From: Candidatus Dojkabacteria bacterium
GTDB lineage: Bacteria; Patescibacteriota; Dojkabacteria; SC72
Direction: 5' to 3'
Length of the DNA: 64,000 nucleotides
Assembly (NCBI GenBank): GCA_016182915.1
Contig: JACPFP010000003.1
Coordinates: 86,788 to 150,787 of the forward strand
Shown here: one piece after another, positions 1 to 64,000 of the stretch
Position numbering within the stretch: the stretch's first letter is position 1
Layout of the letters: each line of letters begins with the position of its first letter
Notes under the pieces: generated by a model
What the model saw: the letters and a program-made list of their open reading frames with translations, nothing else
The model's database searches: none
Told to the model about the DNA's origin: nothing
Position numbers and translations under genes: made by a program

Positions 1-135
1 GATACTACTCATCTGGTCTAGTAACCCCGAGGCAAATTGCCCCAAGGTATAATCCACATACTCCTAACGAATGGTCAAGAAAAGTCGAGTATGTAATGAG
101 TCAAATGTAGTATTTTTCTGTATAATATCAATATT

Positions 136-1197
136 ATGAGCAAGAAAGTCTTTGTTGGATTATCTGGCGGAGTTGATAGCGCAGTAGCTTCACTCCTACT
201 CCTTAAACAGGGTTACGACGTAACTGGTGTTTTCATGAAAAATTGGTCTGGAGAAGATTACGGAATTACTGATCAATGCCCATGGAAAGAGGACCTGGAG
301 GCTGCAAGAGAAGTAGCAAAATACCTCTCTATAGAACTTAAGGTCTATAATTTTGAGAAGGAGTATAGAGAGTTGGTAGTGAAAGACTTTTTCTACCAGT
401 ACAGTATTGGTAACACCCCCAATCCAGATATTCTCTGCAACAAATTTATAAAATTCGATAAGTTCCTAGAAAAAGCCATAGAAGAAGGCGCTGATTATAT
501 TGCCACTGGTCACTATGCCCATACAGACGGAAAGTCCCTTTTCAATGCCAAGGATGCAAACAAAGATCAAACATATTTCCTTCACCAGCTCACTGAAGCA
601 CAGCTCTCGCATGCGCTTTTTCCACTAGAAGAACTGAATAAAAGTGAAGTAAGGGAAATAGCGAAAAAAGAAGGATTACCTAACTATGCACGAAAAGACA
701 GTCAAGGAATATGCTTTATTGGGAAAGTTGATATTCAGGAGTTTCTAAAACAGGAATTAAAGGAGAAAACAGGAAATATAATTGATGTAGATTCAAATAA
801 GGTTGTAGGGAAACATATCGGGGTCTGGTTCTATACAATCGGTCAGAGGCAAGGGCTAAATGTTGGAGGGTTGAAATCTCCATACTTTGTATCGAGTAAA
901 GATGTTGAAAATAATATCCTTTATGTAGCACAGGGAAAAAAGAATCCGAAACTTTGGACCTTCAAATACGAAGTTGGTGAACTACACTTAATTAATAATG
1001 ACGATAACCTAGTAGGAATTGAAGGAGTAATCAGATACAGAGGCACAAGGTCAAAAGTAGAAGCTACAACCAATGGCACTTCGACAACAGTCACTTTTGA
1101 AAAACCTCAGTGGGGAGGGGCAGTTGGACAGAGTATAGTACTCTACAAAGACCGAAAGTGCCTTGGAGGCGGAGCTATAACAAAAATAGTTGAATAG
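136..1197 (+). CDS. mnmA: tRNA 2-thiouridylase MnmA
   Basis: PP-loop SGGVDS motif at N-terminus; full-length (353 aa) MnmA/TrmU-like sequence. Confidence 0.9.
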   Translation: MSKKVFVGLSGGVDSAVASLLLLKQGYDVTGVFMKNWSGEDYGITDQCPWKEDLEAAREVAKYLSIELKVYNFEKEYRELVVKDFFYQYSIGNTPNPDILCNKFIKFDKFLEKAIEEGADYIATGHYAHTDGKSLFNAKDANKDQTYFLHQLTEAQLSHALFPLEELNKSEVREIAKKEGLPNYARKDSQGICFIGKVDIQEFLKQELKEKTGNIIDVDSNKVVGKHIGVWFYTIGQRQGLNVGGLKSPYFVSSKDVENNILYVAQGKKNPKLWTFKYEVGELHLINNDDNLVGIEGVIRYRGTRSKVEATTNGTSTTVTFEKPQWGGAVGQSIVLYKDRKCLGGGAITKIVE

Positions 1198-1249
1198 TGG
1201 TAGGTAATTAATGTAAAATGGGATTTGCGTTTAACTAAAGAAGATTACA

Positions 1250-3463
1250 ATGCTTTCATTCAAGAAATATCTTAACCCGATTATTAGTAGTATTGATAAG
1301 CTCCTCGATTTTTCAGATATAGCGAACATTTCTCCTGAGTTTGAGAAGGAGTATCCATACCTTGCCCAAAGTCTCAAGGTTATAAGCAAGCAGATTCAAA
1401 GCTTGTTGCAAACTATGGATCAGTTAGAAAAAGAGCTTGAAGTACAGGTTCGAATTATTGATACAGAGACAGGGGATGACAAAGCAGCAGCAGTTAAAAT
1501 TTACAATCAGTTGCTTAAAAAGATTCAAGAGGTAGTGAGAAGAATCAACATAGAAGCCTCAGTGCTGGATTCCCCATACTTCGGGAAGGTTGTGTTTGAC
1601 AGAGAAAGAAGCGGTAACTTTCCTGCCGGAAAGATTACTGCTTACATAGGAAAGTTTGCATACTTTGACAGAGAGAGTAAAGCCTCATTAATAACGGATT
1701 GGAGAGCTCCAATCGCAAACCTATACTACACAAATTCGGGTCCAGTTAAAAATGTTGAATTTACAAGCCCAAGAGGTATCCAAAAGGGTGACATTGAAGA
1801 GAAGAAAATGTTTGAAATTTCTAAATCTAGAATAAAAAGTATCTACGATTCAAAGAGTGGTAATAGTGCTGCAGATGAATTTCTTCTTTCACAACTTAAC
1901 CAGAAGATTGGACAGAAACTTACGGACATTGTTTCAACAATACAGAATGAGCAGAACTTAATAATTAGGGATACTATAAATAAGCTGGTAGTGTTGCAGG
2001 GGGTAGCTGGAAGTGGAAAAACAACAATTGTTCTTCACAGGCTTGCATACCTCTTCTTTGCCTATCCAAATATGAGTTCGAAACGAACTCTAATTATTGC
2101 TCCTAATAAACTATTTTTGGATTACATTTCAGGGGTACTCCCCTCTTTGGGAATCGATGGGGTAGAAGCTAATACATACCTTTTCTGGGCAAAAAAAATA
2201 TTAAAGTGGGATAATAAGTATATACTTTCTACAGCATCTCCCGACCTAGAAAGCCAGAAAGTTAAAGGGTCAAAAGAGTTTTTAGTTGAACTCATTGAAA
2301 AGTTCGATGAGTATATTGAGAACCTTCTTCAAACTGCTCCATACTCAGATAAAGAGAAGCTCTACTCAAACTACTACGAAATTAGGAGAAAATCTCCGGG
2401 AATATCTACTTTTGAGGCCTTACACCTTTCCCTTGAAAAAATTAAATCTGAGCTCTTATTTAAAAATACGTCTCTTTCAATGAGTAAGCTTGGAATACTG
2501 ACAGAGGTTATATCAAACAATGTTCTGAAACACTTCAAGGACAATTTAAGCCTCTTTGCTATATATAAGGGGGTTATCGCAGAAATGGAGATACACAAAG
2601 CAGTTAAGGATAGAACTAAGAGTACCCTTAAAAAAGCAAAGCGATACTATTATTATGAACTTGAAGATCTTGCCCCCCTTACCATTCTTCACCTACTTCT
2701 AAATGGGGCTTCAGAGATACAAAAGGATTACATTATTGCTGATGAAGCACAAGATTTAAGTTTCCCACAGATATACTCCCTCCTTATGGTATCAAAGAAC
2801 AACAATCTAATGCTGGCTGGTGACCTTGCACAGGCAATCAAAACTCCAAACAATATTGATGATTGGATAGAGCTTCTTGACACCTTTAGACATCTGAAAA
2901 CCGGGAAACTTACGCTTGAGTACCATCAGCTTAATAAATGCTACCGAACAACGATAGAAATAATGGAGTATGTAACATCAAAAATAGACGGGGTTTTTCC
3001 CAAAACATATTTAAGGCCTCAGGCAGTTTTAAGACATGGTGAACCAGTGGTTGAGATTAAAACTGAACATCCCCTCCTTCTCGCAAACTCCTCCGTTGAT
3101 AGTCTAACAGAAGTGATAATGAAGGAGGTAGAAAAAAATAGAAATACAATCGCCATAATAGCAAAAAGCTCAGAAGGGGCTGAAACAATCTATCGAAAAC
3201 TCTCAGAAAATAAAGACGTGGCAGAACATCTTGTACCAATGGAAAGCAATAACTACTCATCTGGAATAATTGTAACATCCGTGCTTAATGCAAAAGGACT
3301 AGAGTTTGACACGGTTTTTTTAATTGATGTAAGCAAGGAAGAATATAATGCAAATTTTGAAGATGCAAGGAAGTTCTACGTTGCAACAACAAGGGCTCTA
3401 CATATGCTCTATATTACATATCCAGTAGATAATCCATCAACATTACTAAAAAATGATAAATAA
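1250..3463 (+). CDS. HelD-like UvrD-family helicase (helicase IV-like)
   Basis: Walker A GVAGSGKTT about 250 aa in; DWRAPI motif recalled from HelD; coiled-coil N-terminal region; 737 aa. Confidence 0.7.
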   Translation: MLSFKKYLNPIISSIDKLLDFSDIANISPEFEKEYPYLAQSLKVISKQIQSLLQTMDQLEKELEVQVRIIDTETGDDKAAAVKIYNQLLKKIQEVVRRINIEASVLDSPYFGKVVFDRERSGNFPAGKITAYIGKFAYFDRESKASLITDWRAPIANLYYTNSGPVKNVEFTSPRGIQKGDIEEKKMFEISKSRIKSIYDSKSGNSAADEFLLSQLNQKIGQKLTDIVSTIQNEQNLIIRDTINKLVVLQGVAGSGKTTIVLHRLAYLFFAYPNMSSKRTLIIAPNKLFLDYISGVLPSLGIDGVEANTYLFWAKKILKWDNKYILSTASPDLESQKVKGSKEFLVELIEKFDEYIENLLQTAPYSDKEKLYSNYYEIRRKSPGISTFEALHLSLEKIKSELLFKNTSLSMSKLGILTEVISNNVLKHFKDNLSLFAIYKGVIAEMEIHKAVKDRTKSTLKKAKRYYYYELEDLAPLTILHLLLNGASEIQKDYIIADEAQDLSFPQIYSLLMVSKNNNLMLAGDLAQAIKTPNNIDDWIELLDTFRHLKTGKLTLEYHQLNKCYRTTIEIMEYVTSKIDGVFPKTYLRPQAVLRHGEPVVEIKTEHPLLLANSSVDSLTEVIMKEVEKNRNTIAIIAKSSEGAETIYRKLSENKDVAEHLVPMESNNYSSGIIVTSVLNAKGLEFDTVFLIDVSKEEYNANFEDARKFYVATTRALHMLYITYPVDNPSTLLKNDK

Positions 3464-5141
3464 ACCTTTTTTCACAAGATTCTTAATCCCTTTACTTATA
3501 TCAATCTCCTTATTTCTTCTATCTTTCTATTCGGTTAAAAACAGCTCTTACACAACAGATGAAATCAGTCACGTCGCAAGAGGAACGATGCTAATAAGAA
3601 CTGGTGACTATAGAATTAACCAGCATCATCCTATTCTTTTCAATGTTCTGCACTCGCTTCCAATAGCATTAAATGTTGATTTTGTAAGTGAGGATCTAAC
3701 AAGCACCAATTGGATTGAGGCAAAAAAGGATGACATTGCCTCGGATCTCGTAAACCTAAATGGTGGGAAAGTAAATTACTCCCTTACATTTCTCGTTGAT
3801 GCACGTTTAGTTGCTTCGGCGCTATCTGCAATCCTACTGTTTGTCATTTACCAGCTTCTGTACAGATACTTTGGCTTAATAAAAGCCGGAATCTCTACTC
3901 TACTTCTTGCGTTCTCCCCAACCCTAATTGCACACTCCGGATTAGTTACAACGGACGTTCCAGCTATGTATATGATTTTTATTGCTTCGCTTGCTTTATA
4001 TAGCGACCTTAAGTCAACAAAGAAGAATCCAAAACACTTCCCTATCTTCTTTATTGTTTCTGCTTTTATAGCGATTATAAGTAAATATACAGCAACACTT
4101 CTCCTGCCTTTTTGGATACTTATCTATATATTTGTAGCTTACAAATATTACAAAGAAGGAATACTTCAGATTATTAAGCAAGTTGCCACAATAATTGCGG
4201 CAATCATACTACTTCTAACTGCTGCATACGGATTTAGATTTTCTACAATCTTCGACGCTGATTATAATAATCCAGGAAAGATAGAAGCCACATATGATCA
4301 CTTATATACAATAGATAGGATAGTACCATTTAATAATATTGAATTTTTAAACTGGGTATATCGAGATATTAAGTTCCCCTTTCCTGAATATCTGAAAGGT
4401 TTCTACGACAACGTTGTCAAACATAATTTCCATGGGCATAAAACATATTTACTTGGTAAGTCTAGTAATGGTGGTAACCCTCTATACTTTCCCGTTGCGT
4501 TTATAACAAAGGAGACAATACCTTTCGTTTTTATTTCCCTGTTTTCCGTTATTTACGTATTCTCTCTGTTAAGAAGAAATAAGGAACATTTTCTTCAAGG
4601 GCGAGCAGAATATCTACCCCTTCTTATAACTCCTATCATTCTTACCCTTCTTTCGCTCTCAAGCTCTATTAATATAGGGATTAGGCATCTACTGCCTATA
4701 TATCCATTCCTGACTCTAGCAGTTGCTTACACAATCACAGAGCTGTACAAGAGGTATAAGCAGTATAGGTGGTATATACCCTTTATTTCTATACTAATAC
4801 TCGCACACGTTCTCCTTTCGGCTACCCATTTCCCCAACTACATCGGTTACTTCAACCAGATTGTTGGAAAAGAAGAGTATAACTACTTATACCTTCAAGA
4901 CAGTAATTTTGACTGGGGGCAAGAGGATCATTTGGCAGATATAGAAAGAGAAAGGATTAAGGACACTTCCTTAATAGTTCAGCCCAAAGAAAGTATATCA
5001 ACAAATATAAAGGCAATAGAAACGTGGGAGGTATGCTTAAGATACAGATACTTCAGTGGGGATATCAAACCGGTAAAATCCATTGGGAAAAACTTCTTAG
5101 AGTTTGATATTCCAGATAAAAAAGAATTATGTAACTTTTAA
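3453..5141 (+). CDS. GT39/GT83-like (ArnT/PMT-type) polytopic membrane glycosyltransferase
   Basis: about 12 predicted TM helices; DE-containing first loop; overall ArnT/PMT_2-like architecture; inference from sequence. Confidence 0.5.
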   Translation: MINKPFFTRFLIPLLISISLFLLSFYSVKNSSYTTDEISHVARGTMLIRTGDYRINQHHPILFNVLHSLPIALNVDFVSEDLTSTNWIEAKKDDIASDLVNLNGGKVNYSLTFLVDARLVASALSAILLFVIYQLLYRYFGLIKAGISTLLLAFSPTLIAHSGLVTTDVPAMYMIFIASLALYSDLKSTKKNPKHFPIFFIVSAFIAIISKYTATLLLPFWILIYIFVAYKYYKEGILQIIKQVATIIAAIILLLTAAYGFRFSTIFDADYNNPGKIEATYDHLYTIDRIVPFNNIEFLNWVYRDIKFPFPEYLKGFYDNVVKHNFHGHKTYLLGKSSNGGNPLYFPVAFITKETIPFVFISLFSVIYVFSLLRRNKEHFLQGRAEYLPLLITPIILTLLSLSSSINIGIRHLLPIYPFLTLAVAYTITELYKRYKQYRWYIPFISILILAHVLLSATHFPNYIGYFNQIVGKEEYNYLYLQDSNFDWGQEDHLADIERERIKDTSLIVQPKESISTNIKAIETWEVCLRYRYFSGDIKPVKSIGKNFLEFDIPDKKELCNF

Positions 5142-6068
5142 CTACTTTCCAATCTTCTCCACAACAAATCCGCTATAATCCTTTATATCGGATTGTCCTC
5201 TCATATACTCAATAGCAACACCAAGAATATATAGATTGAGGGCAAAGAAAAGGCCCATTATACTTGAAATACCTAATAAAAGATTATCAAAAAATAGTGA
5301 AGTAATTAGGCCTAAAAGTCCAACTACTCCCCAAAATGCCGACAACCAACCAAGTGTATATATAGGGGTATCTCCCATTTTATAGATAATGAAAACGGCT
5401 AACATATCAAAAAGCCCCCCTTGCAGTCGACTTACAAATGAAAACTTTCCACTCCCAAATTCTCTCTGCCTGTGAACAACTAAGACTTCCGTTGTTTTCC
5501 ACCTATTTGCAGAGGCGATAACAGGAAGAAATCTGAAGTGTCCAGATCTTAAGCGGAGCGATTTAGCAAGTTCTGCCTTAAAAGCTTTATATCCGTTATT
5601 CATATCATGAACCTTAACCCCAGTTATAGTTCTAATTAGTCTATTTGCAATTTTTGAGGTTAGCATATATATGAAACCGTCTTTTCTTTTCTGCTTATAG
5701 CCGATTACGAAATCACTCCCTTCATCAAGTTGTTGTATAAATTTCATTATCTCATTGGGCCTATCCTGCCCATCTCCATCCATTGTCACAATATATTCAC
5801 CTGTTGCCTCTGCGAAACCAAGCATATACTTATTCGTCTTATCTGTAACTGCCACTCCAGGATGCCTTAGAATATATCCCTTAACCTCAGGATGTTTTTT
5901 AGCAAAGTCTTTAACTACGACCGTCGAATTATTACTACTCTTGCTATCTAATACAATAATTTCAAAAGGATGTTTACTGGCTTTGAGCTCATGTAGAAGA
6001 TCGTCCAGAAAAGCCCTAAATTCACTTCCTTCATTGTAGATTGGAACTATAACCGAAATTTTTTTCAA
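5142..6068 (-). CDS. GT2 polyprenyl-phosphate sugar synthase (DPM1/ArnC/GtrB-like) with C-terminal TM region
   Basis: N-terminal VIVPIYNE GT-A motif; DGDGQD-like motif; 2 C-terminal TM helices. Confidence 0.75.
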   Translation of the reverse strand: MKKISVIVPIYNEGSEFRAFLDDLLHELKASKHPFEIIVLDSKSSNNSTVVVKDFAKKHPEVKGYILRHPGVAVTDKTNKYMLGFAEATGEYIVTMDGDGQDRPNEIMKFIQQLDEGSDFVIGYKQKRKDGFIYMLTSKIANRLIRTITGVKVHDMNNGYKAFKAELAKSLRLRSGHFRFLPVIASANRWKTTEVLVVHRQREFGSGKFSFVSRLQGGLFDMLAVFIIYKMGDTPIYTLGWLSAFWGVVGLLGLITSLFFDNLLLGISSIMGLFFALNLYILGVAIEYMRGQSDIKDYSGFVVEKIGK

Positions 6069-7084
6069 TCTAGCTTCTGATTAAACTTAACAAGAAGAGT
6101 ATAAATCTTGTGGCCAACAAATGCACTAACTTCACCAACCACGTTAACTAATCTCATACCAACTGCAATTAAAACTGAGTTTGCGGGTGATATTACCGTG
6201 AGAAAAGGAAGAAGGGCAAGGAAAACGGCTTCGCGAACACCTGTTCCACTTGGAGTAACTATAAAAAGATAGCCTAACGACCATGCAAGTGCATTTATTG
6301 AAATGAGTGTGAGCGGGAATTCGAATGAGGCAGGAACAATCGAGTACGCAAGAAGAATAAAGGAAAGGGAGTATAGTCCCCATGACATTATATAAGCAAG
6401 TACAATGATTACTCTTGATTTATTCTCCAATCTTATATTCACGTGTTTACCCAAATTTTTCTTAAATAGACCCTTTAGAATATATTTGTTAAACATCTCC
6501 CACATATAGTTCCCTTTATACATAAGAAGAAGCGTGGAAAGAATTATAAGAACGATTAGAGCAACTCCGCTCATAATAACGAGGCTTGAACGTGTACTTA
6601 AAAAACTTGTAAGTCCAAGTAGCTGGGGTACATTTTTAATCACAAAGTACATCCCCAGTGAAAGCCCAACGGCAAGAAATGTAATGTTCTCTAAAAACCA
6701 TCCCCAAAGACTCTTAAGTCTTGATACTCCATTCTTCCTATTAAACTCTCCTCTGGCAAGAATTCCGACAACATTTCCAGGTATATACCTCATTAAATAT
6801 GAATCTAAATATGTCTCTATCTGAGATTTAAGAGTCACCTTTTCTCCAGATGACTTCATTATATAGAACCAAATAAAAGCATTTAAAATTGTCTGTATAG
6901 CATATACTAAGATAGAAAGACCAAGATAGAGGGTATCTATATTATGTATGTTTTCCCAGATGTTTTCAGTTGAGGAAACCCTGCTTACGATGAAATATAT
7001 TACAATTGCATATATCGATACTTGTAAACCTTTTTTCAGGTATTTCTTTCCCGTCTTTTTAATATTTTTCATGCTCGAAATCAT
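6065..7084 (-). CDS. Flippase-like integral membrane protein (LPG-synthase TM domain / UPF0104-like)
   Basis: about 8 TM helices; 4-nt overlap with upstream GT2 gene suggests an operon. Confidence 0.5.
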   Translation of the reverse strand: MISSMKNIKKTGKKYLKKGLQVSIYAIVIYFIVSRVSSTENIWENIHNIDTLYLGLSILVYAIQTILNAFIWFYIMKSSGEKVTLKSQIETYLDSYLMRYIPGNVVGILARGEFNRKNGVSRLKSLWGWFLENITFLAVGLSLGMYFVIKNVPQLLGLTSFLSTRSSLVIMSGVALIVLIILSTLLLMYKGNYMWEMFNKYILKGLFKKNLGKHVNIRLENKSRVIIVLAYIMSWGLYSLSFILLAYSIVPASFEFPLTLISINALAWSLGYLFIVTPSGTGVREAVFLALLPFLTVISPANSVLIAVGMRLVNVVGEVSAFVGHKIYTLLVKFNQKLD

Positions 7085-7257
7085 ATCATAATCGGGGAAT
7101 TATGTGTATCAAGATGGGGAAATTATATGGGGTATTTAGATTAGAGTAATAGCAAATAGGAATAGATATCTATTTAGGTAGTATGGGAGAGAACATTTAA
7201 ACTCCAATTGTACACTCTGATATCATGGGTGGCTAATATGAGTGTACGCTATCTTGA

Positions 7258-7626
7258 ATGGGTTTATATGTTAAAGCTCCAATATATCAAAGTACTGTTT
7301 TTGGAGGTGAAATAATAGAGAATGGATTCATGGTTCCACAAATACTAATAGATTTAGGTGGAAGACTCTGCTTACGACAGCAGGGACTGGACGGAGTACT
7401 GCCTGATGATAGGATACCGGTAGGTGCATTCTCAAATCATGAGTCAAGGAATAACGCCCTTCTTGTATATGGAGAGGGTGGAATAGAGGCAGTAATGATT
7501 TCAGATCTCCCGTCGGCATTTGAAGGGACACAAAATTACGTTGCTGCCTGGAGTAATTTCATATCATACAGTGGAGAGCTTATTGCTGAAAGTTCAGATG
7601 GAGCACTTAAAGTGTATATGGGGTAA
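7258..7626 (+). CDS. hypothetical protein (locally higher GC ORF in a 580-bp intergenic region)
   Basis: 122-aa ORF with protein-like composition; no recognisable family. Confidence 0.25.
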   Translation: MGLYVKAPIYQSTVFGGEIIENGFMVPQILIDLGGRLCLRQQGLDGVLPDDRIPVGAFSNHESRNNALLVYGEGGIEAVMISDLPSAFEGTQNYVAAWSNFISYSGELIAESSDGALKVYMG

Positions 7627-7663
7627 GGGTAAAAAGCGTTTACATGTAATCCAAAACTTCTAC

Positions 7664-8515
7664 TTACAGTTTTGGACACTCCGACTTGTATAACCTTGTA
7701 AGCTTATTTTCACTATAGTTATATGCCCATATTCCCAGCTTATCTTCCTTACAAACATCTTTGAAAACACTACTCAATGTATCGGCACAGGATTCGTCTC
7801 CACAAGGAACCCCTAGAAAATGAACGGAAAAGAGTAGCTGTTCACCGGTAGAGTCGCTATCAATAAACTTTCCAAGTAAATCAACTTCAGAATGTAATTT
7901 AGTACTAAAAATTTCCTTGGTTGTGAGAGTTTCGATATCAACAACCACTAGTTTAGACTCACTTCCTAATGTAATATCATCAATAAATTTAAAGTTAGAA
8001 ACCTTATACCCATTAAAACCGCCAAACGAGTAGAGTGTACCCTCATCAATATCCTCCGAAACAGTTTGCAAGGTAGACAAGTATCGATCTGTGATGTCCG
8101 TCTGACACACAATCTCACCTCCTTTACCTGCATCGGTCATTGTTAGCCAATAGGAATTTGATAACTTAGAGGATATATTTGAAACTTCAGTATTTAGCAA
8201 TTCTGGGAGAGCAGCTTTGCTCGCTTTTGTTTTCAGTTCATTCCAAGTACAAACCTTTATAGGATAGAATGACTGAAGGGAGGTAGTGTTTTCCGACCTT
8301 TTTTGACACCATGCATATTGTAGATCGTTTAATATAGAATCATTCTGATCAGCACGTTTTATTATCTCTTTGCAGACAGTATTAGCACTCTTTGGAAAAG
8401 TTAGTAAGCTAAATTCATCAGAATCGATATAGATGAATCTAAAATATACGAGGGAAAGAAGAACTGGAATAAGGAGAATATTAACAAGGATAGATATTAC
8501 CAGTAGTTTTTTCAC
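7664..8515 (-). CDS. hypothetical secreted/membrane-anchored Cys-containing protein (start revised to GTG to avoid tRNA-Lys)
   Basis: The tracked ORF's first 30 codons are the reverse translation of tRNA-Lys. An in-frame GTG at 8515 (or CTG at 8524) precedes an N-terminal TM helix. Confidence 0.5.
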   Translation of the reverse strand: MKKLLVISILVNILLIPVLLSLVYFRFIYIDSDEFSLLTFPKSANTVCKEIIKRADQNDSILNDLQYAWCQKRSENTTSLQSFYPIKVCTWNELKTKASKAALPELLNTEVSNISSKLSNSYWLTMTDAGKGGEIVCQTDITDRYLSTLQTVSEDIDEGTLYSFGGFNGYKVSNFKFIDDITLGSESKLVVVDIETLTTKEIFSTKLHSEVDLLGKFIDSDSTGEQLLFSVHFLGVPCGDESCADTLSSVFKDVCKEDKLGIWAYNYSENKLTRLYKSECPKL

Positions 8516-8544
8516 AAACTTCAGACATAAATTAAGCCATGAAA

Positions 8545-8620
8545 TGGTGGGTCGTCTGGGATTCGAACCCAGGACCAACTGGTTAAAAGCCAGATGCTCT
8601 ACCAACTGAGCTAACGACCC
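8545..8620 (-). tRNA. tRNA-Lys(TTT)
   Basis: Cloverleaf read by eye; anticodon loop CUUUUAA; CCA encoded; 76 nt. Confidence 0.9.
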
Positions 8621-8651
8621 TTACTAAATCTATGCATTATACAACCTCGAA

Positions 8652-9287
8652 TCATAGATTTACAACAAATTTTGAAACGGGTGAGAAACTTTTTCTATGA
8701 ATTGGAGATATTCCGTAAGTATTAAGTGCGTCTAGGTGAAACTTAGTACCATAACCCATATGCCTTTCAAAGCCATATACGGGAAAATCTAAGGCATATT
8801 TTTTCATTTGAGTATCCCTAGCAACCTTTGCAATTATTGATGCAGCTGCAATTGAGTAGTGGTTAAGATCCCCTTTATCCATTCTAAAGCTCTCATACTG
8901 ATCCAGTGCCTTCACAGACCTACCGTCAATAATTAGATAATCTGGCTTTAAGTTGAATGAATCAATTAGAGCTTCAATTGCCCTCTTCATTGCTAGGTTA
9001 ACAGCGTTAGCAATTCCCAAAGCATCAATCTCAACATTTGAGGCACTTCCAACACCATATGCAGGTGTAATCTCTGTAATTCTTTTACAAAGCTCCTCCC
9101 TCCTCTTCTCACTCAACGTTTTACTATCCCTAACTCCATCTACAACCTGCTCCTCTGATGTGATAATCAAGGCTCCGGCAACAACGGGGCCAGCTAACGG
9201 ACCTCTCCCAACCTCATCAATCCCAGCAATATATTTATAGCCCTTTGCCCAAAGTTCCTTCTCTAGATCTAATGTTGGTAATATCAT
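8652..9287 (-). CDS. rnhB: Ribonuclease HII
   Basis: GIDEVGRGPLAGPVV active-site motif; 211 aa. Confidence 0.9.
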   Translation of the reverse strand: MILPTLDLEKELWAKGYKYIAGIDEVGRGPLAGPVVAGALIITSEEQVVDGVRDSKTLSEKRREELCKRITEITPAYGVGSASNVEIDALGIANAVNLAMKRAIEALIDSFNLKPDYLIIDGRSVKALDQYESFRMDKGDLNHYSIAAASIIAKVARDTQMKKYALDFPVYGFERHMGYGTKFHLDALNTYGISPIHRKSFSPVSKFVVNL

Positions 9288-9366
9288 AGCTGTATTTAAT
9301 CATTCTAGACTTTAGACCACAAGGTGTGTATAAAATATAGTATAGATAATTTGTCACTTTACAAAC

Positions 9367-9744
9367 ATGGATAAGGCAGGATCATTTATGAAAGGACTTC
9401 TCTTGGGAGCTCTCGCAGGCGTTGTTGGCGGAGTACTTCTTGCTCCAAAATCTGGAAAAGAAACACGTGAGGATTTAATGAAGATGGTTGATAAAGTCAA
9501 AAAGGATGCAGTTGAATACTTTGAAGAGGCAAGATCAATGGTTATGGAAAAGGTTGCAGCACTTAAAGCCGCGGGAAAGAAACTTGATGAGAAGAAGTAC
9601 TTTGCAATAGTTGGCGAGGTTGTAAGCGAGCTTAAAGACGATAAAGCAATTACATTAGATGCAGCAAAGAGACTTGGGTCTCAGCTAAGAAGAGATTGGA
9701 AAAAAGTTCAAACAGCATTCGTAGGTTCTCCTGAAACTAAATAA
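9367..9744 (+). CDS. YtxH-like (DUF948) stress protein
   Basis: N-terminal GxxxG TM helix followed by charged coiled region typical of YtxH. Confidence 0.55.
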   Translation: MDKAGSFMKGLLLGALAGVVGGVLLAPKSGKETREDLMKMVDKVKKDAVEYFEEARSMVMEKVAALKAAGKKLDEKKYFAIVGEVVSELKDDKAITLDAAKRLGSQLRRDWKKVQTAFVGSPETK

Positions 9745-9766
9745 CTAACTTAATCTAGTATTAAAG

Positions 9767-10672
9767 ATGGGAATATTTGATTTTTTCAAAAAAGAAGTAA
9801 AAAGAGAGTTTATAGCAAGGCCAGATGAGTCAAAAGATATGATTATCTATAAGTGGCCAGATAGTAATATAAGGATGTTGACCCAGCTAACAGTACAACA
9901 GGATGAGCTGGCTGTTTTCTTTAAGAAAGGACAGGTAGCAGGGACTTTACAGTCTGGTACACATACCCTTGATGGTGCGAGTATCCCCTTCTTAAGTGGA
10001 TTAATTGACAGTGCTACAGATGGGAATTTTTTGATGTCGGAACTATACTTTGTATCAACCCGTCAGTTCACAGACCTACCTTTTGGTGGAACAATTGATA
10101 ATGTACTCGATCCGCAGACAAATCTAGCAGTGGGTATTAGGGTCTTTGGGGAGTATGCAATGACAGTATCTGATCCACAGAAATTAATATTAACACTTGT
10201 TGGGACTCAGAATCTTCAAAGCAATGAAGATATTACAAACTGGATTAAAGATCTTCTTCTAAAACACTTCAGAGAGATGGTTTCCAGATATGTATCAACT
10301 GAAAAACAACCAATTCTTGGTATTGCATCTCAGGCATCCAACTTTGAGAAGATGGTACTAGGAACTGTTGCTCCTGATCTAATGGAGTATGGCGTGAATA
10401 TAGGGAAATTAGGTAATGTTACAGTATCAATCAAAGAAGATGATGAAGCCACCCTAAAACAGATGACTAGAGACTTTGCATACTCACAGAATATGAGTGC
10501 AGCTGATGCTGCAGTTAAGCTGGGTATGGCAAAAGGAATGGAAAGTGGAAGCGGAGCAGGCTCCTCTGCGGCTGATGCAGCTGCAACTGGAATGGGTATT
10601 GCAATGGGAATGAATGCTATGAAACAAGGTGAAAATAAGGAGGAGAAAAAGGATGAACAGCCTGAGAAGTAA
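9767..10672 (+). CDS. SPFH/band-7 domain protein (COG4260, YdjI-like)
   Basis: MGIFDFFKK...FIARPD N-terminus characteristic of COG4260 SPFH proteins; Gly/Ala-rich C-terminus. Confidence 0.6.
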   Translation: MGIFDFFKKEVKREFIARPDESKDMIIYKWPDSNIRMLTQLTVQQDELAVFFKKGQVAGTLQSGTHTLDGASIPFLSGLIDSATDGNFLMSELYFVSTRQFTDLPFGGTIDNVLDPQTNLAVGIRVFGEYAMTVSDPQKLILTLVGTQNLQSNEDITNWIKDLLLKHFREMVSRYVSTEKQPILGIASQASNFEKMVLGTVAPDLMEYGVNIGKLGNVTVSIKEDDEATLKQMTRDFAYSQNMSAADAAVKLGMAKGMESGSGAGSSAADAAATGMGIAMGMNAMKQGENKEEKKDEQPEK

Positions 10673-11582
10673 GTTGAGAAAGTTTCTACAGTACTTTGCT
10701 ACAGCTTTCCTGCTTCTCTTTTTCTGTACTACTTCAGTACTAGCAAGAGCAGGCGGAGGAGAAAGTTTTGGAGATGGAGGTTTTGATTCAGGAGGCTCCT
10801 CCAGTTTTGACTTTGGAGGTTCTTCATCAAATACAAATTACTCATCAACATCGAACTTTGGAGGAGGAAACCTAATACCTCTGATTATAATAATTGTTAT
10901 ACTTGTAATAATAGCATCAGGCAGGAGAAGAGGTGGAGTTTCAACAGATACAACAAGTGGAACACCAAATACTCCTGACCATAAATCACAGAGCATCGAG
11001 GAAATTCAGCAAAACCTTACTTCCCTTAAAAAGATTGATCCTAAGTTTGACGAACAAAAGTTTAAAACCCATTCAAAGAAGGTGTTTATGGCAGTACAGA
11101 AAGGATGGACAGAGAGAGATCAGGAGATCTGCAGGCCATTTATGGCAGAAGAGGTATACCAGAGCCATCAGATGCAGATTGATTCAATGAAAGAGAGTAA
11201 AGTCATTAATGTTCTTGAAAATATAGTTGTAGGGTCAACTGCTATAGCAAGAATAGATTTAGGTGAAGAGTATCACAAGATTGCAGTGAAAATCAGAGCC
11301 TCAATGAAGGATTACAAGGTAAATGAGGAAGATCCAAATAAGGTCGTAGAGGGTACTAAAGCACAAACCCCACCTTTTACTGAATACTGGATCTTTATAA
11401 GAAGATCAAACCTGAAAACCAAGATTAAAGATGGAATATTTGACAGAAAGTGTCCAAACTGTGGGGCACCAATTCACGTCTCTGTTTCAGGTATCTGTAA
11501 ATACTGTGATGCAAATGTAGTAAACGGGGATTATGATTGGGTACTATCTGAAATTATTCAAAAAAGTGAATGGATGGAATAG
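10653..11582 (+). CDS. Membrane protein with Gly/Ser-rich region, TM helix, Tim44-like C-terminal domain and CxxC...CxxC zinc ribbon (YdjG-like)
   Basis: CPNCGAP...CKYCDA zinc ribbon; DWVLSEI Tim44/NTF2-like C-terminus; start moved to internal Met to limit overlap. Confidence 0.45.
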   Translation: MNSLRSKLRKFLQYFATAFLLLFFCTTSVLARAGGGESFGDGGFDSGGSSSFDFGGSSSNTNYSSTSNFGGGNLIPLIIIIVILVIIASGRRRGGVSTDTTSGTPNTPDHKSQSIEEIQQNLTSLKKIDPKFDEQKFKTHSKKVFMAVQKGWTERDQEICRPFMAEEVYQSHQMQIDSMKESKVINVLENIVVGSTAIARIDLGEEYHKIAVKIRASMKDYKVNEEDPNKVVEGTKAQTPPFTEYWIFIRRSNLKTKIKDGIFDRKCPNCGAPIHVSVSGICKYCDANVVNGDYDWVLSEIIQKSEWME

Positions 11583-11827
11583 AGGAAAGAGTCTTGAAAA
11601 TTGAAGAAAGAAACAGAAGGGTAGAATTGGATAAGGAGTGGGAGACAAGCCTGGCAAGAAAAGTTCTTATTGCAATCCTTACATATATCGTTATTACCCT
11701 ATTCTTCCTTGTTACGCAGAATAGTTCTCCCTTCCTAAATGCAATAATTCCAACCCTAGGTTTCCTTTTATCCACCCTATCCCTTAACTATGCAAAAAAA
11801 CTCTGGATCCAAAACAGAAAAGTTTGA
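11570..11827 (+). CDS. small 2-TM membrane protein
   Basis: 85 aa; two hydrophobic helices after a charged coiled N-terminus. Confidence 0.4.
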   Translation: MDGIEERVLKIEERNRRVELDKEWETSLARKVLIAILTYIVITLFFLVTQNSSPFLNAIIPTLGFLLSTLSLNYAKKLWIQNRKV

Positions 11828-12521
11828 CTCTTCGCAATATAGGAAATATATATGGGAAAAGGAATACAGTACTCGTAAAGCCCTACCCTCTTCAAATACA
11901 AACAACCCCTCTTCCTCACTAAGATACTTCCTACACGATTATCCTAATATCAACAAAGATCTTGCTGTAGATATTGGTTGTGGAAACGGAAGAAACGCCA
12001 TCTTTCTACATAATCAAGGTTTCAAGAAGATTGTAGGTTATGATATTTCTGAAGAGGCGATAAAACAAGGAAAGAGTGAAGTTGCGAAACTCGGTCTTGA
12101 TGGCTCCATACAACTCAAAGCCCAAAATCTAAGTATAACGCTTGATATCGAAGATAAAAGCGCCGACCTAGTTATTGATATGATGACCCTACACTCCCTT
12201 TCAAAGGAGACAAGAGACTCTTGCGTGAAAGAGATTAAAAGGGTCTTAAAGCCTGGGGGATACTATCTCCTTTTTACAATCCAGGCAGATAGTCCTTCCT
12301 CACAAGAACTAATTAAAAAGTATCCAGGACCCGAAAACAACTCATACCGGTTTGAAGTAGAGGGAGACGTAATTACAGAGAAGGTATTTGAGAAGACTGA
12401 GTTAGAAAGGATATTTTCACCACTTAAACTAGTCTCCTACACTGAATTTGGATCTAATACGAAAGCATATAGCGGGATATACAGCAGAGTATATTGTAAT
12501 GCTCTATTTCAGAATATATAA
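11790..12521 (+). CDS. Class I SAM-dependent methyltransferase (TehB-like)
   Basis: VDIGCGNGRN motif I. Confidence 0.7.
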   Translation: MQKNSGSKTEKFDSSQYRKYIWEKEYSTRKALPSSNTNNPSSSLRYFLHDYPNINKDLAVDIGCGNGRNAIFLHNQGFKKIVGYDISEEAIKQGKSEVAKLGLDGSIQLKAQNLSITLDIEDKSADLVIDMMTLHSLSKETRDSCVKEIKRVLKPGGYYLLFTIQADSPSSQELIKKYPGPENNSYRFEVEGDVITEKVFEKTELERIFSPLKLVSYTEFGSNTKAYSGIYSRVYCNALFQNI

Positions 12522-12532
12522 TCACTTAGCTT

Positions 12533-12606
12533 GCGAGAGTAATTCAATTGGTTAGAATGTCTCCTTCCCAAGGAGAATGTTGCGGGTTCGAGTCCCGTCT
12601 CTCGCT
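12533..12606 (+). tRNA. tRNA-Gly(CCC)
   Basis: Acceptor GCGAGAG/CTCTCGC; anticodon loop UUCCCAA; no encoded CCA. Confidence 0.9.
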
Positions 12607-12719
12607 TTTACATATCGTAAACGATATATCGTTTATGATAAAGATTACAAAAATCAAATTTAGACTTTTTCCATTACAATCTCTATTCAACTCCCTTTAT
12701 AAACGGTAGAATAAGTAAT

Positions 12720-13070
12720 ATGAGAAAACCGTTCAAAAAAAATATAAATAAGGTTCAAATTGAAGAAGCACATGGTGGAAGTGGAAGAAGACAACTATTG
12801 TTGTCTAAAAACGATCCAATTTCCTCTCAATTAGAAGCTATGACAAAGGGTATTATTCCACTGAAAGGTGCGTATGATTGGCATACGCACGAGAATACAG
12901 ATGAATTCTTTCTAGTTACTCAAGGAATTGGGGTTATTGAATTTGAGGATGGTACTAAAATTGAATACTCGAAAGATGATTTAATCTATATTCCGTCAAA
13001 TACAAAACACAGAATTGAAAATACTGGCAAAGTGGAAAACGAGTTCATTTTTGTACGAATTAATCAATAG
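12720..13070 (+). CDS. Cupin domain protein
   Basis: WHTHENTDEFFLVTQG cupin motif 1. Confidence 0.7.
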   Translation: MRKPFKKNINKVQIEEAHGGSGRRQLLLSKNDPISSQLEAMTKGIIPLKGAYDWHTHENTDEFFLVTQGIGVIEFEDGTKIEYSKDDLIYIPSNTKHRIENTGKVENEFIFVRINQ

Positions 13071-13073
13071 AAT

Positions 13074-13616
13074 ATGGAACAAAAAATATTAGTACTGGCA
13101 TATCCAGGCTCAGGGAAAACCTATCTTGCTGAAAATTACAAAAATGTTAGTGACTTCGAATTTCAACACTTTCGATATGATTACGGTGAATATAAGCACT
13201 TACCACTTGAAAAGCTAAAGGGAAGAATCGAGATAAGAACAAATAATCCAGACTGGCCAAACAATTTCTTTAAGGCGCTAGATGACGAGCTCAAAAAAGA
13301 CAGAGTTGTAGTAGTTCCTTTTGCGACATCGTTACTCGAAATTTTGGATTTTCTTAAAAAATCTAGTGGAGTTAGAATAATATTTGCAATTCAGGACAAA
13401 GAATCACTTGAAGATTTGCTTCAAAGCTTTAAAAACAGAGGGAATAGTGAAGAGTTTATTGAACGAAGAAGGAATGATTTTCAAAAATGCTATGAAATAA
13501 TAGCTCAATCAAAATTTGAAAAGGTCTATCTCAACAAAGATGAATTTTTAAGCGATGCACTAGTACGTGTCGGAGTTGAATTGGAAAAGGGTGTTGGTGT
13601 TAAAAACTATATTTAG
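13074..13616 (+). CDS. P-loop NTPase / small kinase-like protein
   Basis: Walker A AYPGSGKT at N-terminus; 180 aa. Confidence 0.5.
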   Translation: MEQKILVLAYPGSGKTYLAENYKNVSDFEFQHFRYDYGEYKHLPLEKLKGRIEIRTNNPDWPNNFFKALDDELKKDRVVVVPFATSLLEILDFLKKSSGVRIIFAIQDKESLEDLLQSFKNRGNSEEFIERRRNDFQKCYEIIAQSKFEKVYLNKDEFLSDALVRVGVELEKGVGVKNYI

Positions 13617-13783
13617 TAGAAATTAATTGGTTTTGTATTGAAAATTGTCAACAAAAAGTGAACCCCCGATACTAAGTGCGGTTCGGACTTCCTCCTGTGC
13701 CCCGCTCCAAACTTCCCCCACTTTATTGAAAACACCTTGCGATAATACTATAGTTTCAATATATAAAATAATATTCAAAAATT

Positions 13784-14047
13784 ATGGATAAATTTGAGAA
13801 ACAGTGCCAGTCTTGCGGGATGCCTTTAGAAGAGGGTAAGAAATCTGGTTCAGAAATTGATGGAAGCTTGAGTAAAATGTTCTGTGTAAACTGCTATCAG
13901 GAAGGTAAATTCACTCAGCCTGATCTCACATTAGATGGAATGAAGCTGGTTTTAGATAATACCATTGGAAAAGAAGGGTTAAGAGGAAAAATCATAGCCT
14001 TTCTAGGTAAAATGCAATTGCCAAGCTTAAAAAGGTGGAAAGTATGA
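13784..14047 (+). CDS. Zinc-ribbon domain protein
   Basis: CQSCGMP...CVNC four-Cys arrangement. Confidence 0.5.
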   Translation: MDKFEKQCQSCGMPLEEGKKSGSEIDGSLSKMFCVNCYQEGKFTQPDLTLDGMKLVLDNTIGKEGLRGKIIAFLGKMQLPSLKRWKV

Positions 14048-14081
14048 GGCAATTAATTAAGATTACACTTTAATATATTTT

Positions 14082-14441
14082 ATGGATGGATCAAACCAAA
14101 TAGACAGCTATATTTCATCGCTAGAAGGTTGGAAGAAAGAACTTGTTTCTAGGCTCAGAGAGATAGTACTTAAATCAGATAGTAATATTGTTGAAGAATG
14201 GAAGTGGGGAGCACCAGTATGGTCTAAAGATGGCCTTGTATGTAGCGTAAGCGCGTTTAAAAACCATGTAGGAATGAACTTCTTCAAAGGAGCCTCCCTA
14301 GATGACGAAGGCGGAATATTTAATAATGGATTAGACTCAAAGAAAATGAGATCTATTAAATTCCTCGAAGGTGAGAAAGTAAATGAGAAGGGAATCCAAG
14401 GCCTTATACAAGCATCAATTACTTTAAACGAAGCTGGTTAA
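14082..14441 (+). CDS. DUF1801 (YdhG-like) domain protein
   Basis: EEWKWGAPVW...FKNHVGMNFF pattern recalled from DUF1801. Confidence 0.55.
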   Translation: MDGSNQIDSYISSLEGWKKELVSRLREIVLKSDSNIVEEWKWGAPVWSKDGLVCSVSAFKNHVGMNFFKGASLDDEGGIFNNGLDSKKMRSIKFLEGEKVNEKGIQGLIQASITLNEAG

Positions 14442-14459
14442 ATTGACGTTCACTTTAGT

Positions 14460-14714
14460 CTACGCTTCAACCAGTTCAAATGATTCGTCAACTTCTTTTA
14501 TTGGTTTACGTGTGTAACCATCTGCATCAGCATCTACAGGCGTTGGGGCTGCAACCCATTGTCCAGCAGGATTATCATAAGAATCCTTCATCACGGCATT
14601 CATTGTGTACTTATCATCTTCAACTCCGAAGATAAGATAAGTTGTACCTTCTGCATTTGCAATTATGTCATCAACCTCAAACCTAGCCTGTCGCTCTATT
14701 TCACTTATTTCCAT
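14460..14714 (-). CDS. hypothetical acidic protein
   Basis: 84-aa ORF, convergent with upstream gene. Confidence 0.3.
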   Translation of the reverse strand: MEISEIERQARFEVDDIIANAEGTTYLIFGVEDDKYTMNAVMKDSYDNPAGQWVAAPTPVDADADGYTRKPIKEVDESFELVEA

Positions 14715-14847
14715 AAAAATTCAGATTATAGTTAAAATGCCAGATTATACATTACAAGAATTAGACCATCAACTAAGAAGTCTTCATTCTATTGCATACT
14801 ATAAGAGCTGTAATGTAATATGAGGTGTTAAATTTGCCCAAAACAGC

Positions 14848-17724
14848 ATGAACGAGAAATTCAACAGCAGATCCCTACTCATCACAGGGTTAATACTTAC
14901 ATTTCTCAACACATTAATCCTCTTCACTATAATTGGAAAAGGCGTTTATGATCAGATAACCGCAAGGGGAAAAGAAGGGACAATTGTCCTTGCAAATGTT
15001 AACCCTGAGGAGGCAAATGCAATTTCTAAACAGTTCACATACCAGGCTACAACAGGGGAAACCCAGGAATACTACTCCCCCACTCTCGACACTTTAATTA
15101 AATATAATCCAAACACCCTCTTTCTATCAGACAGTATAGATTCTGTATCTATCAGCCGTAGAGGAACATATAATGCAGAAACATATAGTTCCCTAAGGAT
15201 AATGGATGGAGAGTTCTCCAAAGCAGAGTCGGAAACATACCTTAAATCCCTCTATGACGACGTAAAAATTGAGGAGGAAAGTAAGATAGAAGGGTTAAAT
15301 GCTATAAGATTTTCATACGTTAAAAAATCATATATTGACGATACAAAAGCGGTATACAATAACCTTTATATTTACAGAGTGGTCGGTGGAAAAACCCTGT
15401 ATGTAACTATTATATACCCAAGTAGTTTTAATGCTACCTCACTCTCATCAGAAATTGCCAAAGTGATGGTTAACTCTGAAGTTTCCCCAAAGAATGTTTC
15501 GGAGAAGATAAAATTAATACTTCCTAAACCAGGCGTTGAGGTTATGTACGACAGGCAGAAATGGGTGGCGAATAGTACAACCGAATACACAGCATACATT
15601 GAATATAGGAGTAAGGAATTCGAGAGCAATAAAGATAATCAGTTTGCAATAAATACTGTAAGCATAAATGCTTCCAGCTTTATAGAGGGAGAAAGTTTGG
15701 AAGAAGCTCACTCTATATACTATAAATACGATTCCGAAGCATACAAGAAGGACGACTTCAAATTTATAAAAGAGAAATCAACAAAAGAGTTAAACGGAAA
15801 GTCATATCTATACACTGAATATACCTATACTTTCTTTGGATCACTAAATACGAGTAGAGTCTACACAACACTAAGTAAAGATGGAAAATTCGCAGTTACA
15901 ATAAAGCTCTGGTCCTCAAAAGCAAATACTGATGGCCAGAAAGAGGCTGAAGAGCTATTTAAGACCATTAAATTCGTTGATACATCAAGCACAGACGAGT
16001 TAAGCCTTAGTAGGTTAACAGGTGATAGTGGAAATGTATTAGGAAGTTCAAGCCTAACGATTGATAAATCAGCATTGATTGCAAAACCATCTGTCGTGCA
16101 TATCTACAACAAAACATGTGTAGATATTAAGGTTTCGTCGCAAACTGGATTCACTAAAACACCGAATGGTACATACAAGGTGTGTGGAGGGGGATTTGGA
16201 ACCGGATTCTTCATTAGCAGTGATGGATACTTAATAACCAACGGTCATGTAGCATCTCCACACTCAATAGACGCAGTAGTCTCTTCCTTGGTAAGCGGCG
16301 GGGATATAACTTTCTGGACAGACCTTTCGTACGATATTGCAGAACTACTGTACAAAGAGAGGGGTATTAACTTAGCAAGCCTTTCTAACACAGATATTCT
16401 TCTTGTCGTACTTTCTACATTCATGGAACTAAATAATCAAGGTGGACTTACATTAACTCCCACCTATAACAATTTCATAGAAAATACAGAACCGTTTGTG
16501 ATTGATCCAAGAACCTTTGACCCTTCAAATGCTACAGCATTAACAGAAGCAAAAACTATTACAGCACAAGTTGATTCACAATTTGAAGCACAGTATAACT
16601 ATGCCAAAGGAGACAAATCAGGGATAAAAACACCTGATCTGGCCATCCTTAAGATTGATGACAATAGCAAGCAATTCCCATCCCTCAGATTAAGTTCGGC
16701 AGAATTAATTACATCAGGGATGCCAATACATGTATTGGGCTTTCCGGGAATTGTAAATCAGGACTCCATTTTCGCATCTTCCGCATCCCAAATTCCAACT
16801 ATAACCAATGGAACTATTGGAGCCGTAAAACCGAACTCAACAGGAGCTTTTAAACTAATACAGATTGATGCCTCAATTTCAGGAGGTAATAGTGGTGGCC
16901 CAATCGTCAACTCCGAAGGAGAGGTTGTTGGAGTTGCAACATATGGAATAAGTGATGGAAGCAGTTCCGGGGATTACAACATTGGGGTTTCAGCAGAGGA
17001 GATAACAAAACTCCTTGCAAGTAATAGCGTGAAGATCAATGAAGGGAAGGTAACTGAATATCTTAATGATGGAGTTGAAAATTTTGAAAAGGAGTATTAC
17101 AAATTTGCAATAAAGGACTTTAAAAAAGTAATTGAACTATACCCTGATTCAGAGAGTATACTAAATCCATTAATTGCAATATCAGAGAAGAAAATTGCAG
17201 ATGGAGATGATAAAACTCCGTTTATAGATACAAGAGTTATTGAAAGAGGATTGGCAAAAGTTGGAATCAAGGTAAGTGGTAACACAGTTCTGGTTGGTGT
17301 TGTTAGCGCAATAGGCCTAGTTATATCTCTTCTCTTCCTCTTTGTAGTCCTAGCAATGAAAAGACGCAAGGATAAGAAAGAACCTGCACCTGTAATTGGA
17401 AATTATGACACACCAGTAACTCCTCCACCTTCAGTTGAAACCCCACCTGTACCAGTCGCAACAGAACCTTCTGTACAAGTAGAACCTGTCCCTGTTCAAA
17501 CACCTTCCCCAACTCTGGTAGCTCCTCCAACCCCTACAATGCAAGAGGTTCCTGCACAACAACCAACACCAGCCACCACGCCAACACCTCCAGCTCCATT
17601 TGTACCTGTTGCCCCTGTAATGACATCAACGCCAGTTCCACAAGCAGATATAGATTCAGCAAATACAGTTGTACAACCTAATAATCAAGCACAAAATACA
17701 GTAGTTACGCCTCCAGTTGCTTAG
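14848..17724 (+). CDS. Membrane-anchored trypsin-like (S1/HtrA-type fold) serine protease with large N-terminal domain and Pro/Thr-rich C-terminal tail
   Basis: N-terminal TM; catalytic triad contexts LITNGHV, DLAILKID, GNSGGP; second TM near residue 820 followed by PT-rich low-complexity tail. Confidence 0.7.
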   Translation: MNEKFNSRSLLITGLILTFLNTLILFTIIGKGVYDQITARGKEGTIVLANVNPEEANAISKQFTYQATTGETQEYYSPTLDTLIKYNPNTLFLSDSIDSVSISRRGTYNAETYSSLRIMDGEFSKAESETYLKSLYDDVKIEEESKIEGLNAIRFSYVKKSYIDDTKAVYNNLYIYRVVGGKTLYVTIIYPSSFNATSLSSEIAKVMVNSEVSPKNVSEKIKLILPKPGVEVMYDRQKWVANSTTEYTAYIEYRSKEFESNKDNQFAINTVSINASSFIEGESLEEAHSIYYKYDSEAYKKDDFKFIKEKSTKELNGKSYLYTEYTYTFFGSLNTSRVYTTLSKDGKFAVTIKLWSSKANTDGQKEAEELFKTIKFVDTSSTDELSLSRLTGDSGNVLGSSSLTIDKSALIAKPSVVHIYNKTCVDIKVSSQTGFTKTPNGTYKVCGGGFGTGFFISSDGYLITNGHVASPHSIDAVVSSLVSGGDITFWTDLSYDIAELLYKERGINLASLSNTDILLVVLSTFMELNNQGGLTLTPTYNNFIENTEPFVIDPRTFDPSNATALTEAKTITAQVDSQFEAQYNYAKGDKSGIKTPDLAILKIDDNSKQFPSLRLSSAELITSGMPIHVLGFPGIVNQDSIFASSASQIPTITNGTIGAVKPNSTGAFKLIQIDASISGGNSGGPIVNSEGEVVGVATYGISDGSSSGDYNIGVSAEEITKLLASNSVKINEGKVTEYLNDGVENFEKEYYKFAIKDFKKVIELYPDSESILNPLIAISEKKIADGDDKTPFIDTRVIERGLAKVGIKVSGNTVLVGVVSAIGLVISLLFLFVVLAMKRRKDKKEPAPVIGNYDTPVTPPPSVETPPVPVATEPSVQVEPVPVQTPSPTLVAPPTPTMQEVPAQQPTPATTPTPPAPFVPVAPVMTSTPVPQADIDSANTVVQPNNQAQNTVVTPPVA

Positions 17725-17762
17725 ATGCGCACACTCTGTTAGAATCGTTACATAAGTGTTAC

Positions 17763-17836
17763 GCTGATGTAGCTCAGTTGGCTAGAGCGGCTCTTTCGTA
17801 AAGAGCAGGCCGGCGGTTCGATCCCGTCCATCAGCT
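17763..17836 (+). tRNA. tRNA-Thr(CGT)
   Basis: Acceptor GCTGATG/CATCAGC; anticodon loop UUCGUAA; no encoded CCA. Confidence 0.9.
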
Positions 17837-17852
17837 TAGACAGATAATAGCT

Positions 17853-18947
17853 ATGTATACAGCACAATTCACTACAACTCAGTATATTCTAAGTTATATA
17901 GTCAAGTATGAGCTCTCACTTGAGAGGATTAAGAATACCCAACTTCCTGAGGTATATTTTAATGAACTTTATGAAAAGCTGCGAGCAGAAGATATCGATA
18001 AGTTAGGTGAGATAATTGGAAATAGCATTGGATATAGCAAGGCGTTACTTGTACAAAGAGGCAAGATACTCCCAACAGGAAAGAACAAGGACAGGATATT
18101 CACCAATTTCAGAAGTGTCCATGACTTCATCAATGTATACACCGCCTCATCTTTCTATAAACCATCTGCAGAGTTGATGGTACATATTAACAAGTTAATT
18201 GCCAAAGGATTAGTTGACGAATGGGAAATAGGAAAACTTAGAACATTTTCAGAGAAACCAAACGACCTATATGACTTCTGGTATAAATTAAGAGATTTCT
18301 TCCCAAACCTAAGACCGAAAAAACATCTTGACGATATATTTATGTGGATTAATACTCAAAAAAATGTACCACATAAATTGATACAGCTAGCAATTCTTCT
18401 ATATGAGATTATAGATAAAGCTCCCTTTACAGCCTTTAATCAAATAACCGGTATAATGACAATATCCGTTGTAGCAAAGGAGTATGGGTATAACCATAAG
18501 AATATAATTCCTTTCGCCAAAGCATTAAACCAAGTATCAGAAGAAATTGTAAGCGCTTTTAAAATCAGTAAATCAAAGAAAGACCTTACAATATTCATAG
18601 AAACGATATTATATGCCCTTGCCCTCACCGCCGATGATGTGGCACTACAAGTAAGGCGGACGTATAACACAAAGGTTAAGAAATTCAATAAGCTAGACGA
18701 TAGTCTTAATCCAAGACAGATTAAGGTCCTAGAGATTCTAGAAAAAGAAAAAAGGATTACAAGGATTCAATATGCGAAGAGTATGGGAATTTCCTTTATG
18801 ACAGCATTCAGAGACCTTCAGGAGCTACTGGAGCATAAGTACGTGCAACAGAAAGGGGTTGGAAGAGGAACATACTACGTTCTGCTTAAGACAAATACTG
18901 AGAGTATGCCACAGATACAGAAGGAAAGTATTCTCACTTTCAATTGA
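17853..18947 (+). CDS. Fic-like protein with degenerate active-site motif and C-terminal winged-HTH
   Basis: APFTAFNQITG sits where the Fic HPFx[DE]GNGR motif would be (catalytic His absent); C-terminal wHTH-like region. Confidence 0.4.
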   Translation: MYTAQFTTTQYILSYIVKYELSLERIKNTQLPEVYFNELYEKLRAEDIDKLGEIIGNSIGYSKALLVQRGKILPTGKNKDRIFTNFRSVHDFINVYTASSFYKPSAELMVHINKLIAKGLVDEWEIGKLRTFSEKPNDLYDFWYKLRDFFPNLRPKKHLDDIFMWINTQKNVPHKLIQLAILLYEIIDKAPFTAFNQITGIMTISVVAKEYGYNHKNIIPFAKALNQVSEEIVSAFKISKSKKDLTIFIETILYALALTADDVALQVRRTYNTKVKKFNKLDDSLNPRQIKVLEILEKEKRITRIQYAKSMGISFMTAFRDLQELLEHKYVQQKGVGRGTYYVLLKTNTESMPQIQKESILTFN

Positions 18948-18981
18948 AAAAAGACCTTTTAACTGATAATATTAACGACAT

Positions 18982-20409
18982 ATGGAAAGCAACTACGAAC
19001 TAATAATCGGCCTAGAAGTTCACGTACAATCAAAAACTAAATCAAAGATGTTCTGTAGCTGTGATTCCAACTACTTTAATACCCCACCGAATACACATGT
19101 TTGTCCCGTATGTTTCGGACTCCCCGGTGCCCTTCCTGTTCCAAACAGAAGAGCGGTTGAACTATGTATAAAGACAAGTCTTGCACTTAACTGTGAGATT
19201 AGCAAAGACACTAAGTTTGATCGTAAAAACTACTTCTATCCTGACCTTCCAAAAGGCTTTCAGATATCACAGTATGACAAACCAATCGGGCTTAATGGAA
19301 ATCTTGAAATAGAAACTGTGAGTGGATTAAAGCGAATTGGGATTACAAGAGTACATCAAGAAGAAGATACTGGGAAGTCTATTCATAACAATGGAGAAAC
19401 ATTTTTAGACTTTAACAAGTCCGGAGTACCGCTGATTGAAATTGTATCAGAGCCTGATTTTAGAACAAAAGAGGAAGTAACTACATACTGTAAAAGATTA
19501 AGGCAAATAGTTAGGTACCTAAAAATCTCAAATGCAGATATGGAAAGAGGAGAGATGAGATTCGAACTTAATATGTCCCTTCGTAAAGCAGGTGAGACCT
19601 CCCTTCCAAACTATAAAGTTGAAGTAAAAAATATCGCATCGATCTCTGTATTAGAAAAGGTAATCGATTACGAAATTAGAAGGCAGAGTGAGATATTAGA
19701 CCAAGGTGAAACCCCAAAACAGGAAACAAGAGGATTAATCGATATGACAGGGGAAACAACCTCTCAGAGATCTAAAGAAAACGAAGCTGATTATAGATAT
19801 TTCCCAGAGCCTGATATACCACTAATTGAGATATCTGATGAGATGATTTCTAAGATTAGAAAGGAATTGGTTGAACTTCCACAACAGAAAAAGGAAAGGT
19901 ATATAAAGGACTTTGGGATAGAGGCATCTAATGCAGAAACTATTATTTCTGATGTACAAACATATAAAGAGTTTGAGACCCTTGTTAAAAATACTGACAA
20001 AGCAGTTATCTTTGAAGTCGCAAAGTGGTATACAGGGGAATACTTTGCACTGCAAAATAACTCCATAAAAAATTCAAACTTCTCCCCTTCCTCACTTGTT
20101 GAACTAGTAACACTAGTTACAGAAAAGAAAATAACCAGAGCAAATGCAAAAGATGCGTTAATTGAGAGCTATACTACCGGAAAAACGATAGAAGAAATTA
20201 TAAAAGAGAAGGGATATGAAGTTGTAAGTGATATGGGACAGATTGAAAAAGTTGTAGACACAATAATGAGTAGCAACCCTAAAGCCGTAGATGATGCAAG
20301 AAAGAATCCAAATGCAGCCATGTTCCTTGTAGGACAGGCTATGAGAGAACTTAAGGGCCAGGCTGATGCACAGAGTGTCAAAGATTTAATTATGAGTAAG
20401 TTAAAGTAG
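18982..20409 (+). CDS. gatB: Asp/Glu-tRNA amidotransferase subunit B
   Basis: Full-length 475 aa GatB; conserved N-terminal ELIIGLEVH. Confidence 0.95.
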   Translation: MESNYELIIGLEVHVQSKTKSKMFCSCDSNYFNTPPNTHVCPVCFGLPGALPVPNRRAVELCIKTSLALNCEISKDTKFDRKNYFYPDLPKGFQISQYDKPIGLNGNLEIETVSGLKRIGITRVHQEEDTGKSIHNNGETFLDFNKSGVPLIEIVSEPDFRTKEEVTTYCKRLRQIVRYLKISNADMERGEMRFELNMSLRKAGETSLPNYKVEVKNIASISVLEKVIDYEIRRQSEILDQGETPKQETRGLIDMTGETTSQRSKENEADYRYFPEPDIPLIEISDEMISKIRKELVELPQQKKERYIKDFGIEASNAETIISDVQTYKEFETLVKNTDKAVIFEVAKWYTGEYFALQNNSIKNSNFSPSSLVELVTLVTEKKITRANAKDALIESYTTGKTIEEIIKEKGYEVVSDMGQIEKVVDTIMSSNPKAVDDARKNPNAAMFLVGQAMRELKGQADAQSVKDLIMSKLK

Positions 20410-20410
20410 G

Positions 20411-20701
20411 ATGAAAAAAAACATAACTGTTGAAGATGTAAAAAAGATAGCTATTCTCGCTCATATTGAATTAACAGATGAGGAGGCAATTACTTATGCA
20501 AAACAAATAGGTGCAATACTCACTTATGTAGAGAAGTTGAATGAAGTCGACACAAAAGGGGTTGAATTTAAATCTCAGACTGATTTGAAGAACGTCTTTA
20601 GAGAAGATATCCCAAAGCCATCACTCGATCAGAAAGATGTACTTAGAAATAGATTGAGTAAGTCAAAAGGGGGGAGTTTAGTTATATCAAGTGTACTATA
20701 A
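20411..20701 (+). CDS. gatC: Asp/Glu-tRNA amidotransferase subunit C
   Basis: 96 aa; position between gatB and gatA; GatC-like sequence. Confidence 0.85.
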   Translation: MKKNITVEDVKKIAILAHIELTDEEAITYAKQIGAILTYVEKLNEVDTKGVEFKSQTDLKNVFREDIPKPSLDQKDVLRNRLSKSKGGSLVISSVL

Positions 20702-22141
20702 ATGAAAAATCTATATGAATTAACAGTTGTAGAAGCCCTAAAGCTACTAGAGAGTAGAGAGATAACTTCCTTTGAGTTAGTAACCTCGTGTTTAAATAGG
20801 ATTGAAGAGATGGAACCAACTATTAATGCTTTTATCCATATTTCAAAAGAAAGTGCATTAGAACAGGCAAAAGCGATAGATGAGAAAAGGGCAAAAGGAG
20901 AGAAACTTGGAAGGCTTGCAGGCATCCCCTATTCTCTTAAAGATGTCTATAATACTAAAGATCTGCCTACAACAGCCGGTTCAAAGGTTTTGGAAGGATA
21001 CGTCTCTCCATACGACGCAACTGTTCAGAGAAAACTACAGAGTAAAGATGCCATATTGATTGGTAAGACAAACTGTGATCCTTTTGGCTTCGGTTCTTCA
21101 ACTGAAAATTCAGCATACGGTATAACACATAATCCGATAGATACAGAGAGAGTTCCGGGAGGGTCAAGTGGTGGATCCGGAGCTGCTGTACAGTATGGTG
21201 GTGGACTTTTCTCAATAGGTGAAGATACTGGAGGATCTATAAGATGCCCAGCCTCTTTCTGTGGAATAGTCGGTTTAAAGCCAACATACGGAAGGGTTTC
21301 CAGATATGGGTCAATCGCCTACGCTTCATCCTACGACACTGTTGGTCCTATGACTAAGGATGTACGTGACAGCGCCCTAATTCTTGAGATAATTGCGGGA
21401 ATTGATGAGCTGGACGCTACTACCTCGAACGACCCAGTGCCTACATATCAATCAACATTAGACACCTCACTTAAGGGGAAAAGGGTTGGGGTTGTAAAAG
21501 AGTATTTAGGAGAAGGCGTTGATAGTGACGTTAAAGACGCCATACTAAAAGCTATTGAAGTATACAAAGAACTAGGTTGTGAGATAGTTGAAATCTCCCT
21601 ACCTAATACTGAATATGCTATAGCAGCATACTATGTTATAGGCATAAGTGAGGCAAGTTCAAACCTTGCACGAATGGATGGAATTAGGTTCGGTCTTGAT
21701 GTTAATACGAATGAGTGGAAAGAGAAGATAATTAAAACCAGAGGAGAAGGCTTCTCACCAGAAGAGAAAAGAAGGGTAATGGTTGGTACATACGCTCTTT
21801 CAGCAGGATATGCAGATAAATATTATAACAAAGCACAACAGGTTCGTGCAGTTTTGAAGCAGGATATGCTAAAAGCTTTCGAAAATGTAGACATTCTCTT
21901 AACTCCAACAATGCCAGTAACGGCACCAAAAATCGGTGAAAATACAGATGATCCTCTAAAAATGTGGTTAATGGATGCATTTACAGTAACGATAAACCCA
22001 GTTGGTGTCCCGGCCCTATCGATACCAGCAGGTAAAGATAGTAACGGGATGCCTATAGGAATGCAGTTGATTGGGCCACATTTCGGAGAAGATATATTGT
22101 ATAACTTTGCATATCAGTATGAACAGAAAGTTAAGGAATAG
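20702..22141 (+). CDS. gatA: Glu-tRNA(Gln) amidotransferase subunit A (amidase)
   Basis: Amidase signature GGSSGGS; 479 aa. Confidence 0.95.
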   Translation: MKNLYELTVVEALKLLESREITSFELVTSCLNRIEEMEPTINAFIHISKESALEQAKAIDEKRAKGEKLGRLAGIPYSLKDVYNTKDLPTTAGSKVLEGYVSPYDATVQRKLQSKDAILIGKTNCDPFGFGSSTENSAYGITHNPIDTERVPGGSSGGSGAAVQYGGGLFSIGEDTGGSIRCPASFCGIVGLKPTYGRVSRYGSIAYASSYDTVGPMTKDVRDSALILEIIAGIDELDATTSNDPVPTYQSTLDTSLKGKRVGVVKEYLGEGVDSDVKDAILKAIEVYKELGCEIVEISLPNTEYAIAAYYVIGISEASSNLARMDGIRFGLDVNTNEWKEKIIKTRGEGFSPEEKRRVMVGTYALSAGYADKYYNKAQQVRAVLKQDMLKAFENVDILLTPTMPVTAPKIGENTDDPLKMWLMDAFTVTINPVGVPALSIPAGKDSNGMPIGMQLIGPHFGEDILYNFAYQYEQKVKE

Positions 22142-22151
22142 CCCCTTACTT

Positions 22152-22180
22152 TTGGATTCTTTACAATATTTTGGTAGAAT
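22152..22180 (+). promoter_or_regulatory. sigma70-like promoter (TTGGAT-17-TAGAAT) upstream of tRNA-Leu
   Basis: -35/-10 hexamers with 17-nt spacer, 15 nt before the tRNA 5' end. Confidence 0.4.
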
Positions 22181-22195
22181 ACACTGTACTTTTAT

Positions 22196-22284
22196 GCCGG
22201 GGTGGTGAAATTGGCAGACACGCATGGCTTAGGACCATGTGGGAATAAAATCCCTTGCAGGTTCAACTCCTGTCCTCGGCACCA
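22196..22284 (+). tRNA. tRNA-Leu(TAG)
   Basis: Long variable arm; anticodon loop CUUAGGA; CCA encoded. Confidence 0.9.
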
Positions 22285-22304
22285 TAATCTTGATTAATTA
22301 TAAT

Positions 22305-22538
22305 ATGATACTTAAACAGTTAGTTTCACCCTTCCAGAAGGTACTTCTTGCTAGAAGACTTTGTGTTGGGTGTACACATCCCTTAGATAGGGCACAGAGA
22401 GTAATGGCTCTAACAGATAGTAGAACCCTCCTTCAGTGTAAATGTAAAAGAAGATATGTATACGATAAAGAGCTAGGAAACTATAGACGAGCGACATTTG
22501 AAGAGGAAAGACTTTTCATTGAGAGAAAAAAACAGTAA
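22305..22538 (+). CDS. small C4 zinc-finger protein (start trimmed to clear tRNA-Leu)
   Basis: CVGC...CKCK motif; the tracked ORF's N-terminus overlaps tRNA-Leu. Confidence 0.35.
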   Translation: MILKQLVSPFQKVLLARRLCVGCTHPLDRAQRVMALTDSRTLLQCKCKRRYVYDKELGNYRRATFEEERLFIERKKQ

Positions 22539-22541
22539 AAT

Positions 22542-22614
22542 ACACAGACGTGCCGCTATCGTCTATCGGTTTAGGACAACGGGTTTTCATCCCGTAAAGC
22601 AGGGTTCAACTCCC
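22542..22614 (+). tRNA. tRNA-Glu(TTC)
   Basis: Acceptor GCCGCTA/TAGCGGC; anticodon loop UUUUCAU. Confidence 0.85.
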
Positions 22615-22649
22615 TGTAGCGGCAAGATTATTATTTAACTGCCTAAAAA

Positions 22650-23261
22650 ATGAACAATAGCATGTACGAGGTTGATAATACACCTCCAACGACTTATGAG
22701 AAGATTTCAAGCTTTTTCGCTGTATTAGGTGGTTTTATATTCTCTAGTATTGAGGCTATAGTTGTTGCATTAGCAATATCTGTTGTTCTTTATCTATTTT
22801 TTATGACACCACACGAAGTAGTTGGCACTTCAATGGTACCAAACTTCCAAAACGGTGAACACTTAATTGCAAATAAGATTATATATAGCATATCCAAACC
22901 AAAGCGAGGTGATGTTGTTATTTTCAAATACTCAGAAACCCAAGACTTTATTAAAAGAGTAATTGGACTCCCAGGTGATTCAATATCTCTTAAAGATGGT
23001 AGATACTATATAAATGACGTCCTCCTAGATGAATCTGAGTATCTCGCATCTGTTGTGTATACGAGTGGTGGTGACTTCCTCCATGAAGGAGAAACCGTAA
23101 CTATCGATGAAGATATGTATTTTGTATCAGGAGATAACCGCCCTCACAGTTCTGATTCAAGGGAGTTTGGACCTGTTTCTGTAGATAGTATAAAAGGAAA
23201 AGCCTGGCTCGTTTACTACCCATTCAGTGAATTTAGAATAGTTAAACACGCAAAGTATTAA
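22650..23261 (+). CDS. lepB: Signal peptidase I
   Basis: GTSMVP (Ser box), KRVIGLPGD (Lys box), VSGDNRPHSSDSREFG. Confidence 0.8.
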   Translation: MNNSMYEVDNTPPTTYEKISSFFAVLGGFIFSSIEAIVVALAISVVLYLFFMTPHEVVGTSMVPNFQNGEHLIANKIIYSISKPKRGDVVIFKYSETQDFIKRVIGLPGDSISLKDGRYYINDVLLDESEYLASVVYTSGGDFLHEGETVTIDEDMYFVSGDNRPHSSDSREFGPVSVDSIKGKAWLVYYPFSEFRIVKHAKY

Positions 23262-23301
23262 TACTTTACATATGGGCGTGAAACACACTATACTGATATA
23301 A

Positions 23302-24090
23302 ATGAAAGTATTTGTAATTGCAAATCAAAAAGGTGGAGTAGGGAAAACTACGACTACTATCAATCTAGGAGCTAGCCTTGCAAAAGCAGGCAAGAGGGTT
23401 CTTCTCATAGATCTAGATCCACAAGCCAACCTGACTTCCGGAGTAGGGTTTTCTCAACAATTTAGTAAAGATAGTTGGCAGAATACCGACACAGCACCAT
23501 ACAAAAGTATCTATGATGTACTCATTGAGAAACTACCTATCTCTTCAGCTTTTGTAACTACTTCAATAGAGAATATGCTCCTAGTCCCCTCTCACCTCTC
23601 ACTTGCAGGAGCAGAGATAGAGATGGTTAATATGCTTTCCAGGGAGACGCTTCTTAAAAACGCCATAAAAGACTTTAAGGAAGATGTTGATTATGTACTT
23701 ATAGACTGTCCTCCATCGCTTGGACTTCTAACAATCAATGCGTTGTGTGCAGCTGATGAGCTAGTCATCCCAATCCAATGCGAATACTTTGCTTTAGAAG
23801 GGCTTGGACAACTTCTGCATACAACTAAGCTAATAAAGACTGTAAATCCACAACTGAATATTGGAGGTGTAGTATTAACTATGTTTGATAGTAGAACAAA
23901 ATTATCTGAGAGTGTTGTTAATGACGTAAAAGAGTTTTTCAAAGATACAATGTTTCAGACAATTGTTCCTAGAAATGTAAGACTATCAGAAGCACCTTCG
24001 CATGGAAAAACAATTGTAGAATATGATCCCAATTCAACAGGTGGAATTGCATACGCATCACTTGCCCATGAGTTTATTAAGCGATTTTGA
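23302..24090 (+). CDS. parA: Chromosome partitioning ATPase ParA/Soj
   Basis: Deviant Walker A KGGVGKTTT. Confidence 0.9.
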   Translation: MKVFVIANQKGGVGKTTTTINLGASLAKAGKRVLLIDLDPQANLTSGVGFSQQFSKDSWQNTDTAPYKSIYDVLIEKLPISSAFVTTSIENMLLVPSHLSLAGAEIEMVNMLSRETLLKNAIKDFKEDVDYVLIDCPPSLGLLTINALCAADELVIPIQCEYFALEGLGQLLHTTKLIKTVNPQLNIGGVVLTMFDSRTKLSESVVNDVKEFFKDTMFQTIVPRNVRLSEAPSHGKTIVEYDPNSTGGIAYASLAHEFIKRF

Positions 24091-24112
24091 CTAATTTGTT
24101 AACATTATTGTA

Positions 24113-24970
24113 ATGGCAGAAAATCAAAGATTAGGGAAAGGATTGGCAGCATTAATAAGTTCGGAGAAGATATCAAACAGTTCTGGAGCATATAATGAGA
24201 ACTTTGATATAACAAAGATATCACCAAACCCATACCAACCTAGAATGCACATAAATCCGGAAGAACTCATTGAGATTGCCGACTCTATAAAAGAGCACGG
24301 AATAATTCAGCCATTAATTATTACAAAGGACGAGGGATCTGATAGGTACTTTTTAATTGCAGGAGAGAGAAGATATAGGGCCTCACAACTTGCAGGGCTT
24401 AAAACTGTACCTGTAGTTATAAAGGATGCTTCCCCACAGCAGATGCTTGAGCTGGCTCTAATTGAAAATATACAAAGACAAGACCTTAATCCCCTTGAAG
24501 AGGCTGTAGCGTTTAAACAGCTACAAGAGGAATTCAACCTAACTCAAAGTGCAATTGCTAAGAAAGTCGGGTTAAGTAGAGTCGCTATTACAAATAAGAT
24601 TAGGCTCCTAGGGCTCCCTGAGGAGGTCAAGGAGGCCGTACTTAATGAAAAGCTGTCAGAAGGTCATGCACGTGCTTTACTAGGCATTACAGACCAATCA
24701 TCACTCGTAGCGGCCGCTAGCATTGTAATGAGAAGAGGACTAAGCGTAAGAGAGACGGAACAGATGGTAAGAAAGATTAATTATGGAAGAACAACGTCCA
24801 AGCAGACAGATGAAGATGTGATGAAATATATTAGTGATGTTGCAAAGAGACTATCTTCAAGGATTGGATACACCGCACAGATTACCAAACTAAGTAATGG
24901 TGGGAAGATAGTAATCAGATATAATAGTACAAAGGAATTAGATGATATAGTAAAGAAAATGGGAGTATAA
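24113..24970 (+). CDS. parB: Chromosome partitioning protein ParB/Spo0J
   Basis: ParB box GERRYRA; HTH region; directly follows parA. Confidence 0.9.
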   Translation: MAENQRLGKGLAALISSEKISNSSGAYNENFDITKISPNPYQPRMHINPEELIEIADSIKEHGIIQPLIITKDEGSDRYFLIAGERRYRASQLAGLKTVPVVIKDASPQQMLELALIENIQRQDLNPLEEAVAFKQLQEEFNLTQSAIAKKVGLSRVAITNKIRLLGLPEEVKEAVLNEKLSEGHARALLGITDQSSLVAAASIVMRRGLSVRETEQMVRKINYGRTTSKQTDEDVMKYISDVAKRLSSRIGYTAQITKLSNGGKIVIRYNSTKELDDIVKKMGV

Positions 24971-24975
24971 AGAGA

Positions 24976-25728
24976 TTATTTGTATCCCTTTACTTCTTGC
25001 TTAAGCTTTTCATAACAAACCACTGCAGTTGCGGCGCCTACGTTTAGTGATCCAAGGCCCTCTCTCATAGGAATAGAAATATTCTCATCTACTCTCTCTG
25101 CAACCCTAGATGATATACCAACATCTTCAGCACCGAGTACAAATGCAACTGGACCGCGAAGATCAGTATTGTAGTACTCCTTACCCTCCATACTTACACC
25201 AAAGATTTTTATCCCTTCCTTGTTCATTACTCCCATCGCTGAGAATAGGTTCATTTCGACAATTGGAATTCTTGCCGCTGCACCCATAGAAACCCTTAAG
25301 CTCTCATTAGTTAGGAAGTTTTCCGACTTAATTGGGGTAATGATTCCATTTACTCCACTTGCATATGCAGTACGTAGGATAGCTCCAATGTTTAGGTCAT
25401 ACTTCAAATGGTCAAGGAGAAGAAAGAATGGATATACACCTTCCTTATGAATCTTCTCAAGAAGCTCATCAAGTCTCCACATATTATCAGCCTCCATGAG
25501 TCCGATAATACTTTCAATTGATGCAGTTTTAGAAAGTCTCTCCATAAACTTACGGGAAACTTTCTCAACCTTTATTCTTCTCTTTCCAGCTATCTGAATA
25601 ATCTCCTGTGTCTTAACATCTTTATACGCGTTTAATGCGGCATAGATCTTCTCAAATGATTTCCCCTCTTGAAGTAGCTCAAGAATTGCATTCTTGCTCT
25701 CAATTTGAATGAATTTGGTCCTTGGCAT
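24976..25728 (-). CDS. TrmH/SpoU-family RNA 2'-O-methyltransferase (RlmB-like)
   Basis: SPOUT C-terminal motifs (LGAEDVGIS..., GSLNVGAA). Confidence 0.8.
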   Translation of the reverse strand: MPRTKFIQIESKNAILELLQEGKSFEKIYAALNAYKDVKTQEIIQIAGKRRIKVEKVSRKFMERLSKTASIESIIGLMEADNMWRLDELLEKIHKEGVYPFFLLLDHLKYDLNIGAILRTAYASGVNGIITPIKSENFLTNESLRVSMGAAARIPIVEMNLFSAMGVMNKEGIKIFGVSMEGKEYYNTDLRGPVAFVLGAEDVGISSRVAERVDENISIPMREGLGSLNVGAATAVVCYEKLKQEVKGYK

Positions 25729-25994
25729 TAATTTGCAGGTATAACATCAACATAGAATTGATTTCTTTTGTATCCAGTCATACGTCTAAACTGGACAAGT
25801 CCTTCTGCTACTGCGTATATACTAAAATCGTTACCCATCTTTGTATTCTTTCCTGGGTGGTATATAGATCCTCTCTGCTTAACAATGATATTTCCAATGA
25901 TTGCTTTCTGACCTGCAGATTTCTTTATTCCAAGCCTTTTTCCGGCTACATTTGGACCAATTGTAACTGCACCACCACTTTTTACGTGCGACAT
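25728..25994 (-). CDS. rpmA: 50S ribosomal protein L27
   Basis: KRLG.K..G...IIG.IIVKQRG..YHPG.N motif pattern. Confidence 0.85.
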   Translation of the reverse strand: MSHVKSGGAVTIGPNVAGKRLGIKKSAGQKAIIGNIIVKQRGSIYHPGKNTKMGNDFSIYAVAEGLVQFRRMTGYKRNQFYVDVIPAN

Positions 25995-26012
25995 TTTCTA
26001 TATTCGAACAAT

Positions 26013-27182
26013 TTATATCTTCTTTGATAGGACAAAAATATTGCGCTTAATAATACTATTAGATCGCTTCCAATGCAAGTCCCTTTCTACAAGATTACTA
26101 TCTACTCGCCATTTTTTACTCACAATACTATTTAAGCTCAGGGTTAGCCAGCCGTTATGTGTCTTATATGATGGGATTACGATAACAGCCTTGAAGTCGG
26201 TTAGTTTGATATGTTCAAGGGTCTCAAAAAGCTTCTTATACATCTCTTCTACCCCAACTAGAAGCTTATTTGCTTTAGCTTGTGAGAGGGGTTTGAATTG
26301 AGGGGGGCCCATAAATGGCTCACAAACCACACCTTTTATGGTTGTTCTTCTTAAGTCTCTAACGGTCCTGCTGTCTGGATTCAAAACATCAAATTGAAAG
26401 ATATTAACACCAACGCTATTCAGCTTATTGTCCGCAGCTAACCACTCAATATTCTTTTTTGTACCTGCTACAGCCTCAGGATCAATATCAGATCCAATTA
26501 CATTATACCCGTTCATTAATGCAACAAGGGGAATAGTACCGGAGCCACAGAATGGATCCCAGATTGTTTCCCCAATCTTTAACCCCAGGAGGTTGACCAT
26601 TATAGTAGCTAACTTTGCAGGAAGCACCCCCATCTCCTTATTGGTATATGGTTTATCATATTCGACTGTTGCAAACCTATTTATATCCTGAACAGCAAGG
26701 GTCTTTCCGTAGAACTGTTTCCCTTCGTAGTCGAATATTACAATTTCAAATCCCTTCTCAAGTATTTTATTATGTATTACCTGAGCACTATCAAGGAGAA
26801 GACCGTTAGGTATAACGTAACGTGAGGATACACCCCTGCTTTTAAGTAGGTCCTTTACCTGCTCAAGTACGTCTTTAATATTGGATTTAGAATATTTACT
26901 TGCTTTGTCTGTATATATGCTAAGTCCAAAGGTTATCTTGGTTCTATCTCCCACCTCATCAAGAATGAGGTCGATGTCATCATATCTCACTCCGCATGAG
27001 ATGAAGCCCCCAAGCCTATTAAAAAGGCGTGCTATAGCGTCAGGCGTCTCTTTACTATCTAAAACAATGTAGTCTGGCTTGAATTCGAAATTGTGTACAG
27101 AGGGTATATTTGAACTTACCACAGAAATTAATTCTGCTTTCGATAGGTCATAATTCCTTCCTGGTATGAAAAAATATTTCAT
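26013..27182 (-). CDS. Putative RNA (guanine-N2) methyltransferase, RlmL/Trm11-like (UPF0020 family)
   Basis: DPFCGSGT motif I; N-terminal THUMP-like region; located between rplU and rpmA. Confidence 0.55.
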   Translation of the reverse strand: MKYFFIPGRNYDLSKAELISVVSSNIPSVHNFEFKPDYIVLDSKETPDAIARLFNRLGGFISCGVRYDDIDLILDEVGDRTKITFGLSIYTDKASKYSKSNIKDVLEQVKDLLKSRGVSSRYVIPNGLLLDSAQVIHNKILEKGFEIVIFDYEGKQFYGKTLAVQDINRFATVEYDKPYTNKEMGVLPAKLATIMVNLLGLKIGETIWDPFCGSGTIPLVALMNGYNVIGSDIDPEAVAGTKKNIEWLAADNKLNSVGVNIFQFDVLNPDSRTVRDLRRTTIKGVVCEPFMGPPQFKPLSQAKANKLLVGVEEMYKKLFETLEHIKLTDFKAVIVIPSYKTHNGWLTLSLNSIVSKKWRVDSNLVERDLHWKRSNSIIKRNIFVLSKKI

Positions 27183-27185
27183 TAA

Positions 27186-27536
27186 CTACTTTTTAGAATT
27201 TTTAATCTTCTTGACTTCTAAACGAGTTACTAATGGTCTACTTCCGTAGGACCTTCTATATCTAGCCTTAGCTTTATATTTGAAGATATCGATCTTCTTT
27301 CCCTTCTTCTGTGAATCTATTACAAATTCAACAGAGGCGCCGTCAATATATGGCTTTCCAATCTCAACGTTCTCTCCATCTGCAATGAGCAATACCTTTT
27401 CAGATACATACTTATCACCTTTCTCACCTGCAAGTTTCTTTCCTTCAACCATATCTCCTTCAGAAAGTCTGGCTTGTGTTCCATTGATATCTACAATTGC
27501 GTATTTCTTTGTAATTTCTTTTGTGGTTTCAGACAT
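27186..27536 (-). CDS. rplU: 50S ribosomal protein L21
   Basis: YAIVDINGTQARLSEGD N-terminus typical of bL21. Confidence 0.85.
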   Translation of the reverse strand: MSETTKEITKKYAIVDINGTQARLSEGDMVEGKKLAGEKGDKYVSEKVLLIADGENVEIGKPYIDGASVEFVIDSQKKGKKIDIFKYKAKARYRRSYGSRPLVTRLEVKKIKNSKK

Positions 27537-27562
27537 AACATTGGATTTTAATTTAATAACTG

Positions 27563-28861
27563 CTAATTGTCAATAAAAAGCTTATGATTCATTATACTTT
27601 GTATAAGTCCCAATGAGAAGAAGGTGGCGAGCATTATACTCCCTCCTGCACTTACAAGGGGTAGTGGAATTCCAGTGGCTGGGGTGATGCCCATATTCGT
27701 TCCAAGGTTAATGAATACTTCCAGAAGGATTTTCATACCTAGCGCCACTACTAATGTTGTAGCAAAAAGATCTCCTTTTGTGATAATTGGGAATCTGAAT
27801 ATTGCAATAAACATGGCAATATAGAGTAGGACGAGAATTGTAGATCCTAATAGTCCTGCTTGCTCAGCATATGAGGCAAAAATAAAGTCGGTTTGATGTT
27901 CTGGAAGGAAGTCTCTGCTTGCCTGTGTCCCCTTTCCAAAACCCTTTCCAAAGATTCTTCCCGACCCTATCGCTATTTTAGCCTGATCTACATTAAATGT
28001 GCTACTTGCATCTGCACTTTCCGGACTGATAAAAGAGGTTATTCTTTCCTTCTGATATGGAAGAAGGATTGAATTCCATGAATAGCTTAAAAAGAGGCCT
28101 GAAAAAACAGATATTGAAAAACAAATGGCCGCAAGTGCCATCCAATTTTTTCTTGAGAATGCAGAGTATATGAATATAACAATACCGAAAAAGAGAAGGA
28201 CGAGGAAGAAGTAGTCTTTGAATACTAAGATTCCCCATATACCTATAATAGTTGAGAGAATTATTGCTAGCATAAGGAAATTTCTAAACTGCTCACGAAG
28301 GGAGAAGAATATTGTAATAGCCCAAATTAAAAATAAAACGAGTGTCATACTTCCATGAGGTTGCATATATACCAGAATAAGGATTGGAAGGACAAGTAGG
28401 AGTGAAATTGGAACTAAGGCGTATTCACTATATTTATCCTGTAAAGTCATTACATATGCGGTAACTATAATTACAACGATTTTTGCAAATTCTGAGGGTT
28501 GTAACTGAACACCACCGAATGAGAACCACCGTTGGGCACCTTTTACCTCTTCTCCAAAAAGGAGAGTGAGGATTAGAAGAAGAATAGTAGAGCCATAAAG
28601 AAGATAAAGCAAAGGTTTGTACTTAAGATATGAATGGTCAACATGGCTTAGGAGGTAGTAGGAGGTGATACCTATAAGGACAAAGATAATTTGTTTAGTT
28701 GCAATCGCGGGTATAGCACCGCTTGATATGAATTCAGGCCCTGTGGAAATTAAGGTAACAATACCAATTATTGAAAGTATAATAGCTGGAATAATCAGGA
28801 GAGGAGATATCTTAAATCTTTTTTCCTTTCTTATAATCTGCATACTGTCTAATAACCTCAA
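27563..28861 (-). CDS. ftsW: SEDS-family peptidoglycan glycosyltransferase FtsW/RodA
   Basis: 10-TM SEDS architecture; conserved C-terminal motifs; adjacent to ftsZ. Annotated start is a TTG, and the true start may be the downstream Met. Confidence 0.8.
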   Translation of the reverse strand: MRLLDSMQIIRKEKRFKISPLLIIPAIILSIIGIVTLISTGPEFISSGAIPAIATKQIIFVLIGITSYYLLSHVDHSYLKYKPLLYLLYGSTILLLILTLLFGEEVKGAQRWFSFGGVQLQPSEFAKIVVIIVTAYVMTLQDKYSEYALVPISLLLVLPILILVYMQPHGSMTLVLFLIWAITIFFSLREQFRNFLMLAIILSTIIGIWGILVFKDYFFLVLLFFGIVIFIYSAFSRKNWMALAAICFSISVFSGLFLSYSWNSILLPYQKERITSFISPESADASSTFNVDQAKIAIGSGRIFGKGFGKGTQASRDFLPEHQTDFIFASYAEQAGLLGSTILVLLYIAMFIAIFRFPIITKGDLFATTLVVALGMKILLEVFINLGTNMGITPATGIPLPLVSAGGSIMLATFFSLGLIQSIMNHKLFIDN

Positions 28862-29000
28862 TTAGTAGGAGTAAGGAATCATCAAGGGTTCCAATCACAG
28901 GTAGTCTATCTGGTAGAAAGTCTAGTGGAACAAGCACGTATATTAAAACTACAATCAAGAGCCAATGCTTCTGCACAAATGATGGTTTGGTATCTTCCAT
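28812..29000 (-). CDS. DUF1232 (YkvA-like) small membrane protein
   Basis: PLDFLPDRLPVIGTLDD matches the DUF1232 signature recalled from memory. Confidence 0.5.
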   Translation of the reverse strand: MEDTKPSFVQKHWLLIVVLIYVLVPLDFLPDRLPVIGTLDDSLLLLIEVIRQYADYKKGKKI

Positions 29001-29001
29001 C

Positions 29002-30159
29002 TTAGCTTCTTAATTTCCTCATAAATGCCGGAACATCATCAATATCATTACTTTCCGAATTATCATCTGAAGGTACTGAATAATCGTCGTCTGAGGCTAG
29101 AAGTGAACTCATTTCATCTTTAGGCTCGGTTTTTGTTTTACCGTTATTTGATGATTGTGAAACACTAGATATTGACACCGCTTTTGGTTTGCTAAATACC
29201 TGTTTTGCCTCATCAAAGCCGGTTGCAACAATTGTGATACTCATTTCGTCTCCTGCAGCCTCATCGATTGTTACACCAAAGATAACGTTTGCGGAAGGAT
29301 CAACGGCTTCCTTAATTAGTTCAGCGGCCTTATCAACTTCCTGCATCGTAAGGTTTAAGCCACCTGTAATATTGTAAAGGACTCCAGTTGCACCTTCGAT
29401 TGATAGCTCTAATAATGGGTTGGTAGTTGCTTCTCTCGCAGCTTTCTCTGCCCTATCGTCTCCAGATGCCTTACCAATACCCATAAGGGCAGTACCAGCG
29501 TTAAGCATTATCGATTTTACATCGGCAAAGTCTACATTTATAAACCCGGTTCCTGTTACAAGGGTTGAAATACCCTGTACTCCCTCTGCAAGAACATTGT
29601 CCACTCTCTTCATAGCTTCAAAGAATGAGATGTTCTCCTGAACTATCTCAAGAAGTTTTTGATTTGGTACTACTATTAGTGTGTCGACTTTATCCCTTAA
29701 TGCTGCGATTCCTTCCTCAGCAACATCCATTCTATGCTTTCCTTCAAAGGCAAAAGGCTTTGTAACAACGGCAATTGTCAAAGCTCCCATGTTTTTTGCA
29801 ACACCTGCGACAACAGCGGCAGCTCCTGTTCCTGTTCCTCCACCCATACCTGCGGTTATAAATACCATATGTGCACCTGCAAGATGCTCGTGTATCTGAT
29901 CTAAACTCTCCTCGGCTGACTGTGCTCCCAAATTATGGTTACCACCTGCTCCTAATCCTTGCGTTAGTTCCTCACCTAGTTGTAGTGTTACAGGTGCCAA
30001 TGAATTCTTTAATGCCTGTTGGTCAGTATTAAATGCCATAAATTCAACACCCTGAATATTGTATTCAGAAATCATTGTATTTATAGAATTACCACCAGCA
30101 CCTCCAACTCCAACTACTTTTATCTTGGCAACTGGATTTACATTTGTTGAGACAAGCAT
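29002..30159 (-). CDS. ftsZ: Cell division GTPase FtsZ
   Basis: Tubulin signature GGGTGTG; T7 loop. Confidence 0.95.
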   Translation of the reverse strand: MLVSTNVNPVAKIKVVGVGGAGGNSINTMISEYNIQGVEFMAFNTDQQALKNSLAPVTLQLGEELTQGLGAGGNHNLGAQSAEESLDQIHEHLAGAHMVFITAGMGGGTGTGAAAVVAGVAKNMGALTIAVVTKPFAFEGKHRMDVAEEGIAALRDKVDTLIVVPNQKLLEIVQENISFFEAMKRVDNVLAEGVQGISTLVTGTGFINVDFADVKSIMLNAGTALMGIGKASGDDRAEKAAREATTNPLLELSIEGATGVLYNITGGLNLTMQEVDKAAELIKEAVDPSANVIFGVTIDEAAGDEMSITIVATGFDEAKQVFSKPKAVSISSVSQSSNNGKTKTEPKDEMSSLLASDDDYSVPSDDNSESNDIDDVPAFMRKLRS

Positions 30160-30180
30160 TTTGAATTATGCAAAACTAAA

Positions 30181-31497
30181 TTAAGGTAACAGAGATTTAA
30201 ACCAAGTAACAATCTTTTTAAAGACATTACCGAATGAGAAACCTGCATCACTTGTGCTACTTCCAGTGTCTACATCATCTTCCAGCGCATGTTTAATAAG
30301 CCCTTGTACTGCTGAGTAGCTTGGGTCTGATATCTCTTCAACCATTCCAGATAACCCTGTTGGATAACCCATTCTACAAGGGACTTTGAATGTTGATTGA
30401 CCAACCTTTGTAGCATCAGTTACTAATGCCGATCCACCGGTTAGTACAACTCCGGCTGGCATAGCAATATTATATCCTGACTTCTTTACTGTTTCTTTAA
30501 TAAGTTCAAATATCTCCTCCATTCTAGCCTGAACAATCTGCATTAAGAATGATTTAGATATCTCCTTTTGGCTCTTGACGCCTAAGAATGATATATCCAC
30601 TAAGTCATCCTTCTTGCTATCGTCTTTCTTTGTTTCTACCTTCTCATCAACTTTCCTTAGTAGGGCCGGGGTTCTGTCATCAGATGATACTCCTATAGAG
30701 GCGCCGTTATTCATAATCTTACTCATATTTACCTTTATCTTTTCAGCCTCTTCAAGAGAAACCTGAAGACCAATTGCTAAGTCACTAGTGATATTTGCAC
30801 CACCAAGGGGAATACAACCGCTATATACAATTGCTCCCTCTTCAAAGATAGAAACGCTGGAGGTACCAGCTCCTATATCTATAAGGGAGACACCAAGTTC
30901 TTTTTCGGTATCTGTTAAAACGGCAAGGGAAGATGCCCATGAGACAAAAACAACATCGTAAACATGAAGGGCAAGCTGTTCAACGCACTTCTTTATATTC
31001 CTCCAATATGAGTTAGGAGCCGTAATAATATGGGTCTCAACCTCTAATCTACTACCTGTCATACCAATTGGATATTTAATTCCACCCTGATTATCAACTA
31101 CAAATTCTCTTGGGATAATGTGAATAGGGTTTAGTGTATCTGGGAGGGAGAGGGTTCTTGCATTCTCAATCGCTCTATAGGTATCTTCTACTGAGATTTC
31201 GGAGTCTGAAACTGCAACAACTCCCTTGTTATTCAAACTGGTTACCTGTTCACCGTTTATTGATACAAACACATCTGAAACGGTTACTCCTGCCATTCTT
31301 TCTGCGGCGGTTACGCTTTCTGATATTGCATTTGTAGCTTCCTCTATGTTAACAACAACACCTTTTTTAATTCCTTTACTTGGGTGAGAACATACACCTA
31401 TTACTGTTGGGGACTGCTGATTTTCATCAACAGTTGTTATTACTGTCGTAATCTTACTTGTTCCTACATCAATTGCTGTAATTATTTTGCGTGCCAT
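30181..31497 (-). CDS. ftsA: Cell division protein FtsA
   Basis: Actin-like ATPase motifs; immediately upstream of ftsZ. Confidence 0.9.
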   Translation of the reverse strand: MARKIITAIDVGTSKITTVITTVDENQQSPTVIGVCSHPSKGIKKGVVVNIEEATNAISESVTAAERMAGVTVSDVFVSINGEQVTSLNNKGVVAVSDSEISVEDTYRAIENARTLSLPDTLNPIHIIPREFVVDNQGGIKYPIGMTGSRLEVETHIITAPNSYWRNIKKCVEQLALHVYDVVFVSWASSLAVLTDTEKELGVSLIDIGAGTSSVSIFEEGAIVYSGCIPLGGANITSDLAIGLQVSLEEAEKIKVNMSKIMNNGASIGVSSDDRTPALLRKVDEKVETKKDDSKKDDLVDISFLGVKSQKEISKSFLMQIVQARMEEIFELIKETVKKSGYNIAMPAGVVLTGGSALVTDATKVGQSTFKVPCRMGYPTGLSGMVEEISDPSYSAVQGLIKHALEDDVDTGSSTSDAGFSFGNVFKKIVTWFKSLLP

Positions 31498-31626
31498 TGT
31501 TGTTTGAGGCAGTGTTATTTTAAGTTATTTCAACCTATTTCTATATCAATATATTAGAAAAAATAGATTTAATCAAGTAACTGAGTATGATTGTTACAAA
31601 GCATAGAAGTAATGTCAACATAATCC

Positions 31627-32421
31627 CTATTCTACCTTTATTACAGGCCTTTCATATCTTAAGTCTAGGAGGGAGAATTTGATATTTTTGTTCTTAATCT
31701 CCTCTGCTATAACCACAAAACGAGCAAGTTGTTTTTTTAGTTCCTGATTAAAGGATATAACAACAATCTTCTTGTCTTCTAACTGAATCTGGCATACTCC
31801 ATCCTTTATTGAGAATCGATCTGGTTCATAGCCATACTTTTCCAATATCTTGGTAATATCATTGATACTGTAGGTGTAGTAGAAGGAGGACTGTGTATTA
31901 GGGGTTAGGATAGGAAATGGGGCTACATCAACTGAAATAAGGTTCATTTTAGACTGATACTCTGTACAGGCTTCTTCATTTTCCAAGACTTCAAGAGTGT
32001 AGGCATCTGAATCAATAACGCCACATTTCCCACCCTTTTCCTTAATTAGATACACCGGAACTCGTTCAACTATATTCACCTGTACTTTGTCTAAAAGAGT
32101 TTTCTCTATCCAGAAGCTTTTCACATATGGATTTTTACCTGTTATATCGGATATCGTTTCACTGGTAATACTGAAGTATGATTTGCCAACTAACTGATCT
32201 TTTAGTTCTCGCTTAAACTCCTGGGTTATATACTCTGTCTTTTTATATTCATGATTTTTTATATCTACTCTCTCTATATTGAATATACTTATCCTTGGCA
32301 ATACGATAACTGCAAGACAGAGGAAAACTAGGTACAGTATATACTTTAGGTATTTAGAATACTTTCTAAGTATGAACTTCCCTTTGCTTATTTCTCTATT
32401 TTTACTTGTTACAACATCCAT
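31627..32421 (-). CDS. ftsQ: FtsQ/DivIB-like cell division protein
   Basis: N-terminal TM then POTRA-like region; position upstream of ftsA. Confidence 0.55.
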   Translation of the reverse strand: MDVVTSKNREISKGKFILRKYSKYLKYILYLVFLCLAVIVLPRISIFNIERVDIKNHEYKKTEYITQEFKRELKDQLVGKSYFSITSETISDITGKNPYVKSFWIEKTLLDKVQVNIVERVPVYLIKEKGGKCGVIDSDAYTLEVLENEEACTEYQSKMNLISVDVAPFPILTPNTQSSFYYTYSINDITKILEKYGYEPDRFSIKDGVCQIQLEDKKIVVISFNQELKKQLARFVVIAEEIKNKNIKFSLLDLRYERPVIKVE

Positions 32422-32486
32422 AGGAATATATTAACAAGTGGGTGGGAAGATTGATAGAGGGCTAAATTACATTTAGAGAGGGATTT

Positions 32487-32563
32487 TGGAGCGAGAGACG
32501 GGGTTCGAACCCGCGACCTACACATTGGCAATGTGTCGTTCTAGCCAACTGAACTACTCTCGC
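32487..32563 (-). tRNA. tRNA-Gly(GCC)
   Basis: Anticodon loop UUGCCAA; CCA encoded; 77 nt. Confidence 0.9.
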
Positions 32564-32569
32564 ACAAAA

Positions 32570-32642
32570 TGCCGAGACCCAGGTTTGAACTGGGGACCCT
32601 TTGTTCTTCAGACAAATGCTCTACCAGCTGAGCTATCTCGGC
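32570..32642 (-). tRNA. tRNA-Phe(GAA)
   Basis: Anticodon loop CUGAAGA; acceptor GCCGAGA/TCTCGGC. Confidence 0.9.
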
Positions 32643-32676
32643 ATGTATTAGAATATATCAAAATATACTAAATTAT

Positions 32677-33828
32677 TCAATTTTTAGGGAATTCCTTAAG
32701 TACTTTTAAAAACAGTTCTTCAAACTCTTTCATGAAACGACCCTTATCGAATTTCCTTGCAAATTCATTCATCTTCTTTGCGTTGAAGGCGCTTTTAGAA
32801 TAGTAGGCGTCGATTCTATCCATTGCCTCTTTAAGTTTCTCAGGTGATGATTCAGTGAAGAGAGTTCCATTTACACCCTCTTCTATATAATCCAAGGCTC
32901 CACCTGCTTTAAAGGCAACGACAGGAGTACCAGAAGCTATTGCCTCAAGAGGTACAATACCAAAATCCTCTATACCACAGAAGAAGAAACCTTTAGCTCT
33001 GGCAAGGTTGGCCCATTTCTCCTTCTCTGTAATCCATCCCAGAAATTCAATATTGTTATAACCCTTCGCAAGCTTCTCAAGCTCCTTCTTCATACTCCCC
33101 TCCCCCATAATCCTAACTTTAAAGCCATATTTAATAGCGGTTTCCACAATTAGCCTCCCCCCTTTATTTGGTTCAAAAGGTGCAATGGCGAAGTAAAAGT
33201 CTTCTTTCTTCTGAGTTGGGTCAGCCCTATCTACATATACAGGAGGAAAGATTATTTGATCTGTCTCTCTTCTATAGTATTTTCTAATTCTGTTTTTTAC
33301 AAAGGTTGAAATAGGTATTAGGTAGTCAATTCTATCCGTTGAGGTTACATCCCAAATTCTAATAAAGTGAAGGAATATAGGTATTACAAGTCTTTTCCAC
33401 CAACTAAAATTTTCAGGATTGAAATAGTCTCTAGACTGATCCCATGCATATCTCATTGGTGAGAACATATAACAAACATGAGGAGTATCTACACCTGTAA
33501 TTACACCCTTTGATACACATCCACTAGTAGTTATTACAAGGTCGTAGTTACGAAGATCAAAATTCTCTATAACCATTGGCCATAGAAAGTAGGTATATCT
33601 GTAGAATTTCTCTATAAATGGAAGCTTATTTAGGAAGGAAAAGGTGACCTTTCGGTTGGCGATTGCTGGAGCATACTCCCTAACAAGCTTCATATTCCCA
33701 AACATTGCATAGAAGTCTGCCTGAGGGAACATCTCACAGAAAGCCTCTACACACTTCTCCCCTCCCCTTACCTTATAGATCCAATCATGAACTATAGCGA
33801 CCTTAAGGCCCTTAAATTCATTAATCAT
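32677..33828 (-). CDS. GT4-family glycosyltransferase
   Basis: C-terminal GT-B EX7E region; 383 aa. Confidence 0.75.
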   Translation of the reverse strand: MINEFKGLKVAIVHDWIYKVRGGEKCVEAFCEMFPQADFYAMFGNMKLVREYAPAIANRKVTFSFLNKLPFIEKFYRYTYFLWPMVIENFDLRNYDLVITTSGCVSKGVITGVDTPHVCYMFSPMRYAWDQSRDYFNPENFSWWKRLVIPIFLHFIRIWDVTSTDRIDYLIPISTFVKNRIRKYYRRETDQIIFPPVYVDRADPTQKKEDFYFAIAPFEPNKGGRLIVETAIKYGFKVRIMGEGSMKKELEKLAKGYNNIEFLGWITEKEKWANLARAKGFFFCGIEDFGIVPLEAIASGTPVVAFKAGGALDYIEEGVNGTLFTESSPEKLKEAMDRIDAYYSKSAFNAKKMNEFARKFDKGRFMKEFEELFLKVLKEFPKN

Positions 33829-34507
33829 AGAGAACGACTGTTCTCATCTTACTCTTTGACCTCTTTCCTAGTGCAAGGTATAACCAACCCGCGCTGATGA
33901 GGAGGATTCCTGCGGCTAAGGCCCCCCAGCTGAATGATACTGCTGTATTTGGAAATGTAGGCGTTGGTGTAGATCCCGTACCTGAAGTTGTATACGTTGC
34001 AGTTGCAGGTTTCTTTGTTAATGCATTTGTAGGAGGGCTTCCATTCTTCATAATCACACTCATGAAGTCTTTGTTTGTACCGTCATGGTTCCACTCAAGT
34101 TTAATTGTCCCAGCCTTTTTAACCTCAAACTTCACTCTTGCAAAAACATCTGCTCCACCCACCGTTTTATAAAGGGTATCTGTACCTGTTTGACAGAATC
34201 CAGTCAACATAACTACGCCATATTTATTGTCTACACTTAATTGATCTGTTGGATATGAACAGAAGAGGGATGCGTTATATTCTGGTTTTACAACTTTTAC
34301 CATTGTAGGGTCGAAAAGAAGAGTAGCTCTTGCCTGAGCAATATCAAGTCCTGCGCTATCAATTAGGACATCAACGGTGAAGGTTTTCCCAACCGTTACC
34401 ACTCCCTTACTCGGATATATTGAAAATGAAGGATCTGCAGCATATGTTCCTGCCTCAAAGAGGAAGAGGATAGCTAGGCTTAAAAGTAGTACTAGTAGTT
34501 TTTTCAT
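33821..34507 (-). CDS. Secreted Ig/cohesin-like protein with PT linker and C-terminal TM anchor plus basic tail
   Basis: Signal peptide; PT-rich linker; C-terminal hydrophobic helix followed by KRSKSK. Confidence 0.45.
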   Translation of the reverse strand: MKKLLVLLLSLAILFLFEAGTYAADPSFSIYPSKGVVTVGKTFTVDVLIDSAGLDIAQARATLLFDPTMVKVVKPEYNASLFCSYPTDQLSVDNKYGVVMLTGFCQTGTDTLYKTVGGADVFARVKFEVKKAGTIKLEWNHDGTNKDFMSVIMKNGSPPTNALTKKPATATYTTSGTGSTPTPTFPNTAVSFSWGALAAGILLISAGWLYLALGKRSKSKMRTVVLYD

Positions 34508-34520
34508 TATAGAAATAATA

Positions 34521-35771
34521 TCACAAATATTTCGAAATTATTCTATCAAAGTCTTTCATTCTTTTCTCCCAGCTATTTGAACGTGCAATGGAAAGTCTCT
34601 CTTTCAACCTTCTCTTCCACTCGTTTGGGTCATCAGACTTCATCTTTATCCAATACTCAAGCGCATTTATGAACTCACTCTTTGTATCAGCTATAGACCC
34701 AAGATTAGGGTTAACTGAGAACTCTTTTAGTGATTGAATCCCGGTAACAACGACAGGCAGTCCACTTGAAAGATACTCAAAATACTTGAGCGGGAATCCT
34801 CCCTCATTCGCTTTATTCCTTCTTCTCGCAATCAATGCAACGTCCCAATATTTGAAATATGAAGGTAAGGTCTTGTATGGCTTAGGACCAAACATATAGA
34901 CGTTGGAGAGGGACTTTAAACCTTCAATATTAGTACTGGTTTCTCCAGAACCTACTGGTCCCAAAAAAACATAGTTGTATTTTGGGGTATCTTTTATAAC
35001 ATCGTATAGAAGTTCTAAGTTCTCTTTGTATGAAGCCAGATTTCCCATAAACCCAACGGTTGGTTTTCCCTCTTTCAATATCGGCTTCATGTCGCTTGGA
35101 ATAGATAATTTCTCTTTTACAGCCCTATTAAAGTATGAGAAATTAGCTACATTATTTAGGTAGAATACCTTTTTAGGAGGAACTTTTTCCTTGAAGGAGT
35201 CTGCAGTAACTGGGGAAACAGCAAATACAATATCTGCTTTCTCCAAAATCTTATCCTGCTCCGAAAGTACATACTTTTTATCAACATTAGGAACCTCGGA
35301 GTAGTCGTCGACGTTGTGATAGATAGAAACACTATGGTCCAGAGTATCTATCAGGAAATGTCCTGTAGGAAGAAAGATCCAAAGGATAGGTTTTTCTCTT
35401 AAGTATTTCCTCGCATACTTACTCACAAAGTATGTAATTAGTTTCTGATTAATCCTCTTTATAATAGATATATTTTCAAATGGGAGTCTGACAAGTGAAA
35501 GAACAAATATATTCTTCTTTGGCTTTGAAAGTCCCTTGAAGATGAGGTTTGCGAAGTCTAAAAGCCTTTTTCCAACCTTATATGCTCCAGTACTTCCTAA
35601 TACAGGGTTTGTTTTAAGGCCTAGGCTCTCTACGAATAGTACCTTAGCACCACTTTTAGCAATCTCATCCGTAATTATCTGAGCATTTAGGACATTTTCC
35701 GTATGCATTGTATAGTTGCAGGAAGATATCAGTACTACATCCCTCTTTTTAAACATATTCCTAGGTATCAA
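34521..35771 (-). CDS. GT4-family glycosyltransferase
   Basis: GT-B fold C-terminal half. Confidence 0.7.
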   Translation of the reverse strand: MIPRNMFKKRDVVLISSCNYTMHTENVLNAQIITDEIAKSGAKVLFVESLGLKTNPVLGSTGAYKVGKRLLDFANLIFKGLSKPKKNIFVLSLVRLPFENISIIKRINQKLITYFVSKYARKYLREKPILWIFLPTGHFLIDTLDHSVSIYHNVDDYSEVPNVDKKYVLSEQDKILEKADIVFAVSPVTADSFKEKVPPKKVFYLNNVANFSYFNRAVKEKLSIPSDMKPILKEGKPTVGFMGNLASYKENLELLYDVIKDTPKYNYVFLGPVGSGETSTNIEGLKSLSNVYMFGPKPYKTLPSYFKYWDVALIARRRNKANEGGFPLKYFEYLSSGLPVVVTGIQSLKEFSVNPNLGSIADTKSEFINALEYWIKMKSDDPNEWKRRLKERLSIARSNSWEKRMKDFDRIISKYL

Positions 35772-35814
35772 AGTATGGTATAACTGTCTATATAATACAA
35801 TGTTATAGGTAATA

Positions 35815-36699
35815 ATGACAATTGATAGAAGGGTATCATACTTTGTTCATAGTTTCTTTGAAAAGTATCATATAAAAGGAGGAAAAAGGGTTGCAAACAT
35901 TATCTCCAAAGTCCTCCTTCCAAAGCCTAAAAACAGAATAGTGGTAGAGAATAGAGAGGGTTTAAAGATGATTCTAGATCCCAATAAGGATAAGGGGATT
36001 GAGGAGTCACTATACTTTAGTGGGACGTATGAGGCAGGAGTAGTAAATGTAATTAAAAGGTTTCTCTCAGAGGGGGATACATTTCTAGAGATAGGTGCTA
36101 ATATTGCCCCTCTTTCAATGGTTGCAAGTACTTTGGTTGGTTCTAAAGGAAGTGTTTACGCTTTTGAACCTGACCCTATGGTAAAAAAGATGATTGATAG
36201 GAATATTAAACTTAACCTTATAGAGAATATTAATACCCTAAATATCGGTTTGGGGGATAAGAAGTCTTCTATGAAATTGTATATAAAGCCTGAGATAAAC
36301 AGAGGAGCTTCCTCTCTAATAAAAGAGGACGGAAATAATGCAGTGGAGGTAAATATTGAGGTTTTGGATAGCATATATAAAAACATTGGCATCAAAAGAG
36401 CTGATATGATTGTGATAGATGTTGAGGGCTGGGAGGAATACGTGTTAAATGGTTCTTCAAAATTCATAAGGAGATTCAAACCGCTAATCTCTATGGAGTT
36501 AAATAGTAAGTATAACCCTGAAGTTATATATAAAAAATTGATATCTTTCGGATTCTATAAAATATATTCACTTAAAAGACCAAAAGAATATATTTCAAAG
36601 CTAGTTCAGGCAAAGAAATTTAGTGAAATAAGGCTTGATGATAACGTATTTGCCTTAACCAAGGAGCAACGTGTAAAACTATCTCGCTACATTATCTAA
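35815..36699 (+). CDS. FkbM-family methyltransferase
   Basis: FLEIGANIAP motif and overall FkbM-domain pattern. Confidence 0.65.
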   Translation: MTIDRRVSYFVHSFFEKYHIKGGKRVANIISKVLLPKPKNRIVVENREGLKMILDPNKDKGIEESLYFSGTYEAGVVNVIKRFLSEGDTFLEIGANIAPLSMVASTLVGSKGSVYAFEPDPMVKKMIDRNIKLNLIENINTLNIGLGDKKSSMKLYIKPEINRGASSLIKEDGNNAVEVNIEVLDSIYKNIGIKRADMIVIDVEGWEEYVLNGSSKFIRRFKPLISMELNSKYNPEVIYKKLISFGFYKIYSLKRPKEYISKLVQAKKFSEIRLDDNVFALTKEQRVKLSRYII

Positions 36700-38178
36700 C
36701 GGCCTCTTTAATAGAAATCTCATCGCAGTTTTAATTAGTTCTAAAAACAAAGGTTCCCTAAGTTTATACGAGATAATTAAGTATAGTACTGGAGCTAACA
36801 AAACAAGAATTGGTGAATATAAATAGAGAATATAGCTGGTTATAAAGGTGAGGCCATTCACAGCAAAAAGCTTCATTAATCCTGGGATTAATAATTGGAA
36901 ATACTGAATACCTACATCTCTGAGAATTACCCAATAGGTTAGGATAAATGTAGTTAAAGAATATACCCCAACACTCAAGGCAACTCCGATTATTCCAATT
37001 GATTTATATGTAGTTAACATAAAAAGCACACCCAAGAGAACTGAAACTGTTGCTGTTGAAATAACCCCTTTCCAGTTCTTGGAACTATACATAGCAGACA
37101 TGAGTATAAAGATGGGCGATGAAAAAAGAGTCGCAACAGAGTAATATGAAAGGGCCATCCCGGTTACTGTCGTGGCTTCAGCAGTAAATGAACCTCTTTG
37201 GTATAGAATCTGTATTATCTCCCTTCCCCAAAGAAGAAAAAGAAAGAAAAGTGGAATACTGATTAGAAATGAAAATAAAAGGGATTTATTAAGTATCTCC
37301 ATAAACTTATCCTTCCTCCCCTCCTGGATATATTTAGCCATAGGAGCAACAATAACCGCTCCGAGTGAATATGCAACAATACTTTTTATCAAATCACTTG
37401 TTCGATCCGCATAACTCAGTCCTGAGATCACACCCTCCCCAAGATGAGATGATATAAGTCGTGTCATAACTATCATTATCTGAGGGATAAGCGTAGCAAA
37501 TACCATTGGGAAGAGGGAGAGGGAAAACTGCCTCAATGAGGTCCAATCAAGGGTAAAACCAATAGAAAAATGCTCTTTATGAGTAATAATGGCAGGTATC
37601 TGAACAATAACTCTAAAGATTGAAGCAATTAGAAAACTCATTGAGAGAATATGAAGTGCATTTCCTTTACTCGCAAATATTATTCCGACAACTATCACAA
37701 CTATCATTGCAAAATCTTGTGCACCGCTATATTTATACTCCCCTTTGCTATTGAGCACAGCTCTAACTATTGACGAGAGTGCATAGAAGGTACTTGAAAA
37801 TGCTGTAACTCTAAGCACATACATCACATCAGCACGAATTGCTTCGTTAACTCCACCTACAAAATATGGAGCTAGAAATATCGTAGCTATTGAAATTATG
37901 ACAGAAAGGAGAAAGAGCAGAAGGAGAAAACCATTTAGCTTCCTCTTTTCTGACTCACTTTTACTCTCTAGCACAAAAGATATTAGGATTGGAATAAAGG
38001 CTCCCCCGCTAAAGATGAAGAGAAGGGAGTTTGAAAAGGCTATTCCAGAATTAAAAGCATCAAGTAATAGTCCAGCTCCAAAAAAATATGCAAGGAGTAT
38101 TTCACGACCAAAAGCCATTGCCTTTGCAAGGAGGGAAAACATTAATAGTATAAGGGCATTAATCTTTATATTGCTCAT
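36679..38178 (-). CDS. Polysaccharide flippase (Wzx/MOP superfamily)
   Basis: about 14 TM helices; 499 aa. Confidence 0.65.
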   Translation of the reverse strand: MSNIKINALILLMFSLLAKAMAFGREILLAYFFGAGLLLDAFNSGIAFSNSLLFIFSGGAFIPILISFVLESKSESEKRKLNGFLLLLFLLSVIISIATIFLAPYFVGGVNEAIRADVMYVLRVTAFSSTFYALSSIVRAVLNSKGEYKYSGAQDFAMIVVIVVGIIFASKGNALHILSMSFLIASIFRVIVQIPAIITHKEHFSIGFTLDWTSLRQFSLSLFPMVFATLIPQIMIVMTRLISSHLGEGVISGLSYADRTSDLIKSIVAYSLGAVIVAPMAKYIQEGRKDKFMEILNKSLLFSFLISIPLFFLFLLWGREIIQILYQRGSFTAEATTVTGMALSYYSVATLFSSPIFILMSAMYSSKNWKGVISTATVSVLLGVLFMLTTYKSIGIIGVALSVGVYSLTTFILTYWVILRDVGIQYFQLLIPGLMKLFAVNGLTFITSYILYLYSPILVLLAPVLYLIISYKLREPLFLELIKTAMRFLLKRPLDNVAR

Positions 38179-39553
38179 TTGTGATACTCATAATCGATAT
38201 TAATATGACTATAATCATGGAAACCCTGATATCTGGAAGTATATTAGTAAACATTGCATTAAACAAGATAAAAAATAGAAGAGCCCAGTTCCTAAGTACA
38301 AACGTAAGCACAATCTTCACATATTTCTTTATATAGATAGCAAGGGTAAGAAAGGGTAGAATGCCAAGCTCTACTATCCATTGAAGGTATGAATTATCTA
38401 CGCTGTTAAACCGACTAAAGTATTCATTAACGGTTTCCTTTAAATGTATACCTATTGATGAAGGTCCTAAACCAAACAACCAGAACCCTACGTCTTTAAG
38501 TCTTGGGATTATAACTTCCAAAAGTGTTATCTTCCAAAGGTTATATCTCCCCCCCACTCCGCCATACTCGTTGAAACCATCACTTGTAAGGTTCACCCTT
38601 GCAAAGTATTCCCTTAATGACTCAACTTGAGAGGCGAAGAGTGCACCATCGAAGGTTACAGTCTCAATAAATCTGACCAATACACTCCACATTAGAATCT
38701 GTTGGTAGGAGAATAGTCCAAGAATTAGTGCTAGAAGGGAACCAAATACAAAGGAGTATAGGATTGGTAGATAGATAGATTTTTCCTTAATTCTAAAACC
38801 GACGATCAGTGAAGTAACTAAAATCATTAGGATGGCTAAGTATGTTGTTCTTACTAAAGATAGAACGATAAAAGCCATTAGAATCGCACCGACTAAGGTA
38901 TGAGTATAGGTCCACTTCTTTCTATATGTATCAACGAGCAGAAGTAGAGCGGCTCCAATTAAGAATGCGAAATGGGAAACGTTTGCAAAAACTCCGTGTA
39001 CTCGAACTGCAGATCCATATATCCAGTTAAACTTCCCAATTCCATTTACTTTCTCAAGAATTAATTCTGGATCATTAAAAATATTTCCCCAAAGTCCTTT
39101 ACTTATCTCATACTCAACACTCTGCGAAACAGCAATTTGATAACTGGTAAGGATGACCATTAGTAATGCACTGCAAATAAAAGTTATAGCTACCGAACTT
39201 CTCCTAATCTTAGTGATTCTGACTGTCTCAAAGGCTAGAAAGAGTTCTAGAAAAAATAATCCCCACCTTATTAACTCTTTAATATTGAAAGACTCAAAGT
39301 TAAAAAGTGTCGAGAGAATAACAATAAAAAAAAGTATAAGAATCAGAGAATATCTTTTAAGTAAATCAGATGTTGAAGTATCTCTAGTAAGAAACCAATG
39401 GTAAGTGACTAAGATAGCAATTGGAGGCAATATCAGCAGTGCAAGGGTAATACTAATACCAGAGGTTAAGTATATTTGATATGGGGCAACAAAAACCCAT
39501 ACGAGGAAAAGATATATTAAATACTTTTTATAGTTAGCTATAAACTTCTTCAT
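38159..39553 (-). CDS. O-antigen polymerase/ligase-like (Wzy/WaaL-type) membrane protein
   Basis: Polytopic membrane protein with a large periplasmic loop, located in a glycan gene cluster. Confidence 0.5.
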   Translation of the reverse strand: MKKFIANYKKYLIYLFLVWVFVAPYQIYLTSGISITLALLILPPIAILVTYHWFLTRDTSTSDLLKRYSLILILFFIVILSTLFNFESFNIKELIRWGLFFLELFLAFETVRITKIRRSSVAITFICSALLMVILTSYQIAVSQSVEYEISKGLWGNIFNDPELILEKVNGIGKFNWIYGSAVRVHGVFANVSHFAFLIGAALLLLVDTYRKKWTYTHTLVGAILMAFIVLSLVRTTYLAILMILVTSLIVGFRIKEKSIYLPILYSFVFGSLLALILGLFSYQQILMWSVLVRFIETVTFDGALFASQVESLREYFARVNLTSDGFNEYGGVGGRYNLWKITLLEVIIPRLKDVGFWLFGLGPSSIGIHLKETVNEYFSRFNSVDNSYLQWIVELGILPFLTLAIYIKKYVKIVLTFVLRNWALLFFILFNAMFTNILPDIRVSMIIVILISIMSITNEQYKD

Positions 39554-40718
39554 ATCTCTTTATCTGAATTGAATTTGTAAACCTCTTCATAACAAGTGAT
39601 CGTCCATTTTCCGATAGTTTCTCCCGTATCTGTGGATTTTCCAGAAGGTACTTAATATGGCTAGCTAATTCATCAATATTATCAATTTCAAAAAGTAGCC
39701 CGTTTTCACCATGAATTAAATACTCAGGAATTCCCCCTACCCTAGATGCAATTACGGGAACTCCCCTTGCCATTGCCTCTAAATTCACGATACCAAAGGA
39801 CTCCTCTCTTGATGGTGATACAAGAGCAATAGCCCTGTTCATATATTCGAAAACCGACGAGGTAGTGCCTTTACCTACAAATTTGATGGTGCTACTGTCT
39901 TTAGCAATATCTTCAAGCCTGTCACTCTCACTACCATCTCCAACAATATAAAGTGGTGGGAGATTACTGATTTCGCCTGTCAGCTTTATATATGCATTAA
40001 TCAGGATATCAACACCTTTCTTCTCTACAAGTCTCCCTACATAGAGTAGATACTCTTTTTTCAAGTTCGAAGTTTCTCTCAAAAAAATATCGTCCACTGC
40101 ATTATTGATAATTCTAACCTTACCTTCTACGATACTAACCTTTGTAACGGCCTTAAACTGTTCATATAGGGTATTTGAGACAAAGACAACAGTATCAGAT
40201 GCCTGAGTTGTCTTAATAACGGTGTTTCTATGTAGTTTTGACTTAACCATAAACCTATTAATATCACTACCGTGCATAGATATAACTAATTTACATCGAG
40301 GGAGAACTTTCTTTGCAATGTAGGCATAAACAGTTGAATTATCTGCAAAATGTAGGTTTATAACATCAGGTTTGAAAAGAAATAGATGAAAAAGAAAATG
40401 TATAAGTGTAAATGGGAAAAGGAAAAAGGTCAGAATGTTCCTGAGAGTTGAGATGCCGAAAAATATGAAGTATGTCTCCACTACCTTATAGCCATTCTGT
40501 ATATACCCAATACCAAGCAGCGCCCTTAGGTGGTTAATGACGGATTGCGTAAGAAATTCCCCAACTGAAGAAAGTCCTGGTTTAGATGTTCTATAGACGT
40601 TAGTAAGGACCCTAATCTCAAACTTCTCTGAAAGTCCGGAAGCAATTTGATTAACCACGAACTCCACCCCGCCAATCGATGGAGATATTCTAGAGGAGAT
40701 AATTAGAAGTTTCTTCAT
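39534..40718 (-). CDS. GT4-family glycosyltransferase
   Basis: EESFGIVNLEAMARGVPVIASRVGGIPE EX7E motif. Confidence 0.8.
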   Translation of the reverse strand: MKKLLIISSRISPSIGGVEFVVNQIASGLSEKFEIRVLTNVYRTSKPGLSSVGEFLTQSVINHLRALLGIGYIQNGYKVVETYFIFFGISTLRNILTFFLFPFTLIHFLFHLFLFKPDVINLHFADNSTVYAYIAKKVLPRCKLVISMHGSDINRFMVKSKLHRNTVIKTTQASDTVVFVSNTLYEQFKAVTKVSIVEGKVRIINNAVDDIFLRETSNLKKEYLLYVGRLVEKKGVDILINAYIKLTGEISNLPPLYIVGDGSESDRLEDIAKDSSTIKFVGKGTTSSVFEYMNRAIALVSPSREESFGIVNLEAMARGVPVIASRVGGIPEYLIHGENGLLFEIDNIDELASHIKYLLENPQIREKLSENGRSLVMKRFTNSIQIKRYEEVYS

Positions 40719-40726
40719 ATTTTCAA

Positions 40727-43585
40727 TTACCAGTTTTCTGTATCCATAAATTGTAACTCAGAAGGGTTAGGGGTACTCCCACTTCTTATCCAACTTCTCC
40801 AAGAAGTTCCTCCATTATCACTATATCTTACCCAAATACCGTTATCTAAACCAACAACCGCCATTGTGATCCGATTAAATTGGTCATTGTAAACCAGTTT
40901 TATAGGTTGTTTGGTTTGCCCGCCTTTAATCCATGAGCTCCATGTTGATCCAAGGTTGGTGCTATATCTTGTTTGAATCATTGAATTTGAATCTGTAGCA
41001 CTTTGAACAAGACGGGAACCTGTGTACACAACGGATACGTCACCATATGTTACGGCATCAGAAGTCCATGAGCTCCACGACCCACCTCCATTTGTAGAGT
41101 ATCTTGAATATATACGATTGTTTCCTCCTCTAACATATAGAATCACTCTAGAACTTGCTGTAACTAACGTCACATTACCTGGGGTAGATCCGCCTCCAGA
41201 CCAACTACTCCATGTATTTCCCTTATCAGAGCTATATCTTGTGTAGATAACGCCATTTAATCCTCTAACTGCCTGCACAACCCTACTTGTTCCAGGGTGA
41301 TACACCATAGAAATCAAGCCCTTGGTTGCACCACTTTTACTCCACCCTCCCCATGTAACCCCGCCATTACTACTAACCCTAGTATAGATAGCATTATCTG
41401 TACCTCTTATTGCCAATACTATTTTATCCCCGGTATCAACGAGGGTAGCGGACGAAACAGTATTTCCAAGTTTAGTCCAACTTCCCCAACTACTTCCAAA
41501 ATTTGTAGAGGTTCTCACATACAACCCATTCGCCCCATTCCTTCTTGCCTGCAAAAGTCTTCCGCTTGATGCGTTATATATAAGTGAAGGCGTAGAAACA
41601 ACACTTACAGGAGTTAAAAGCCAAGCGCTCCATGTTTTTCCATGATCATCTGAATATCGATCAAATAGCTGATTATTCATACCTCTAACGCTCTGATAAA
41701 GACGTCCTTTCTGTGTCAAATCACGATTTGAAGAATCAACTCCTCTAACTGCATTGTAGGCATTAAGTATCCCATATCCAATTGCAGAACTGAACTCTGA
41801 AGATTGAGTTTGAACTGCACTCATCTTTAAAACATATCGAACTTGCTCATTGGTCCATGCAGGACGCATTGTCCAAACTAGAGCCGCAACGGCAGCAACC
41901 TGTGGAGAAGCAAATGATGTTCCAGCTGTTAAACCATTTGAAAATTGAGTAAACTGAGATGTAGCATCGGGTCTTGGATTAGATGTTAAACATGGGTTGG
42001 CATAGGAATTGCTTGCAAAGTAACAGGTGTAGGATTGTATAGGAATACCGCCACTTACAGGAGCTACAAGTTCAAGTGAAGTTCCATAGCTAGAATATGA
42101 GGCTCGCGTACCATTCATACTCGAAGCTCCAACTGCCATAACGTTTGTATAGCCAGCAGGGAAATCAACAGTACTAGAATTCCTATTCCCAGAAGCTGCT
42201 ACAAGAAGAACATTATCTTCCTCATATGCCCTCTCCATTGCAAGCTGTTCGTATGGATCTGGAAGCGTACCTCCAAAGCTCATATTTATAATCTTTGCTC
42301 CTGCGGAGACAGCGTACTCAATTGCTCGTGCTACAAATTCTGAAGATCCTGAGCTTGAACCATTCTGCCAGGATCCAGCGGTGGAATTATATACATACTG
42401 GAAAATACTAATAGGAAGAATGGTTACATTTGGTGCAATTCCCGCCCCTGCAATTGAGTTCCCAACTGCTCCCGCTATCACTCCCGCCACGGCTGTTCCA
42501 TGCCCCATTATATCGTTTGGGTGACCCATCTCAGTAATATCACATCCAAAATGGTTGCTTCCACTATCAGTCACGGTTTCACATACCCTCTGTGGTACAC
42601 ATTTATATGTTGTATAGGGTGCATTAGAACAGTTGGATGCACTACTAACATTTAATGGATTCCAATAGTTATTAAAATCCACAATGTTTAGTCCATTCAC
42701 ATCATCAACATAGCTCTTTGTCCTTTCGGATGGGGATTCACACTGACCATTACCATTAGCGTCTAGACAGTACAGTGTCCCTGAAGGGGCATTAAATGCA
42801 TCTTCAATTGCGCCATTACTGTCGTCATCTAAGTCATTGCTTGCGATTTCCCCTGCGTTCACGTAGGTATTTAGTGGATTATCTGTACTTTCGGTAAAGC
42901 CCCAATCTCCTCCGGTATATGGGTATTTATTTATGGCCTCATAAGCGAGCCCTGTATCAATAACTGCAACAATAATAGAGTTGTCACCCTGCCAGTTCTT
43001 TCCTTGAGCATCCAGATACTGCCAAGCTCTCATAATATCGATACCGTAGCTTCCTGAAGCAGGCCTATTTAAGTACCACTGGTATGAACTGGAGTATGTT
43101 CCTGCAGACGGATACATAGGGTCATTTGGGACTGAAACAGCTGATGTTTCCCTTTTAACAACCTGTGTTATAGCAAGAACATCGGGATTACTTTCAAGTT
43201 CATTAAGTACCTTATCTACATCATCACTCCCACCAATAGTTATTGGAACGGCAATGGCTTCCCCATATTCACCGCCTACATTGAATGACTGAGTATTTCT
43301 CAAAGCAGTAGCAACATTATCCTTACTTCCTTTCTTAAAGAAAACAGTATAGCGATTAGGTACAACATCGTCTCCACTTGAGAAAATTGTAGTGTTTAAA
43401 GATACTTTACGGCCATTTCTAATATCTTCAGCAATATTTACAACTCTCTTTTGAGGAAAAACAGCCTTACTACTTAAAAGATCGGATGAGGCAGAAAGAG
43501 CAGGTGATAGCGATAGGAAGGAGAAAAGTTGAAGTGTTAATATGAAAACTGAAAATATTTTTCTATATCTAAATGATTTTGACAT
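40727..43585 (-). CDS. Secreted subtilisin-like (S8) serine protease with seven C-terminal BNR/Asp-box repeats
   Basis: D-H-S triad contexts VAVIDTGLAY / HGTAVAG / GTSFASPQVAA; seven S-x-D-x-G-x-T-W repeats in the C-terminal 350 aa. Confidence 0.8.
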   Translation of the reverse strand: MSKSFRYRKIFSVFILTLQLFSFLSLSPALSASSDLLSSKAVFPQKRVVNIAEDIRNGRKVSLNTTIFSSGDDVVPNRYTVFFKKGSKDNVATALRNTQSFNVGGEYGEAIAVPITIGGSDDVDKVLNELESNPDVLAITQVVKRETSAVSVPNDPMYPSAGTYSSSYQWYLNRPASGSYGIDIMRAWQYLDAQGKNWQGDNSIIVAVIDTGLAYEAINKYPYTGGDWGFTESTDNPLNTYVNAGEIASNDLDDDSNGAIEDAFNAPSGTLYCLDANGNGQCESPSERTKSYVDDVNGLNIVDFNNYWNPLNVSSASNCSNAPYTTYKCVPQRVCETVTDSGSNHFGCDITEMGHPNDIMGHGTAVAGVIAGAVGNSIAGAGIAPNVTILPISIFQYVYNSTAGSWQNGSSSGSSEFVARAIEYAVSAGAKIINMSFGGTLPDPYEQLAMERAYEEDNVLLVAASGNRNSSTVDFPAGYTNVMAVGASSMNGTRASYSSYGTSLELVAPVSGGIPIQSYTCYFASNSYANPCLTSNPRPDATSQFTQFSNGLTAGTSFASPQVAAVAALVWTMRPAWTNEQVRYVLKMSAVQTQSSEFSSAIGYGILNAYNAVRGVDSSNRDLTQKGRLYQSVRGMNNQLFDRYSDDHGKTWSAWLLTPVSVVSTPSLIYNASSGRLLQARRNGANGLYVRTSTNFGSSWGSWTKLGNTVSSATLVDTGDKIVLAIRGTDNAIYTRVSSNGGVTWGGWSKSGATKGLISMVYHPGTSRVVQAVRGLNGVIYTRYSSDKGNTWSSWSGGGSTPGNVTLVTASSRVILYVRGGNNRIYSRYSTNGGGSWSSWTSDAVTYGDVSVVYTGSRLVQSATDSNSMIQTRYSTNLGSTWSSWIKGGQTKQPIKLVYNDQFNRITMAVVGLDNGIWVRYSDNGGTSWRSWIRSGSTPNPSELQFMDTENW

Positions 43586-43591
43586 TAATAC

Positions 43592-45271
43592 TTATGGTAA
43601 TATTATATCTCTTTCTGGATTCACATTCTCAAACTCAGCAACAACAACTTCAAAGTATTTTTTTGCATTCTGAATACTTGTCATCGTAATACCACTTCTA
43701 GGAATTACCTTCCATGCATTATTCCCGATTTCAGATATAACATCAAGTTTAAGCTCTGAAATTATCTGTAGGGCACGGGATTCGGATGTACTCATTGAGA
43801 ACGCTAAAATATATGGACCCCTCTGGAATTTATCTCTAAGGGTATTCCAAAGATCATTACTTCCGGCATCATAGCCTAAAGCCCAAATCCCTATTCCTCC
43901 AAGTTTTGCACTTCTTACATAATCATACTTTGCACCAAGACTCCTTGGATCATCATAGTATCCATGTCTCCATTTACCTCCATAAAGGTAGACATACCAG
44001 GTAGCTTTCTCACTATTATTCCATTTTATAGAGTTACTGTTGTGATATACGTCAAACTCAGGATCCACAATACTACCGTACGTCTCAATAATTCCCTTAC
44101 AACCGGAATAATATAAAATTCTTGCGTTATACAAATCTTTATCGCTTGTCCTTACCTCAAAATCTATGCCATAGTATGGGATACCCTGGAGTATCTTCTT
44201 ACTTGGGGCCTGTTTAGCAGCTTCTGCAAGGTGATATGAGACATTCCAGTTCGTAGCAATTGCAGCATTTCCATACAATGGTGACATTGGAAATATTCGC
44301 TTACCGTCATAGCAAGATGTAGTAATATAATCATAGTTCATAAACATGATGTAATCGATTGAAGTAGCTCCCAGTCCTGCAATATCGTATGCTGAGTATC
44401 CTGCTGCGGAAGAGCCAAAAACATCCGTGCTTACTATAGAGCCGGGGAACTCAGTATGCATCCTATCCGCCAATTTATCATGCCACTTAACAAAATTAGA
44501 TCTTAAGGTTGTGGTAACAGGGTAGTTACTATCTGGTATGTACTCAAAGTCAATATTTACGCCATCAAGGCCTTTCGAACGGACAGCGTTTACAATGTTT
44601 GTAATCAACTTATCCCCTGCTCCTCCAGTGTTGGCCACAAGATCTCGGATGCTTCTATTATGAAAATTCTTTACAACAAGGATTACCTTTGCATTTTTCT
44701 GATGTGCAAGTGTTACCATGTTCGTAAAATTTCCAGAGTGAAAACCTGAATAACCCGAATCATTTGTTACCCACTCCCCGTTGTCATAGCAGGTAAGGGC
44801 AAAATATGCCACAGAGGTAAGCTTGTCATATTGCATTGTACTGTACCTAGAGAGCTGCCAGTATGGCAAAAAACCCATAACTTCCTTATCGCTATTAGAA
44901 TTTGCGTACATCAGTTGTCTATCTTCAACACTCAAAGACCTTGTATTACTCACTTCACTCCCACTCTCTTCCCATTTATAACTGCCTTTTGAATACCTCT
45001 CCTCTTCAATCATATGGATTGTTTTAGGTGAGTCTACCTTTTTTACAACCTCTGTTTTGACTATCTCCTCTATCTTTCTATCTATACCTTCCAAAGAGAC
45101 TGATGTCTCACCCAAGATCTCCCCACTATCTACAGTGTCACTATCGACTCTATTATAGGTGTTTAGAACAGAAAGACGGTTTGCCTTGGTTGAAAGGTTG
45201 GTAAATATAATCCCCAGAAAAAGTAGAGAAAAAATTACCCCAATTATGTATACTATCTTCATACGTTTCAT
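43592..45271 (-). CDS. GH18-family glycoside hydrolase (chitinase/ENGase-like)
   Basis: GLDGVNIDFEY catalytic DxxDxDxE motif; N-terminal TM/signal. Confidence 0.75.
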   Translation of the reverse strand: MKRMKIVYIIGVIFSLLFLGIIFTNLSTKANRLSVLNTYNRVDSDTVDSGEILGETSVSLEGIDRKIEEIVKTEVVKKVDSPKTIHMIEEERYSKGSYKWEESGSEVSNTRSLSVEDRQLMYANSNSDKEVMGFLPYWQLSRYSTMQYDKLTSVAYFALTCYDNGEWVTNDSGYSGFHSGNFTNMVTLAHQKNAKVILVVKNFHNRSIRDLVANTGGAGDKLITNIVNAVRSKGLDGVNIDFEYIPDSNYPVTTTLRSNFVKWHDKLADRMHTEFPGSIVSTDVFGSSAAGYSAYDIAGLGATSIDYIMFMNYDYITTSCYDGKRIFPMSPLYGNAAIATNWNVSYHLAEAAKQAPSKKILQGIPYYGIDFEVRTSDKDLYNARILYYSGCKGIIETYGSIVDPEFDVYHNSNSIKWNNSEKATWYVYLYGGKWRHGYYDDPRSLGAKYDYVRSAKLGGIGIWALGYDAGSNDLWNTLRDKFQRGPYILAFSMSTSESRALQIISELKLDVISEIGNNAWKVIPRSGITMTSIQNAKKYFEVVVAEFENVNPERDIILP

Positions 45272-45294
45272 TCTAACTTAATAGTACCAACTCA

Positions 45295-46071
45295 ATGACT
45301 CTATTACAAACCGTTGTGCTTGCTGTTGTACAAGGAATTACAGAATTACTACCGGTATCAAGTTCTGGGCACCTCATTCTAACCTCTAAACTCCTTAGCA
45401 TTGACTCTATTTCAACTTTTACACTCACCTCTCTTCACTTGGGAACAACAATTGCAATAATTCTTTTTAACTGGAAGTTCCTCTTCACGAATATAAATTC
45501 AAAGATAAAGTTGTATAGCTATATTGTCGTGGCAACTATCCCTGCAGCGATTATTGGAGTTCTTTTTGGTGATGTAATAGAAGGATACTTAAGAGGAACT
45601 TTTGTTGTAGCAACAATGTTAATAGTAGTAGGTGCAATTATGCTCTACGTAGATAGAAAGTTCGTAAAGGTAGGAGTAAAAGAGGAAGTTAAGTTAGAGG
45701 ATATAACTTTTAAACAGACTCTTGTAGAAGGTTTGGCTCAGTCCATAGCATTAGTTCCTGGGGTTTCAAGATCAGGAATTACGACTATTGCAGGTATGTT
45801 TTCGGGGATTTCGCAGTATACAGCGATTCGTTTAAGTTTCATACTTGGTATTCCAATTCTCGTTGGATCATTCACATATGAGATGTTTAAGACCGAAAAT
45901 AGCTTAAATCTTTTAACCCAAACAAATAGCTTAGTTGCAATTATCATAACCTTTGTAGCCGGTTATATGTCTCTCTGGTTCCTTGATAAGATGTCTAAAA
46001 CAAGATTCCTAAGGTATTTTGGTATATATAGAATAGTGGTGGGAGTTTTGATATTAATTTTATTCATTTAA
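45295..46071 (+). CDS. uppP: Undecaprenyl-diphosphatase
   Basis: ELLPVSSSGH N-terminal motif and SRSG motif. Confidence 0.9.
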   Translation: MTLLQTVVLAVVQGITELLPVSSSGHLILTSKLLSIDSISTFTLTSLHLGTTIAIILFNWKFLFTNINSKIKLYSYIVVATIPAAIIGVLFGDVIEGYLRGTFVVATMLIVVGAIMLYVDRKFVKVGVKEEVKLEDITFKQTLVEGLAQSIALVPGVSRSGITTIAGMFSGISQYTAIRLSFILGIPILVGSFTYEMFKTENSLNLLTQTNSLVAIIITFVAGYMSLWFLDKMSKTRFLRYFGIYRIVVGVLILILFI

Positions 46072-46076
46072 TACAT

Positions 46077-46385
46077 ATGGGATACATGGTCGAGTTAAAT
46101 ACACTACTTGGATTACCCAACGAGTTCGAGACAAAATCTCTCGCAGTGGGAAAACAGTACAATATTGTTAAGAGCCGAGAGAGAGCATTTCCACTACATA
46201 TAGCAGTTTTAATGGTTGATACAGATTGGAATTTTTATGGGTATGCAGTAGTACATTCAGCAGTAGTAAAGGACCTGAAGACTGAGTTTACATTTGAAGT
46301 AATAAGCCTCTTTGAAGCTAATGTAAGAGAGCTATATAAACAGAACTTTATATTTGCTGCTAAAAAGACGGGGGAAGTTAAATAA
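46077..46385 (+). CDS. hypothetical protein
   Basis: 102-aa ORF. Confidence 0.35.
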   Translation: MGYMVELNTLLGLPNEFETKSLAVGKQYNIVKSRERAFPLHIAVLMVDTDWNFYGYAVVHSAVVKDLKTEFTFEVISLFEANVRELYKQNFIFAAKKTGEVK

Positions 46386-46401
46386 CACTTATAGTATATA
46401 T

Positions 46402-47238
46402 ATGAAGAAAAGTAGGAATTATAAGGCGTATTTAGTCATTTTAATAGTTGTAATACCTCTGCTCTTTTTACTTTATCTAGGTTCTAAATATATATATAGT
46501 CAGTTTGTAACTAGATACTCATCAGACCCTCTTAACAATCTTCCTGGAGAAGTTATTGCAAAAAATGTAAAACAATATGCAGTTACTAAGTCTGGAAAAA
46601 CAGTTTTTTATTTAACGGAAGAGAAGAAGGATGACAGTTACTACTCCAATATCAATATCTACATGATTGAGAGCGGGATATATGATATCACTGTCAAAAT
46701 AGATACAGTTCGCATAGGTGGGGGATACTCGAATTCCAAGGCTCACATAATACCAGAGGAGGATAATTTGATGTTGTATATCGAGGGCTACGCACCCCCA
46801 GGGAGTAATCATAGTAGTAATCTTTGCAGAGAATATAATCTTAAAATTTCTCGCTTTGAGAAGAAAGAAAGTCTCTCTAATACAGGCAAAAGTACATATC
46901 TAGAATGTAAAGAGGCATTTATAGGTAAATTCCCTGGTCTCATAAATCCCTTATACTCCACAGATATAAATTTCGATAGTACTTTTGAAATCGAATATCC
47001 AACATCTATAGATTTTAAAGAGTTTGATGGGGCTTTGAAGTCTGAAACCTATCTATACATCCCTGATTCCTCTTACCAGAAAACTATTTTAAAGCTTGGA
47101 GATAAGACATATAGTGCAGGAGGAGGATTCTCAATTAGTTCAAATGGCTATTTTCTTGATAATGAAAGGAACCTTTATGTCAAAATTGGCTCAGATCTAC
47201 ATAGAATTTCGGTAGGGAAACAAATAGTGTTTCGGTGA
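46402..47238 (+). CDS. hypothetical secreted protein (start moved to internal Met after upstream stop)
   Basis: N-terminal signal/TM helix. Confidence 0.4.
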   Translation: MKKSRNYKAYLVILIVVIPLLFLLYLGSKYIYSQFVTRYSSDPLNNLPGEVIAKNVKQYAVTKSGKTVFYLTEEKKDDSYYSNINIYMIESGIYDITVKIDTVRIGGGYSNSKAHIIPEEDNLMLYIEGYAPPGSNHSSNLCREYNLKISRFEKKESLSNTGKSTYLECKEAFIGKFPGLINPLYSTDINFDSTFEIEYPTSIDFKEFDGALKSETYLYIPDSSYQKTILKLGDKTYSAGGGFSISSNGYFLDNERNLYVKIGSDLHRISVGKQIVFR

Positions 47239-47279
47239 TATAATTGGATACTGCCTACTAATCTTGAATATGAGGATGT

Positions 47280-48341
47280 ATGCCGGATGCAGATGTCGAC
47301 TTAAATAATCCAAGAGAAGTAGCAGATTTTCTATTTCCTGGAGAAGGAGATATAGGGGAAATTTTCAATTGGATAGATTCTCTCACAAGAAACGACCTGA
47401 TAGATGCCAAACCTCAATTCCCACATGACAAAGGCCACATTGAGATGGTAAAGATGTCTCTTGAAATTATGGCAAACGCATGTGGACTCACAGACCTTGA
47501 GCTACAAAACCTTAAACTAGCGGCTGACTTGCATGATATTTCATATGGTTTAGTAGAGGCTGGACTTGTTCCTTACGAACATCACAATATTGCATCAATG
47601 ATAATTGCGTATATGAGAACTGGAAACCTGGATGTTGCAAATATGGTTTTTTATCATAATAGTGACAAAACGGGTCTGCTACTTAACTCACTGAAGGAAT
47701 TTGAAGATAAAAGTAAATCACTCTTACCAGTACTATTACGAGATGCCGACCAGATAGCGCTTCTTTCTGATTCAGGACTAATCAGGTGGGCATACTGGTT
47801 AGGCTATAGGCATCCAGATATGGACAAAACATTTCCAGAACAGAAAGAAAGCGGGACCCTTTTCGATCTAAAAAATGATCTAACTCTTAATGATGGAACC
47901 TATGAGGAAAAAGTAAGAGAAACGGTTATGAAAAGTGTAATTCCTTGGATAGTTCAGAATGCTCCAGATAGTATAAAAACTCTTTGCCAAGATTATTTCC
48001 CCCAGAATAGGAACAGATTCTTTTCCCATATCGATGTGTACAAGGCCTACTTACGAGACCTAAAACAAAACGAAAATCTTTATCAAATGGCCTTGAAAGG
48101 TCACTACAGTATTGTTGATTTTGAGAAAAGGAGTACAGAGGCAGACATTTATACGATAGAAGGGATGAGAGAGGAGTACCTCAATATTTTTCTACCCCTA
48201 ATTACGAGAGAGTTTACTCTAGAAAGTATTTTCGAAGAACTCTGGAGGATAAAGACACTCTGGACTAAAAATGAAACTGAATTTCAAAACCTTGCAATGA
48301 AGTATTTAGAGAATGGCTGCAGAATTATTGGACTTAAATAA
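47280..48341 (+). CDS. HD-domain phosphohydrolase-like protein
   Basis: H...LHD motif; unknown 200-aa C-terminal region. Confidence 0.5.
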   Translation: MPDADVDLNNPREVADFLFPGEGDIGEIFNWIDSLTRNDLIDAKPQFPHDKGHIEMVKMSLEIMANACGLTDLELQNLKLAADLHDISYGLVEAGLVPYEHHNIASMIIAYMRTGNLDVANMVFYHNSDKTGLLLNSLKEFEDKSKSLLPVLLRDADQIALLSDSGLIRWAYWLGYRHPDMDKTFPEQKESGTLFDLKNDLTLNDGTYEEKVRETVMKSVIPWIVQNAPDSIKTLCQDYFPQNRNRFFSHIDVYKAYLRDLKQNENLYQMALKGHYSIVDFEKRSTEADIYTIEGMREEYLNIFLPLITREFTLESIFEELWRIKTLWTKNETEFQNLAMKYLENGCRIIGLK

Positions 48342-49989
48342 CACTTAGTATATCTATTCCTGTCATTGTTTGCGGTTGCTCAACACCTAGGATATTTAGA
48401 ACAGTTGGAGCTACATCAGCAAGAATACCCGTTACATTTGCATTATCCCCTGTCCCTATCTTAATAAGCCGATTTGGATCAGCCTGCGTAAGCTCTTTAA
48501 TATCACTAAGAACTATAAATGGCACAGGATTATTAGTATGTGCAGTATCAACCCTTTTCGTGACTCTATCAATCATAGTCTCACAATTTCCGTGGTCCGC
48601 AAGCATAATTAATGCCCCGTTCTTCTCTAATACCTTAAATGCTATGTCCTTTGCACACTTATCTATAAACTCGTTCGCTACAATTGTCGCTTCTAAATTA
48701 CCCGTATGCCCTAACATATCAGGATTAGCAAAGTTTATAAGTATAAACGAGTATTTCTTTTTATTGAGATTATCTAATCTGTATAATACTTCATCCTTTA
48801 CAATCTCGGCACTCATCTTAGGAACCGTAGAGTAGTCGAAAACCTTTGGAGAGGGGATATTAAAGAAGTCTTCCCCTGGATGAGGCTTCTCAATACCACC
48901 ATTAAAGAAGTATGTGACATGCATGAACTTCTCCGTTTCACTAATATGAAGCTGATTCATACGATTCTCAGAAAGGGTTGCCGCAAGAGTTTCTGTTACC
49001 TTCTTTGGAGGAAATACAACATGTGTATTCAAATCCTCTGCGTATCCCGTCATAGTTGCAAAATATAGATTCTTTGGTTCATTAACCTTAGGAAATTTGT
49101 CAAAACCTTCCTTAATGAAGACTTTTGTAATCTGTCTCGCTCTGTCCTCACGAAAGTTATAGAAAAGGACGACATCGTTGTCTGCAATCGGAGCGACCGG
49201 ATTACCCTTGTCGTCAATCATAGTAGTTGGGATTACAATTTGATCGTTCTCCCCCTGTTTATAGCTCTCCTGAAGAAGAATATATGGATCCTTCGACTTC
49301 CTTTCACCTAGTCCAACCATAGCATTATAAGCACGCTGTGTTCTCTCCCATCTGTTGTCTCTATCCATACCGTAGAGCCTTCCCATGACGGATGCAAGTT
49401 TTCCTACACCTGTCTCTTTCATCTTCTGCATTAGTTTGCTCACATAGAAGTATCCATCTGTCATGCCTGTATCCCTTCCATCCAAAATTGCATGTATGTT
49501 AGGACTTATACCTTCATTTTTTGCCAAATCAATTAAATAGAAAAGGTGTTCTATATGACCATGTACCCCACCTGCACTTAAAATACCGAAGAAATGGAGC
49601 TTTGAGCCTCTTCTTTTGACTTCATCAAACATCTCTTTAATAACGGGGTTCTCATGAAGATCACCCGTTTGAATAGCATCATTAATTCTAGGGAGACTCT
49701 GATAGACCACCTGACCTGCACCCATATTTATATGCCCTACCTCACTATTCCCAGCTTCATCCTGGGGAAGTCCAACGTGTGTTCCTGAAGCATGAATTAG
49801 GGTTGAGCGCCCATATGTCCAAGCTGTATCCAAAAAAGGCGTCTTTGCCTGCAATACAGCATTACCCAATTTATCAGGATGAACTCCAAATCCATCCAGA
49901 ATCATTAAAACTACAAGATCTTTTTTAACACCCTGTAACCCAGTTTTATCTTCCTCTCCCTTTTTATTCTTGAAAAGCCAGCTAAACAT
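48334..49989 (-). CDS. gpmI: 2,3-bisphosphoglycerate-independent phosphoglycerate mutase
   Basis: Full-length iPGM (551 aa) with conserved metal-binding regions. Confidence 0.9.
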   Translation of the reverse strand: MFSWLFKNKKGEEDKTGLQGVKKDLVVLMILDGFGVHPDKLGNAVLQAKTPFLDTAWTYGRSTLIHASGTHVGLPQDEAGNSEVGHINMGAGQVVYQSLPRINDAIQTGDLHENPVIKEMFDEVKRRGSKLHFFGILSAGGVHGHIEHLFYLIDLAKNEGISPNIHAILDGRDTGMTDGYFYVSKLMQKMKETGVGKLASVMGRLYGMDRDNRWERTQRAYNAMVGLGERKSKDPYILLQESYKQGENDQIVIPTTMIDDKGNPVAPIADNDVVLFYNFREDRARQITKVFIKEGFDKFPKVNEPKNLYFATMTGYAEDLNTHVVFPPKKVTETLAATLSENRMNQLHISETEKFMHVTYFFNGGIEKPHPGEDFFNIPSPKVFDYSTVPKMSAEIVKDEVLYRLDNLNKKKYSFILINFANPDMLGHTGNLEATIVANEFIDKCAKDIAFKVLEKNGALIMLADHGNCETMIDRVTKRVDTAHTNNPVPFIVLSDIKELTQADPNRLIKIGTGDNANVTGILADVAPTVLNILGVEQPQTMTGIDILSVI

Positions 49990-50038
49990 GAGATAATGGC
50001 AGTATCTGTAACTTAATGTTTTCTAATAATACAATAAT

Positions 50039-51121
50039 ATGGAGTTTTTAAGCAAAGGAGACCTGGAAGAGCTACAGAAAGAGATTCTAGACACAGTATC
50101 TTCATTAAAGATTGACGAGAAGATCTCAAGATTAGGGGAATTGCAAACAGAATCTATGGAAGAAGACTTCTGGAAAGACACGAATAGGGCAAAGAAGATT
50201 CTTTCAGAGATGGATATGATCAAAAATGAGGTGGAATCCTCCAAAAAACTTACAGACGATATCGATTTCCTCCTTCAGATGTATAACGAGACGACGCAGT
50301 CAGGACAGGAGGAGATTATAGCTGAGTATCAAGCATTAAAAGACCGCTTCACAAAATTCCAAACCATCAAATTTCTAAGTGGAAAGTATGACTCACACAA
50401 TGCAATTCTCTCCATACACGCAGGACAAGGCGGTACAGAGGCAAATGACTGGGCACAGATGTTAATGAGAATGTATGTAAGATACTGTGAAAGGTTAGGC
50501 TGGAAAGCTGAGGTTATACATATGGTACAAGGGACAGAGACAGGGATCAGCAGCGTAACAATATCAATAAGCGGTCTATATGCATTTGGAAAGCTTAAAA
50601 AAGAGATGGGAACCCACAGATTAGTCCGTCTTTCTCCATTCAATGCTCAAAACCTCAGACAAACCTCCTTTGCAGGAGTTGAGGTTGTACCTGAGATTGA
50701 GGAGGACGATAGTGATATTGTTGTTAAGGATGAGGACTTAGAAATAAAGGCGGTGAGAGCTGGAGGGGCCGGTGGACAACATGTAAATAAAACATCCTCA
50801 GCTGTACAGCTAACTCACCTCCCTACAGGAATCACAGTTCATTCCTCTGAAAGAAGAGACCAGTTCCAGAATAAAAGTGCAGCTATTGCAATCCTTAAAG
50901 CCAAACTCTGGCAGATTGAGGAAGAGAGAAGAAGTAACGAATTGAAAAATATAAAAGGTGAACATAAGATAGCCGGATGGGGAAACCAGATACGAAATTA
51001 TGTCCTCCATCCATACAAATTAGTAAAGGACTTAAGAACCGGAGTTGAAACAAGTAACGCAGAGGCGGTCTTAGATGGCGATCTGGAATCCTTTGTTGAA
51101 GCGCAGGTCAGATTACAGTAA
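50039..51121 (+). CDS. prfB: Peptide chain release factor 2 (single uninterrupted ORF, no programmed frameshift)
   Basis: SPF tripeptide (RLSPFNAQ) and GGQ (RAGGAGGQHVNKT). Confidence 0.9.
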   Translation: MEFLSKGDLEELQKEILDTVSSLKIDEKISRLGELQTESMEEDFWKDTNRAKKILSEMDMIKNEVESSKKLTDDIDFLLQMYNETTQSGQEEIIAEYQALKDRFTKFQTIKFLSGKYDSHNAILSIHAGQGGTEANDWAQMLMRMYVRYCERLGWKAEVIHMVQGTETGISSVTISISGLYAFGKLKKEMGTHRLVRLSPFNAQNLRQTSFAGVEVVPEIEEDDSDIVVKDEDLEIKAVRAGGAGGQHVNKTSSAVQLTHLPTGITVHSSERRDQFQNKSAAIAILKAKLWQIEEERRSNELKNIKGEHKIAGWGNQIRNYVLHPYKLVKDLRTGVETSNAEAVLDGDLESFVEAQVRLQ

Positions 51122-51130
51122 AATGGGGTT

Positions 51131-52144
51131 ATGGATAAAGATATGAATCTGCCAATAATTAATTTCTTGGACGTTTCCAAAGTATATGCTGGGGGAATCG
51201 TTGCACTAAATAAGGTGACCTTCGCAGTCGAGCCTGGGGAGTTCACCTTTATCGTAGGCCCCAGCGGTGCCGGAAAATCGACCTTAATCAGTCTTCTAAT
51301 TAAAGAGGAGAACCCAAGTGATGGAAAGATATACTTTGAGGATATTAATGTTCCTTCAATCCCACGTAAGCTTCTATCAGTATATAGACAACAGTTAGGA
51401 ATTGTATTCCAGGATCTAAAATTAATAGGCTCCAAAACAGTTAGAGAGAATATACAGTTCGCACTAGAAATTACAAATAGTAGAAAGAATGAGGAGATAG
51501 ATGAGACAACTAACTACCTACTAGATATTGTAAACCTTAAAGGTCGTTCTCACCTCTTCCCTGAAGAGCTATCCGGTGGTGAGAAGCAGAGGGTTGCCAT
51601 TGCACGAGCATTAGCCAATGATCCTAAGCTGTTTATAGCAGATGAGCCTACAGGAAATCTTGATCAGGAAAACGCAGAAGAGATTATGAATATTCTGAAG
51701 GCTATTAACGAATGGGGAACTACTGTTGTAGTAATAACCCACGACAATGCAATTGTTGATAGAATGAAAAGAAGAGTAATAGGTATGAATCAGGGAGCCA
51801 TAGTCTCAGATGAGAAGAGTGGTGAGTATAAAACACAGACAGGAAGAAAACCTTCCTTCCTGAAGAGACTAAACGAAAAAGCCTCAACTGATGATGACAC
51901 CAAGGACAAGGAGACGGTACTTCACGATACAAAAGAGCATAAAATAGATAGAGATGTAGATCCTGTAATTCACGAGATTAGGAAAAGAGATAAGAAGCTT
52001 GCTAAAAAACTTGCCAAGGATGGTATAGATTCATTAGAGAAGATACTAGACGAGTCAGAGGAAGAATTAATCTCCAAAGGATATAAAAAGAAACAGATGG
52101 ATATATTGGAAAACGTAGTTAAAAACTATTATAGTAGTAAGTAA
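51131..52144 (+). CDS. ftsE: Cell division ABC ATPase FtsE with about 110-aa charged C-terminal extension
   Basis: Walker [10 protein letters not shown]; signature LSGGEKQR; followed by ftsX. Confidence 0.85.
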
Positions 52145-53082
52145 TGGAGAACATAAAAAGAATATTCAAGACAACAAAAACAAATATTGTAAGAAATAGA
52201 TGGCTTTCACTCTCTACTATCTTTGTTATAGCTATCGTGTTTACAATTTCTGCCTCCTTTATTATGCTGGCAGTATTAAGTCAGAAAACAGTATCCTTCT
52301 ACGAGAAGAAAGCCCAGGTAATCGTGTTCTTCAAAAAGGAAACTCCTGAAGAGGTAATCTTTAAGTTCAGGGATACAATAAACGATAAAGATATTGTTGA
52401 AAATATTGAGTATATTTCAAAAGAGATGGCCTTGGAGATATATAAACAAGACTTCGAGAATGATCCTGACCTTGTAGATACAATTACAGCAGATACCCTA
52501 CCCCCGAGTTTGAATATCAGAGCAAAATCAATCGGAGATTTGGAAACAATTATTAAATCGATTAATGCAGAGAAGGAAAAGAATGCCTATGTAGATGAGG
52601 TTTTCTACTTCAAGGATGTTCTAGATAATATTAAAACCCTTTCAAGGTTTATAAGTATTGCGGCCGGAGTATTAATTACGGGATTGGCTATAATCTCATT
52701 CGCACTAATCATGGTTACTATTGGTTTTAATATTCTTTCACATAAGAATGAGATTGAGATTATGCACCTTGTTGGTAGTACAGATCAGTATATTAGGGTT
52801 CCATTTATCCTAGAAGGAGCATTTTACGGGCTTATGGGTGGAGTTATCTCTTCTACTTTAATCCTTCTTCCATGGTATCTTGCAATGTACTACTCCGTTG
52901 GAACAGACTTTCATTACTGGGTCTCACAGATTCTTACTGACCTCTCTCTTGGATACCTTAAAACTTTCAATTTACAGTTCACATCTATCTTTACCTTCAC
53001 ACAGATCTTTTTGGGAATTTTCTTCGGTTCAATAAGTAGCTACTTTGCAGTTATTAAGTACTTGAATTTAAGAAATAAGTAG
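52144..53082 (+). CDS. ftsX: Cell division permease-like protein FtsX
   Basis: N-terminal TM, periplasmic domain, 3 C-terminal TM; ATGA overlap with ftsE. Confidence 0.75.
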   Translation: MENIKRIFKTTKTNIVRNRWLSLSTIFVIAIVFTISASFIMLAVLSQKTVSFYEKKAQVIVFFKKETPEEVIFKFRDTINDKDIVENIEYISKEMALEIYKQDFENDPDLVDTITADTLPPSLNIRAKSIGDLETIIKSINAEKEKNAYVDEVFYFKDVLDNIKTLSRFISIAAGVLITGLAIISFALIMVTIGFNILSHKNEIEIMHLVGSTDQYIRVPFILEGAFYGLMGGVISSTLILLPWYLAMYYSVGTDFHYWVSQILTDLSLGYLKTFNLQFTSIFTFTQIFLGIFFGSISSYFAVIKYLNLRNK

Positions 53083-53090
53083 AATATAGA

Positions 53091-54395
53091 ATGAGAACTC
53101 AACTTTCGAAAACAGTTTTGTTTTTAACGGTTTTTACATTTGTATTTATTGGCATCTTTTTACTCCTCGACAGGTCCTCTATGGGAATTAATAAGGTTTC
53201 TGCGTATGCAACATCATGTCCAAAAGAGATAGAGAATACACCAGAATGCCTTGTCTTCCTACAGAAACAAAAGGATCTTATTAATGCTGAAAAGCAAGGA
53301 TACAGTAGCGGACTCTCAAACGAACAGTACCAACAGCTATCACTTCTAGACAAAATTAAATATATAGACTCCCAACTTGCTGGAATGGAAAACAAAATAG
53401 ATTCCCTCGAGGTAGAGATAGAAACAAAGAATGTTGAGATTCGGATACTTGGAAGAGAAATTACTGAGATTACAAATAATATTGAAACTATCTCGCAGGA
53501 GATTCGTAAGCTGGAAAACAGCGTAAATAAAAGGATCTCAATTTCATATAAATACTCTTTCATAACTCCTGTGGAAATGATATTTGAAAACTCAAATTTT
53601 GAGACATTACTTAGAAAACTTAAATACCTTTCTGAGACAAAGAAAAAAGACAAAGAATTACTTGCTGAAATGACAAGACATTCCAAGTCCTTAAGTGATG
53701 AGCAGAAACTTTTAGCAAAAAAACAGAAGGAAGTTGAGGAGAAAAGAAACCAAATTGAGGAAGAAAAAACAGAACAGTTCGATCTCAAAGAACAGATGGC
53801 AGCCCAAAGATCAGAAAGAGCCATTTTATACGCAGAATCAAAAAAGAGAGAACAGGAACTTCTGGCAAAGCTAGATGCCGCAAGAAGGGCTGAATCAAGT
53901 GTTGAGGCATCAATAATTAAGTACATTCAAGATCACCCTGAAACGCTTGTTAACTCTGGATCTGTCGTAGCAGGTTCGTATATTGGTAGAATGGGAAGTA
54001 CTGGATGCGCCTCAGGTGACCACCTACATTTCACTATAGAATACACAAGCCAGCCAATTGGTTATGCAAGTATTAATCCATGGAATGGATATCTTAAAAA
54101 AGGTCCTGACTACTGGGCTATATATGGAGGGTGGACATACTACAATATTCATGCCGGATCTATGGTTGTCCCCCTAACTGGAACAAATGTATTTCTTACA
54201 CAGGATAGGCATAAGGGCTGGTCCGGTGGGATGGGCAATGCAATTGATTTGTCGAGTACGGATGGATCTTCTACCTATGTAAGAGCAGCTAAAGCAGGGA
54301 CTTTATATAAGGGGGTAGAACCAATTTGTGGAGGGAAGTACGCAAAGATTGTACACTCAGGTGGTATTGAGTCTTTCTATCTTCATCTGAAATAA
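53091..54395 (+). CDS. Coiled-coil M23 (LytM) peptidase, EnvC-like
   Basis: Long coiled-coil N-terminal region; GDHLHFTIEY HxH motif region. Confidence 0.75.
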   Translation: MRTQLSKTVLFLTVFTFVFIGIFLLLDRSSMGINKVSAYATSCPKEIENTPECLVFLQKQKDLINAEKQGYSSGLSNEQYQQLSLLDKIKYIDSQLAGMENKIDSLEVEIETKNVEIRILGREITEITNNIETISQEIRKLENSVNKRISISYKYSFITPVEMIFENSNFETLLRKLKYLSETKKKDKELLAEMTRHSKSLSDEQKLLAKKQKEVEEKRNQIEEEKTEQFDLKEQMAAQRSERAILYAESKKREQELLAKLDAARRAESSVEASIIKYIQDHPETLVNSGSVVAGSYIGRMGSTGCASGDHLHFTIEYTSQPIGYASINPWNGYLKKGPDYWAIYGGWTYYNIHAGSMVVPLTGTNVFLTQDRHKGWSGGMGNAIDLSSTDGSSTYVRAAKAGTLYKGVEPICGGKYAKIVHSGGIESFYLHLK

Positions 54396-54441
54396 TCTAG
54401 GATTTCACTTTGATTTCATCTTCATCCTGTACCATTAAGGT

Positions 54442-55221
54442 ATGGTATATGACCTCTCAAAAAACAGATGGATCGGAATAATACTCTTCAGTGTTATATT
54501 GGCAATACTACTCGCTCTTAAAGTCAGGGAGAATTATGTATTTGCGTCATCTTCAGTCGTTTTCAATGAAATTTTCTATGACCCAAGTGGAACAGACAGT
54601 GGTTATGAGTGGATAGAGTTGTACAATCCCCTCTCCGTTGAACTTCCTATAGGAGGATGGAAGGTTCAGGTAGCAGGAAGTATCTTTACTGATGTGGCAA
54701 CCCTACCTATAATCTCAATTCCAACGAAAGGTTATCTAACAATATGCGAAAGCAAGGTTGTAGAGTGCGATGTCTACGTAAGTAAACTCACTATACAAAA
54801 TGGAGGAGAGTCTTCAGATGGTATTCAACTATTAGACAGCAAAGGAAATGTTGTAGATACGGTTATATACGACTCTCCAAATACCAATAACCTCACAAAA
54901 GAGAATGGAACCGTAGTTGGAAATAACGAGACTGCTTCAGCAAGTGGAAGTGGAAAGAGTATAGGGAGAAAGAATATGATTGATACAGATAACTCATATA
55001 ATGACTTTTATATTTTCGACACCCCGACTTTTGGTAGTATAAACACTACCTCTGAAGTTCTCCTTCCGACGGGTGAGTTTCCTCTATTGATTATCCTCAT
55101 TCTCCTCTTTATTCTTCTAACATATTCTGATAGACTAAACGGATATAGAATAAATTTATTAGATAGTTTAAATGCCACGAACAAAGTCAAAAGCCTCTTC
55201 CACATCAAAAAAGGTAGCTAA
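54442..55221 (+). CDS. Lamin-tail-domain (LTD) protein with N-terminal TM and C-terminal TM
   Basis: VVFNEIFYDPSGTDSGYEWIELYN LTD motif. Confidence 0.6.
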   Translation: MVYDLSKNRWIGIILFSVILAILLALKVRENYVFASSSVVFNEIFYDPSGTDSGYEWIELYNPLSVELPIGGWKVQVAGSIFTDVATLPIISIPTKGYLTICESKVVECDVYVSKLTIQNGGESSDGIQLLDSKGNVVDTVIYDSPNTNNLTKENGTVVGNNETASASGSGKSIGRKNMIDTDNSYNDFYIFDTPTFGSINTTSEVLLPTGEFPLLIILILLFILLTYSDRLNGYRINLLDSLNATNKVKSLFHIKKGS

Positions 55222-55981
55222 GAAAGCTGAGAAGATTGTAAATGAATTAAAGGGTACAACACCGGTTGTAACTTCATTACCAAAAGGGAAACTGCAGGTT
55301 AAGTTAGATAAGAAGAAGGTAGTAAAGGTACTTCTCTATACTCTCCTTTTCGTTCTTTCCTTTGCACTTATCGACCTCTTTGTACAATACCTTAACAATG
55401 GATACAGTGTAGCGGTTGTAAACGGACAGAGAGTAACCAAGAGTGAATACTATGATAGACTTTCAAAGGGATATGGTCTTCAGGCAACATCTGCTTTAAT
55501 TGACGAAACACTCATTGAACAGGAAGGAGAGGCTAAAGACATTACTGTAACACAAAAGGATGTAGATGATAGAGTTAAGGAGATCTCTGATCAGTTAGGT
55601 GGAGATAAGGTACTTGAGGAAACTCTTAAAGCTAACAACATAACAAGAGAAGATATTGAGAGACAGATTAGGTTAGAAATTATTACAACTAGAATTCTTG
55701 AACCATCACTTAAATATGAAGATAAAGATGTAGAAGCATTCTTTAATCAGTATAAAAGCGTTCTATACCAGGATGAGGACGTAAAATTCGCAGATAAGAA
55801 GGTTGAAGTGACAAATAGCTTCATAAGTCAGAAGGTTGAAGAAGCTAAAACCGCTTGGTTGGAAGGATTAAGAGGTAAAGCAAAGATACAGAACAATATC
55901 AGTACTGAGCCAACATATGGGGCATTCAAAACCATTACAAATATCATCAACAATATGTTAAAAGAGATAAAGAATAAGTAG
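55172..55981 (+). CDS. SurA N-terminal-domain-like chaperone protein (no PPIase domain)
   Basis: N-terminal TM then SurA_N-like region. Confidence 0.45.
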   Translation: MPRTKSKASSTSKKVAKKAEKIVNELKGTTPVVTSLPKGKLQVKLDKKKVVKVLLYTLLFVLSFALIDLFVQYLNNGYSVAVVNGQRVTKSEYYDRLSKGYGLQATSALIDETLIEQEGEAKDITVTQKDVDDRVKEISDQLGGDKVLEETLKANNITREDIERQIRLEIITTRILEPSLKYEDKDVEAFFNQYKSVLYQDEDVKFADKKVEVTNSFISQKVEEAKTAWLEGLRGKAKIQNNISTEPTYGAFKTITNIINNMLKEIKNK

Positions 55982-56000
55982 TTTTGATACTGTTTGATTA

Positions 56001-56036
56001 TAAAAAAGGGAGCTTTAATAGCTCCCTTTTCTTTTA
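56001..56036. terminator. Bidirectional intrinsic terminator between convergent genes
   Basis: 9-bp stem AAGGGAGCT/AGCTCCCTT with 5-nt loop, flanked by A6 upstream and TTCTTTT downstream. Confidence 0.65.
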
Positions 56037-56048
56037 GTCACATATACC

Positions 56049-56636
56049 TTAGAGACTTAGATTCTCCGATGGCTCAACCATAACATACTCTCCGTTTGGG
56101 GCTGAGTAGATCATTGATATTTTGCCTGTTTCAGAGTTCTTAAAAAGAATCTGCATATCTCCCATAAGTTCCATCTTCTCGATTGCCTCTCCTTCAGACA
56201 TTGGTGTCATATTCTCAAGTTTAACTCTTCTAGCAATTCGAGGTGCATAATCAGCAAAACTAGAGATCTCCTCCTCTATCGCCTCTTCTATAGTGTCCTG
56301 AGCCTCTAAAACCTTCCATGGAGTAACTCCTTCCCAATTCTCTTTCCTATCGTAGTACCTTCGTAGTCTTCTAAAAAGAATATCGGTTCCTTTATCAATA
56401 ATTGCATACATATCTGGTCCTCTTTCCTCTACTCTTACAAGTGCTTTTGGAAGAAGTACATTTATATCCAGGATAAAATCTTTATCTATCCCTTTAGCAT
56501 GTACATTCTCCTTGAATACAACGTCAATAGTATTAATATCCTTAAATAACTCCTCATGTTTACTTATCTTTTCCTCTAGATATTTCTTTAGAGCAGCAGA
56601 ATGCTCCATTCCAGTAAATGAAATGTTCATATTCAT
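56049..56636 (-). CDS. hpf: Ribosome hibernation promoting factor (long HPF)
   Basis: N-terminal RaiA/HPF domain plus C-terminal dimerisation domain. Confidence 0.85.
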   Translation of the reverse strand: MNMNISFTGMEHSAALKKYLEEKISKHEELFKDINTIDVVFKENVHAKGIDKDFILDINVLLPKALVRVEERGPDMYAIIDKGTDILFRRLRRYYDRKENWEGVTPWKVLEAQDTIEEAIEEEISSFADYAPRIARRVKLENMTPMSEGEAIEKMELMGDMQILFKNSETGKISMIYSAPNGEYVMVEPSENLSL

Positions 56637-56654
56637 CTTGGGGAAAATAATAAT

Positions 56655-57113
56655 TTAGCTCTTCTTAAATACAGAATACAATCCATATCCGAGAACTGCA
56701 AGCAAGGCTGTACCACCAATTATCATAAATACTGTGTCAGTAGCTGAAGATTTATATTCTGGTTCCTTAACCACGATGTCATATTTATCAGAGAAGTATT
56801 TAATGATTGGTTGATCGCCAACTAAATATTCGGTATCACTTACTATCATAAAAGGTACTCCTTGATCTGATTGAGGGGCGTTATATTTCTTAAATTCTGC
56901 ATCTAATTTATCAATATTCTCTTGATTATTTAGGGTTTCTATAATCTCCACCTTATCGTTTAAACTATACTGATTCAAAAAGGCCTTAACTTTTGCACAA
57001 TGTTGACATCCTTCTCTTACATATAATTTGAGTGGGGCTTCCTCTGCATATAATGGAGCTAGGGAGAAGAGAAGAAAGAAGATACCTGCAATAATTGTAA
57101 GTATTTTTTTCAT
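56655..57113 (-). CDS. Thioredoxin-fold protein (CxxC) with signal peptide and C-terminal TM
   Basis: CQHC motif. Confidence 0.5.
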   Translation of the reverse strand: MKKILTIIAGIFFLLFSLAPLYAEEAPLKLYVREGCQHCAKVKAFLNQYSLNDKVEIIETLNNQENIDKLDAEFKKYNAPQSDQGVPFMIVSDTEYLVGDQPIIKYFSDKYDIVVKEPEYKSSATDTVFMIIGGTALLAVLGYGLYSVFKKS

Positions 57114-57211
57114 ATTTGATAGTCTAAATGTTATACTTTATATTGTAACAGATGAGAGAAATATAGCAAAGAGAGATAATATCTTTAGAACTTAATTAGA
57201 TTTATATACAA

Positions 57212-57550
57212 ATGCCAAAAGTACCTATAAATACGCTTGGGAAAGAAAGATTTCAACACTCCCCTGACGCAAGCAGTTATGTCCTCCTTTATCAGGAAAA
57301 TGTATACCTACCTAGAACTCCAAGATATGAAGGAATTCCATTCGAATTCAAAATTGTGGAAGTACAGGGAGGGTATAAAGTTAACTTTGTAGAAGGTCCA
57401 TTAGTTGAGACTCCTGAAAATGCTCAATCAATACAAGAGTTAGTTTTTACAGATATTGTTCAGTTAGAATTTGCTATGGAGGCTGAAGAGGTTAACCTCT
57501 ATGCTTTAGTTAATAAGGCAGACGGTAACTATATTGAGTTCGTTTTATAA
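57212..57550 (+). CDS. hypothetical protein
   Basis: 112-aa ORF. Confidence 0.35.
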   Translation: MPKVPINTLGKERFQHSPDASSYVLLYQENVYLPRTPRYEGIPFEFKIVEVQGGYKVNFVEGPLVETPENAQSIQELVFTDIVQLEFAMEAEEVNLYALVNKADGNYIEFVL

Positions 57551-57613
57551 TTATTTTTCCTTTTCTATACGGGTTGCCAAATCAAAACATGGACTATATA
57601 ATGCTATAGATAT

Positions 57614-57685
57614 TCCGCGGTAGCTCAATGGTGGAGCGGCTCGCTGTTAACGAGTAGGTTGAAGGTTCGAGTCCTTCCCGCGGAG
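57614..57685 (+). tRNA. tRNA-Asn(GTT)
   Basis: Anticodon loop CUGUUAA; acceptor TCCGCGG/CCGCGGA; G discriminator. Confidence 0.9.
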
Positions 57686-57694
57686 TAGTTATTT

Positions 57695-58192
57695 TCATTC
57701 TGTCTTAAGAACCTTTTTTAATACTTCTGAAGTGGAAGACATGTTCATAGCATCTATTTGAAGAAATTCAATGCCTAGTTCTTCGGCTATCTTCTTCTTT
57801 CTGAAAACATATTTATCCTTTACTGTAACAGTTAACAGGAATGTTGGTTGCAATTTTCTCCAAATCTCGGTATGTATTAAAATGGCTTCTTTACTTGCAA
57901 AATCATAAATATCATCCACTCGGAAAATATAATCTATAGATTTCAACTCGTTCAACTGCTCCGCCCTATCCACAAACGTGTTTATTGGTCTTCCAACTCC
58001 TTTTGATAACTCAATAGATTTGTCATTTTCTAGCCCAATAAAAAGAATATCGACTTTATTTTTAGCTTCTTTGAAAAACTTAATATGACCAATATGAAGA
58101 ATATCAAAGCAACCAGTAATTAAGCCAACTTTCTTACCTTCTTTCCTATACTCTTTACTTAAATTGCATGCTTTTTGAAGTTTGATAATCAC
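57695..58192 (-). CDS. Cytidylyltransferase-like nucleotidyltransferase (HIGH motif; TagD/RfaE-II-like)
   Basis: GCFDILHIGH motif. Confidence 0.6.
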   Translation of the reverse strand: MIIKLQKACNLSKEYRKEGKKVGLITGCFDILHIGHIKFFKEAKNKVDILFIGLENDKSIELSKGVGRPINTFVDRAEQLNELKSIDYIFRVDDIYDFASKEAILIHTEIWRKLQPTFLLTVTVKDKYVFRKKKIAEELGIEFLQIDAMNMSSTSEVLKKVLKTE

Positions 58193-58300
58193 TGACTATA
58201 ATTATAGCTCAAAATTCAATAGTCTGCTAACTAAAGTCCAATCTACTTCAAAGTTAAACTTCAGGTTAAGGAATATGTCATATACGGGGAGCCATATCTT

Positions 58301-58987
58301 CTATGAAACTTTTGTTCCCTCAACCAAAAGGGTGTCACAATAAAACATATAAGGAGGATTTGCTTCTTTCGTATCATCAACGACACTGTCTCCATCAGTA
58401 TATTTCATATTGAAATTCGGAAATGCATTATTTAGCATTTTAATTGCAGTTTCTTTTGTGTACATAGGTTCTTCACCAAAAACTAATCTTTGTCCTTCTC
58501 TATCAATTCTTTTTATATTAATTGAGAATTCAATAGCTATTTTCCCTCCAACTCTTAATATTCTTGATATTTCAGTAGCCATCACGTTGAAGATCATTTC
58601 TGGAAAAAGGTATAACGTACCCGAATTAAACACCCCATCGTAGCTATTTGAGTCTAATGGAAATGATTTTACTAGATTAAAAACTTTTAACTCCAATTTT
58701 CTTTGCAGATTGACCGGAGTATTTGCAAATAATTTATCTAACGCTCCTTGATCTATATCAACATCAAGAACATTATCTGCAGTATTTGCTATTAAATTAT
58801 TATATCTTCCGTCTCCAGCAGCTAAGTTTACCCAGCTTGTACCCTTTTTTACAACCCGCTTTAGAAAATCTACTGTTGCCGTATCCTCTTTTCCCCATAT
58901 TGAACTTTTTGAGGTTTTAGAATAATCAATACCTTCTGAGAATACAAATTCCTTTTCATTTGCAGGAACTGGTTTGGCTTTTGGCAT
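58301..58987 (-). CDS. Class I SAM-dependent methyltransferase
   Basis: VNLAAGDGRY motif I. Confidence 0.6.
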   Translation of the reverse strand: MPKAKPVPANEKEFVFSEGIDYSKTSKSSIWGKEDTATVDFLKRVVKKGTSWVNLAAGDGRYNNLIANTADNVLDVDIDQGALDKLFANTPVNLQRKLELKVFNLVKSFPLDSNSYDGVFNSGTLYLFPEMIFNVMATEISRILRVGGKIAIEFSINIKRIDREGQRLVFGEEPMYTKETAIKMLNNAFPNFNMKYTDGDSVVDDTKEANPPYMFYCDTLLVEGTKVS

Positions 58988-59140
58988 TTTTTGTAAAACT
59001 AAAGTTATGATTAATTATACAACAACATCTGGTAATTGACTTAGTTGATTGTAAATCAGCCTTAAAGTTAAGAAGTATATAGTATTGTAGCATTACTTCT
59101 TCTTTCATCATCTAGCTATAAATTAGTGATATAATTTCGC

Positions 59141-59554
59141 ATGATAAAAATATCAAAAGCAACAAGGAAAGATGACTTAAATAAAGAATGGAAAGAGTTC
59201 TCACATTTAAAATATGGTCAAGGGGCCAATTGGATTGAAAAGATCTACAGATTTAAGGCGGTAGAAGATGGGAAGATATTAGGCACAATAGAAGGTAAGT
59301 ATGAGCCAGGAGTTATATATATTTCAGCCCTAATGGTAACAGAAAACGCTCGTGGGAAAGGTATTGGAAGAATGCTAATTGAAAAAACAGAAAAGTGGGG
59401 AAAGACTCTAGGTGCTCATAGAACATGGTTAAGCACAGGAGCCAATTGGTCTAATCGTTCATTTTACGAAAAGCTAGGATTCAAAGTGATTGCGAACTTC
59501 TCCGATTTCTATTTTCATAAAGACTTTGTAATTTACAGCCGTTTAATAAAATAA
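59141..59554 (+). CDS. GNAT-family N-acetyltransferase
   Basis: RGKGIGRML motif A; TATAAT ends 6 nt before the ATG. Confidence 0.75.
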   Translation: MIKISKATRKDDLNKEWKEFSHLKYGQGANWIEKIYRFKAVEDGKILGTIEGKYEPGVIYISALMVTENARGKGIGRMLIEKTEKWGKTLGAHRTWLSTGANWSNRSFYEKLGFKVIANFSDFYFHKDFVIYSRLIK

Positions 59555-59577
59555 AATATTATTTAACTATTCCACAT

Positions 59578-59958
59578 ATGAAAACAATATTAGTAGATGC
59601 AGTTGGAACATTTGTAGTAGATATGAAGATAAATGAAGAGATGCATAAACTCCTTGAACAGTATCCAAATAGAAAGATAATCTTAACCAATGCAAATGAT
59701 GAACAGTTAGCTACTTTTGGATTAGTAAACATGCCATATGATATGTTCACCCTTAAGCATAACCCAGACAAAACGGATCCAAAGTATTTCGAAGCTATGT
59801 TAAGTAACTTTAACCTAACTCCTGAGGATGTAATATACTTTGAACATAGCCAGGAAGCAGTAGATAGTGCGAAATCAGTGGGTATTACATCATACTTCTA
59901 TGACGCAGAAAAGAAGGATTTAGAATCATTGAAGACCTTCCTAGATAGCAACTGCTAA
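59578..59958 (+). CDS. small HAD-like hydrolase fold protein
   Basis: ILVDAVGTF N-terminal DxxG-like motif; 126 aa. Confidence 0.4.
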   Translation: MKTILVDAVGTFVVDMKINEEMHKLLEQYPNRKIILTNANDEQLATFGLVNMPYDMFTLKHNPDKTDPKYFEAMLSNFNLTPEDVIYFEHSQEAVDSAKSVGITSYFYDAEKKDLESLKTFLDSNC

Positions 59959-59980
59959 AACAATAGGAGTATAATCGGGT

Positions 59981-60451
59981 ATGAATAAGCCCAGATTCTC
60001 AATTACACATAAAGATCCTCAGTTGTTGAAACTAATCTCTGAAACTGAGCAAAAAATACTTGCTATCTGGGCAATTGAGTGTGCAGAACGAGTTCTGCCA
60101 TACTTTGAAAATATGTTTCCACAAGACAAACGACCTAGAAATGCACTAGAAACCCTTCAAACATGGATTGAGACTGGAGAGTTTAAGATGTCAGTTATAC
60201 GTAAAGCCTCACTAGATTCTCACCGTGCAGCACGTGAAGTTGGAGATGATAACCCCGCTCGCTCTGCGGCAAGAGCTGCTGGACAGGCTGTAGCGACAGC
60301 GCATGTCCCTAGACACGCCTACGGACCTGCAATTTATGCCCAACAAGCTATATTCAGAGCCTCACCTCCTGAAGAGGCTGAGAAGAGGGCATCTAAAGAA
60401 AGAGATTGGCAATATAATAGATTAGTGAAATTAAGAAGTCGGATTAACTAA
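59981..60451 (+). CDS. hypothetical protein resembling an Imm5-type putative immunity protein family (from memory; unverified); locally higher GC
   Basis: AIWAIECAERVLPYFE...RPRNALETLQTWIETGE pattern. Confidence 0.35.
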   Translation: MNKPRFSITHKDPQLLKLISETEQKILAIWAIECAERVLPYFENMFPQDKRPRNALETLQTWIETGEFKMSVIRKASLDSHRAAREVGDDNPARSAARAAGQAVATAHVPRHAYGPAIYAQQAIFRASPPEEAEKRASKERDWQYNRLVKLRSRIN

Positions 60452-60513
60452 ATATATATTCACTTTATTTATAGTATTGCTATAATCAAAAGTTTAATAC
60501 TAAAAAATTTCAT

Positions 60514-61026
60514 ATGGAAGATACAATTAAGCTAGTAGGTATAAAGGATCTACAAGCAGTCTACAAACTTGTAAGAGCATCTGCAGAATGGATAAAAAAA
60601 GAATATGGGTATACACATTGGGAAGAATATTACACTTACGAGAAAGTTGAACAAAATTTCAAAAAAGGTGATGTTTACGGCTTATATATTGGGAACAGAT
60701 TGCTTGCAACATTTAGCGTAGGGTATAAGTACCCCGTTTACTATGCGGAAGAAGATTTAGCCCATTTTGAGGATCCCAAAGCACAAGCCTACTACCTAAC
60801 AACTTTATGCGTATCTCCACAACATCATGGGAAAGGATATGCAAAGTCCCTTATAAAACACTTAGAGAAGTTAGCCCTAGAAAAAGGCGTTAAATATATC
60901 AGGTTTGACGCTAAGGGTGAATATACAGAACTAATAGAGTTCTATAAAAGACTGGATTACAAAATCGTAGGTGAGTTACTTGACGAAGGTGAAATTTACT
61001 ACCTATTTGAAAAGAAGATGATATAG
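60514..61026 (+). CDS. GNAT-family N-acetyltransferase
   Basis: QHHGKGYAKSLI motif A. Confidence 0.75.
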   Translation: MEDTIKLVGIKDLQAVYKLVRASAEWIKKEYGYTHWEEYYTYEKVEQNFKKGDVYGLYIGNRLLATFSVGYKYPVYYAEEDLAHFEDPKAQAYYLTTLCVSPQHHGKGYAKSLIKHLEKLALEKGVKYIRFDAKGEYTELIEFYKRLDYKIVGELLDEGEIYYLFEKKMI

Positions 61027-61043
61027 TAAATGGATAATACTAC

Positions 61044-61469
61044 CTACCCTCTTGAATTACAGTAGTATTCTATGGCCTCACTGAAAAACGGTGATAAACC
61101 TACCTTCACTTTATCTATATTCTTCGTAAACCTAACATCCATAACATAACCCTGTCCTAACCCCCTTAGTATTTCTAGTGTACAGTTATAGAAACTATCC
61201 GAAATATAATCCCTCCACTCTTGTACAAGAGCCTGTACTTCAGGATCAGAGGGCTCCCTGTCCATTAGCTCAGAAAGCTTTTTAAGTATCTTGGAACCTC
61301 TCTCTAATATCTCTTTTAACTCCTCTTTTGAATATTTCGAGGTTCTTTCATGACTCTCTTTATACGCATCAGAATAACCAAACCTATTGAAAGTTTCTTC
61401 CTGGTACTTCTCCTGATGTTCAACTGGATCTAATTCCTCTTTTTCTTTATATTCGTCTAATATGTTCAT
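61044..61469 (-). CDS. TipAS-like antibiotic-recognition domain protein (stand-alone)
   Basis: WRDYISDSFYNCTLEILRGLGQGYV pattern. Confidence 0.5.
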   Translation of the reverse strand: MNILDEYKEKEELDPVEHQEKYQEETFNRFGYSDAYKESHERTSKYSKEELKEILERGSKILKKLSELMDREPSDPEVQALVQEWRDYISDSFYNCTLEILRGLGQGYVMDVRFTKNIDKVKVGLSPFFSEAIEYYCNSRG

Positions 61470-61566
61470 AGCATATCAATACCAAAATACAGATATTAAT
61501 TCAACTTAATATGCTTAAGCACTAGAGGATATTGACAAAGTTTGAAGAATATTTTAATTATTAATT

Positions 61567-61681
61567 GGAGTCATTTAGCGACTAATCTTGCTAGTTAACG
61601 TGGGATGAGTTTAGCAAGTACAGGCACTGTGAGCAATTATATTGTCCGTGCATTCCCTGTCAGCTACGTGGCTCCACTTTT
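61567..61681 (+). ncRNA. Candidate structured RNA, copy 1 (115 nt; P1 GGAGUCA/UGGCUCC; P2; P3; terminal U-tract)
   Basis: TTGACA-17-TAATTA promoter ends 6 nt before the 5' G; paralogous to 62250-62364 with compensatory changes in P2. Confidence 0.5.
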
Positions 61682-61684
61682 CGT

Positions 61685-62146
61685 CTAATCCTTTGCTATA
61701 TTTACTCTCCCTCCATTGAAGTATGCAACATATACTTCCCTATTATCAATGTATATTCTTTCTATTTGCCTAAACTCTTCTATGGTTCCCTCACACTCAT
61801 TCGTATACTTCATATTACCTTCTACATACTCCATTGGTCCTCTATGAACTAAATCACCGTCAGGACCTTTTGAAAGTGCTGATTTTAGAAAAGCATAGAT
61901 ATCTGCTCCTCCTATAACCTTTCCCCAATATACACATCTAAAAATATCCTTACCATCCTCCCAAATAGTCTCATTACCAGAGTATGGTTCCCCACCATAG
62001 AATTCATCCTCATAGGTATAGTTATCAATTTGTAGTTTTAGAACATTTCCATTCTTTCCGTTGCTCTCATACTTTGTATTAGGATCGGTGTATCCTTTAA
62101 GATTAAACTGTAAAAGAAGGGATCTTAGCCTTTGTGCATCAATCAT
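61685..62146 (-). CDS. hypothetical protein (DUF-type, 153 aa)
   Basis: ORF; stop codon 4 nt from RNA copy 1's 3' end. Confidence 0.4.
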   Translation of the reverse strand: MIDAQRLRSLLLQFNLKGYTDPNTKYESNGKNGNVLKLQIDNYTYEDEFYGGEPYSGNETIWEDGKDIFRCVYWGKVIGGADIYAFLKSALSKGPDGDLVHRGPMEYVEGNMKYTNECEGTIEEFRQIERIYIDNREVYVAYFNGGRVNIAKD

Positions 62147-62249
62147 ACAGGTATATGGTTAACTTAATCTTGATACATTATATACCAACTTTAATAGATA
62201 TTTATTATAGGGTGTAGACAGGTATCAAAGAATATAGTATTAATTATTC

Positions 62250-62364
62250 GGAGTCATTTCTAAACAGACCCTACCAGTTAACACGGGATGCGTTTGGTGG
62301 GTACTTACAGTATGAGTGATCATGTTGTATGTCTATTCCCTGTATTATAAATGGCTCCACTTTT
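62250..62364 (+). ncRNA. Candidate structured RNA, copy 2 (115 nt), 17 nt upstream of the ogt-like ATG
   Basis: TAGACA-17-TATTAA promoter; same length and conserved blocks as copy 1. Confidence 0.5.
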
Positions 62365-62381
62365 ATTGATACACCACACTT

Positions 62382-62705
62382 ATGCAAACCTTCATAGAAA
62401 AAATATATTCAATTGCAAGTATGATACCCAAGGGAAAGGTATCTACATATAAACAGCTTGCACAGTTAGCAGGAAACCCAAGAGCATATAGAGCAGTTGG
62501 AAGTGCCATGAGGAAAAATCCCGATACTACAATAGTTCCATGCCATAGAGTGGTTGGAAGTGATGGAAAAATGCACGGATATTCAGGAGGAGAAGGTATT
62601 GAAACAAAGATTATTAAACTTCGTAACGAAGGCGTTAAGGTTGTAAACGGAAAAGTTAATCTAGATACTTTTCTTTGGAATAAAGCTCCAGAAAAAAGCC
62701 TTTAA
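62382..62705 (+). CDS. ogt: Methylated-DNA-protein-cysteine methyltransferase (Ogt/MGMT) DNA-binding/active-site domain protein
   Basis: PCHRVV active-site motif; 107 aa (C-terminal domain only). Confidence 0.75.
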   Translation: MQTFIEKIYSIASMIPKGKVSTYKQLAQLAGNPRAYRAVGSAMRKNPDTTIVPCHRVVGSDGKMHGYSGGEGIETKIIKLRNEGVKVVNGKVNLDTFLWNKAPEKSL

Positions 62706-63674
62706 GCCCTTCATACTCAAAATCATTAAAACTGTAAATCCAAGAACTATAATCAGATCTATAAATACATTTATGTGTATTCCCCTTAAGAAAACATAGA
62801 GAATTATAAGGTGGTAGAAGAAGATCTCATAGGAATATCTAGCCAACCAGGTTACGATGCTATTAAACACACCCTTGAAAGCTATCCTCTGAAGTATTAT
62901 CCAGCTCAATGAGATTGTTGCAAGATTATAAACGACAAAATATGGAGTTGGAGGATATTCATTATGAAAAATACTCAGACTTAGTTTGAACGAGTATAGA
63001 ATGCCAAGAATAATGACGGTCATAATTGCAGTAGACCTGAAAAGAAACCTAAGATTCTCAGTACTGTAGTGCTTTTGAAGGAAGTAACCTGAGATATAGA
63101 TAATAAACCAACCAAAAACAATACTTGCCTTATCCAGAATATTTATATCAAGGAAGAGAGTAACTGCTGAGAATAGGATTGAGAGAAATAGAAAGAGTGA
63201 GTACCAGGTATACTTTGATTTAGTAATCCAGTTTAATACCAAAGAAACAGTTGTTAGAATTATGAAAAGCCTTGGAATCCAGTTATTACCCACCCCACCT
63301 ATTAGAAATATCGTGTCAAAGACATATCTGAAGTCCAGTTTCGCAACTACCTCCCCTATCCTTCCCATCAGAAGCATTGAAAGCAGAAAAAGGATGGCAA
63401 AGGTATAGTATGGGAGTACAATCCTGTTGAACCTCTTAAGAAAGATAGTTAGGAACTCCCAGGAGTTTGTAATCTTTACCTCACCCGCCGACATAAGAAA
63501 ACCGGATACAAAAACAAAGATACCTACGCTAAAATGGATGAGTTCCCATGCAATATTATATCCAGTACCCTCCCCTTTATAGTTTGCAAGAACATGGGTT
63601 AAAACAACAAGAACTGCAGCAAAAGCCTTTAATTTATCAACCTCCGGATAGAATTTCCTATCTAAATGCATCAA
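62661..63674 (-). CDS. Acyltransferase-3 (OafA-like) family membrane protein
   Basis: 10-TM; N-terminal AAVLVVLTHV region. Confidence 0.55.
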   Translation of the reverse strand: MMHLDRKFYPEVDKLKAFAAVLVVLTHVLANYKGEGTGYNIAWELIHFSVGIFVFVSGFLMSAGEVKITNSWEFLTIFLKRFNRIVLPYYTFAILFLLSMLLMGRIGEVVAKLDFRYVFDTIFLIGGVGNNWIPRLFIILTTVSLVLNWITKSKYTWYSLFLFLSILFSAVTLFLDINILDKASIVFGWFIIYISGYFLQKHYSTENLRFLFRSTAIMTVIILGILYSFKLSLSIFHNEYPPTPYFVVYNLATISLSWIILQRIAFKGVFNSIVTWLARYSYEIFFYHLIILYVFLRGIHINVFIDLIIVLGFTVLMILSMKGLKAFFWSFIPKKSI

Positions 63675-63688
63675 TTAGTAGCTCAAGT

Positions 63689-63973
63689 TTAATCGTGATG
63701 CTCGGCACTCATAGCATCCTCTTTTGTAACGTGTTTTGTACCAGGCTTATGATTAGCAGGTGAGTATATTGTATACAACTTTAAATCTTCTGTCACCGAA
63801 GTATTTATAAGATTGTGAAGTGTACCTGCTGGTACAACTATCGCACTACCGTCTTTAACAGCATTCTCCTCCCCATTCATCACTATCTTTCCCTCTCCAG
63901 ACTCAATCCTGAAGAACTGATCAACCGTGTTATGAACCTCTTCCCCAATCTCCTCGCCTGGTTTTAAGCACAT
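63689..63973 (-). CDS. Cupin domain protein (may extend past window end)
   Basis: Cupin motif region GEEVHNTVDQFFRIESGEG. Confidence 0.45.
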   Translation of the reverse strand: MCLKPGEEIGEEVHNTVDQFFRIESGEGKIVMNGEENAVKDGSAIVVPAGTLHNLINTSVTEDLKLYTIYSPANHKPGTKHVTKEDAMSAEHHD

Positions 63974-64000
63974 AACTACTAACTGTGAGTATCCACCGGT

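Follow-up and report, generated by a model that had tools for sequence, protein, structure and literature searches.

Gene spacing and candidate start signals in the window

The window (the whole 64,000-nt stretch analysed, from contig JACPFP010000003.1) belongs to an AT-rich Dojkabacterium (WS6, CPR/Patescibacteria) and contains, among other genes, mnmA, gatB, parA, parB, rplU, ftsZ, ftsA, ftsQ, prfB and ftsE, with start codons taken from ORF or gene-caller output. The FtsA sequence matches, at 100% identity, a Candidatus Dojkabacteria protein encoded on a 506,665-bp contig. Directly upstream of several of the gene starts lie hexamers resembling the bacterial -10 box (Table 1), for which three definitions were used: a strict box has T1, A2 and T6 and matches at at least four of six positions, a strong box matches at at least five of six or is TG-extended, and a loose hexamer requires only A2 and T6 with at least four of six matches. 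Strict boxes ending 5-10 nt before the start codon were found for 22 of 62 window genes, and 21 of these 22 candidates start with ATG.

Genes are closely packed. Gaps of 10 nt or less, including the stop/start overlaps ATGA and TAATG, were present at 70 of 190 same-strand junctions, and genes separated from the preceding gene by such a gap are referred to below as coupled. The starts of 18 of 38 divergent gene pairs lie no more than 57 nt apart (21-24 nt in six pairs), leaving little room for 5' untranslated regions (UTRs). For example, in the five genomes that have the genes for GH18 and BacA as divergent neighbours, their starts are separated by 21-24 nt. In the window, a BacA-side TAATAG box overlaps the GH18 box within this shared gap, and BacA has a box in 3-4 of 7 genomes.

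Short leaders were seen for ftsA and the S26 peptidase gene, and a conserved ACTGCC(T) element occurs 8-30 nt upstream of both, as well as of the iPGM gene and others. Upstream of ftsA, ACTGCC is exact in four of seven genomes, or five counting ACTGCT. The element was rejected as a general ribosome-binding site (RBS) or alternative Shine-Dalgarno (SD) sequence, as it precedes only four window genes and occurs 19 times overall against ~15 expected. In a more speculative reading, it might mark start sites or help recruit ribosomes in this lineage specifically.

Table 1 Candidate promoters and start codons, in window coordinates. Distances in nt after a -10 hexamer run from its end to the start codon.
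Feature	Coordinates	Strand	Elements
mnmA	121..138	+	perfect TATAAT 121-126, 9 nt, ATG 136 (pinned by MnmA domain); window sequence alone
gatB promoter/start	18944..18984	+	-35 TTGAAA 18944-18949, 17 nt including TGa, -10 TAATAT 18967-18972, 9 nt, ATG 18982
parA promoter/start	23265..23304	+	-35 TTTACA 23265-23270, conserved GTGAAACA, -10 TATACT 23289-23294, 7 nt, ATG 23302
parB	24097..24115	+	TGtTAACAT (hexamer 24100-24105), 7 nt, ATG 24113; within the 22-nt parA-parB gap
rplU (L21) promoter/start	27534..27573	-	-35 TTGACA 27568-27573, 17 nt, -10 TAAAAT 27545-27550, 8 nt, ATG 27536
ftsZ	30157..30170	-	CATAAT 30165-30170, 5 nt, ATG 30159; within the 21-nt ftsA-ftsZ gap; probable chance match
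ftsQ	32419..32436	-	extended -10 TGtTAATAT (hexamer 32428-32433), 6 nt, ATG 32421
cohesin-like gene	34505..34523	-	extended -10 TGaTATTAT (hexamer 34515-34520), 7 nt, ATG 34507
GH18 (-) / BacA (+) divergent starts	45269..45297		starts 23 nt apart; GH18 box TGgTACTAT (hexamer 45281-45286), 9 nt to ATG
prfB (RF2)	50025..50041	+	AT-rich -10-like AATAATAC, 6-8 nt before ATG 50039; 49-nt divergent gap with iPGM
ftsE	51119..51133	+	-10 TAAAAT 51119-51124 (its TAA is the prfB stop codon), 6 nt, ATG 51131
LTD-domain gene	54430..54444	+	-10 TACCAT 54430-54435, 6 nt, ATG 54442
cytidylyltransferase-like gene	58190..58206	-	perfect TATAAT 58201-58206, 8 nt, GTG 58192; window sequence alone
GNAT gene	59127..59143	+	extended -10 TGaTATAAT (hexamer 59130-59135), 5 nt, ATG 59141; window sequence alone
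Imm5-like gene	59970..59983	+	perfect TATAAT 59970-59975, 5 nt, ATG 59981; window sequence alone

Depletion of Shine-Dalgarno sequences

None of 61 window genes carried GGAGG upstream of its start, and GGA was found between positions -20 and -3 in only two of the 61, compared with 14.9 expected from other ATGs, so that the absence of SD motifs noted in the sequence-only reading is confirmed and amounts to depletion. Consistent values were obtained from base composition and pairing energy, with G at ~10% in positions -25 to -1 versus 18.5% across the window, 75% AT in the 20 nt before starts versus 62% before other ATGs, and a mean anti-SD duplex energy of -0.59 kcal/mol upstream of the 61 starts versus -2.61 kcal/mol at other ATGs. 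Across ~260 unique Dojkabacteria upstream regions, SD 4-mers occurred in 3-10% of regions in every gene class versus 15% in controls. Coupled genes were no exception (SD 4-mers in 10% versus 15% of internal-ATG controls; mean duplex energy -1.93 versus -3.09), and operon-internal genes were likewise depleted in SD sequences. The identical crude pipeline applied to Bacillus and Clostridia loci of equal GC content identified an SD in 53-62% of genes. In addition, RF2 (prfB) is encoded by a single uninterrupted ORF with an SPF motif and lacks the SD-dependent programmed frameshift. The organism shows no sign of using SD pairing. Neither the window nor any of 14 related loci contained an rRNA gene, 16S included; loss of the anti-SD has been reported only for some Parcubacteria (PMC9297842).

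Enrichment and conservation of -10 boxes

The sequence-only reading described -10-like boxes 5-9 nt before starts as pervasive and proposed a comparison with shuffled, AT-matched sequence. At the level of loose hexamers, this comparison gave values near background (28 of 61 genes at spacer 4-10 versus 22.9±3.6 in AT-matched controls; not significant), and generic -35/-10 matches over 20 kb were no more frequent than in shuffles (57 versus 60.9±8.4); neither can therefore carry a claim for promoters in AT-rich DNA. In contrast, within this genome alone (63 non-coupled genes, 1000 dinucleotide shuffles, spacer 5-10 nt), strict boxes preceded 25 of the 63 genes versus 13.9±3.2 in shuffles (p≈0.001). 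Strong boxes numbered 15 versus 6.4±2.3, a count reached in none of the 1000 shuffles, while other 6-nt windows further upstream held only 2-9. Perfect TATAAT boxes (four versus 0.27-0.76 expected) and TGnTAnnnT boxes (six versus ~0.5, or ~12-fold) were likewise over-represented. The excess over chance amounts to ~9-11 genes, and no enrichment was found before the 18 coupled genes tested (strict boxes in four versus 3.7 expected). Boxes at spacer 5-10 occurred in 28-47% of genes across Dojkabacteria loci versus ~19% in shuffles, but were almost absent from AT-rich Bacillus and Clostridia control loci, each of which had 0-2 such genes among 16-18. The enrichment is thus real for strict and strong boxes but limited to a subset of genes, lying where promoters would be expected, and 'pervasive' overstates it.

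A simple TAnnnT profile showed no sharp peak for genes with long upstream gaps, and the per-position base composition of 61 window genes gave no sharp phased logo because spacers range from 5 to 10 nt. Peaks in pooled TAnnnT profiles by gap class were largely driven by orthologs, and these profiles were replaced by the single-genome and ortholog-level tests. Strong promoter matches formed two clusters, at spacers of 5-9 and 25-34 nt, the latter implying leaders of ~20-25 nt.

For the ortholog-level test, relatives were gathered by homologous-protein search followed by retrieval of the contigs encoding matches, giving 3-7 Dojkabacteria genomes for each of 26 ortholog groups; in an FtsZ search of genome contigs, all relatives were at most 57% identical. 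A box at spacer 5-10 was kept in at least 60% of genomes in nine of the 26 groups (parA, cohesin-like, GH18, ftsQ, rplU, parB, ftsE, gatB and LTD), compared with 0-5 groups for any other 6-nt window, although these counts are not independent because the orthologs are phylogenetically related. In alignments A1 and A2, the -35, -10 and ATG are kept while the flanks diverge. No conserved box was found for the coupled genes MTase (0/7), SpoU (1/7), ftsX (1/5) and M23.

In all seven genomes, the -10 box of the parA promoter (TTTACA-18-TATACT-7-ATG, scoring 10/12 in the promoter scan) is separated from the ATG by 6-8 nt, and GTGAAACA, TA.A.T and ATG are invariant in alignment A1. The cohesin-like gene also has, in 7/7 genomes, an extended TGnTAnnAT box whose end is 6-10 nt from the ATG, and a strict box within 5-10 nt is likewise present in 7/7. 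An extended -10 at spacer 6-10 was found for GH18 in 5/5 genomes and a strict box at spacer 6-7 for ftsQ in 6/7. The rplU promoter, which scored highest (11/12) of the sigma-70 matches over 20 kb, retains TTGACA-17-TAAAAT/TAATAT followed by 8-9 nt and ATG in 5/7 genomes, while gatB carries a TGnTAnnnT box in 3/3 genomes compared (spacers of 9, 6 and 11). The LTD gene has an nAnnAT box at spacer 5-7 in 5/5 genomes (3/5 under the strict rule), and prfB a relaxed box in 6/6 (strict in 3/6), including TATAAT-8-ATG in loci L089 and L092. For ftsE, a TAnnAT hexamer begins at the stop codon of prfB in all six genomes compared, with a spacer of 6-7 in four and of 12 and 29 in the others. A strict box precedes parB at spacer 6-8 in 5/7 genomes, though this is a weaker case, with no -35 and a TG that is not kept across genomes. 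The boxes of ftsE, parB and rplU lie in same-strand gaps of 9-26 nt, where read-through transcripts and reinitiation could also give translation.

Partner elements were found for part of the set, with a -35 at 17-18 nt for rplU, parA and gatB (many other candidates have poor -35 matches) and TGn extensions at gatB, ftsQ, the cohesin-like gene, GH18 and the GNAT gene. The same box types (TGnTAnAAT, TATAAT) precede tRNA genes. Judged by these features, the boxes have the character of true sigma-70 -10 sequences, with -35 or TGn support for a subset. The sites first cited (mnmA, gatB, ftsE, parA, ftsZ and GNAT) are all present, with corrected spacers of 9 rather than 8 nt for mnmA and 5 rather than 6 nt for GNAT. 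The ftsZ example fails on comparison: no strict box was found in any of five relatives (ftsA-ftsZ gap 21-28 nt), CATAAT was rejected as an internal leaderless promoter, and it is probably a chance match outside the promoter system. Similarly, the proposal that RNA element promoters share the same -10 to +1 spacing does not hold, as the tRNA boxes end 8-17 nt before mature 5' ends, unlike the spacing to ATG. The cytidylyltransferase-like candidate begins with GTG, a start atypical for leaderless mRNAs.

Predicted leaderless initiation and comparison with known systems

These patterns suggest, with a probability of roughly 0.7, that about one third of genes are of leaderless type, transcribed by sigma-70 from a site at or within ~3 nt of the AUG, and that the rest are translated through stop/start coupling or short SD-less leaders. 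A sigma-70-type promoter (a TAnnnT -10, often TGn-extended and in some cases paired with a -35 17-18 nt away) would abut the start codon, such that a -10 ending 5-10 nt before the ATG would lead RNA polymerase to start at its A or 1-3 nt upstream; spacers of 9-10 nt imply leaders of 2-4 nt rather than zero. The genes concerned would mostly be first in their transcription units, together with some units beginning inside tight gene arrays. Their mRNAs would have no 5' UTR, and ribosomes would bind directly to the 5'-terminal AUG, presumably as 70S particles with fMet-tRNA and IF2 if other bacteria are a guide. The remaining genes could be reached either by SD-independent termination-reinitiation at overlapping or adjacent stop/start codons or through A/U-rich, G-poor leaders of ~10-25 nt. 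The SD depletion, the enrichment and conserved position of the -10 box, its -35 partners and the tight gene spacing are observed, and from them we infer where transcription starts and how ribosomes are recruited. The initial leaderless interpretation is partly supported, for the subset with conserved sigma-70-like boxes, while the coupled genes M23, ftsX, MTase and SpoU, which lack a conserved box, and ftsA and the S26 peptidase gene, with their short leaders, fall outside it.

The hexamers could instead be chance matches in AT-rich, G-poor upstream DNA, with operons transcribed from distant promoters, translation by coupling or from unstructured A/U-rich leaders, and no leaderless mRNAs. The background-level counts of loose hexamers and generic promoter matches are in line with this, as are the AT-richness before starts, the frequency of tight same-strand junctions and the lack of conservation of the ftsZ, M23 and ftsX boxes. 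However, chance appears unlikely given that strict and strong boxes exceed the shuffles (no more than 1/1000 reach the observed counts) at spacer 5-10 only, that TGn-extended boxes are so over-represented, that nine ortholog groups conserve the box at this position, that -35 partners accompany it at rplU, parA and gatB, and that equally AT-rich Firmicutes loci are nearly free of boxes there.

A signal acting in the mRNA would be another possibility, with TAnnnT read not by RNA polymerase but by ribosomes or S1, as a non-SD ribosome-binding or translation-enhancer element like the A/U-rich motif of Bacteroidota ('group B' of GeneMarkS-2). The complete lack of SD sequences together with upstream G depletion is of Bacteroidota type, some of the same-strand gaps that hold boxes are very short (parB, ftsE, rplU), and the bS1 of CPR bacteria is present, if short (3-4 domains; PMC9297842). 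Such a role nonetheless seems quite unlikely. In group B genomes, the motif stands before internal as well as first genes (PMC6028130), whereas boxes are not enriched here before coupled and internal genes. The -35 hexamers 17-18 nt away and the TGn extensions are typical of recognition by sigma-70, and the same boxes precede tRNA genes, which are not translated. If start codons had been mis-assigned and true starts lay downstream, the boxes would be ordinary promoters with normal 5' UTRs. The starts do come from ORF or gene-caller output, and a small number of them are questionable (SurA_N overlaps the gene that precedes it, and relatives have GTG or TTG calls), but Pfam domains begin at residue 1 of ParA, 3 of MnmA and 8 of GatB (GatB_N), which pins these start codons, ortholog N-termini are conserved straight from the ATG, and no alternative class of starts is preceded by an SD, making this explanation highly improbable.

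Beyond leaderless initiation of a subset, Dojkabacteria may have abandoned SD:anti-SD pairing wholly, initiating only by 5'-AUG, by reinitiation at tight junctions and on short leaders beginning at or near ACTGCC(T). This broader proposal is doubtful; if it held, it would describe a bacterial initiation regime nearer that of some archaea and tied to a reduced ribosome. If the leaderless reading is correct, gene starts in Dojkabacteria, and perhaps elsewhere in the CPR, should be predicted with a leaderless/promoter model instead of one based on RBSs, and RBSs would have to be added to CPR genes for expression in other hosts. It would also place a deep-branching lineage with ultra-small genomes among the bacteria dependent on leaderless initiation, with SD sequences absent even for internal cistrons, and would bear on how translation initiation evolves under ribosome and genome reduction. 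The parA, rplU, gatB and GH18 promoters provide concrete, conserved targets for mapping 5' ends in metatranscriptomes.

Leaderless initiation is of an already known kind, and a literature search on CPR, Patescibacteria and Dojkabacteria returned nothing specific about leaderless mRNAs or the use of SD sequences; what is probably unusual here is that SD sequences appear to be lacking entirely, in a lineage for which no report was found. The stop/start overlaps and gaps of at most 10 nt resemble termination-reinitiation coupling. In model bacteria, reinitiation is usually aided by an SD inside the upstream gene; unlike there, none was seen in Dojkabacteria.

The closest parallel is with the 'group C' genomes of GeneMarkS-2, in which a Pribnow box lies 6-8 nt from gene starts (PMC6028130), and with Actinobacteria (Mycobacterium tuberculosis) and Deinococcus, where a -10 box is near first-gene starts, SD sequences are absent there and ATG predominates (PMC6028130). 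Dojkabacteria similarly have -10 boxes near starts above chance, in the single-genome and ortholog tests alike, and SD-poor, almost exclusively AUG-initiated leaderless candidates, and their predicted leaderless share resembles the estimated 25-50% of transcription units in group C-type systems (PMC6028130). Unlike Dojkabacteria, however, where SD sequences are at or below background in every class, group C genomes carry RBSs, not classed as non-SD, before internal and leadered genes (PMC6028130); the SD-type RBSs that group C would predict before such genes were not found. Dojkabacteria also differ from the group C examples in being AT-rich CPR/Patescibacteria with a reduced ribosome, and in that their leaderless starts are predicted from sequence. 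With Bacteroidota and group B they share G-depleted, A/U-rich upstream regions and essentially unused SD sequences, but in group B a single non-SD motif, which cannot be a promoter, precedes every gene, internal ones included, whereas the Dojkabacteria motif is absent before coupled genes (as for MTase, SpoU and ftsX) and has -35 and TGn partners. Archaeal group D (Haloferax, Sulfolobus) is similar in its leaderless first cistrons, weak or absent SD sequences and tight operon junctions; its promoter box, however, lies ~26 nt upstream, while that of Dojkabacteria is a bacterial sigma-70 -10 box ~7-12 nt upstream.

Stringency and conservation of -10 boxes

The window (GC 34–40%, densely packed genes, 62 used) was extended by ~10 kb upstream (L081) and ~8 kb downstream (L082) and compared with two syntenic blocks from 6–7 other Dojkabacteria genomes. 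FtsA of the window matches, at 100% identity, a protein annotated as Candidatus Dojkabacteria (WS6, CPR/Patescibacteria) and has many relatives at 68–88% identity; the Rfam search of the window returned eight tRNA genes and no other family. Same-strand junctions overlap or are separated by ≤10 nt in 70/190 cases, and 18 of 38 divergent pairs have start-to-start distances of ≤57 nt (21–24 nt in six pairs). Five intergenic stretches of 200–465 nt contain no ORF of ≥100 aa and no Rfam match, the two longest hold only small ORFs of 30–87 aa, and these stretches may harbour small genes or unannotated RNAs.

Enrichment of -10-like hexamers over chance hinges on how stringently the box is defined. 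Loose hexamers (A2, T6, ≥4/6 matches to TATAAT) with a spacer of 4–10 nt to the start codon precede 28 of 61 genes versus 22.9±3.6 in AT-matched controls, and generic -35/-10 matches are no commoner than in shuffles (57 versus 60.9±8.4). Weak matches thus come close to the AT-rich background that the earlier reading had itself named as a refutation. The sequence-only reading had called such boxes pervasive, which does not hold, but enrichment is real for a subset: strict boxes (T1, A2, T6, ≥4/6) at spacer 5–10 occur before 25 of the genome’s 63 non-coupled genes versus 13.9±3.2 in dinucleotide shuffles (p≈0.001), and strong boxes (≥5/6 or TGn-extended) before 15 versus 6.4±2.3, with 2–9 in other 6-nt windows farther upstream. 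Likewise, TGnTAnnnT at spacer 5–9 was found six times (~0.5 expected) and perfect TATAAT four times (0.27–0.76 expected), and the best promoter per gene in a PWM scan falls into two clusters, at spacers 5–9 and 25–34. The 18 coupled genes (start ≤10 nt after the preceding stop) show no box enrichment (4 versus 3.7). Across Dojkabacteria loci, boxes at spacer 5–10 reach 28–47% versus ~19% in shuffles; AT-rich Firmicutes loci have 0–2 per 16–18 genes. All sites cited earlier exist, with the spacers of mnmA (TATAAT-9-ATG) and GNAT (TGaTATAAT-5-ATG) each corrected by one; judged by sequence, both are plausible leaderless promoters.

Upstream regions were compared for 26 ortholog groups (3–7 genomes each), which fall into two sets. 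Nine groups keep a strict box at spacer 5–10 in ≥60% of genomes, versus 0–5 groups for other 6-nt windows: parA and the cohesin-like gene (7/7 each), GH18 (5/5), ftsQ (6/7), rplU and parB (5/7 each), ftsE (4/6), gatB (2/3, the third at 11 nt) and the LTD gene (3/5; relaxed 5/5). prfB lies under the cut (3/6; relaxed 6/6). Others are at background, including MTase and the S26 peptidase gene (0/7 each), gatA (0/3), ftsA, ftsW, SpoU and GT1 (1/7 each), ftsX and M23 (1/5 each) and iPGM (1/6). ftsZ, previously offered as an example, was rejected from the box-bearing set as a chance match (0/6).

Architecture of individual promoters

In the parA alignment of seven genomes, a -35 (TTTACA or TAGACA), an invariant GTGAAACA, a -10 (TATACT or TAGATT) and the ATG are in register between diverged flanks; GTGAAACA is probably an operator for a parAB regulator. 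rplU has a perfect TTGACA-17-TAAAAT-8-ATG, the top sigma-70 match in 20 kb, and gatB has TTGAAA-17-(TGa)TAATAT-9-ATG. The same boxes (TGnTAnAAT and TATAAT) end 8–17 nt before the mature 5' ends of tRNA genes. The divergent GH18 and BacA starts are 23 nt apart (21–24 nt in five genomes with divergent neighbours), and the near-palindromic TTGGTACTATTAA between them bears overlapping, opposed -10 boxes, one per direction.

The TAA or TAG that ends prfB also opens a conserved TAnnAT hexamer in all six genomes compared, and in four of them the hexamer lies 6–7 nt before the ftsE ATG. ftsA has a strong TTGACA-17-(TG)AACAAT match ~90 nt upstream of its ATG and a conserved TAAAAT box at spacer 17–22, which may point to a second promoter or to an extended leader.

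ACTGCC(T) precedes the ATG by 8–30 nt in ftsA, the S26 peptidase gene, both paralogs of iPGM (cofactor-independent phosphoglycerate mutase) and a few other genes. It is exact in 4/7 genomes at ftsA (5/7 counting ACTGCT) and in 3/7 at the S26 peptidase gene (degenerate in two further). Each of the window's four intergenic copies is oriented towards a start codon, yet overall the motif is not over-represented (19 versus ~15 expected). As it always lies 0–7 nt downstream of a -10-like hexamer, it probably marks, at or nearby, the transcription start site (TSS) of short-leader mRNAs.

Coordinates of the features discussed (window positions unless a locus is named)
Feature	Position (strand)	Remark
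mnmA -10 box	121-126	TATAAT
GTGAAACA	23279-23286 (+)	between parA -35 and -10
GH18/BacA start-to-start gap	45272-45294
prfB-stop hexamer	51119-51124 (+)	TAAAAT, TAAGAT, TAGTAT, TAATAT across window, L089, L091, L092, L093, L094
ftsA upstream promoter match	31590-31618 (-)
ACTGCC(T)	22638-22643 (+); 47250-47255 (+); 50003-49998 (-); 31513-31508 (-)	also in L081, L083, L085, L088, L090, L093, L094
iPGM paralogs	L081 7146-8681; 48334-49989
AAGGAGGAG	10633-10652 (+)	before ATG 10653
RF2	50039-51121 (+)	360 aa
Intergenic stretches	13617-14081; 14442-14847; 11583-11789; 61470-61684; 62147-62381

Absence of Shine-Dalgarno sequences

The earlier statement that no Shine-Dalgarno (SD) sequence precedes the starts is solid and was, if anything, too modest. 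GGAGG is found upstream of 0/61 window genes and GGA at -20 to -3 of 2/61 versus 14.9 expected from other ATGs; G content is ~10% upstream of starts versus 18.5% window-wide, and predicted pairing to the canonical anti-SD is weaker at starts (-0.59 kcal/mol) than at random ATGs (-2.61). Among ~260 unique Dojkabacteria upstream regions, SD 4-mers occur in 3–10% of genes in each class, tightly coupled internal genes included, versus 15% of internal ATGs, and in Bacillus and Clostridia loci with comparable GC the same crude pipeline finds SD in 53–62%. RF2 (SPF and GGQ motifs) is a single uninterrupted ORF and so lacks the programmed, internal-SD-dependent +1 frameshift, which fits an organism not using SD pairing.

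Only one clear SD-like sequence was seen ahead of a called start: AAGGAGGAG, which ends ~9 nt before the ATG of a Tim44-like gene. It falls within coding sequence of the preceding gene, and its likeness may be chance.

Proposed leaderless transcription and known systems

We favour, at roughly two in three, a reading in which sigma-70 holoenzyme would, in about a third of genes, start on the first base of the ATG or 1–3 nt ahead of it, the leaderless mRNAs would be translated from their 5'-terminal AUG, downstream cistrons would be reached by termination-reinitiation, and short SD-less leaders would serve another class of genes, among them ftsA, S26 peptidase and iPGM. The leaderless interpretation proposed from sequence has support in part: promoter identity, position and conservation are shown, and the TSS positions and ribosome pathway are what we infer. 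Pure AT-rich chance combined with operon coupling is improbable: it would suit the weak hexamers, which are close to AT-rich background, but strict and strong boxes exceed shuffles. A ribosome signal of the Bacteroidota non-SD type appears slightly less probable still, since the -35 partners at parA, rplU and gatB, the in-register conservation and the shared boxes at tRNA genes identify the hexamers as promoter elements. Mis-called start codons are very improbable: Pfam domains begin at residues 1 (ParA), 3 (MnmA) and 8 (GatB), so these starts cannot be moved downstream.

A metagenome-assembled genome labelled ‘uncultured Pseudomonadales’ (L054, CAZOWX010000001.1) encodes an FtsZ 52% identical to that of the window, has SD in 6% of ORFs and carries a -10 box at spacer 5–10 in 8/16 ORFs versus 1.9 expected. 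Its label looks wrong, and the signature of -10 boxes without SD may extend beyond Dojkabacteria.

Our literature search yielded no publication that deals with leaderless mRNAs in Dojkabacteria or CPR, or with their use of SD. For CPR ribosomes, loss of the anti-SD is reported only in some Parcubacteria, together with a short bS1 and, in Dojkabacteria, loss of bL9 (PMC9297842). In GeneMarkS-2 ‘group C’, which includes Actinobacteria and Deinococcus, a Pribnow box lies 6–8 nt from starts (PMC6028130). The Dojkabacteria boxes match this pattern, but their internal and leadered genes differ from ‘group C’ in having no SD, and in this respect resemble the Bacteroidota of ‘group B’.

Follow-up and report, generated by a model that had tools for sequence, protein, structure and literature searches.

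The High-Pathogenicity Island (HPI) of Yersinia and E. coli sits at the tRNA-Asn genes asnT/asnW/asnV and moves as one unit; its GC is deviant, a P4-type tyrosine integrase adjoins the tRNA, and direct repeats of 17 bp derive from the 3′ end of that tRNA. Large serine recombinases comprise integrases of the phiC31, Bxb1 and TP901 types, and serine integrases leave no long repeats. In an established framework, chromosomal hotspots are often devoid of integrases and turn over by recombination in their flanks (Oliveira et al. 2017, PMC5635113). According to the same paper, transferred genes are the more concentrated in hotspots the larger the genome (PMC5635113).

The locus described here lies at the end of a 64,000-nt stretch of the Candidatus Dojkabacteria contig JACPFP010000003.1 (assembly GCA_016182915.1), hereafter the window; its features are collected in Table 1. 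A sequence-only reading had taken everything after the tRNA-Asn(GTT) gene for an accessory island, possibly integrated at the tRNA: a variable accessory locus is indeed found there, with conserved flanks and content that is not conserved, and the window bears no hallmarks of an integrated element. The best reading is that the interval after tRNA-Asn is a long-standing variable slot of a known kind, flanked by two conserved blocks, and a freshly integrated island is rejected. We consider it probable that the slot delimited by tRNA-Asn and ogt (57687-62381) is a gene-turnover hotspot of the chromosome, or region of genomic plasticity, whose present content is domesticated. Neither an intact mobile element nor a recently integrated one makes up the window content.

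Table 1. Features from the last gene of the left block to the window end (positions in the window).
Feature	Position	Strand	Evidence and remarks
Trx/glutaredoxin-like membrane protein	56655-57113	-	Last gene of conserved left core block
Lineage-specific 112-aa ORF	57212-57550	+	Between left core and tRNA
Promoter-like site of tRNA-Asn, TTGCCA-17-TATAAT	57574-57602	+	11/12 consensus matches
tRNA-Asn(GTT)	57613-57686	+	ARAGORN; Rfam 69.8 bits; conserved left anchor
Cytidylyl/adenylyltransferase-like (RfaE domain II-like)	57695-58192	-	Pfam CTP_transf_like 50 bits
SAM-dependent methyltransferase	58301-58987	-	Methyltransf_11 33.5 bits
GNAT acetyltransferase 1	59141-59554	+	Acetyltransf_1 62 bits
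Mini-HAD hydrolase, 126 aa	59578-59958	+	Weak in Pfam; NCBIfam HAD-IA 36 bits, above cut-off
Imm5-like orphan "immunity" protein	59981-60451	+	Imm5_like 140 bits
GNAT acetyltransferase 2	60514-61026	+	Acetyltransf_1 42.5 bits
Stand-alone TipAS-like ligand-binding domain	61044-61469	-	TipAS 118 bits, full length, without MerR domain
Structured sRNA copy 1 (orthologue-like)	61565-61684	+	CM 138 bits
DUF5680 protein	61685-62146	-	DUF5680 76 bits; sRNA copies on either side
Structured sRNA copy 2 (diverged paralogue)	62248-62367	+	CM 140 bits
Minimal MGMT/Ogt	62382-62705	+	DNA_binding_1 102 bits; TIGR00589 86 bits (cut-off 46); right anchor
Acyl_transf_3 membrane acyltransferase	62661-63674	-	Pfam 79 bits; semi-conserved
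Cupin_2 gene	63689-64000, on to 64069 beyond the window	-	126 aa in L002; Cupin_2 56 bits; semi-conserved

The comparison set consisted of the window lineage and five other Dojkabacteria lineages at genus or family level (six in total). On the left, 8-11 genes ending with the Trx-like gene keep their order, with identities of 45-83% (L004-L008, L013, L014/15, L031 and L032), and in a WS6 genome the left block was found on L006. The Trx-like gene, named glutaredoxin family protein of Ca. Dojkabacteria by NCBI, is itself 59-65% identical and collinear in L004-L007, L013, L014/15 and L031. The 112-aa ORF that follows has no Pfam or NCBIfam match and no counterpart in relatives by tblastn, other lineages having unrelated small ORFs or none at its position. 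The tRNA-Asn(GTT) call of the sequence-only reading is borne out by ARAGORN and Rfam; the gene occupies the same place in L006/L027, L013, L014-16 and L032, is interrupted by a group I intron in L031, and is preceded by the same TGCCAAAT...TATATAATG block in L006, L013 and L014. Contigs ending at the tRNA (three MAGs, Logan assembly) were left out of the evidence, since tRNA k-mers common to several species break metagenome assemblies anyway.

On the right, the conserved block starts with the Ogt gene (62382) and comprises Ogt, (Acyl_transf_3, cupin), M16-like, PGA_cap, MT21, CofD, LPG synthase, Pol IV, S24 and CarD, collinear in L027, L029, L031 and L032. This block also varies somewhat, with Acyl_transf_3, cupin and CofD absent in some lineages and a 5-kb insertion after Ogt in L032. 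Both blocks are collinear across Dojkabacteria genera, each in 4-5 lineages; tRNA-Asn and Ogt lie on one contig in each of L027, L031 and L032, and the latter two cover both flanks. The sole variable part runs from tRNA-Asn to Ogt, 4,695 bp in the window, the first variable gene ending at 57695, directly 3′ of the tRNA. The interval measures 2.0-9.9 kb in relatives (9,864 bp in L027, 2,013 bp in L032, about 5.4-5.9 kb in L031 and L015/L029), and each relative fills it with a different set of short housekeeping or detox-type genes. Flank genes were shared far more often than interval genes in three comparisons: 17/17 versus 1/8 (Fisher's exact p=1.7e-5), 20/24 versus 0/8 (p=4.7e-5) and 17/20 versus 0/8 (p=5.3e-5). 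An empty site, with tRNA-Asn directly followed by ogt, was not seen, the slot being filled in all six lineages.

In L013, a serine-recombinase element lies exactly at the 3′ end of the same tRNA-Asn. Its recombinase, a 496-aa Resolvase/Recombinase/Zn_ribbon protein, overlaps the tRNA 3′ end, which reads CCA in this lineage and ends in T in the others; the native Glyoxalase and NUDIX genes come after the roughly 7-kb element. The cargo is of restriction-modification type (Eco57I, DUF3800), and the element has no relatives in the viral collection. A mobility gene is carried by only one of the six lineages. Ordinary gene-order decay among distant CPR genomes, with nothing special at the locus and the tRNA at its edge by coincidence, would be in keeping with the distance of the lineages (AAI roughly 47-70%), the native composition and the smaller differences within the right block (losses of Acyl_transf_3, cupin and CofD, insertion in L032). 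It does not, however, explain three observations: in each of three independent comparisons, 17-20 flank genes have kept their order and only 0-1 of 8 interval genes are shared; all six lineages break at the same two anchors; and in L013 precisely this site is taken by a site-specific recombinase element. We regard it as unlikely.

The eleven gene and domain calls of the sequence-only reading all hold by Pfam, the HAD being weak there and above the NCBIfam HAD-IA cut-off. That reading had also named gene order conserved across relatives, with uniform composition, as what would speak against an island, and a synteny comparison divides the region: the interval content is not conserved, and the right third is. 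Because their order is conserved in relatives, Ogt, Acyl_transf_3 and the cupin do not belong to an island; they are conserved collinear core (70-74%, 48-49% and 83% identity). Ogt has the same position and orientation in L027, L029, L031 and L032, and its nearest homologues are all from Dojkabacteria/WS6 (69-74%). It consists of the C-terminal domain alone with an intact PCHR active-site cysteine motif (...TIVPCHRVVGSDG...), and DNA_binding_1 together with this motif identifies it as an MGMT/Ogt alkyltransferase; the N-terminal domain of full-length Ogt is missing, which is also the case in other MGMT family proteins of ~100 aa from CPR and DPANN genomes. Acyl_transf_3 is found at the same place in L027 and L031 and is missing from L029 and L032. 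The cupin is at the same place in L031; its start had been given as 63973, which is an internal ATG.

Within the interval, the CTP_transf_like gene (87 bits against TIGR02199, under the 181-bit cut-off) has no counterpart in any relative's interval; the relatives' intervals are likewise without counterparts of the methyltransferase and the TipAS-like gene, the latter having no MerR partner either. GNAT 2 is only 23% identical to the GNAT in the L031 interval, and the DUF5680 proteins of the window and L014/15 are only 28% identical and thus not orthologues. The mini-HAD is the only interval protein gene with an orthologue in another lineage's interval (L031, 7369-7749); the two are 66% identical, where core proteins of these two genomes average 60%. 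The 56 proteins compared (51 interval proteins and 5 pre-tRNA ORFs) yield only five pairs at orthologue level, each joining a different lineage pair. Four are about as diverged as the core of the respective genomes (66 versus 60, 65 versus 62, 69 versus 67 and 73 versus 62%), and the fifth, 3-dmu-9_3-mt, is 87% identical versus a core of 58%, which suggests lateral exchange. Orthologues common to lineages in a patchwork and at core-like divergence point to an old, continually remodelled array rather than a single insertion. As the compared lineages are distant (core proteins average 47-70% identical), what these genomes show is long-term variability and not ongoing strain-level flux. A second strain of the same species was not found, every window protein looked up being on record in a single sample.

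The Imm5-like protein has >5,000 homologues at 70-75% identity, including Chloroflexota, on contigs up to 4.6 Mb. Its identity to proteins of other phyla (70-75%) exceeds that among Dojkabacteria core genes, its closest homologue lies between uvrB and uvrC in an unrelated genome, and the gene was probably acquired across phyla. The noticeably higher GC ascribed to this ORF is real (0.431 versus a mean of 0.375); its GC3 (0.293) is under the average, so the excess comes from amino-acid composition and not from foreign codon usage. Because composition is nearly native, recent import is not demonstrable for any gene except, arguably, this one. The different-lineage orthologue pairs, the 87% pair, the L013 recombinase element and the cross-phylum identity of the Imm5-like protein support several independent gains and losses, horizontal acquisitions among them.

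The composition of the interval (57687-62381) was profiled as had been proposed. Its GC (34.6% versus 37.4%) is in the lowest 4% of 4.7-kb windows, its GC3 is 0.311 versus 0.323 (p=0.59), its codon fit is native and not worse, and 13% of windows are at least as deviant in tetranucleotides. The heterogeneous composition suspected earlier is therefore weakly true: GC is slightly low, with GC3 and codon fit native and tetranucleotides unremarkable. Neither an integrase nor a direct repeat of the tRNA 3′ end turned up in the proposed search past the window end. By Pfam, none of the segment's genes is an integrase, nor is any in the 10 kb that follow the window, and there is no recombinase remnant, tblastn with the L013 recombinase matching only a trivial 12 aa antisense to the tRNA. 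The 22-nt tRNA 3′ end has no second match at ≤3 mismatches in the window or L002. There is no tRNA-derived att repeat within 15 kb, and blastn-short across 72.7 kb returned only chance matches of 9-14 nt, to be read against the 2-12 bp core that is all serine integrases need. No phage or plasmid similarity of the segment was found.

These results bear on a single discrete island (or its remnant), integrated as one piece into the tRNA-Asn 3′ end and spanning 57.6-64.0 kb. Such an island would abut the tRNA 3′ end, as the variable content does, and would explain why this content is missing at the relatives' equivalent positions and slightly low in GC; L013 is an example of integration at this very tRNA, and the absent att repeat is not decisive given that serine integrases leave no long ones. 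However, there is no integrase or remnant and no tRNA-derived repeat within 15 kb, Ogt, Acyl_transf_3 and the cupin are conserved core, codon usage and GC3 are native, and phage and plasmid similarity is missing. The mini-HAD and the sRNA, moreover, each recur in the interval of a different relative, diverged to about the core level, which places at least some of the content before the lineage split. We hold the single-piece island to be quite improbable, and favour the long-standing variable slot. Nor did a resistance/immunity locus, the other proposal of the sequence-only reading, find support: PADLOC gave 0 matches to defence-system families for the 10 proteins tested, the GNATs scored 19-30 bits against NCBIfam AAC, streptothricin and ArsN models (cut-offs 125-420, with 140-420 for AAC and streptothricin), and the Imm5-like gene has no toxin partner, being adjoined by the HAD and GNAT genes.

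The two structured RNA copies are real, and represent an undescribed structured RNA, the most novel item of the region. The ~115-nt fold has three stems (a closing stem and two hairpins), a GNRA-capped P3 and a loop-to-junction pseudoknot; covariation is strong, and the pairs covary as RNA, G-U included, on one strand. It occurs twice in the window and once in one relative's hotspot (L006/L027), and the P2 hairpin of the relative's copy is nearly identical to that of copy 1. Copy 1 (folding z=-2.3 on the + strand versus -1.2 on the - strand) has TTGACA-18-AATTAT upstream and UUUU after P1, and copy 2 (+ strand z=-3.5) has 6 compensatory pairs relative to it. Neither copy is matched by any Rfam 15 family: scans with the gathering thresholds found none, nor did relaxed ones with E≤5 (7 kb searched) and E≤10 (881 nt searched).

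Under a different explanation, the region would be a coordinated detox/immunity regulon with the two RNA elements acting in cis as riboswitches. The conserved three-stem pseudoknotted fold is of riboswitch-aptamer kind, 14 nt separate the end of copy 2 from the Ogt start codon, and the neighbouring genes are small-molecule related; yet copy 1 runs towards the 3′ end of a convergent gene and has no ORF downstream, the L006/L027 copy lies ~370 nt from the next gene behind its own U-run, and the Ogt orthologues of L029, L031 and L032 have no such RNA. The neighbours also differ among genomes, no Rfam riboswitch matches, and all three copies have their own promoter-like hexamers and a terminal stem followed by UUUU. 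We give this regulon very little credence; judged by these signals, the sRNA looks like an independent transcription unit.

Returning to the variable slot, it carries, besides a small structured RNA, short single-domain genes for housecleaning, detox and small-molecule modification, in a set that keeps changing. Three routes may have changed its content: (a) site-specific integration at tRNA-Asn now and then, with the mobility genes lost afterwards, (b) exchange via homologous recombination in the conserved flanks, as the general model would have it, and (c) differential loss out of an older, larger array. The hotspot genes would most likely protect the cell, in a habitat-specific way, from toxins of competitors and from reactive or toxic small molecules.

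Compared with known systems, the accessory DNA starts at the 3′ end of a tRNA-Asn gene as in the HPI, but the window has no P4-type integrase, 17-bp repeats or one-unit mobility, and its GC there is only slightly low. Large-serine-recombinase elements have a likeness in L013 only, where the recombinase sits at the element end abutting the attachment site, and none in the window. Integron cassette arrays come to mind because the genes are short, unrelated in function and in part separated by a repeated structured element; unlike integrons, the slot has no IntI integrase and carries genes on both strands, and unlike an attC hairpin, the repeated element occurs only at two positions and is a promoter-bearing three-way-junction RNA. 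That RNA resembles the three-way-junction pseudoknotted riboswitch aptamers and small sRNAs of Rfam in its length of ~115 nt, closing stem, two hairpins, GNRA-capped P3 and loop-to-junction pseudoknot, but unlike riboswitch aptamers it is not consistently upstream of any gene and matches no Rfam 15 family. Chromosomal hotspots (PMC5635113) were defined within species, whereas genus- and family-level lineages of an uncultivated CPR class are compared here, and against the reported size trend the present genomes are tiny (source contig 0.5 Mb). As in those hotspots, the slot has conserved core anchors, a genome-specific accessory set, a tRNA at one edge and an integrase in some genomes only, and its cargo shows an enrichment of small genes of the defence, repair and detox types; a recognisable mobile element is missing from many hotspots of this kind.

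The tRNA-Asn(GTT) gene of the window is followed on its 3' side by 11 short genes spread over both strands, and a sequence-only reading had taken the stretch 57614-63973 for an integrated island or a resistance/immunity locus. The observation itself was confirmed: the mosaic of small genes and the two structured RNA copies are present, and every domain label was recovered with Pfam (CTP_transf_like, Methyltransf_11, two GNAT, a 126-aa HAD-like protein, Imm5_like, TipAS, DUF5680, an Ogt C-terminal domain alone, Acyl_transf_3 and Cupin_2). Gene length in this region is about half of that in the rest of the window (164 vs 316 aa, p=0.0085), and the 126-aa cupin gene extends to 64069, beyond the window end. 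Ogt is predicted to be a catalytic mini-MGMT, because its PCHR active-site motif is present. Ogt and Acyl_transf_3 are convergent genes with overlapping 3' ends, an arrangement kept in three lineages. The coordinates of all features are collected in the table.

Features of the tRNA-Asn-to-Ogt locus in the window and in contigs of related Dojkabacteria
Feature	Sequence	Coordinates (strand)	Size, content or signal
tRNA-Asn(GTT)	window	57613-57686 (+)	
Variable interval	window	57687-62381	4,695 bp; 8 protein genes, 2 RNA copies
Imm5-like gene	window	59981-60451	GC 0.431, GC3 0.293
RNA copy 1	window	61565-61684 (+)	~115 nt
RNA copy 2	window	62248-62367 (+)	~115 nt
RNA copy 3	L006 and L027 (WS6 GW2011_GWF2_39_15)	L006 7415-7536 (-) = L027 1961-2082 (+)	~115 nt
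Promoter-like sequence in RNA copy 1	window	61636-61663 (-)	CTGACA-16-TATAAT, 11/12
Ogt/Acyl_transf_3 overlap	window	62661-62705	45 nt
Ogt/Acyl_transf_3 overlap	L027	10280-10300	21 nt
Ogt/Acyl_transf_3 overlap	L031	10280-10318	39 nt
Separate Logan contig (L009)	window	57619-59396	breaks at ~57619-57647 (inside tRNA) and 59376-59396
Variable interval	L027 (WS6 GW2011_GWF2_39_15)		9,864 bp; 141 aa, 69 aa, Glyoxalase, DUF1801, RNA, M73-like, S26, CarboxypepD_reg, 101 aa, two-component system with ABC/FtsX cluster
Variable interval	L031 (Logan ERR3281024)		~5.4 kb; HNH-like, 3-dmu-9_3-mt, AlaX-like, GNAT, miniHAD, MFS
Variable interval	L015/L029		~5.9 kb; 2 NUDIX, 3-dmu-9_3-mt, DUF5680, DinB_2, DUF1801, Zip
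Variable interval	L032 (JGI 3300037810, 792-kb contig)		2,013 bp; three unrelated ORFs
3-dmu-9_3-mt pair	L031; L015	4991-5491; 5157-5657	87% identity
Element at tRNA-Asn 3' end	L013 (Logan SRR22388156)	~1000-8137	~7 kb
tRNA-Asn(GTT) with group I intron	L031	~4312-4650; intron 4379-4602	intron ~270 nt; RF00028, 73.2 bits
Second variable spot, Ogt to M16-like gene	L032	10297-15365	second iPGM copy, ABC-type ATPase, 207-aa unknown protein, SLFN_AlbA_2 protein

The tests for a classical island were all negative or weak. The search past the window end used a Logan assembly of SRR12113422, which has 100% identity to the window and lengthens the sequence to 72.7 kb (L002). No integrase or recombinase was found among the 11 genes or in the 10 kb beyond the window, tblastn with the serine recombinase of a relative (contig L013) as query returned no decayed recombinase, and the tRNA 3' end has no second copy within 15 kb, the only matches being chance ones of 9-14 nt. 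GC3 of the region's genes is native (0.311 vs 0.323, p=0.59), as is their codon usage, which if anything fits that of the window slightly better. The heterogeneous composition of the sequence-only reading survives as a mildly low GC content of the corrected interval (34.6% vs 37.4%, in the lowest 4% of windows), but not in GC3 or codon usage, and 13% of windows exceed its tetranucleotide signature. No DNA similarity to phage and plasmid records was detected by blastn. PADLOC assigned zero defence families to the 10 proteins of the region that were tested, and no NCBIfam resistance model came near its cut-off (GNATs: 19-30 bits against cut-offs of 140-420). The locus is not an intact or recent island, nor is it demonstrable as a resistance/immunity locus, and the earlier interpretation was only partly supported.

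In the Logan assembly the locus falls into three contigs, and the second break coincides with the region of GNAT motif A (RGKGIG). Strain variants of the 1.8-kb CTP-transferase/methyltransferase segment could account for such breaks, as could k-mers that also occur in other organisms. We rejected this break and the contig ends at the tRNA (L004, L005, L007 and Logan) as evidence of strain heterogeneity, because conserved tRNA or motif k-mers common to several organisms break metagenome assemblies.

The Imm5-like gene does have the higher GC content that had been noticed, but the excess reflects amino-acid composition, as its GC3 indicates. More than 5,000 homologues with 70-75% identity were found in other phyla including Chloroflexota, on contigs of up to 4.6 Mb; the closest of them is encoded between the uvrB and uvrC genes of an unrelated genome. 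This cross-phylum identity exceeds that among Dojkabacteria core proteins, which makes it likely that the gene was acquired across phyla and has since been ameliorated at synonymous sites. The homologues are always ~155-aa singletons, a striking conservation for a putative immunity protein that has no toxin partner.

Synteny was decisive. Three proteins led to the relatives compared: HPF, a hibernation factor (contigs L004-L008), the Trx-like protein encoded beside the tRNA (L013, L014-L022) and Ogt (L027-L034). The comparison set comprised five other Dojkabacteria lineages, all distant from the window (mean core identity 47-70%). On the left, all relatives share the gene order iPGM, PrfB, FtsE, FtsX, M23, LTD, SurA-like, HPF, Trx-like, and collinearity ends at the Trx-like gene and tRNA-Asn. 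On the right, the order Ogt, Acyl_transf_3, cupin, M16-like peptidase, PGA_cap, Methyltransf_21, CofD, LPG synthase, Pol IV (IMS), S24 peptidase, CarD, read past the cupin gene from L002, is collinear in L027, L029, L031 and L032 (48-83% identity), with Acyl_transf_3, cupin and CofD absent from some lineages. The closest Ogt homologues are all from Dojkabacteria/WS6 (69-74%). Because this order is kept and these homologues are confined in this way, Ogt, Acyl_transf_3 and cupin (3 of the 11 genes) belong to a conserved neighbourhood and not to an island; the eight genes before Ogt are variable, and the right border had been placed ~1.6 kb too far. A second, smaller variable spot lies between Ogt and the M16-like gene of L032; the same spot holds Acyl_transf_3 and cupin in the window and is empty in L029.

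Between these anchors the interval changes in size and content from lineage to lineage. Genes were retained in 17/17 cases in the flank vs 1/8 in the interval (Fisher p=1.7e-5), with 20/24 vs 0/8 (p=4.7e-5) and 17/20 vs 0/8 (p=5.3e-5) in a second and third comparison. An all-against-all comparison of 56 proteins from six lineages (51 from the interval and 5 ORFs preceding the tRNA) gave only five orthologue-level pairs, each joining a different pair of lineages. Four of the five lie near the core-gene divergence of the same genome pairs, as differential loss from an older shared array would predict: miniHAD (window and L031, 66% identity, core mean 60%), Glyoxalase (L027 and L013, 73%, core mean 62%), DUF1801 (L027 and L015, 65%, core mean 62%) and NUDIX (L015 and L013, 69%, core mean 67%). 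The 3-dmu-9_3-mt pair of L031 and L015 (core mean 58%, core maximum 69%) suggests lateral exchange, and is a candidate for recent exchange between Dojkabacteria lineages inside the hotspot. The DUF5680 protein of the window was ruled out as an orthologue of that in L014/L015 (28% identity, E ~1e-3).

One relative carries an element at the tRNA-Asn 3' end itself. The insertion in L013 encodes a 496-aa large serine recombinase (Resolvase, Recombinase and Zn_ribbon_recom domains; N-terminus MKAVILARVSTKRQ) that ends antisense within the 3' half of the tRNA, its final 12-14 codons overlapping the tRNA gene. The tRNA ends in ...GCGGAGCCA in L013 vs ...GCGGAGT in the window, L006 and L014, and CCA is encoded in L013 only. 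The ~7-kb cargo comprises an Eco57I-like gene, DUF3800 and four unknown ORFs, and is followed by Glyoxalase and NUDIX genes, orthologues of the genes that open the interval in L027 and L015. This candidate mobile element is therefore lodged after the tRNA and ahead of the native array of small genes, and it shows one route of DNA entry into the slot. A direct repeat of the tRNA 3' end was not found in L013 either, and viral contigs held no relatives of the recombinase. Separately, in L031 the tRNA-Asn anticodon loop is interrupted by a group I intron (5' exon end ...GGCTGT, 3' exon restart (T)AACCG), and the gene was missed by ARAGORN. The ORF next to the intron is weakly HNH-like (20.5 bits), and our literature search turned up no group I intron described from a bacterial tRNA-Asn.

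The two RNA copies in the window share one fold with a third copy inside the tRNA-Asn/ogt interval of WS6, where its orientation relative to the tRNA is as in the window (covariance model 84.8 bits, E ~5e-17). The fold is a three-way junction with closing stem P1 and hairpins P2 and P3, in which the P2 loop has GGGA, the junction has UCCC, and P3 is capped by a GNRA tetraloop (GCAA, GUGA and GUGA). In total, 98% of cells are paired vs ~41% in slid controls, and 13 of 35 pairs are compensatory vs 1-2 in controls; one compensatory change falls within the GGGA/UCCC pseudoknot (AGGA/UCCU in the third copy). The + strand is favoured by folding energy and by ~9 G-U pairs, which become A-C mismatches in the poorer minus-strand fold. 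A peptide reading was also rejected: the ATG in the conserved GGGAUG opens ORFs of 27, 20 and 10 codons in the three copies, which are not conserved as ORFs, and the stem substitutions are compensatory.

A riboswitch is disfavoured relative to a stand-alone sRNA gene, because each copy has its own -35/-10-like hexamers upstream (ending ~7 nt before UUGGAG) and ends in P1 + UUUU, copy 1 has no ORF downstream, the L006 copy lies ~370 nt from the next gene, and Ogt orthologues of other lineages have no RNA. Rfam 15 gave no family match to the copies at gathering thresholds, E<=5 or E<=10, and the three-sequence covariance model, run with filters off on the loci of the other four lineages, scored nothing above 15 bits. 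Two exact-pattern scans of viral contigs gave 0 matches; in JGI metagenomes the 3 matches equal chance expectation, and were rejected as RNA copies since all lie within coding sequence and have no stems. The RNA occurs in 2/6 lineages, patchy like the protein genes of the slot. We put at about even the prospect that it is an undescribed family, a stand-alone structured sRNA of Dojkabacteria with a putative promoter of its own and part of the hotspot's flexible gene pool. One possibility is an RNA gene that is mobile or duplicates; another is an RNA that acts in trans or binds protein and is tied to the accessory genes. If the family is real, it would join a very short list of structured RNAs without a housekeeping role in CPR bacteria, and this unclassified sRNA is the slot component most worth further work. 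Antisense inside copy 1, facing the TipAS gene, lies a near-consensus sigma-70-type promoter sequence; it may be a chance match, because the other two copies do not share it.

Two fixed anchors enclose a slot whose size and content vary, orthologues are shared in a patchwork, the window's own composition is native, and a relative has one recombinase element at tRNA-Asn. These observations point to a tRNA-anchored chromosomal gene-flux hotspot at 57687-62381. Genes would arrive by site-specific integration at tRNA-Asn, with mobility genes lost later, and probably also through homologous recombination in the conserved flanks; they would leave by deletion. The cargo in all lineages appears biased to short single-domain enzymes and binders (NUDIX, HAD, glyoxalase, DinB_2, GNAT, TipAS, DUF1801, DUF5680), families generally linked to housecleaning, damage control and small-molecule modification, and its putative role is niche-specific protection.

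The significance of the locus by itself is modest. Even very small, reduced CPR genomes keep a defined tRNA-Asn-to-ogt slot in which short protective or housecleaning genes would be exchanged, whereas the order of genes in the ~25 kb around it does not change from genus to genus, and in L013 the same tRNA-Asn would double as the attachment site for a serine-recombinase element. The slot thus offers a definite locus, open to alignment, for studies of how niche-specific functions are gained by episymbiotic bacteria. Our literature search returned nothing specific on Dojkabacteria islands or on hotspots in Patescibacteria. Among hotspots in general, an integrase is reported for fewer than half and a tRNA or tmRNA for 29%, and many have no recognisable mobile element (PMC5635113); the mechanism proposed for the Dojkabacteria slot follows this general model, and we infer that the locus adds an example from a CPR class to a well-known kind.

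Follow-up and report, generated by a model that had tools for sequence, protein, structure and literature searches.

A previously undescribed pseudoknotted RNA present in two paralogous copies in Candidatus Dojkabacteria

The locus

The window, meaning the whole 64-kb stretch of Candidatus Dojkabacteria DNA that was analyzed, carries on its + strand two copies of an RNA of 115 nt each, copy 1 at 61567-61681 and copy 2 at 62250-62364. A gapless alignment of the copies gives 79 identical positions out of 115 (69%), and wherever the copies differ within a stem the pairing is kept. The blocks common to both are GGAGUCAUUU, AGUUAAC..GGGAUG.GUUU, AUUCCCUGU and UGGCUCCACUUUU. A first-pass annotation of the same DNA had reported these coordinates, lengths and blocks, and they agree with both the sequence and the gapless alignment. 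Copy 1 scores 123.7 bits and copy 2 scores 122.7 bits with model R2, and no further copy was found in the 64-kb window even with the model filters off.

The likeness of the two copies reaches beyond the RNA itself. The segment at 61487-61531, to which no strand is assigned, is the upstream part of the copy 1 duplicated unit, as recognized by repeat family D1 and by alignment. It resembles 62145-62214, upstream of copy 2, and the similarity continues in the direction of the divergent gene's start on the minus strand; the D1 unit runs as far as the DUF5680 start codon.

Two protein genes lie next to the copies, and neither is part of the RNA. The DUF5680 gene (61685-62146, minus strand) is bracketed by both copies; it is convergent with copy 1, with its stop-codon end 3 nt past the end of that copy, and divergent from copy 2. 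A stand-alone MGMT/Ogt gene (62382-62705, + strand; 107 aa, PF01035) begins with an ATG 17 nt after copy 2. The copies sit in a variable gene island, the gene content of which differs between relatives. Both RNA regions are 100% identical in Logan contig L010, which was retrieved by exact-protein lookup of the window Ogt and is therefore uninformative on variation.

A third member was found when a covariance model built from the two copies, as the first-pass annotation had proposed, was used as a search. It lies at positions 1963-2079 of L012, from another Dojkabacteria (WS6) lineage, and scores 82 bits with the two-copy model.

Fold and covariation

Comparison of the copies shows the RNA, as a predicted fold, to be a + strand three-way junction in which a long P1/P1a is closed by GGAG at the 5' end and CUCC at the 3' end. 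In copy 1, P1/P1a is predicted to pair nt 1-16 with nt 93-109, P2 pairs 61587-61593 with 61612-61618 around a loop at 61594-61611, and P3 occupies 61620-61649, with the GNRA loop GCAA at 61633-61636. The same comparison shows a predicted P2 in which a GUU bulge is accompanied by an AAC/GUU extension that is invariant, an irregular P3 that is capped by a GNRA tetraloop, and a 4-bp pseudoknot between the P2 loop (GGGA or AGGA) and J3/1 (UCCC or UCCU). The copy 1 pseudoknot joins GGGA at 61602-61605 to UCCC at 61654-61657, and its four pairs are 100% paired; J3/1 of this copy reads AUUCCCUGU, and the tail reads ACUUUU. Copy 2 has P1 at 62250-62259 with 62349-62358, P2 at 62270-62276 with 62295-62301, P3 at 62303-62332 with the GNRA loop GUGA at 62316-62319, the pseudoknot between GGGA at 62285-62288 and UCCC at 62337-62340, and the same tail, ACUUUU.

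Each of the 35 proposed pairs is canonical in copy 1 as well as in copy 2 (70/70 cells), and six of them change on both sides. A control with the 3' partners slid by 1-3 columns leaves 33-46% of cells canonical. Within P2 (nt 21-27 with nt 46-52), three pairs change on both sides between copies 1 and 2 and one changes from U-A to U-G, and P1 contains a U5-G wobble, so that the compensatory changes in P2 and the wobble in P1 noted earlier are seen here as well. The short P3 proposed in the first-pass annotation (ACAG-GCA-CUGU in one copy, UACU-UAC-AGUA in the other) does not hold, given that its register differs between the copies and that only 50% of its cells are paired across the three homologues. 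P3 is instead a 12-pair hairpin (nt 54-83), and its tetraloop is of the GNRA type in all three members (GCAA, GUGA and GUGA). The GGGA/UCCC pseudoknot, raised before as a possibility, covaries, with pair 36-93 being G-C in copies 1 and 2 and A-U in L012.

With L012 included, 110 of 117 pair cells are canonical (94%) and 15 pairs change on both sides. None of 500 shuffles of the three sequences reaches any of five measures, and the slid controls are 39-45% paired. The third homologue brings independent covariation in P1, P3 and the pseudoknot, which bears out the earlier view that the segments encode a structured RNA. P2 is identical in copy 1 and L012, and the known members amount to three distinct sequences from two lineages, so these changes represent few independent substitution events. 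Between copy 2 and L012, 78% of unpaired columns are conserved, as are 51% of paired columns. Stems that vary and co-vary, together with loops and junctions that are nearly invariant, show that the fold is under selection. It is a covarying fold of the aptamer type, with invariant junction and loop nucleotides. Complex aptamer-like folds are equally typical of riboswitches, ribozymes and protein-binding RNAs.

Coding strand and coding potential

The RNA is placed on the + strand by eleven G-U pair cells, which become A-C mismatches when the minus strand is read; 110 of 117 cells are canonical on the + strand versus 99 of 117 on the minus strand. The proposal of + strand transcription is thereby strengthened. 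The fold z-scores of the window copies are -2.6 and -4.1 on the + strand and -0.65 and -2.2 on the minus strand. An element that works from the minus strand, as a 5'-UTR structure ahead of the minus-strand genes TipAS and DUF5680, would fit the similar spacing to the two minus-strand start codons (98 and 104 nt), the extension of the duplicated unit to the DUF5680 start codon, and a strong minus-strand promoter-like site inside copy 1. However, that site is not kept in copy 2, the minus-strand folds are weak, DUF5680 homologues elsewhere occur without the element, and the L012 copy follows a + strand gene and has no minus-strand gene that it could serve. Together with the loss of pairing, these observations make a minus-strand element very unlikely, and it was rejected.

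Still harder to credit is a small protein gene that begins at the conserved AUG of GGGAUG. From the shared AUG an ORF runs for 27 codons in copy 1 and for 20 in copy 2, with eight identical residues and five synonymous third-position differences between the two. The corresponding ORF in L012 has just 10 codons, though, so conservation extends neither to ORF length nor to the C-terminus. The 39 nt at the 5' end, which are conserved, fall outside the ORF, and the substitutions track base-pairing rather than codon structure. The small-ORF reading was rejected on this evidence.

Predicted promoters and the U-run

Each copy is preceded by a sigma70-like promoter, as predicted by consensus match. 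For copy 1 (61532-61560, + strand), TTGACA at 61532-61537 is followed after a 17-nt spacer by TAATTA at 61555-61560, which ends 6 nt before G61567; the promoter scan gives the same -35 element, but with an 18-nt spacer reading. For copy 2 (62215-62243, + strand), TAGACA at 62215-62220 and TATTAA at 62238-62243 are likewise 17 nt apart, the -10 element again ends 6 nt before its first base, G62250, and the upstream regions of the copies align. The L012 member has TTGACT-16-TATTAT, which ends 5-6 nt before G1, and AUUUUC after P1. By consensus match, then, the claim that each copy has its own promoter and a U-tract extends to the third homologue with the same geometry: in all three members a predicted sigma70-like promoter ends 5-6 nt before G1, and a short U-run follows P1 (ACUUUU directly 3' of P1 in copies 1 and 2). 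With 78 promoter-like sites found versus 67 expected, such sites show no enrichment in this AT-rich sequence, and only the conserved position of the promoter counts as evidence.

The host genome is well under 1 Mb and its mRNAs are mostly leaderless. Shine-Dalgarno motifs precede 4 of 61 genes, and strong -10 boxes concentrate 5-8 nt before start codons. Because of this spacing, a -10 element that ends 6 nt before G1 predicts a transcription start at G1.

The terminator scan called no terminator at the U-run, which has four U residues and follows a P1 that encloses a 100-nt domain. On these grounds some read-through is likely, and it would run into Ogt from copy 2 or antisense to DUF5680 from copy 1.

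Genes downstream of the RNA

The three downstream contexts are unrelated to one another: Ogt begins 17 nt after copy 2, the stop codon of the convergent DUF5680 gene lies 3 nt after copy 1, and a TasA-family gene begins 374 nt after the L012 member. With three members this is a small sample, in which no gene function recurs in the position expected for a same-strand riboswitch leader. Homologues of the neighboring genes were compared at further loci (L011, L015, L020-26 and L075-81 for Ogt, L063-74 for DUF5680 and L082-85 for the TasA family). The RNA is absent beside Ogt homologues in the contexts of seven other lineages, beside DUF5680 homologues in two lookups that represent one recurring context, and beside the TasA homologue in the single other-lineage context examined. 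Among all these loci it is found only in L012/L013, where it lies 8 kb upstream of Ogt. Since the homologues examined in other lineages occur without it, the RNA is not the leader of a gene family, and the possibility of a conserved leader of Ogt, DUF5680 or TasA was rejected. No alignment is obtained between L012 and L082 for the intergenic sequence that precedes TasA.

Ogt in the window has a -10-like box, GATACA, 8 nt before its ATG, as it does in relatives (GATACT-8-ATG in L012), where the gene comes after other genes with an intergenic gap of just 42-49 nt. A likeness between copy 2 and L012 after the U-run (AU..AUACA.C.CAC) was considered as a part of the RNA and rejected, as it is more simply explained as the native -10 region of Ogt.

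These observations bear on the main rival explanation, a cis-acting conditional terminator, or riboswitch-like leader, in which the aptamer's own P1 and the U-run form the terminator. A ligand may then set whether transcription stops or reads on into Ogt, antisense to DUF5680, or towards the TasA/SipW operon in L012. The fold is aptamer-like, in that its stems vary, its junctions and loops are invariant, and it includes both a pseudoknot and a GNRA loop; the U-run comes immediately after P1 in all three members. Two of the three members point at a downstream same-strand gene, and no strong + strand promoter other than that of copy 2 lies upstream of Ogt. Genes for detoxification and of the resistance type abound in the neighborhood. 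There is also a precedent, in that the HMP-PP (thiS motif) riboswitch is a terminator-embedded aptamer (PMC6478431). Against this, copy 1 has no same-strand gene downstream, the downstream genes are unrelated and that of L012 is distant, Ogt keeps its own -10-like box, and the element is missing at the Ogt and TasA homologues examined. Moreover, the U-run is short and escaped the terminator scan, and no conserved alternative, anti-terminator pairing was found among the members. A conditional terminator is therefore a possible but doubtful explanation. The first-pass annotation had left the choice between a cis-regulatory RNA and an sRNA; the differing downstream contexts and the homologues that lack the element make the data lean to the second and away from the first.

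Known families and wider searches

No family of Rfam 15 (4227 models, including riboswitches, ribozymes, SRP, 6S, Y RNA, 5S, tmRNA and RNase P) overlaps the RNA, either at the gathering threshold or at E<=10, with 1-kb, 131-nt and 143-nt inputs and with the L012 homologue. This is in accord with the earlier suggestion of an undescribed family, for which a cmscan comparison had been proposed. At the gathering threshold, the whole window yields tRNAs only. Literature searches turned up no such RNA motif for Dojkabacteria, CPR or Patescibacteria. A tRNA or tmRNA was rejected, as the eight tRNAs that ARAGORN finds in the window all lie outside 61.5-62.4 kb. A 5S rRNA, which would be of similar size and also has a three-way junction, was rejected as well: there is no RF00001 match at E<=10, the copies differ at 31% of positions, and the pseudoknot and the 9-nt J3/1 are not features of 5S rRNA.

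Pattern searches were extended to larger collections. In the genome contig collection, GTTAACNNGGGATGNGTTT-N30-60-TTCCCTG gave a single chance match, in an Anaerolineales MAG; the pattern was too strict in hindsight, given that the L012 member reads AGGAUG and UUCCUU. A relaxed pattern in the metagenome contig collection gave only the L012 sequence again (L019) and a chance match (L018). That collection is incomplete for this purpose, because the JGI contig L013, which carries the RNA, was missed. Two loop patterns returned 8 and 44 loci from the viral contig collection, none of which fits the model, and blastn against plasmids and phages gave chance fragments only. The RNA family is previously undescribed, and its members so far all come from Candidatus Dojkabacteria (WS6, Candidate Phyla Radiation).

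Comparison with known systems

The architecture of the SAM-I aptamer was reportedly established by Montange and Batey in 2006. Like SAM-I and SAM-IV, the Dojkabacteria RNA is a multi-helix junction of ~100-115 nt that is closed by P1, with invariant loops and junctions and variable stems, and its P2 loop, on the far side of an internal bulge, makes a 4-bp pseudoknot with the junction strand returning to P1, as the loop of a kinked P2 does with a junction strand in those aptamers. Unlike them, it has no sequence or profile match to any Rfam riboswitch family, its bulge is GUU followed by A-U pairs in place of a k-turn, and it has neither a consistent downstream gene nor a separate expression platform. 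The HMP-PP riboswitch (PMC6478431) offers a precedent in which the outer helix of a conserved structured domain makes up the terminator together with a U-run; in the Dojkabacteria RNA, the U-run comes right after the 3' strand of P1 in each of the three members. The thiS motif is small, with a canonical terminator hairpin and a link to thiamin genes, whereas P1 of the Dojkabacteria RNA encloses ~100 nt and is followed by a four-U run, with no shared downstream gene.

Y RNA/YrlA and 6S RNA are encoded by discrete genes of ~100-120 nt with their own promoter, have paired ends followed by a U-run, and act through a protein partner rather than by antisense pairing. The Dojkabacteria RNA resembles them in gene size, in its own predicted promoter, and in a terminal helix of its two ends followed by a U-run. 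It differs in that it has no Rfam match and no nearby gene for Ro/Rsr or another obvious partner, and it lacks both a tRNA-like T/D-loop module and a central bubble of the 6S type; its core is instead a pseudoknotted junction.

Twister, pistol and hatchet are said, after Weinberg et al. in 2015, to occur in scattered, gene-independent contexts, with several copies per genome. The compact pseudoknotted fold, the invariant unpaired nucleotides and the scattered, clustered copies of the Dojkabacteria RNA are reminiscent of these classes and of twister-sister. A new class of small RNA with self-cleaving or other catalytic activity, spread along with variable islands, would account for the sporadic distribution, for the lack of a consistent gene association and for two copies less than 700 nt apart. 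On the other hand, no Rfam ribozyme family matches even at E<=10, and the three sequences name no candidate cleavage site. A dedicated promoter at the first P1 base would also be unusual, as self-cleaving ribozymes normally lie inside longer transcripts. A catalytic RNA of this kind is accordingly unlikely.

Integron attC sites are conserved more in structure than in sequence, and in this respect, as in being repeats (~60-140 nt) that flank small accessory genes, they resemble the present copies. The element might then act at the DNA level, either as an attC-like folded single-strand recombination site or as a miniature transposable element that brackets a DUF5680 cassette. In favor of this, the two direct copies flank exactly one ORF, in an island of small accessory genes that varies in content between relatives. 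The ends read GGAGTCA...TGGCTCC, however, and not the RYYYAAC...GTTRRRY of attC core sites, and in place of a single bulged hairpin the fold has a branched junction, GNRA loops, numerous G-U pairs and a pseudoknot that covaries. No integrase or other recombinase domain was found among the 20 proteins scanned at 45-64 kb, and the neighboring genes lie on mixed strands rather than as co-oriented cassettes. A miniature transposable element would be expected as near-identical copies that end in inverted repeats and are flanked by target-site duplications. Here the copies are 69% identical, with compensatory changes, unlike young copies of a transposable element, and the one direct repeat in the flanks (D8, 10 nt) is no more than chance would give in 1.8 kb. 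Both DNA-level forms are highly improbable and were rejected.

Proposed function

To our knowledge, almost nothing is known about the non-coding RNAs of CPR bacteria, which make up a large share of bacterial diversity. By comparative sequence evidence, the locus appears to encode a structured RNA that is well supported, has an aptamer-grade fold with a pseudoknot that covaries, and is outside all described families. That two diverged, promoter-driven copies of a 115-nt RNA are kept in a genome of well under 1 Mb suggests a real function.

The preferred reading, to which we assign a probability of about one half, is that each copy is a gene for a small RNA of ~111-115 nt that is highly structured and stands alone, the two genes being paralogous. 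Transcription would start at G1 from the sigma70-type promoter, whose -10 element ends 5-6 nt upstream, a geometry that is the same as that of the many leaderless mRNAs of the genome. It would end, at least in part, at the short U-run after the 3' strand of P1, such that the transcript is essentially the folded domain alone. The RNA would most likely use its invariant core to bind a specific partner, whether protein or small ligand, given that what is conserved is a compact junction with a pseudoknot and not an exposed linear seed. It would act free rather than as the leader of one particular gene, and its genes would come and go with the variable gene islands. The genes around the copies indicate no particular partner protein or ligand.

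A more far-reaching and rather improbable extension is that the RNA represents a new ligand-sensing or catalytic class specific to CPR, carried as a portable promoter-plus-RNA unit that moves between variable islands. In the ligand-sensing form it may be a 'riboswitch without a gene', in which a ligand-dependent P1 decides between release of the 115-nt RNA and read-through downstream. In the catalytic form it may be a new self-cleaving ribozyme.

Ligand binding or self-cleavage, if either applies, would make the RNA a new class of riboswitch or ribozyme from a phylum so far unexplored, and protein binding would point to a regulatory partner not yet recognized. Even with the RNA still an orphan, the alignment and model provide a direct handle for a database-wide search.

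Structure and covariation

The two 115-nt segments at 61567-61681 (copy 1) and 62250-62364 (copy 2) are members of a real, previously undescribed family of structured RNA with a covarying pseudoknot, found in a phylum of the Candidate Phyla Radiation (CPR). As the first-pass annotation described, the segments share a series of common blocks; they align without gaps, with 79 of 115 positions identical. In the proposed fold, numbered within the element, P1 and P1a pair nt 1-16 with nt 93-109. P2 pairs nt 21-27 with nt 46-52 and is prolonged beyond a bulge of GUU by invariant AAC/GUU pairing, and P3 is an irregular hairpin of roughly 12 pairs at nt 54-83. A 4-bp pseudoknot joins GGGA in the P2 loop (nt 36-39) to UCCC in the junction between P3 and P1 (nt 88-91). 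All 35 pairs compared are canonical in both copies, with six changed on both sides, six on one side and none disrupted, compared to 33-46% pairing in a control in which partners were slid by 1-3 columns.

A third member was found with R1, a covariance model derived from both window copies and run on loci that surround homologues of the neighboring genes. Its single strong hit (82 bits, E = 6e-19) lies at 1963-2079 of L012, a locus from a genome of the WS6 GW2011_GWF2_39_15 type with an Ogt 74% identical to that of the window; two further loci, L013 and L019, carry the identical sequence. Identity between the L012 member and the window copies is 62-64%. Its P1 is changed from GGAGUCAU/(A/G)UGGCUCC to GGAGUUGG/CCAACUCC, several P3 pairs differ, and the outer pseudoknot pair is changed from G-C to A-U (AGGA with UCCU), such that the pseudoknot first proposed from GGGA and UCCC alone is borne out by covariation. 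Each of the three sequences caps P3 with a GNRA tetraloop (GCAA, GUGA and GUGA). The shorter P3 drawn at first pass is not retained; it is a local hairpin with registers that differ between the copies, and when the three homologues are compared, pairing is seen in just half of its cells.

In the alignment of these three sequences, which was fitted to the model and in which P2 is identical in copy 1 and L012, canonical pairing holds in 94% of 117 cells, and both sides have changed in 15 of 39 pairs, in agreement with the original claim of a covarying structure. Slid controls pair at 39-45%, and none of 500 shuffles reaches the observed value on any of five measures. Unpaired columns are more conserved than paired columns, the pattern that marks a functional fold.

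Known ribozyme and riboswitch classes are excluded as far as Rfam models go, in line with the first-pass annotation. A 5S rRNA, alike in size and topology, was rejected given the lack of a model match and two paralogues that are far too different. A short ORF that opens at a conserved AUG varies in length among the members (27, 20 and 10 codons) and so is not conserved.

Strand and predicted transcript ends

The RNA is predicted to be encoded on the + strand, as first argued from wobble pairs. On that strand, G-U accounts for 11 of 110 canonical cells across the three sequences, and a reading of the opposite strand leaves no more than 99 of 117 cells paired. Folding is clearly better on the + strand for the window copies. 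For the L012 sequence it is good in either orientation, because its long P1 lacks wobbles, and L012 has no minus-strand gene for the element to serve. Within copy 1, a near-consensus promoter-like site, CTGACA-16-TATAAT (11 of 12 matches; 61663-61636, minus strand) is directed at the TipAS gene and is not conserved in copy 2.

The promoter-like hexamers reported for both window copies, the 6 nt between each -10 box and the first nucleotide of the RNA (G1), the ACUUUU that follows P1 and the distances to genes are all correct in the window. In L012 the hexamers are TTGACT-16-TATTAT, again with 6 nt between the -10 box and G1, and P1 is followed by AUUUUC. Such hexamers are common in this AT-rich DNA (37% G+C) and are not enriched, so that it is the same placement in three diverged members, rather than their presence, that argues for a promoter. 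Among 61 ORFs of at least 100 aa, only four have a Shine-Dalgarno-like tetramer, and strong -10 boxes are concentrated 5-8 nt before the ATG (12 of 61 genes, versus about 1.2 per position elsewhere; examples at 59121-59143, 59961-59983 and 62147-62166). Ogt homologues in relatives have the same geometry. Together, the few Shine-Dalgarno sequences and the placement of the -10 boxes suggest that leaderless mRNAs are widespread in this Dojkabacteria genome. A -10 box that ends 6 nt upstream would then mark the transcription start, and by this rule transcription of the RNA is predicted to start at G1.

The predicted 3' end, at the U-run after P1, is less certain because the run is four U long, the domain closed by P1 spans 100 nt and a terminator scan did not call it. 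Canonical terminators are rare in the genome (7 found versus 12 expected from shuffled sequence). The only clear canonical intrinsic terminator in the 44-64 kb region, at 56004-56030, has an 11-bp stem, AAAAGGGAGCU...AGCUCCCUUUU, and is probably bidirectional given the A and U runs on both sides.

Downstream genes and proposed mode of action

Downstream, the three members have unrelated neighbors. Copy 2 stops 17 nt short of Ogt, and copy 1 reaches to within 3 nt of the stop of DUF5680, a gene convergent with it. Beyond the L012 member, 374 nt (2080-2452) contain no ORF, and the next gene belongs to the TasA family and encodes a SipW-type signal peptide. The main alternative to a free-standing RNA is a conditional terminator or riboswitch-like device, which we consider possible though rather unlikely. 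It would account for the aptamer-grade fold and for the two of three members that point at a gene, and the HMP-PP riboswitch, a terminator-embedded aptamer (PMC6478431), offers a precedent.

The element is absent beside Ogt in seven other lineages. Where upstream sequence was read, Ogt in relatives has a -10-like box 6-8 nt before the ATG, and in L011 and L012 a gap of 42-49 nt separates it from the gene before; the window Ogt keeps its own box, GATACA, 8 nt upstream of the ATG. DUF5680 homologues in other Dojkabacteria lie in a conserved RecO/radical-SAM/NDK neighborhood where the RNA was not found, nor was it found at one TasA homologue context. The RNA is therefore not a conserved leader of any of these genes, and the promoter and RNA behave as a separate unit, present or absent in variable islands. 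Of the two functions first offered, cis-regulatory RNA or sRNA, the conserved cis leader is thus set aside and the sRNA favored. The most likely reading, to which we give a probability of about one half, is a free-standing small RNA whose invariant pseudoknotted core would act on a partner, either a protein or a small molecule.

Given how compact CPR genomes are, the length of the ORF-free stretch in L012 is unusual. The equivalent interval in a relative (L082) does not align with it, and a marginal minus-strand SAM-II match in L012 (14 bits, E = 7) was dismissed as chance.

Distribution and the accessory island

The RNA is an orphan motif from an unexplored phylum, with three known sequences. 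The models gave no matches beyond the L012/L013/L019 sequence in Dojkabacteria loci totaling about 540 kb or in 36 viral loci, suggesting that the family is rare or patchy at the sampled loci. In the wider scans, the first pattern used on the genome collection was too strict, and the metagenome scan missed one contig known to carry the RNA.

The source is a metagenome-assembled genome of Candidatus Dojkabacteria (candidate division WS6), and two of its proteins, MGMT/Ogt and DUF5680, match NCBI Dojkabacteria proteins with the locus tag HYV12_ at 100% identity. The copies lie at the end of a small accessory gene run that starts after tRNA-Asn (57613-57686). This variable island (57613-62381), between the tRNA and Ogt, encodes a cytidylyltransferase, a methyltransferase, two GNAT acetyltransferases, HAD-like and Imm5-like proteins, a stand-alone TipAS domain and DUF5680, with Ogt at the end of the run. 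No integrase was seen in it, and gene content at the syntenic place differs in every relative examined (L011, L012, L015, L020, L025 and L081).

Similarity between the copies continues for about 47 nt upstream, across both promoter-like hexamers, with weaker similarity between 61487-61510 and 62145-62168 (repeat family D1). Counted from the RNA, the resemblance of the two units carries on upstream for about 60-100 nt, as far as the start codon of the divergent minus-strand gene, such that the DUF5680 ORF (61685-62146) is bracketed exactly by the units. Duplication of a bidirectional promoter region may be the origin of this similarity. Two direct copies around an ORF could also point to an integron attC or a miniature transposable element, but that explanation fails: the end motifs do not fit, the fold is branched and pseudoknotted with G-U pairs, no recombinase is present among the proteins scanned, and the copies are 31% divergent. 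No further copy was found in the window, even with covariance model filters off.

The copy 1 unit lies between the two occurrences of an exact direct repeat of 10 nt, TTCGTCTAAT, one within the first TipAS codons (61452-61461) and one across the RNA tail and DUF5680 stop (61680-61689); such a repeat is at chance frequency for the region. Beyond copy 2, the 3' ends of Ogt (+) and a convergent acyltransferase-3 gene (-) overlap by 45 nt (62661-62705), as they do in L011 and L012.
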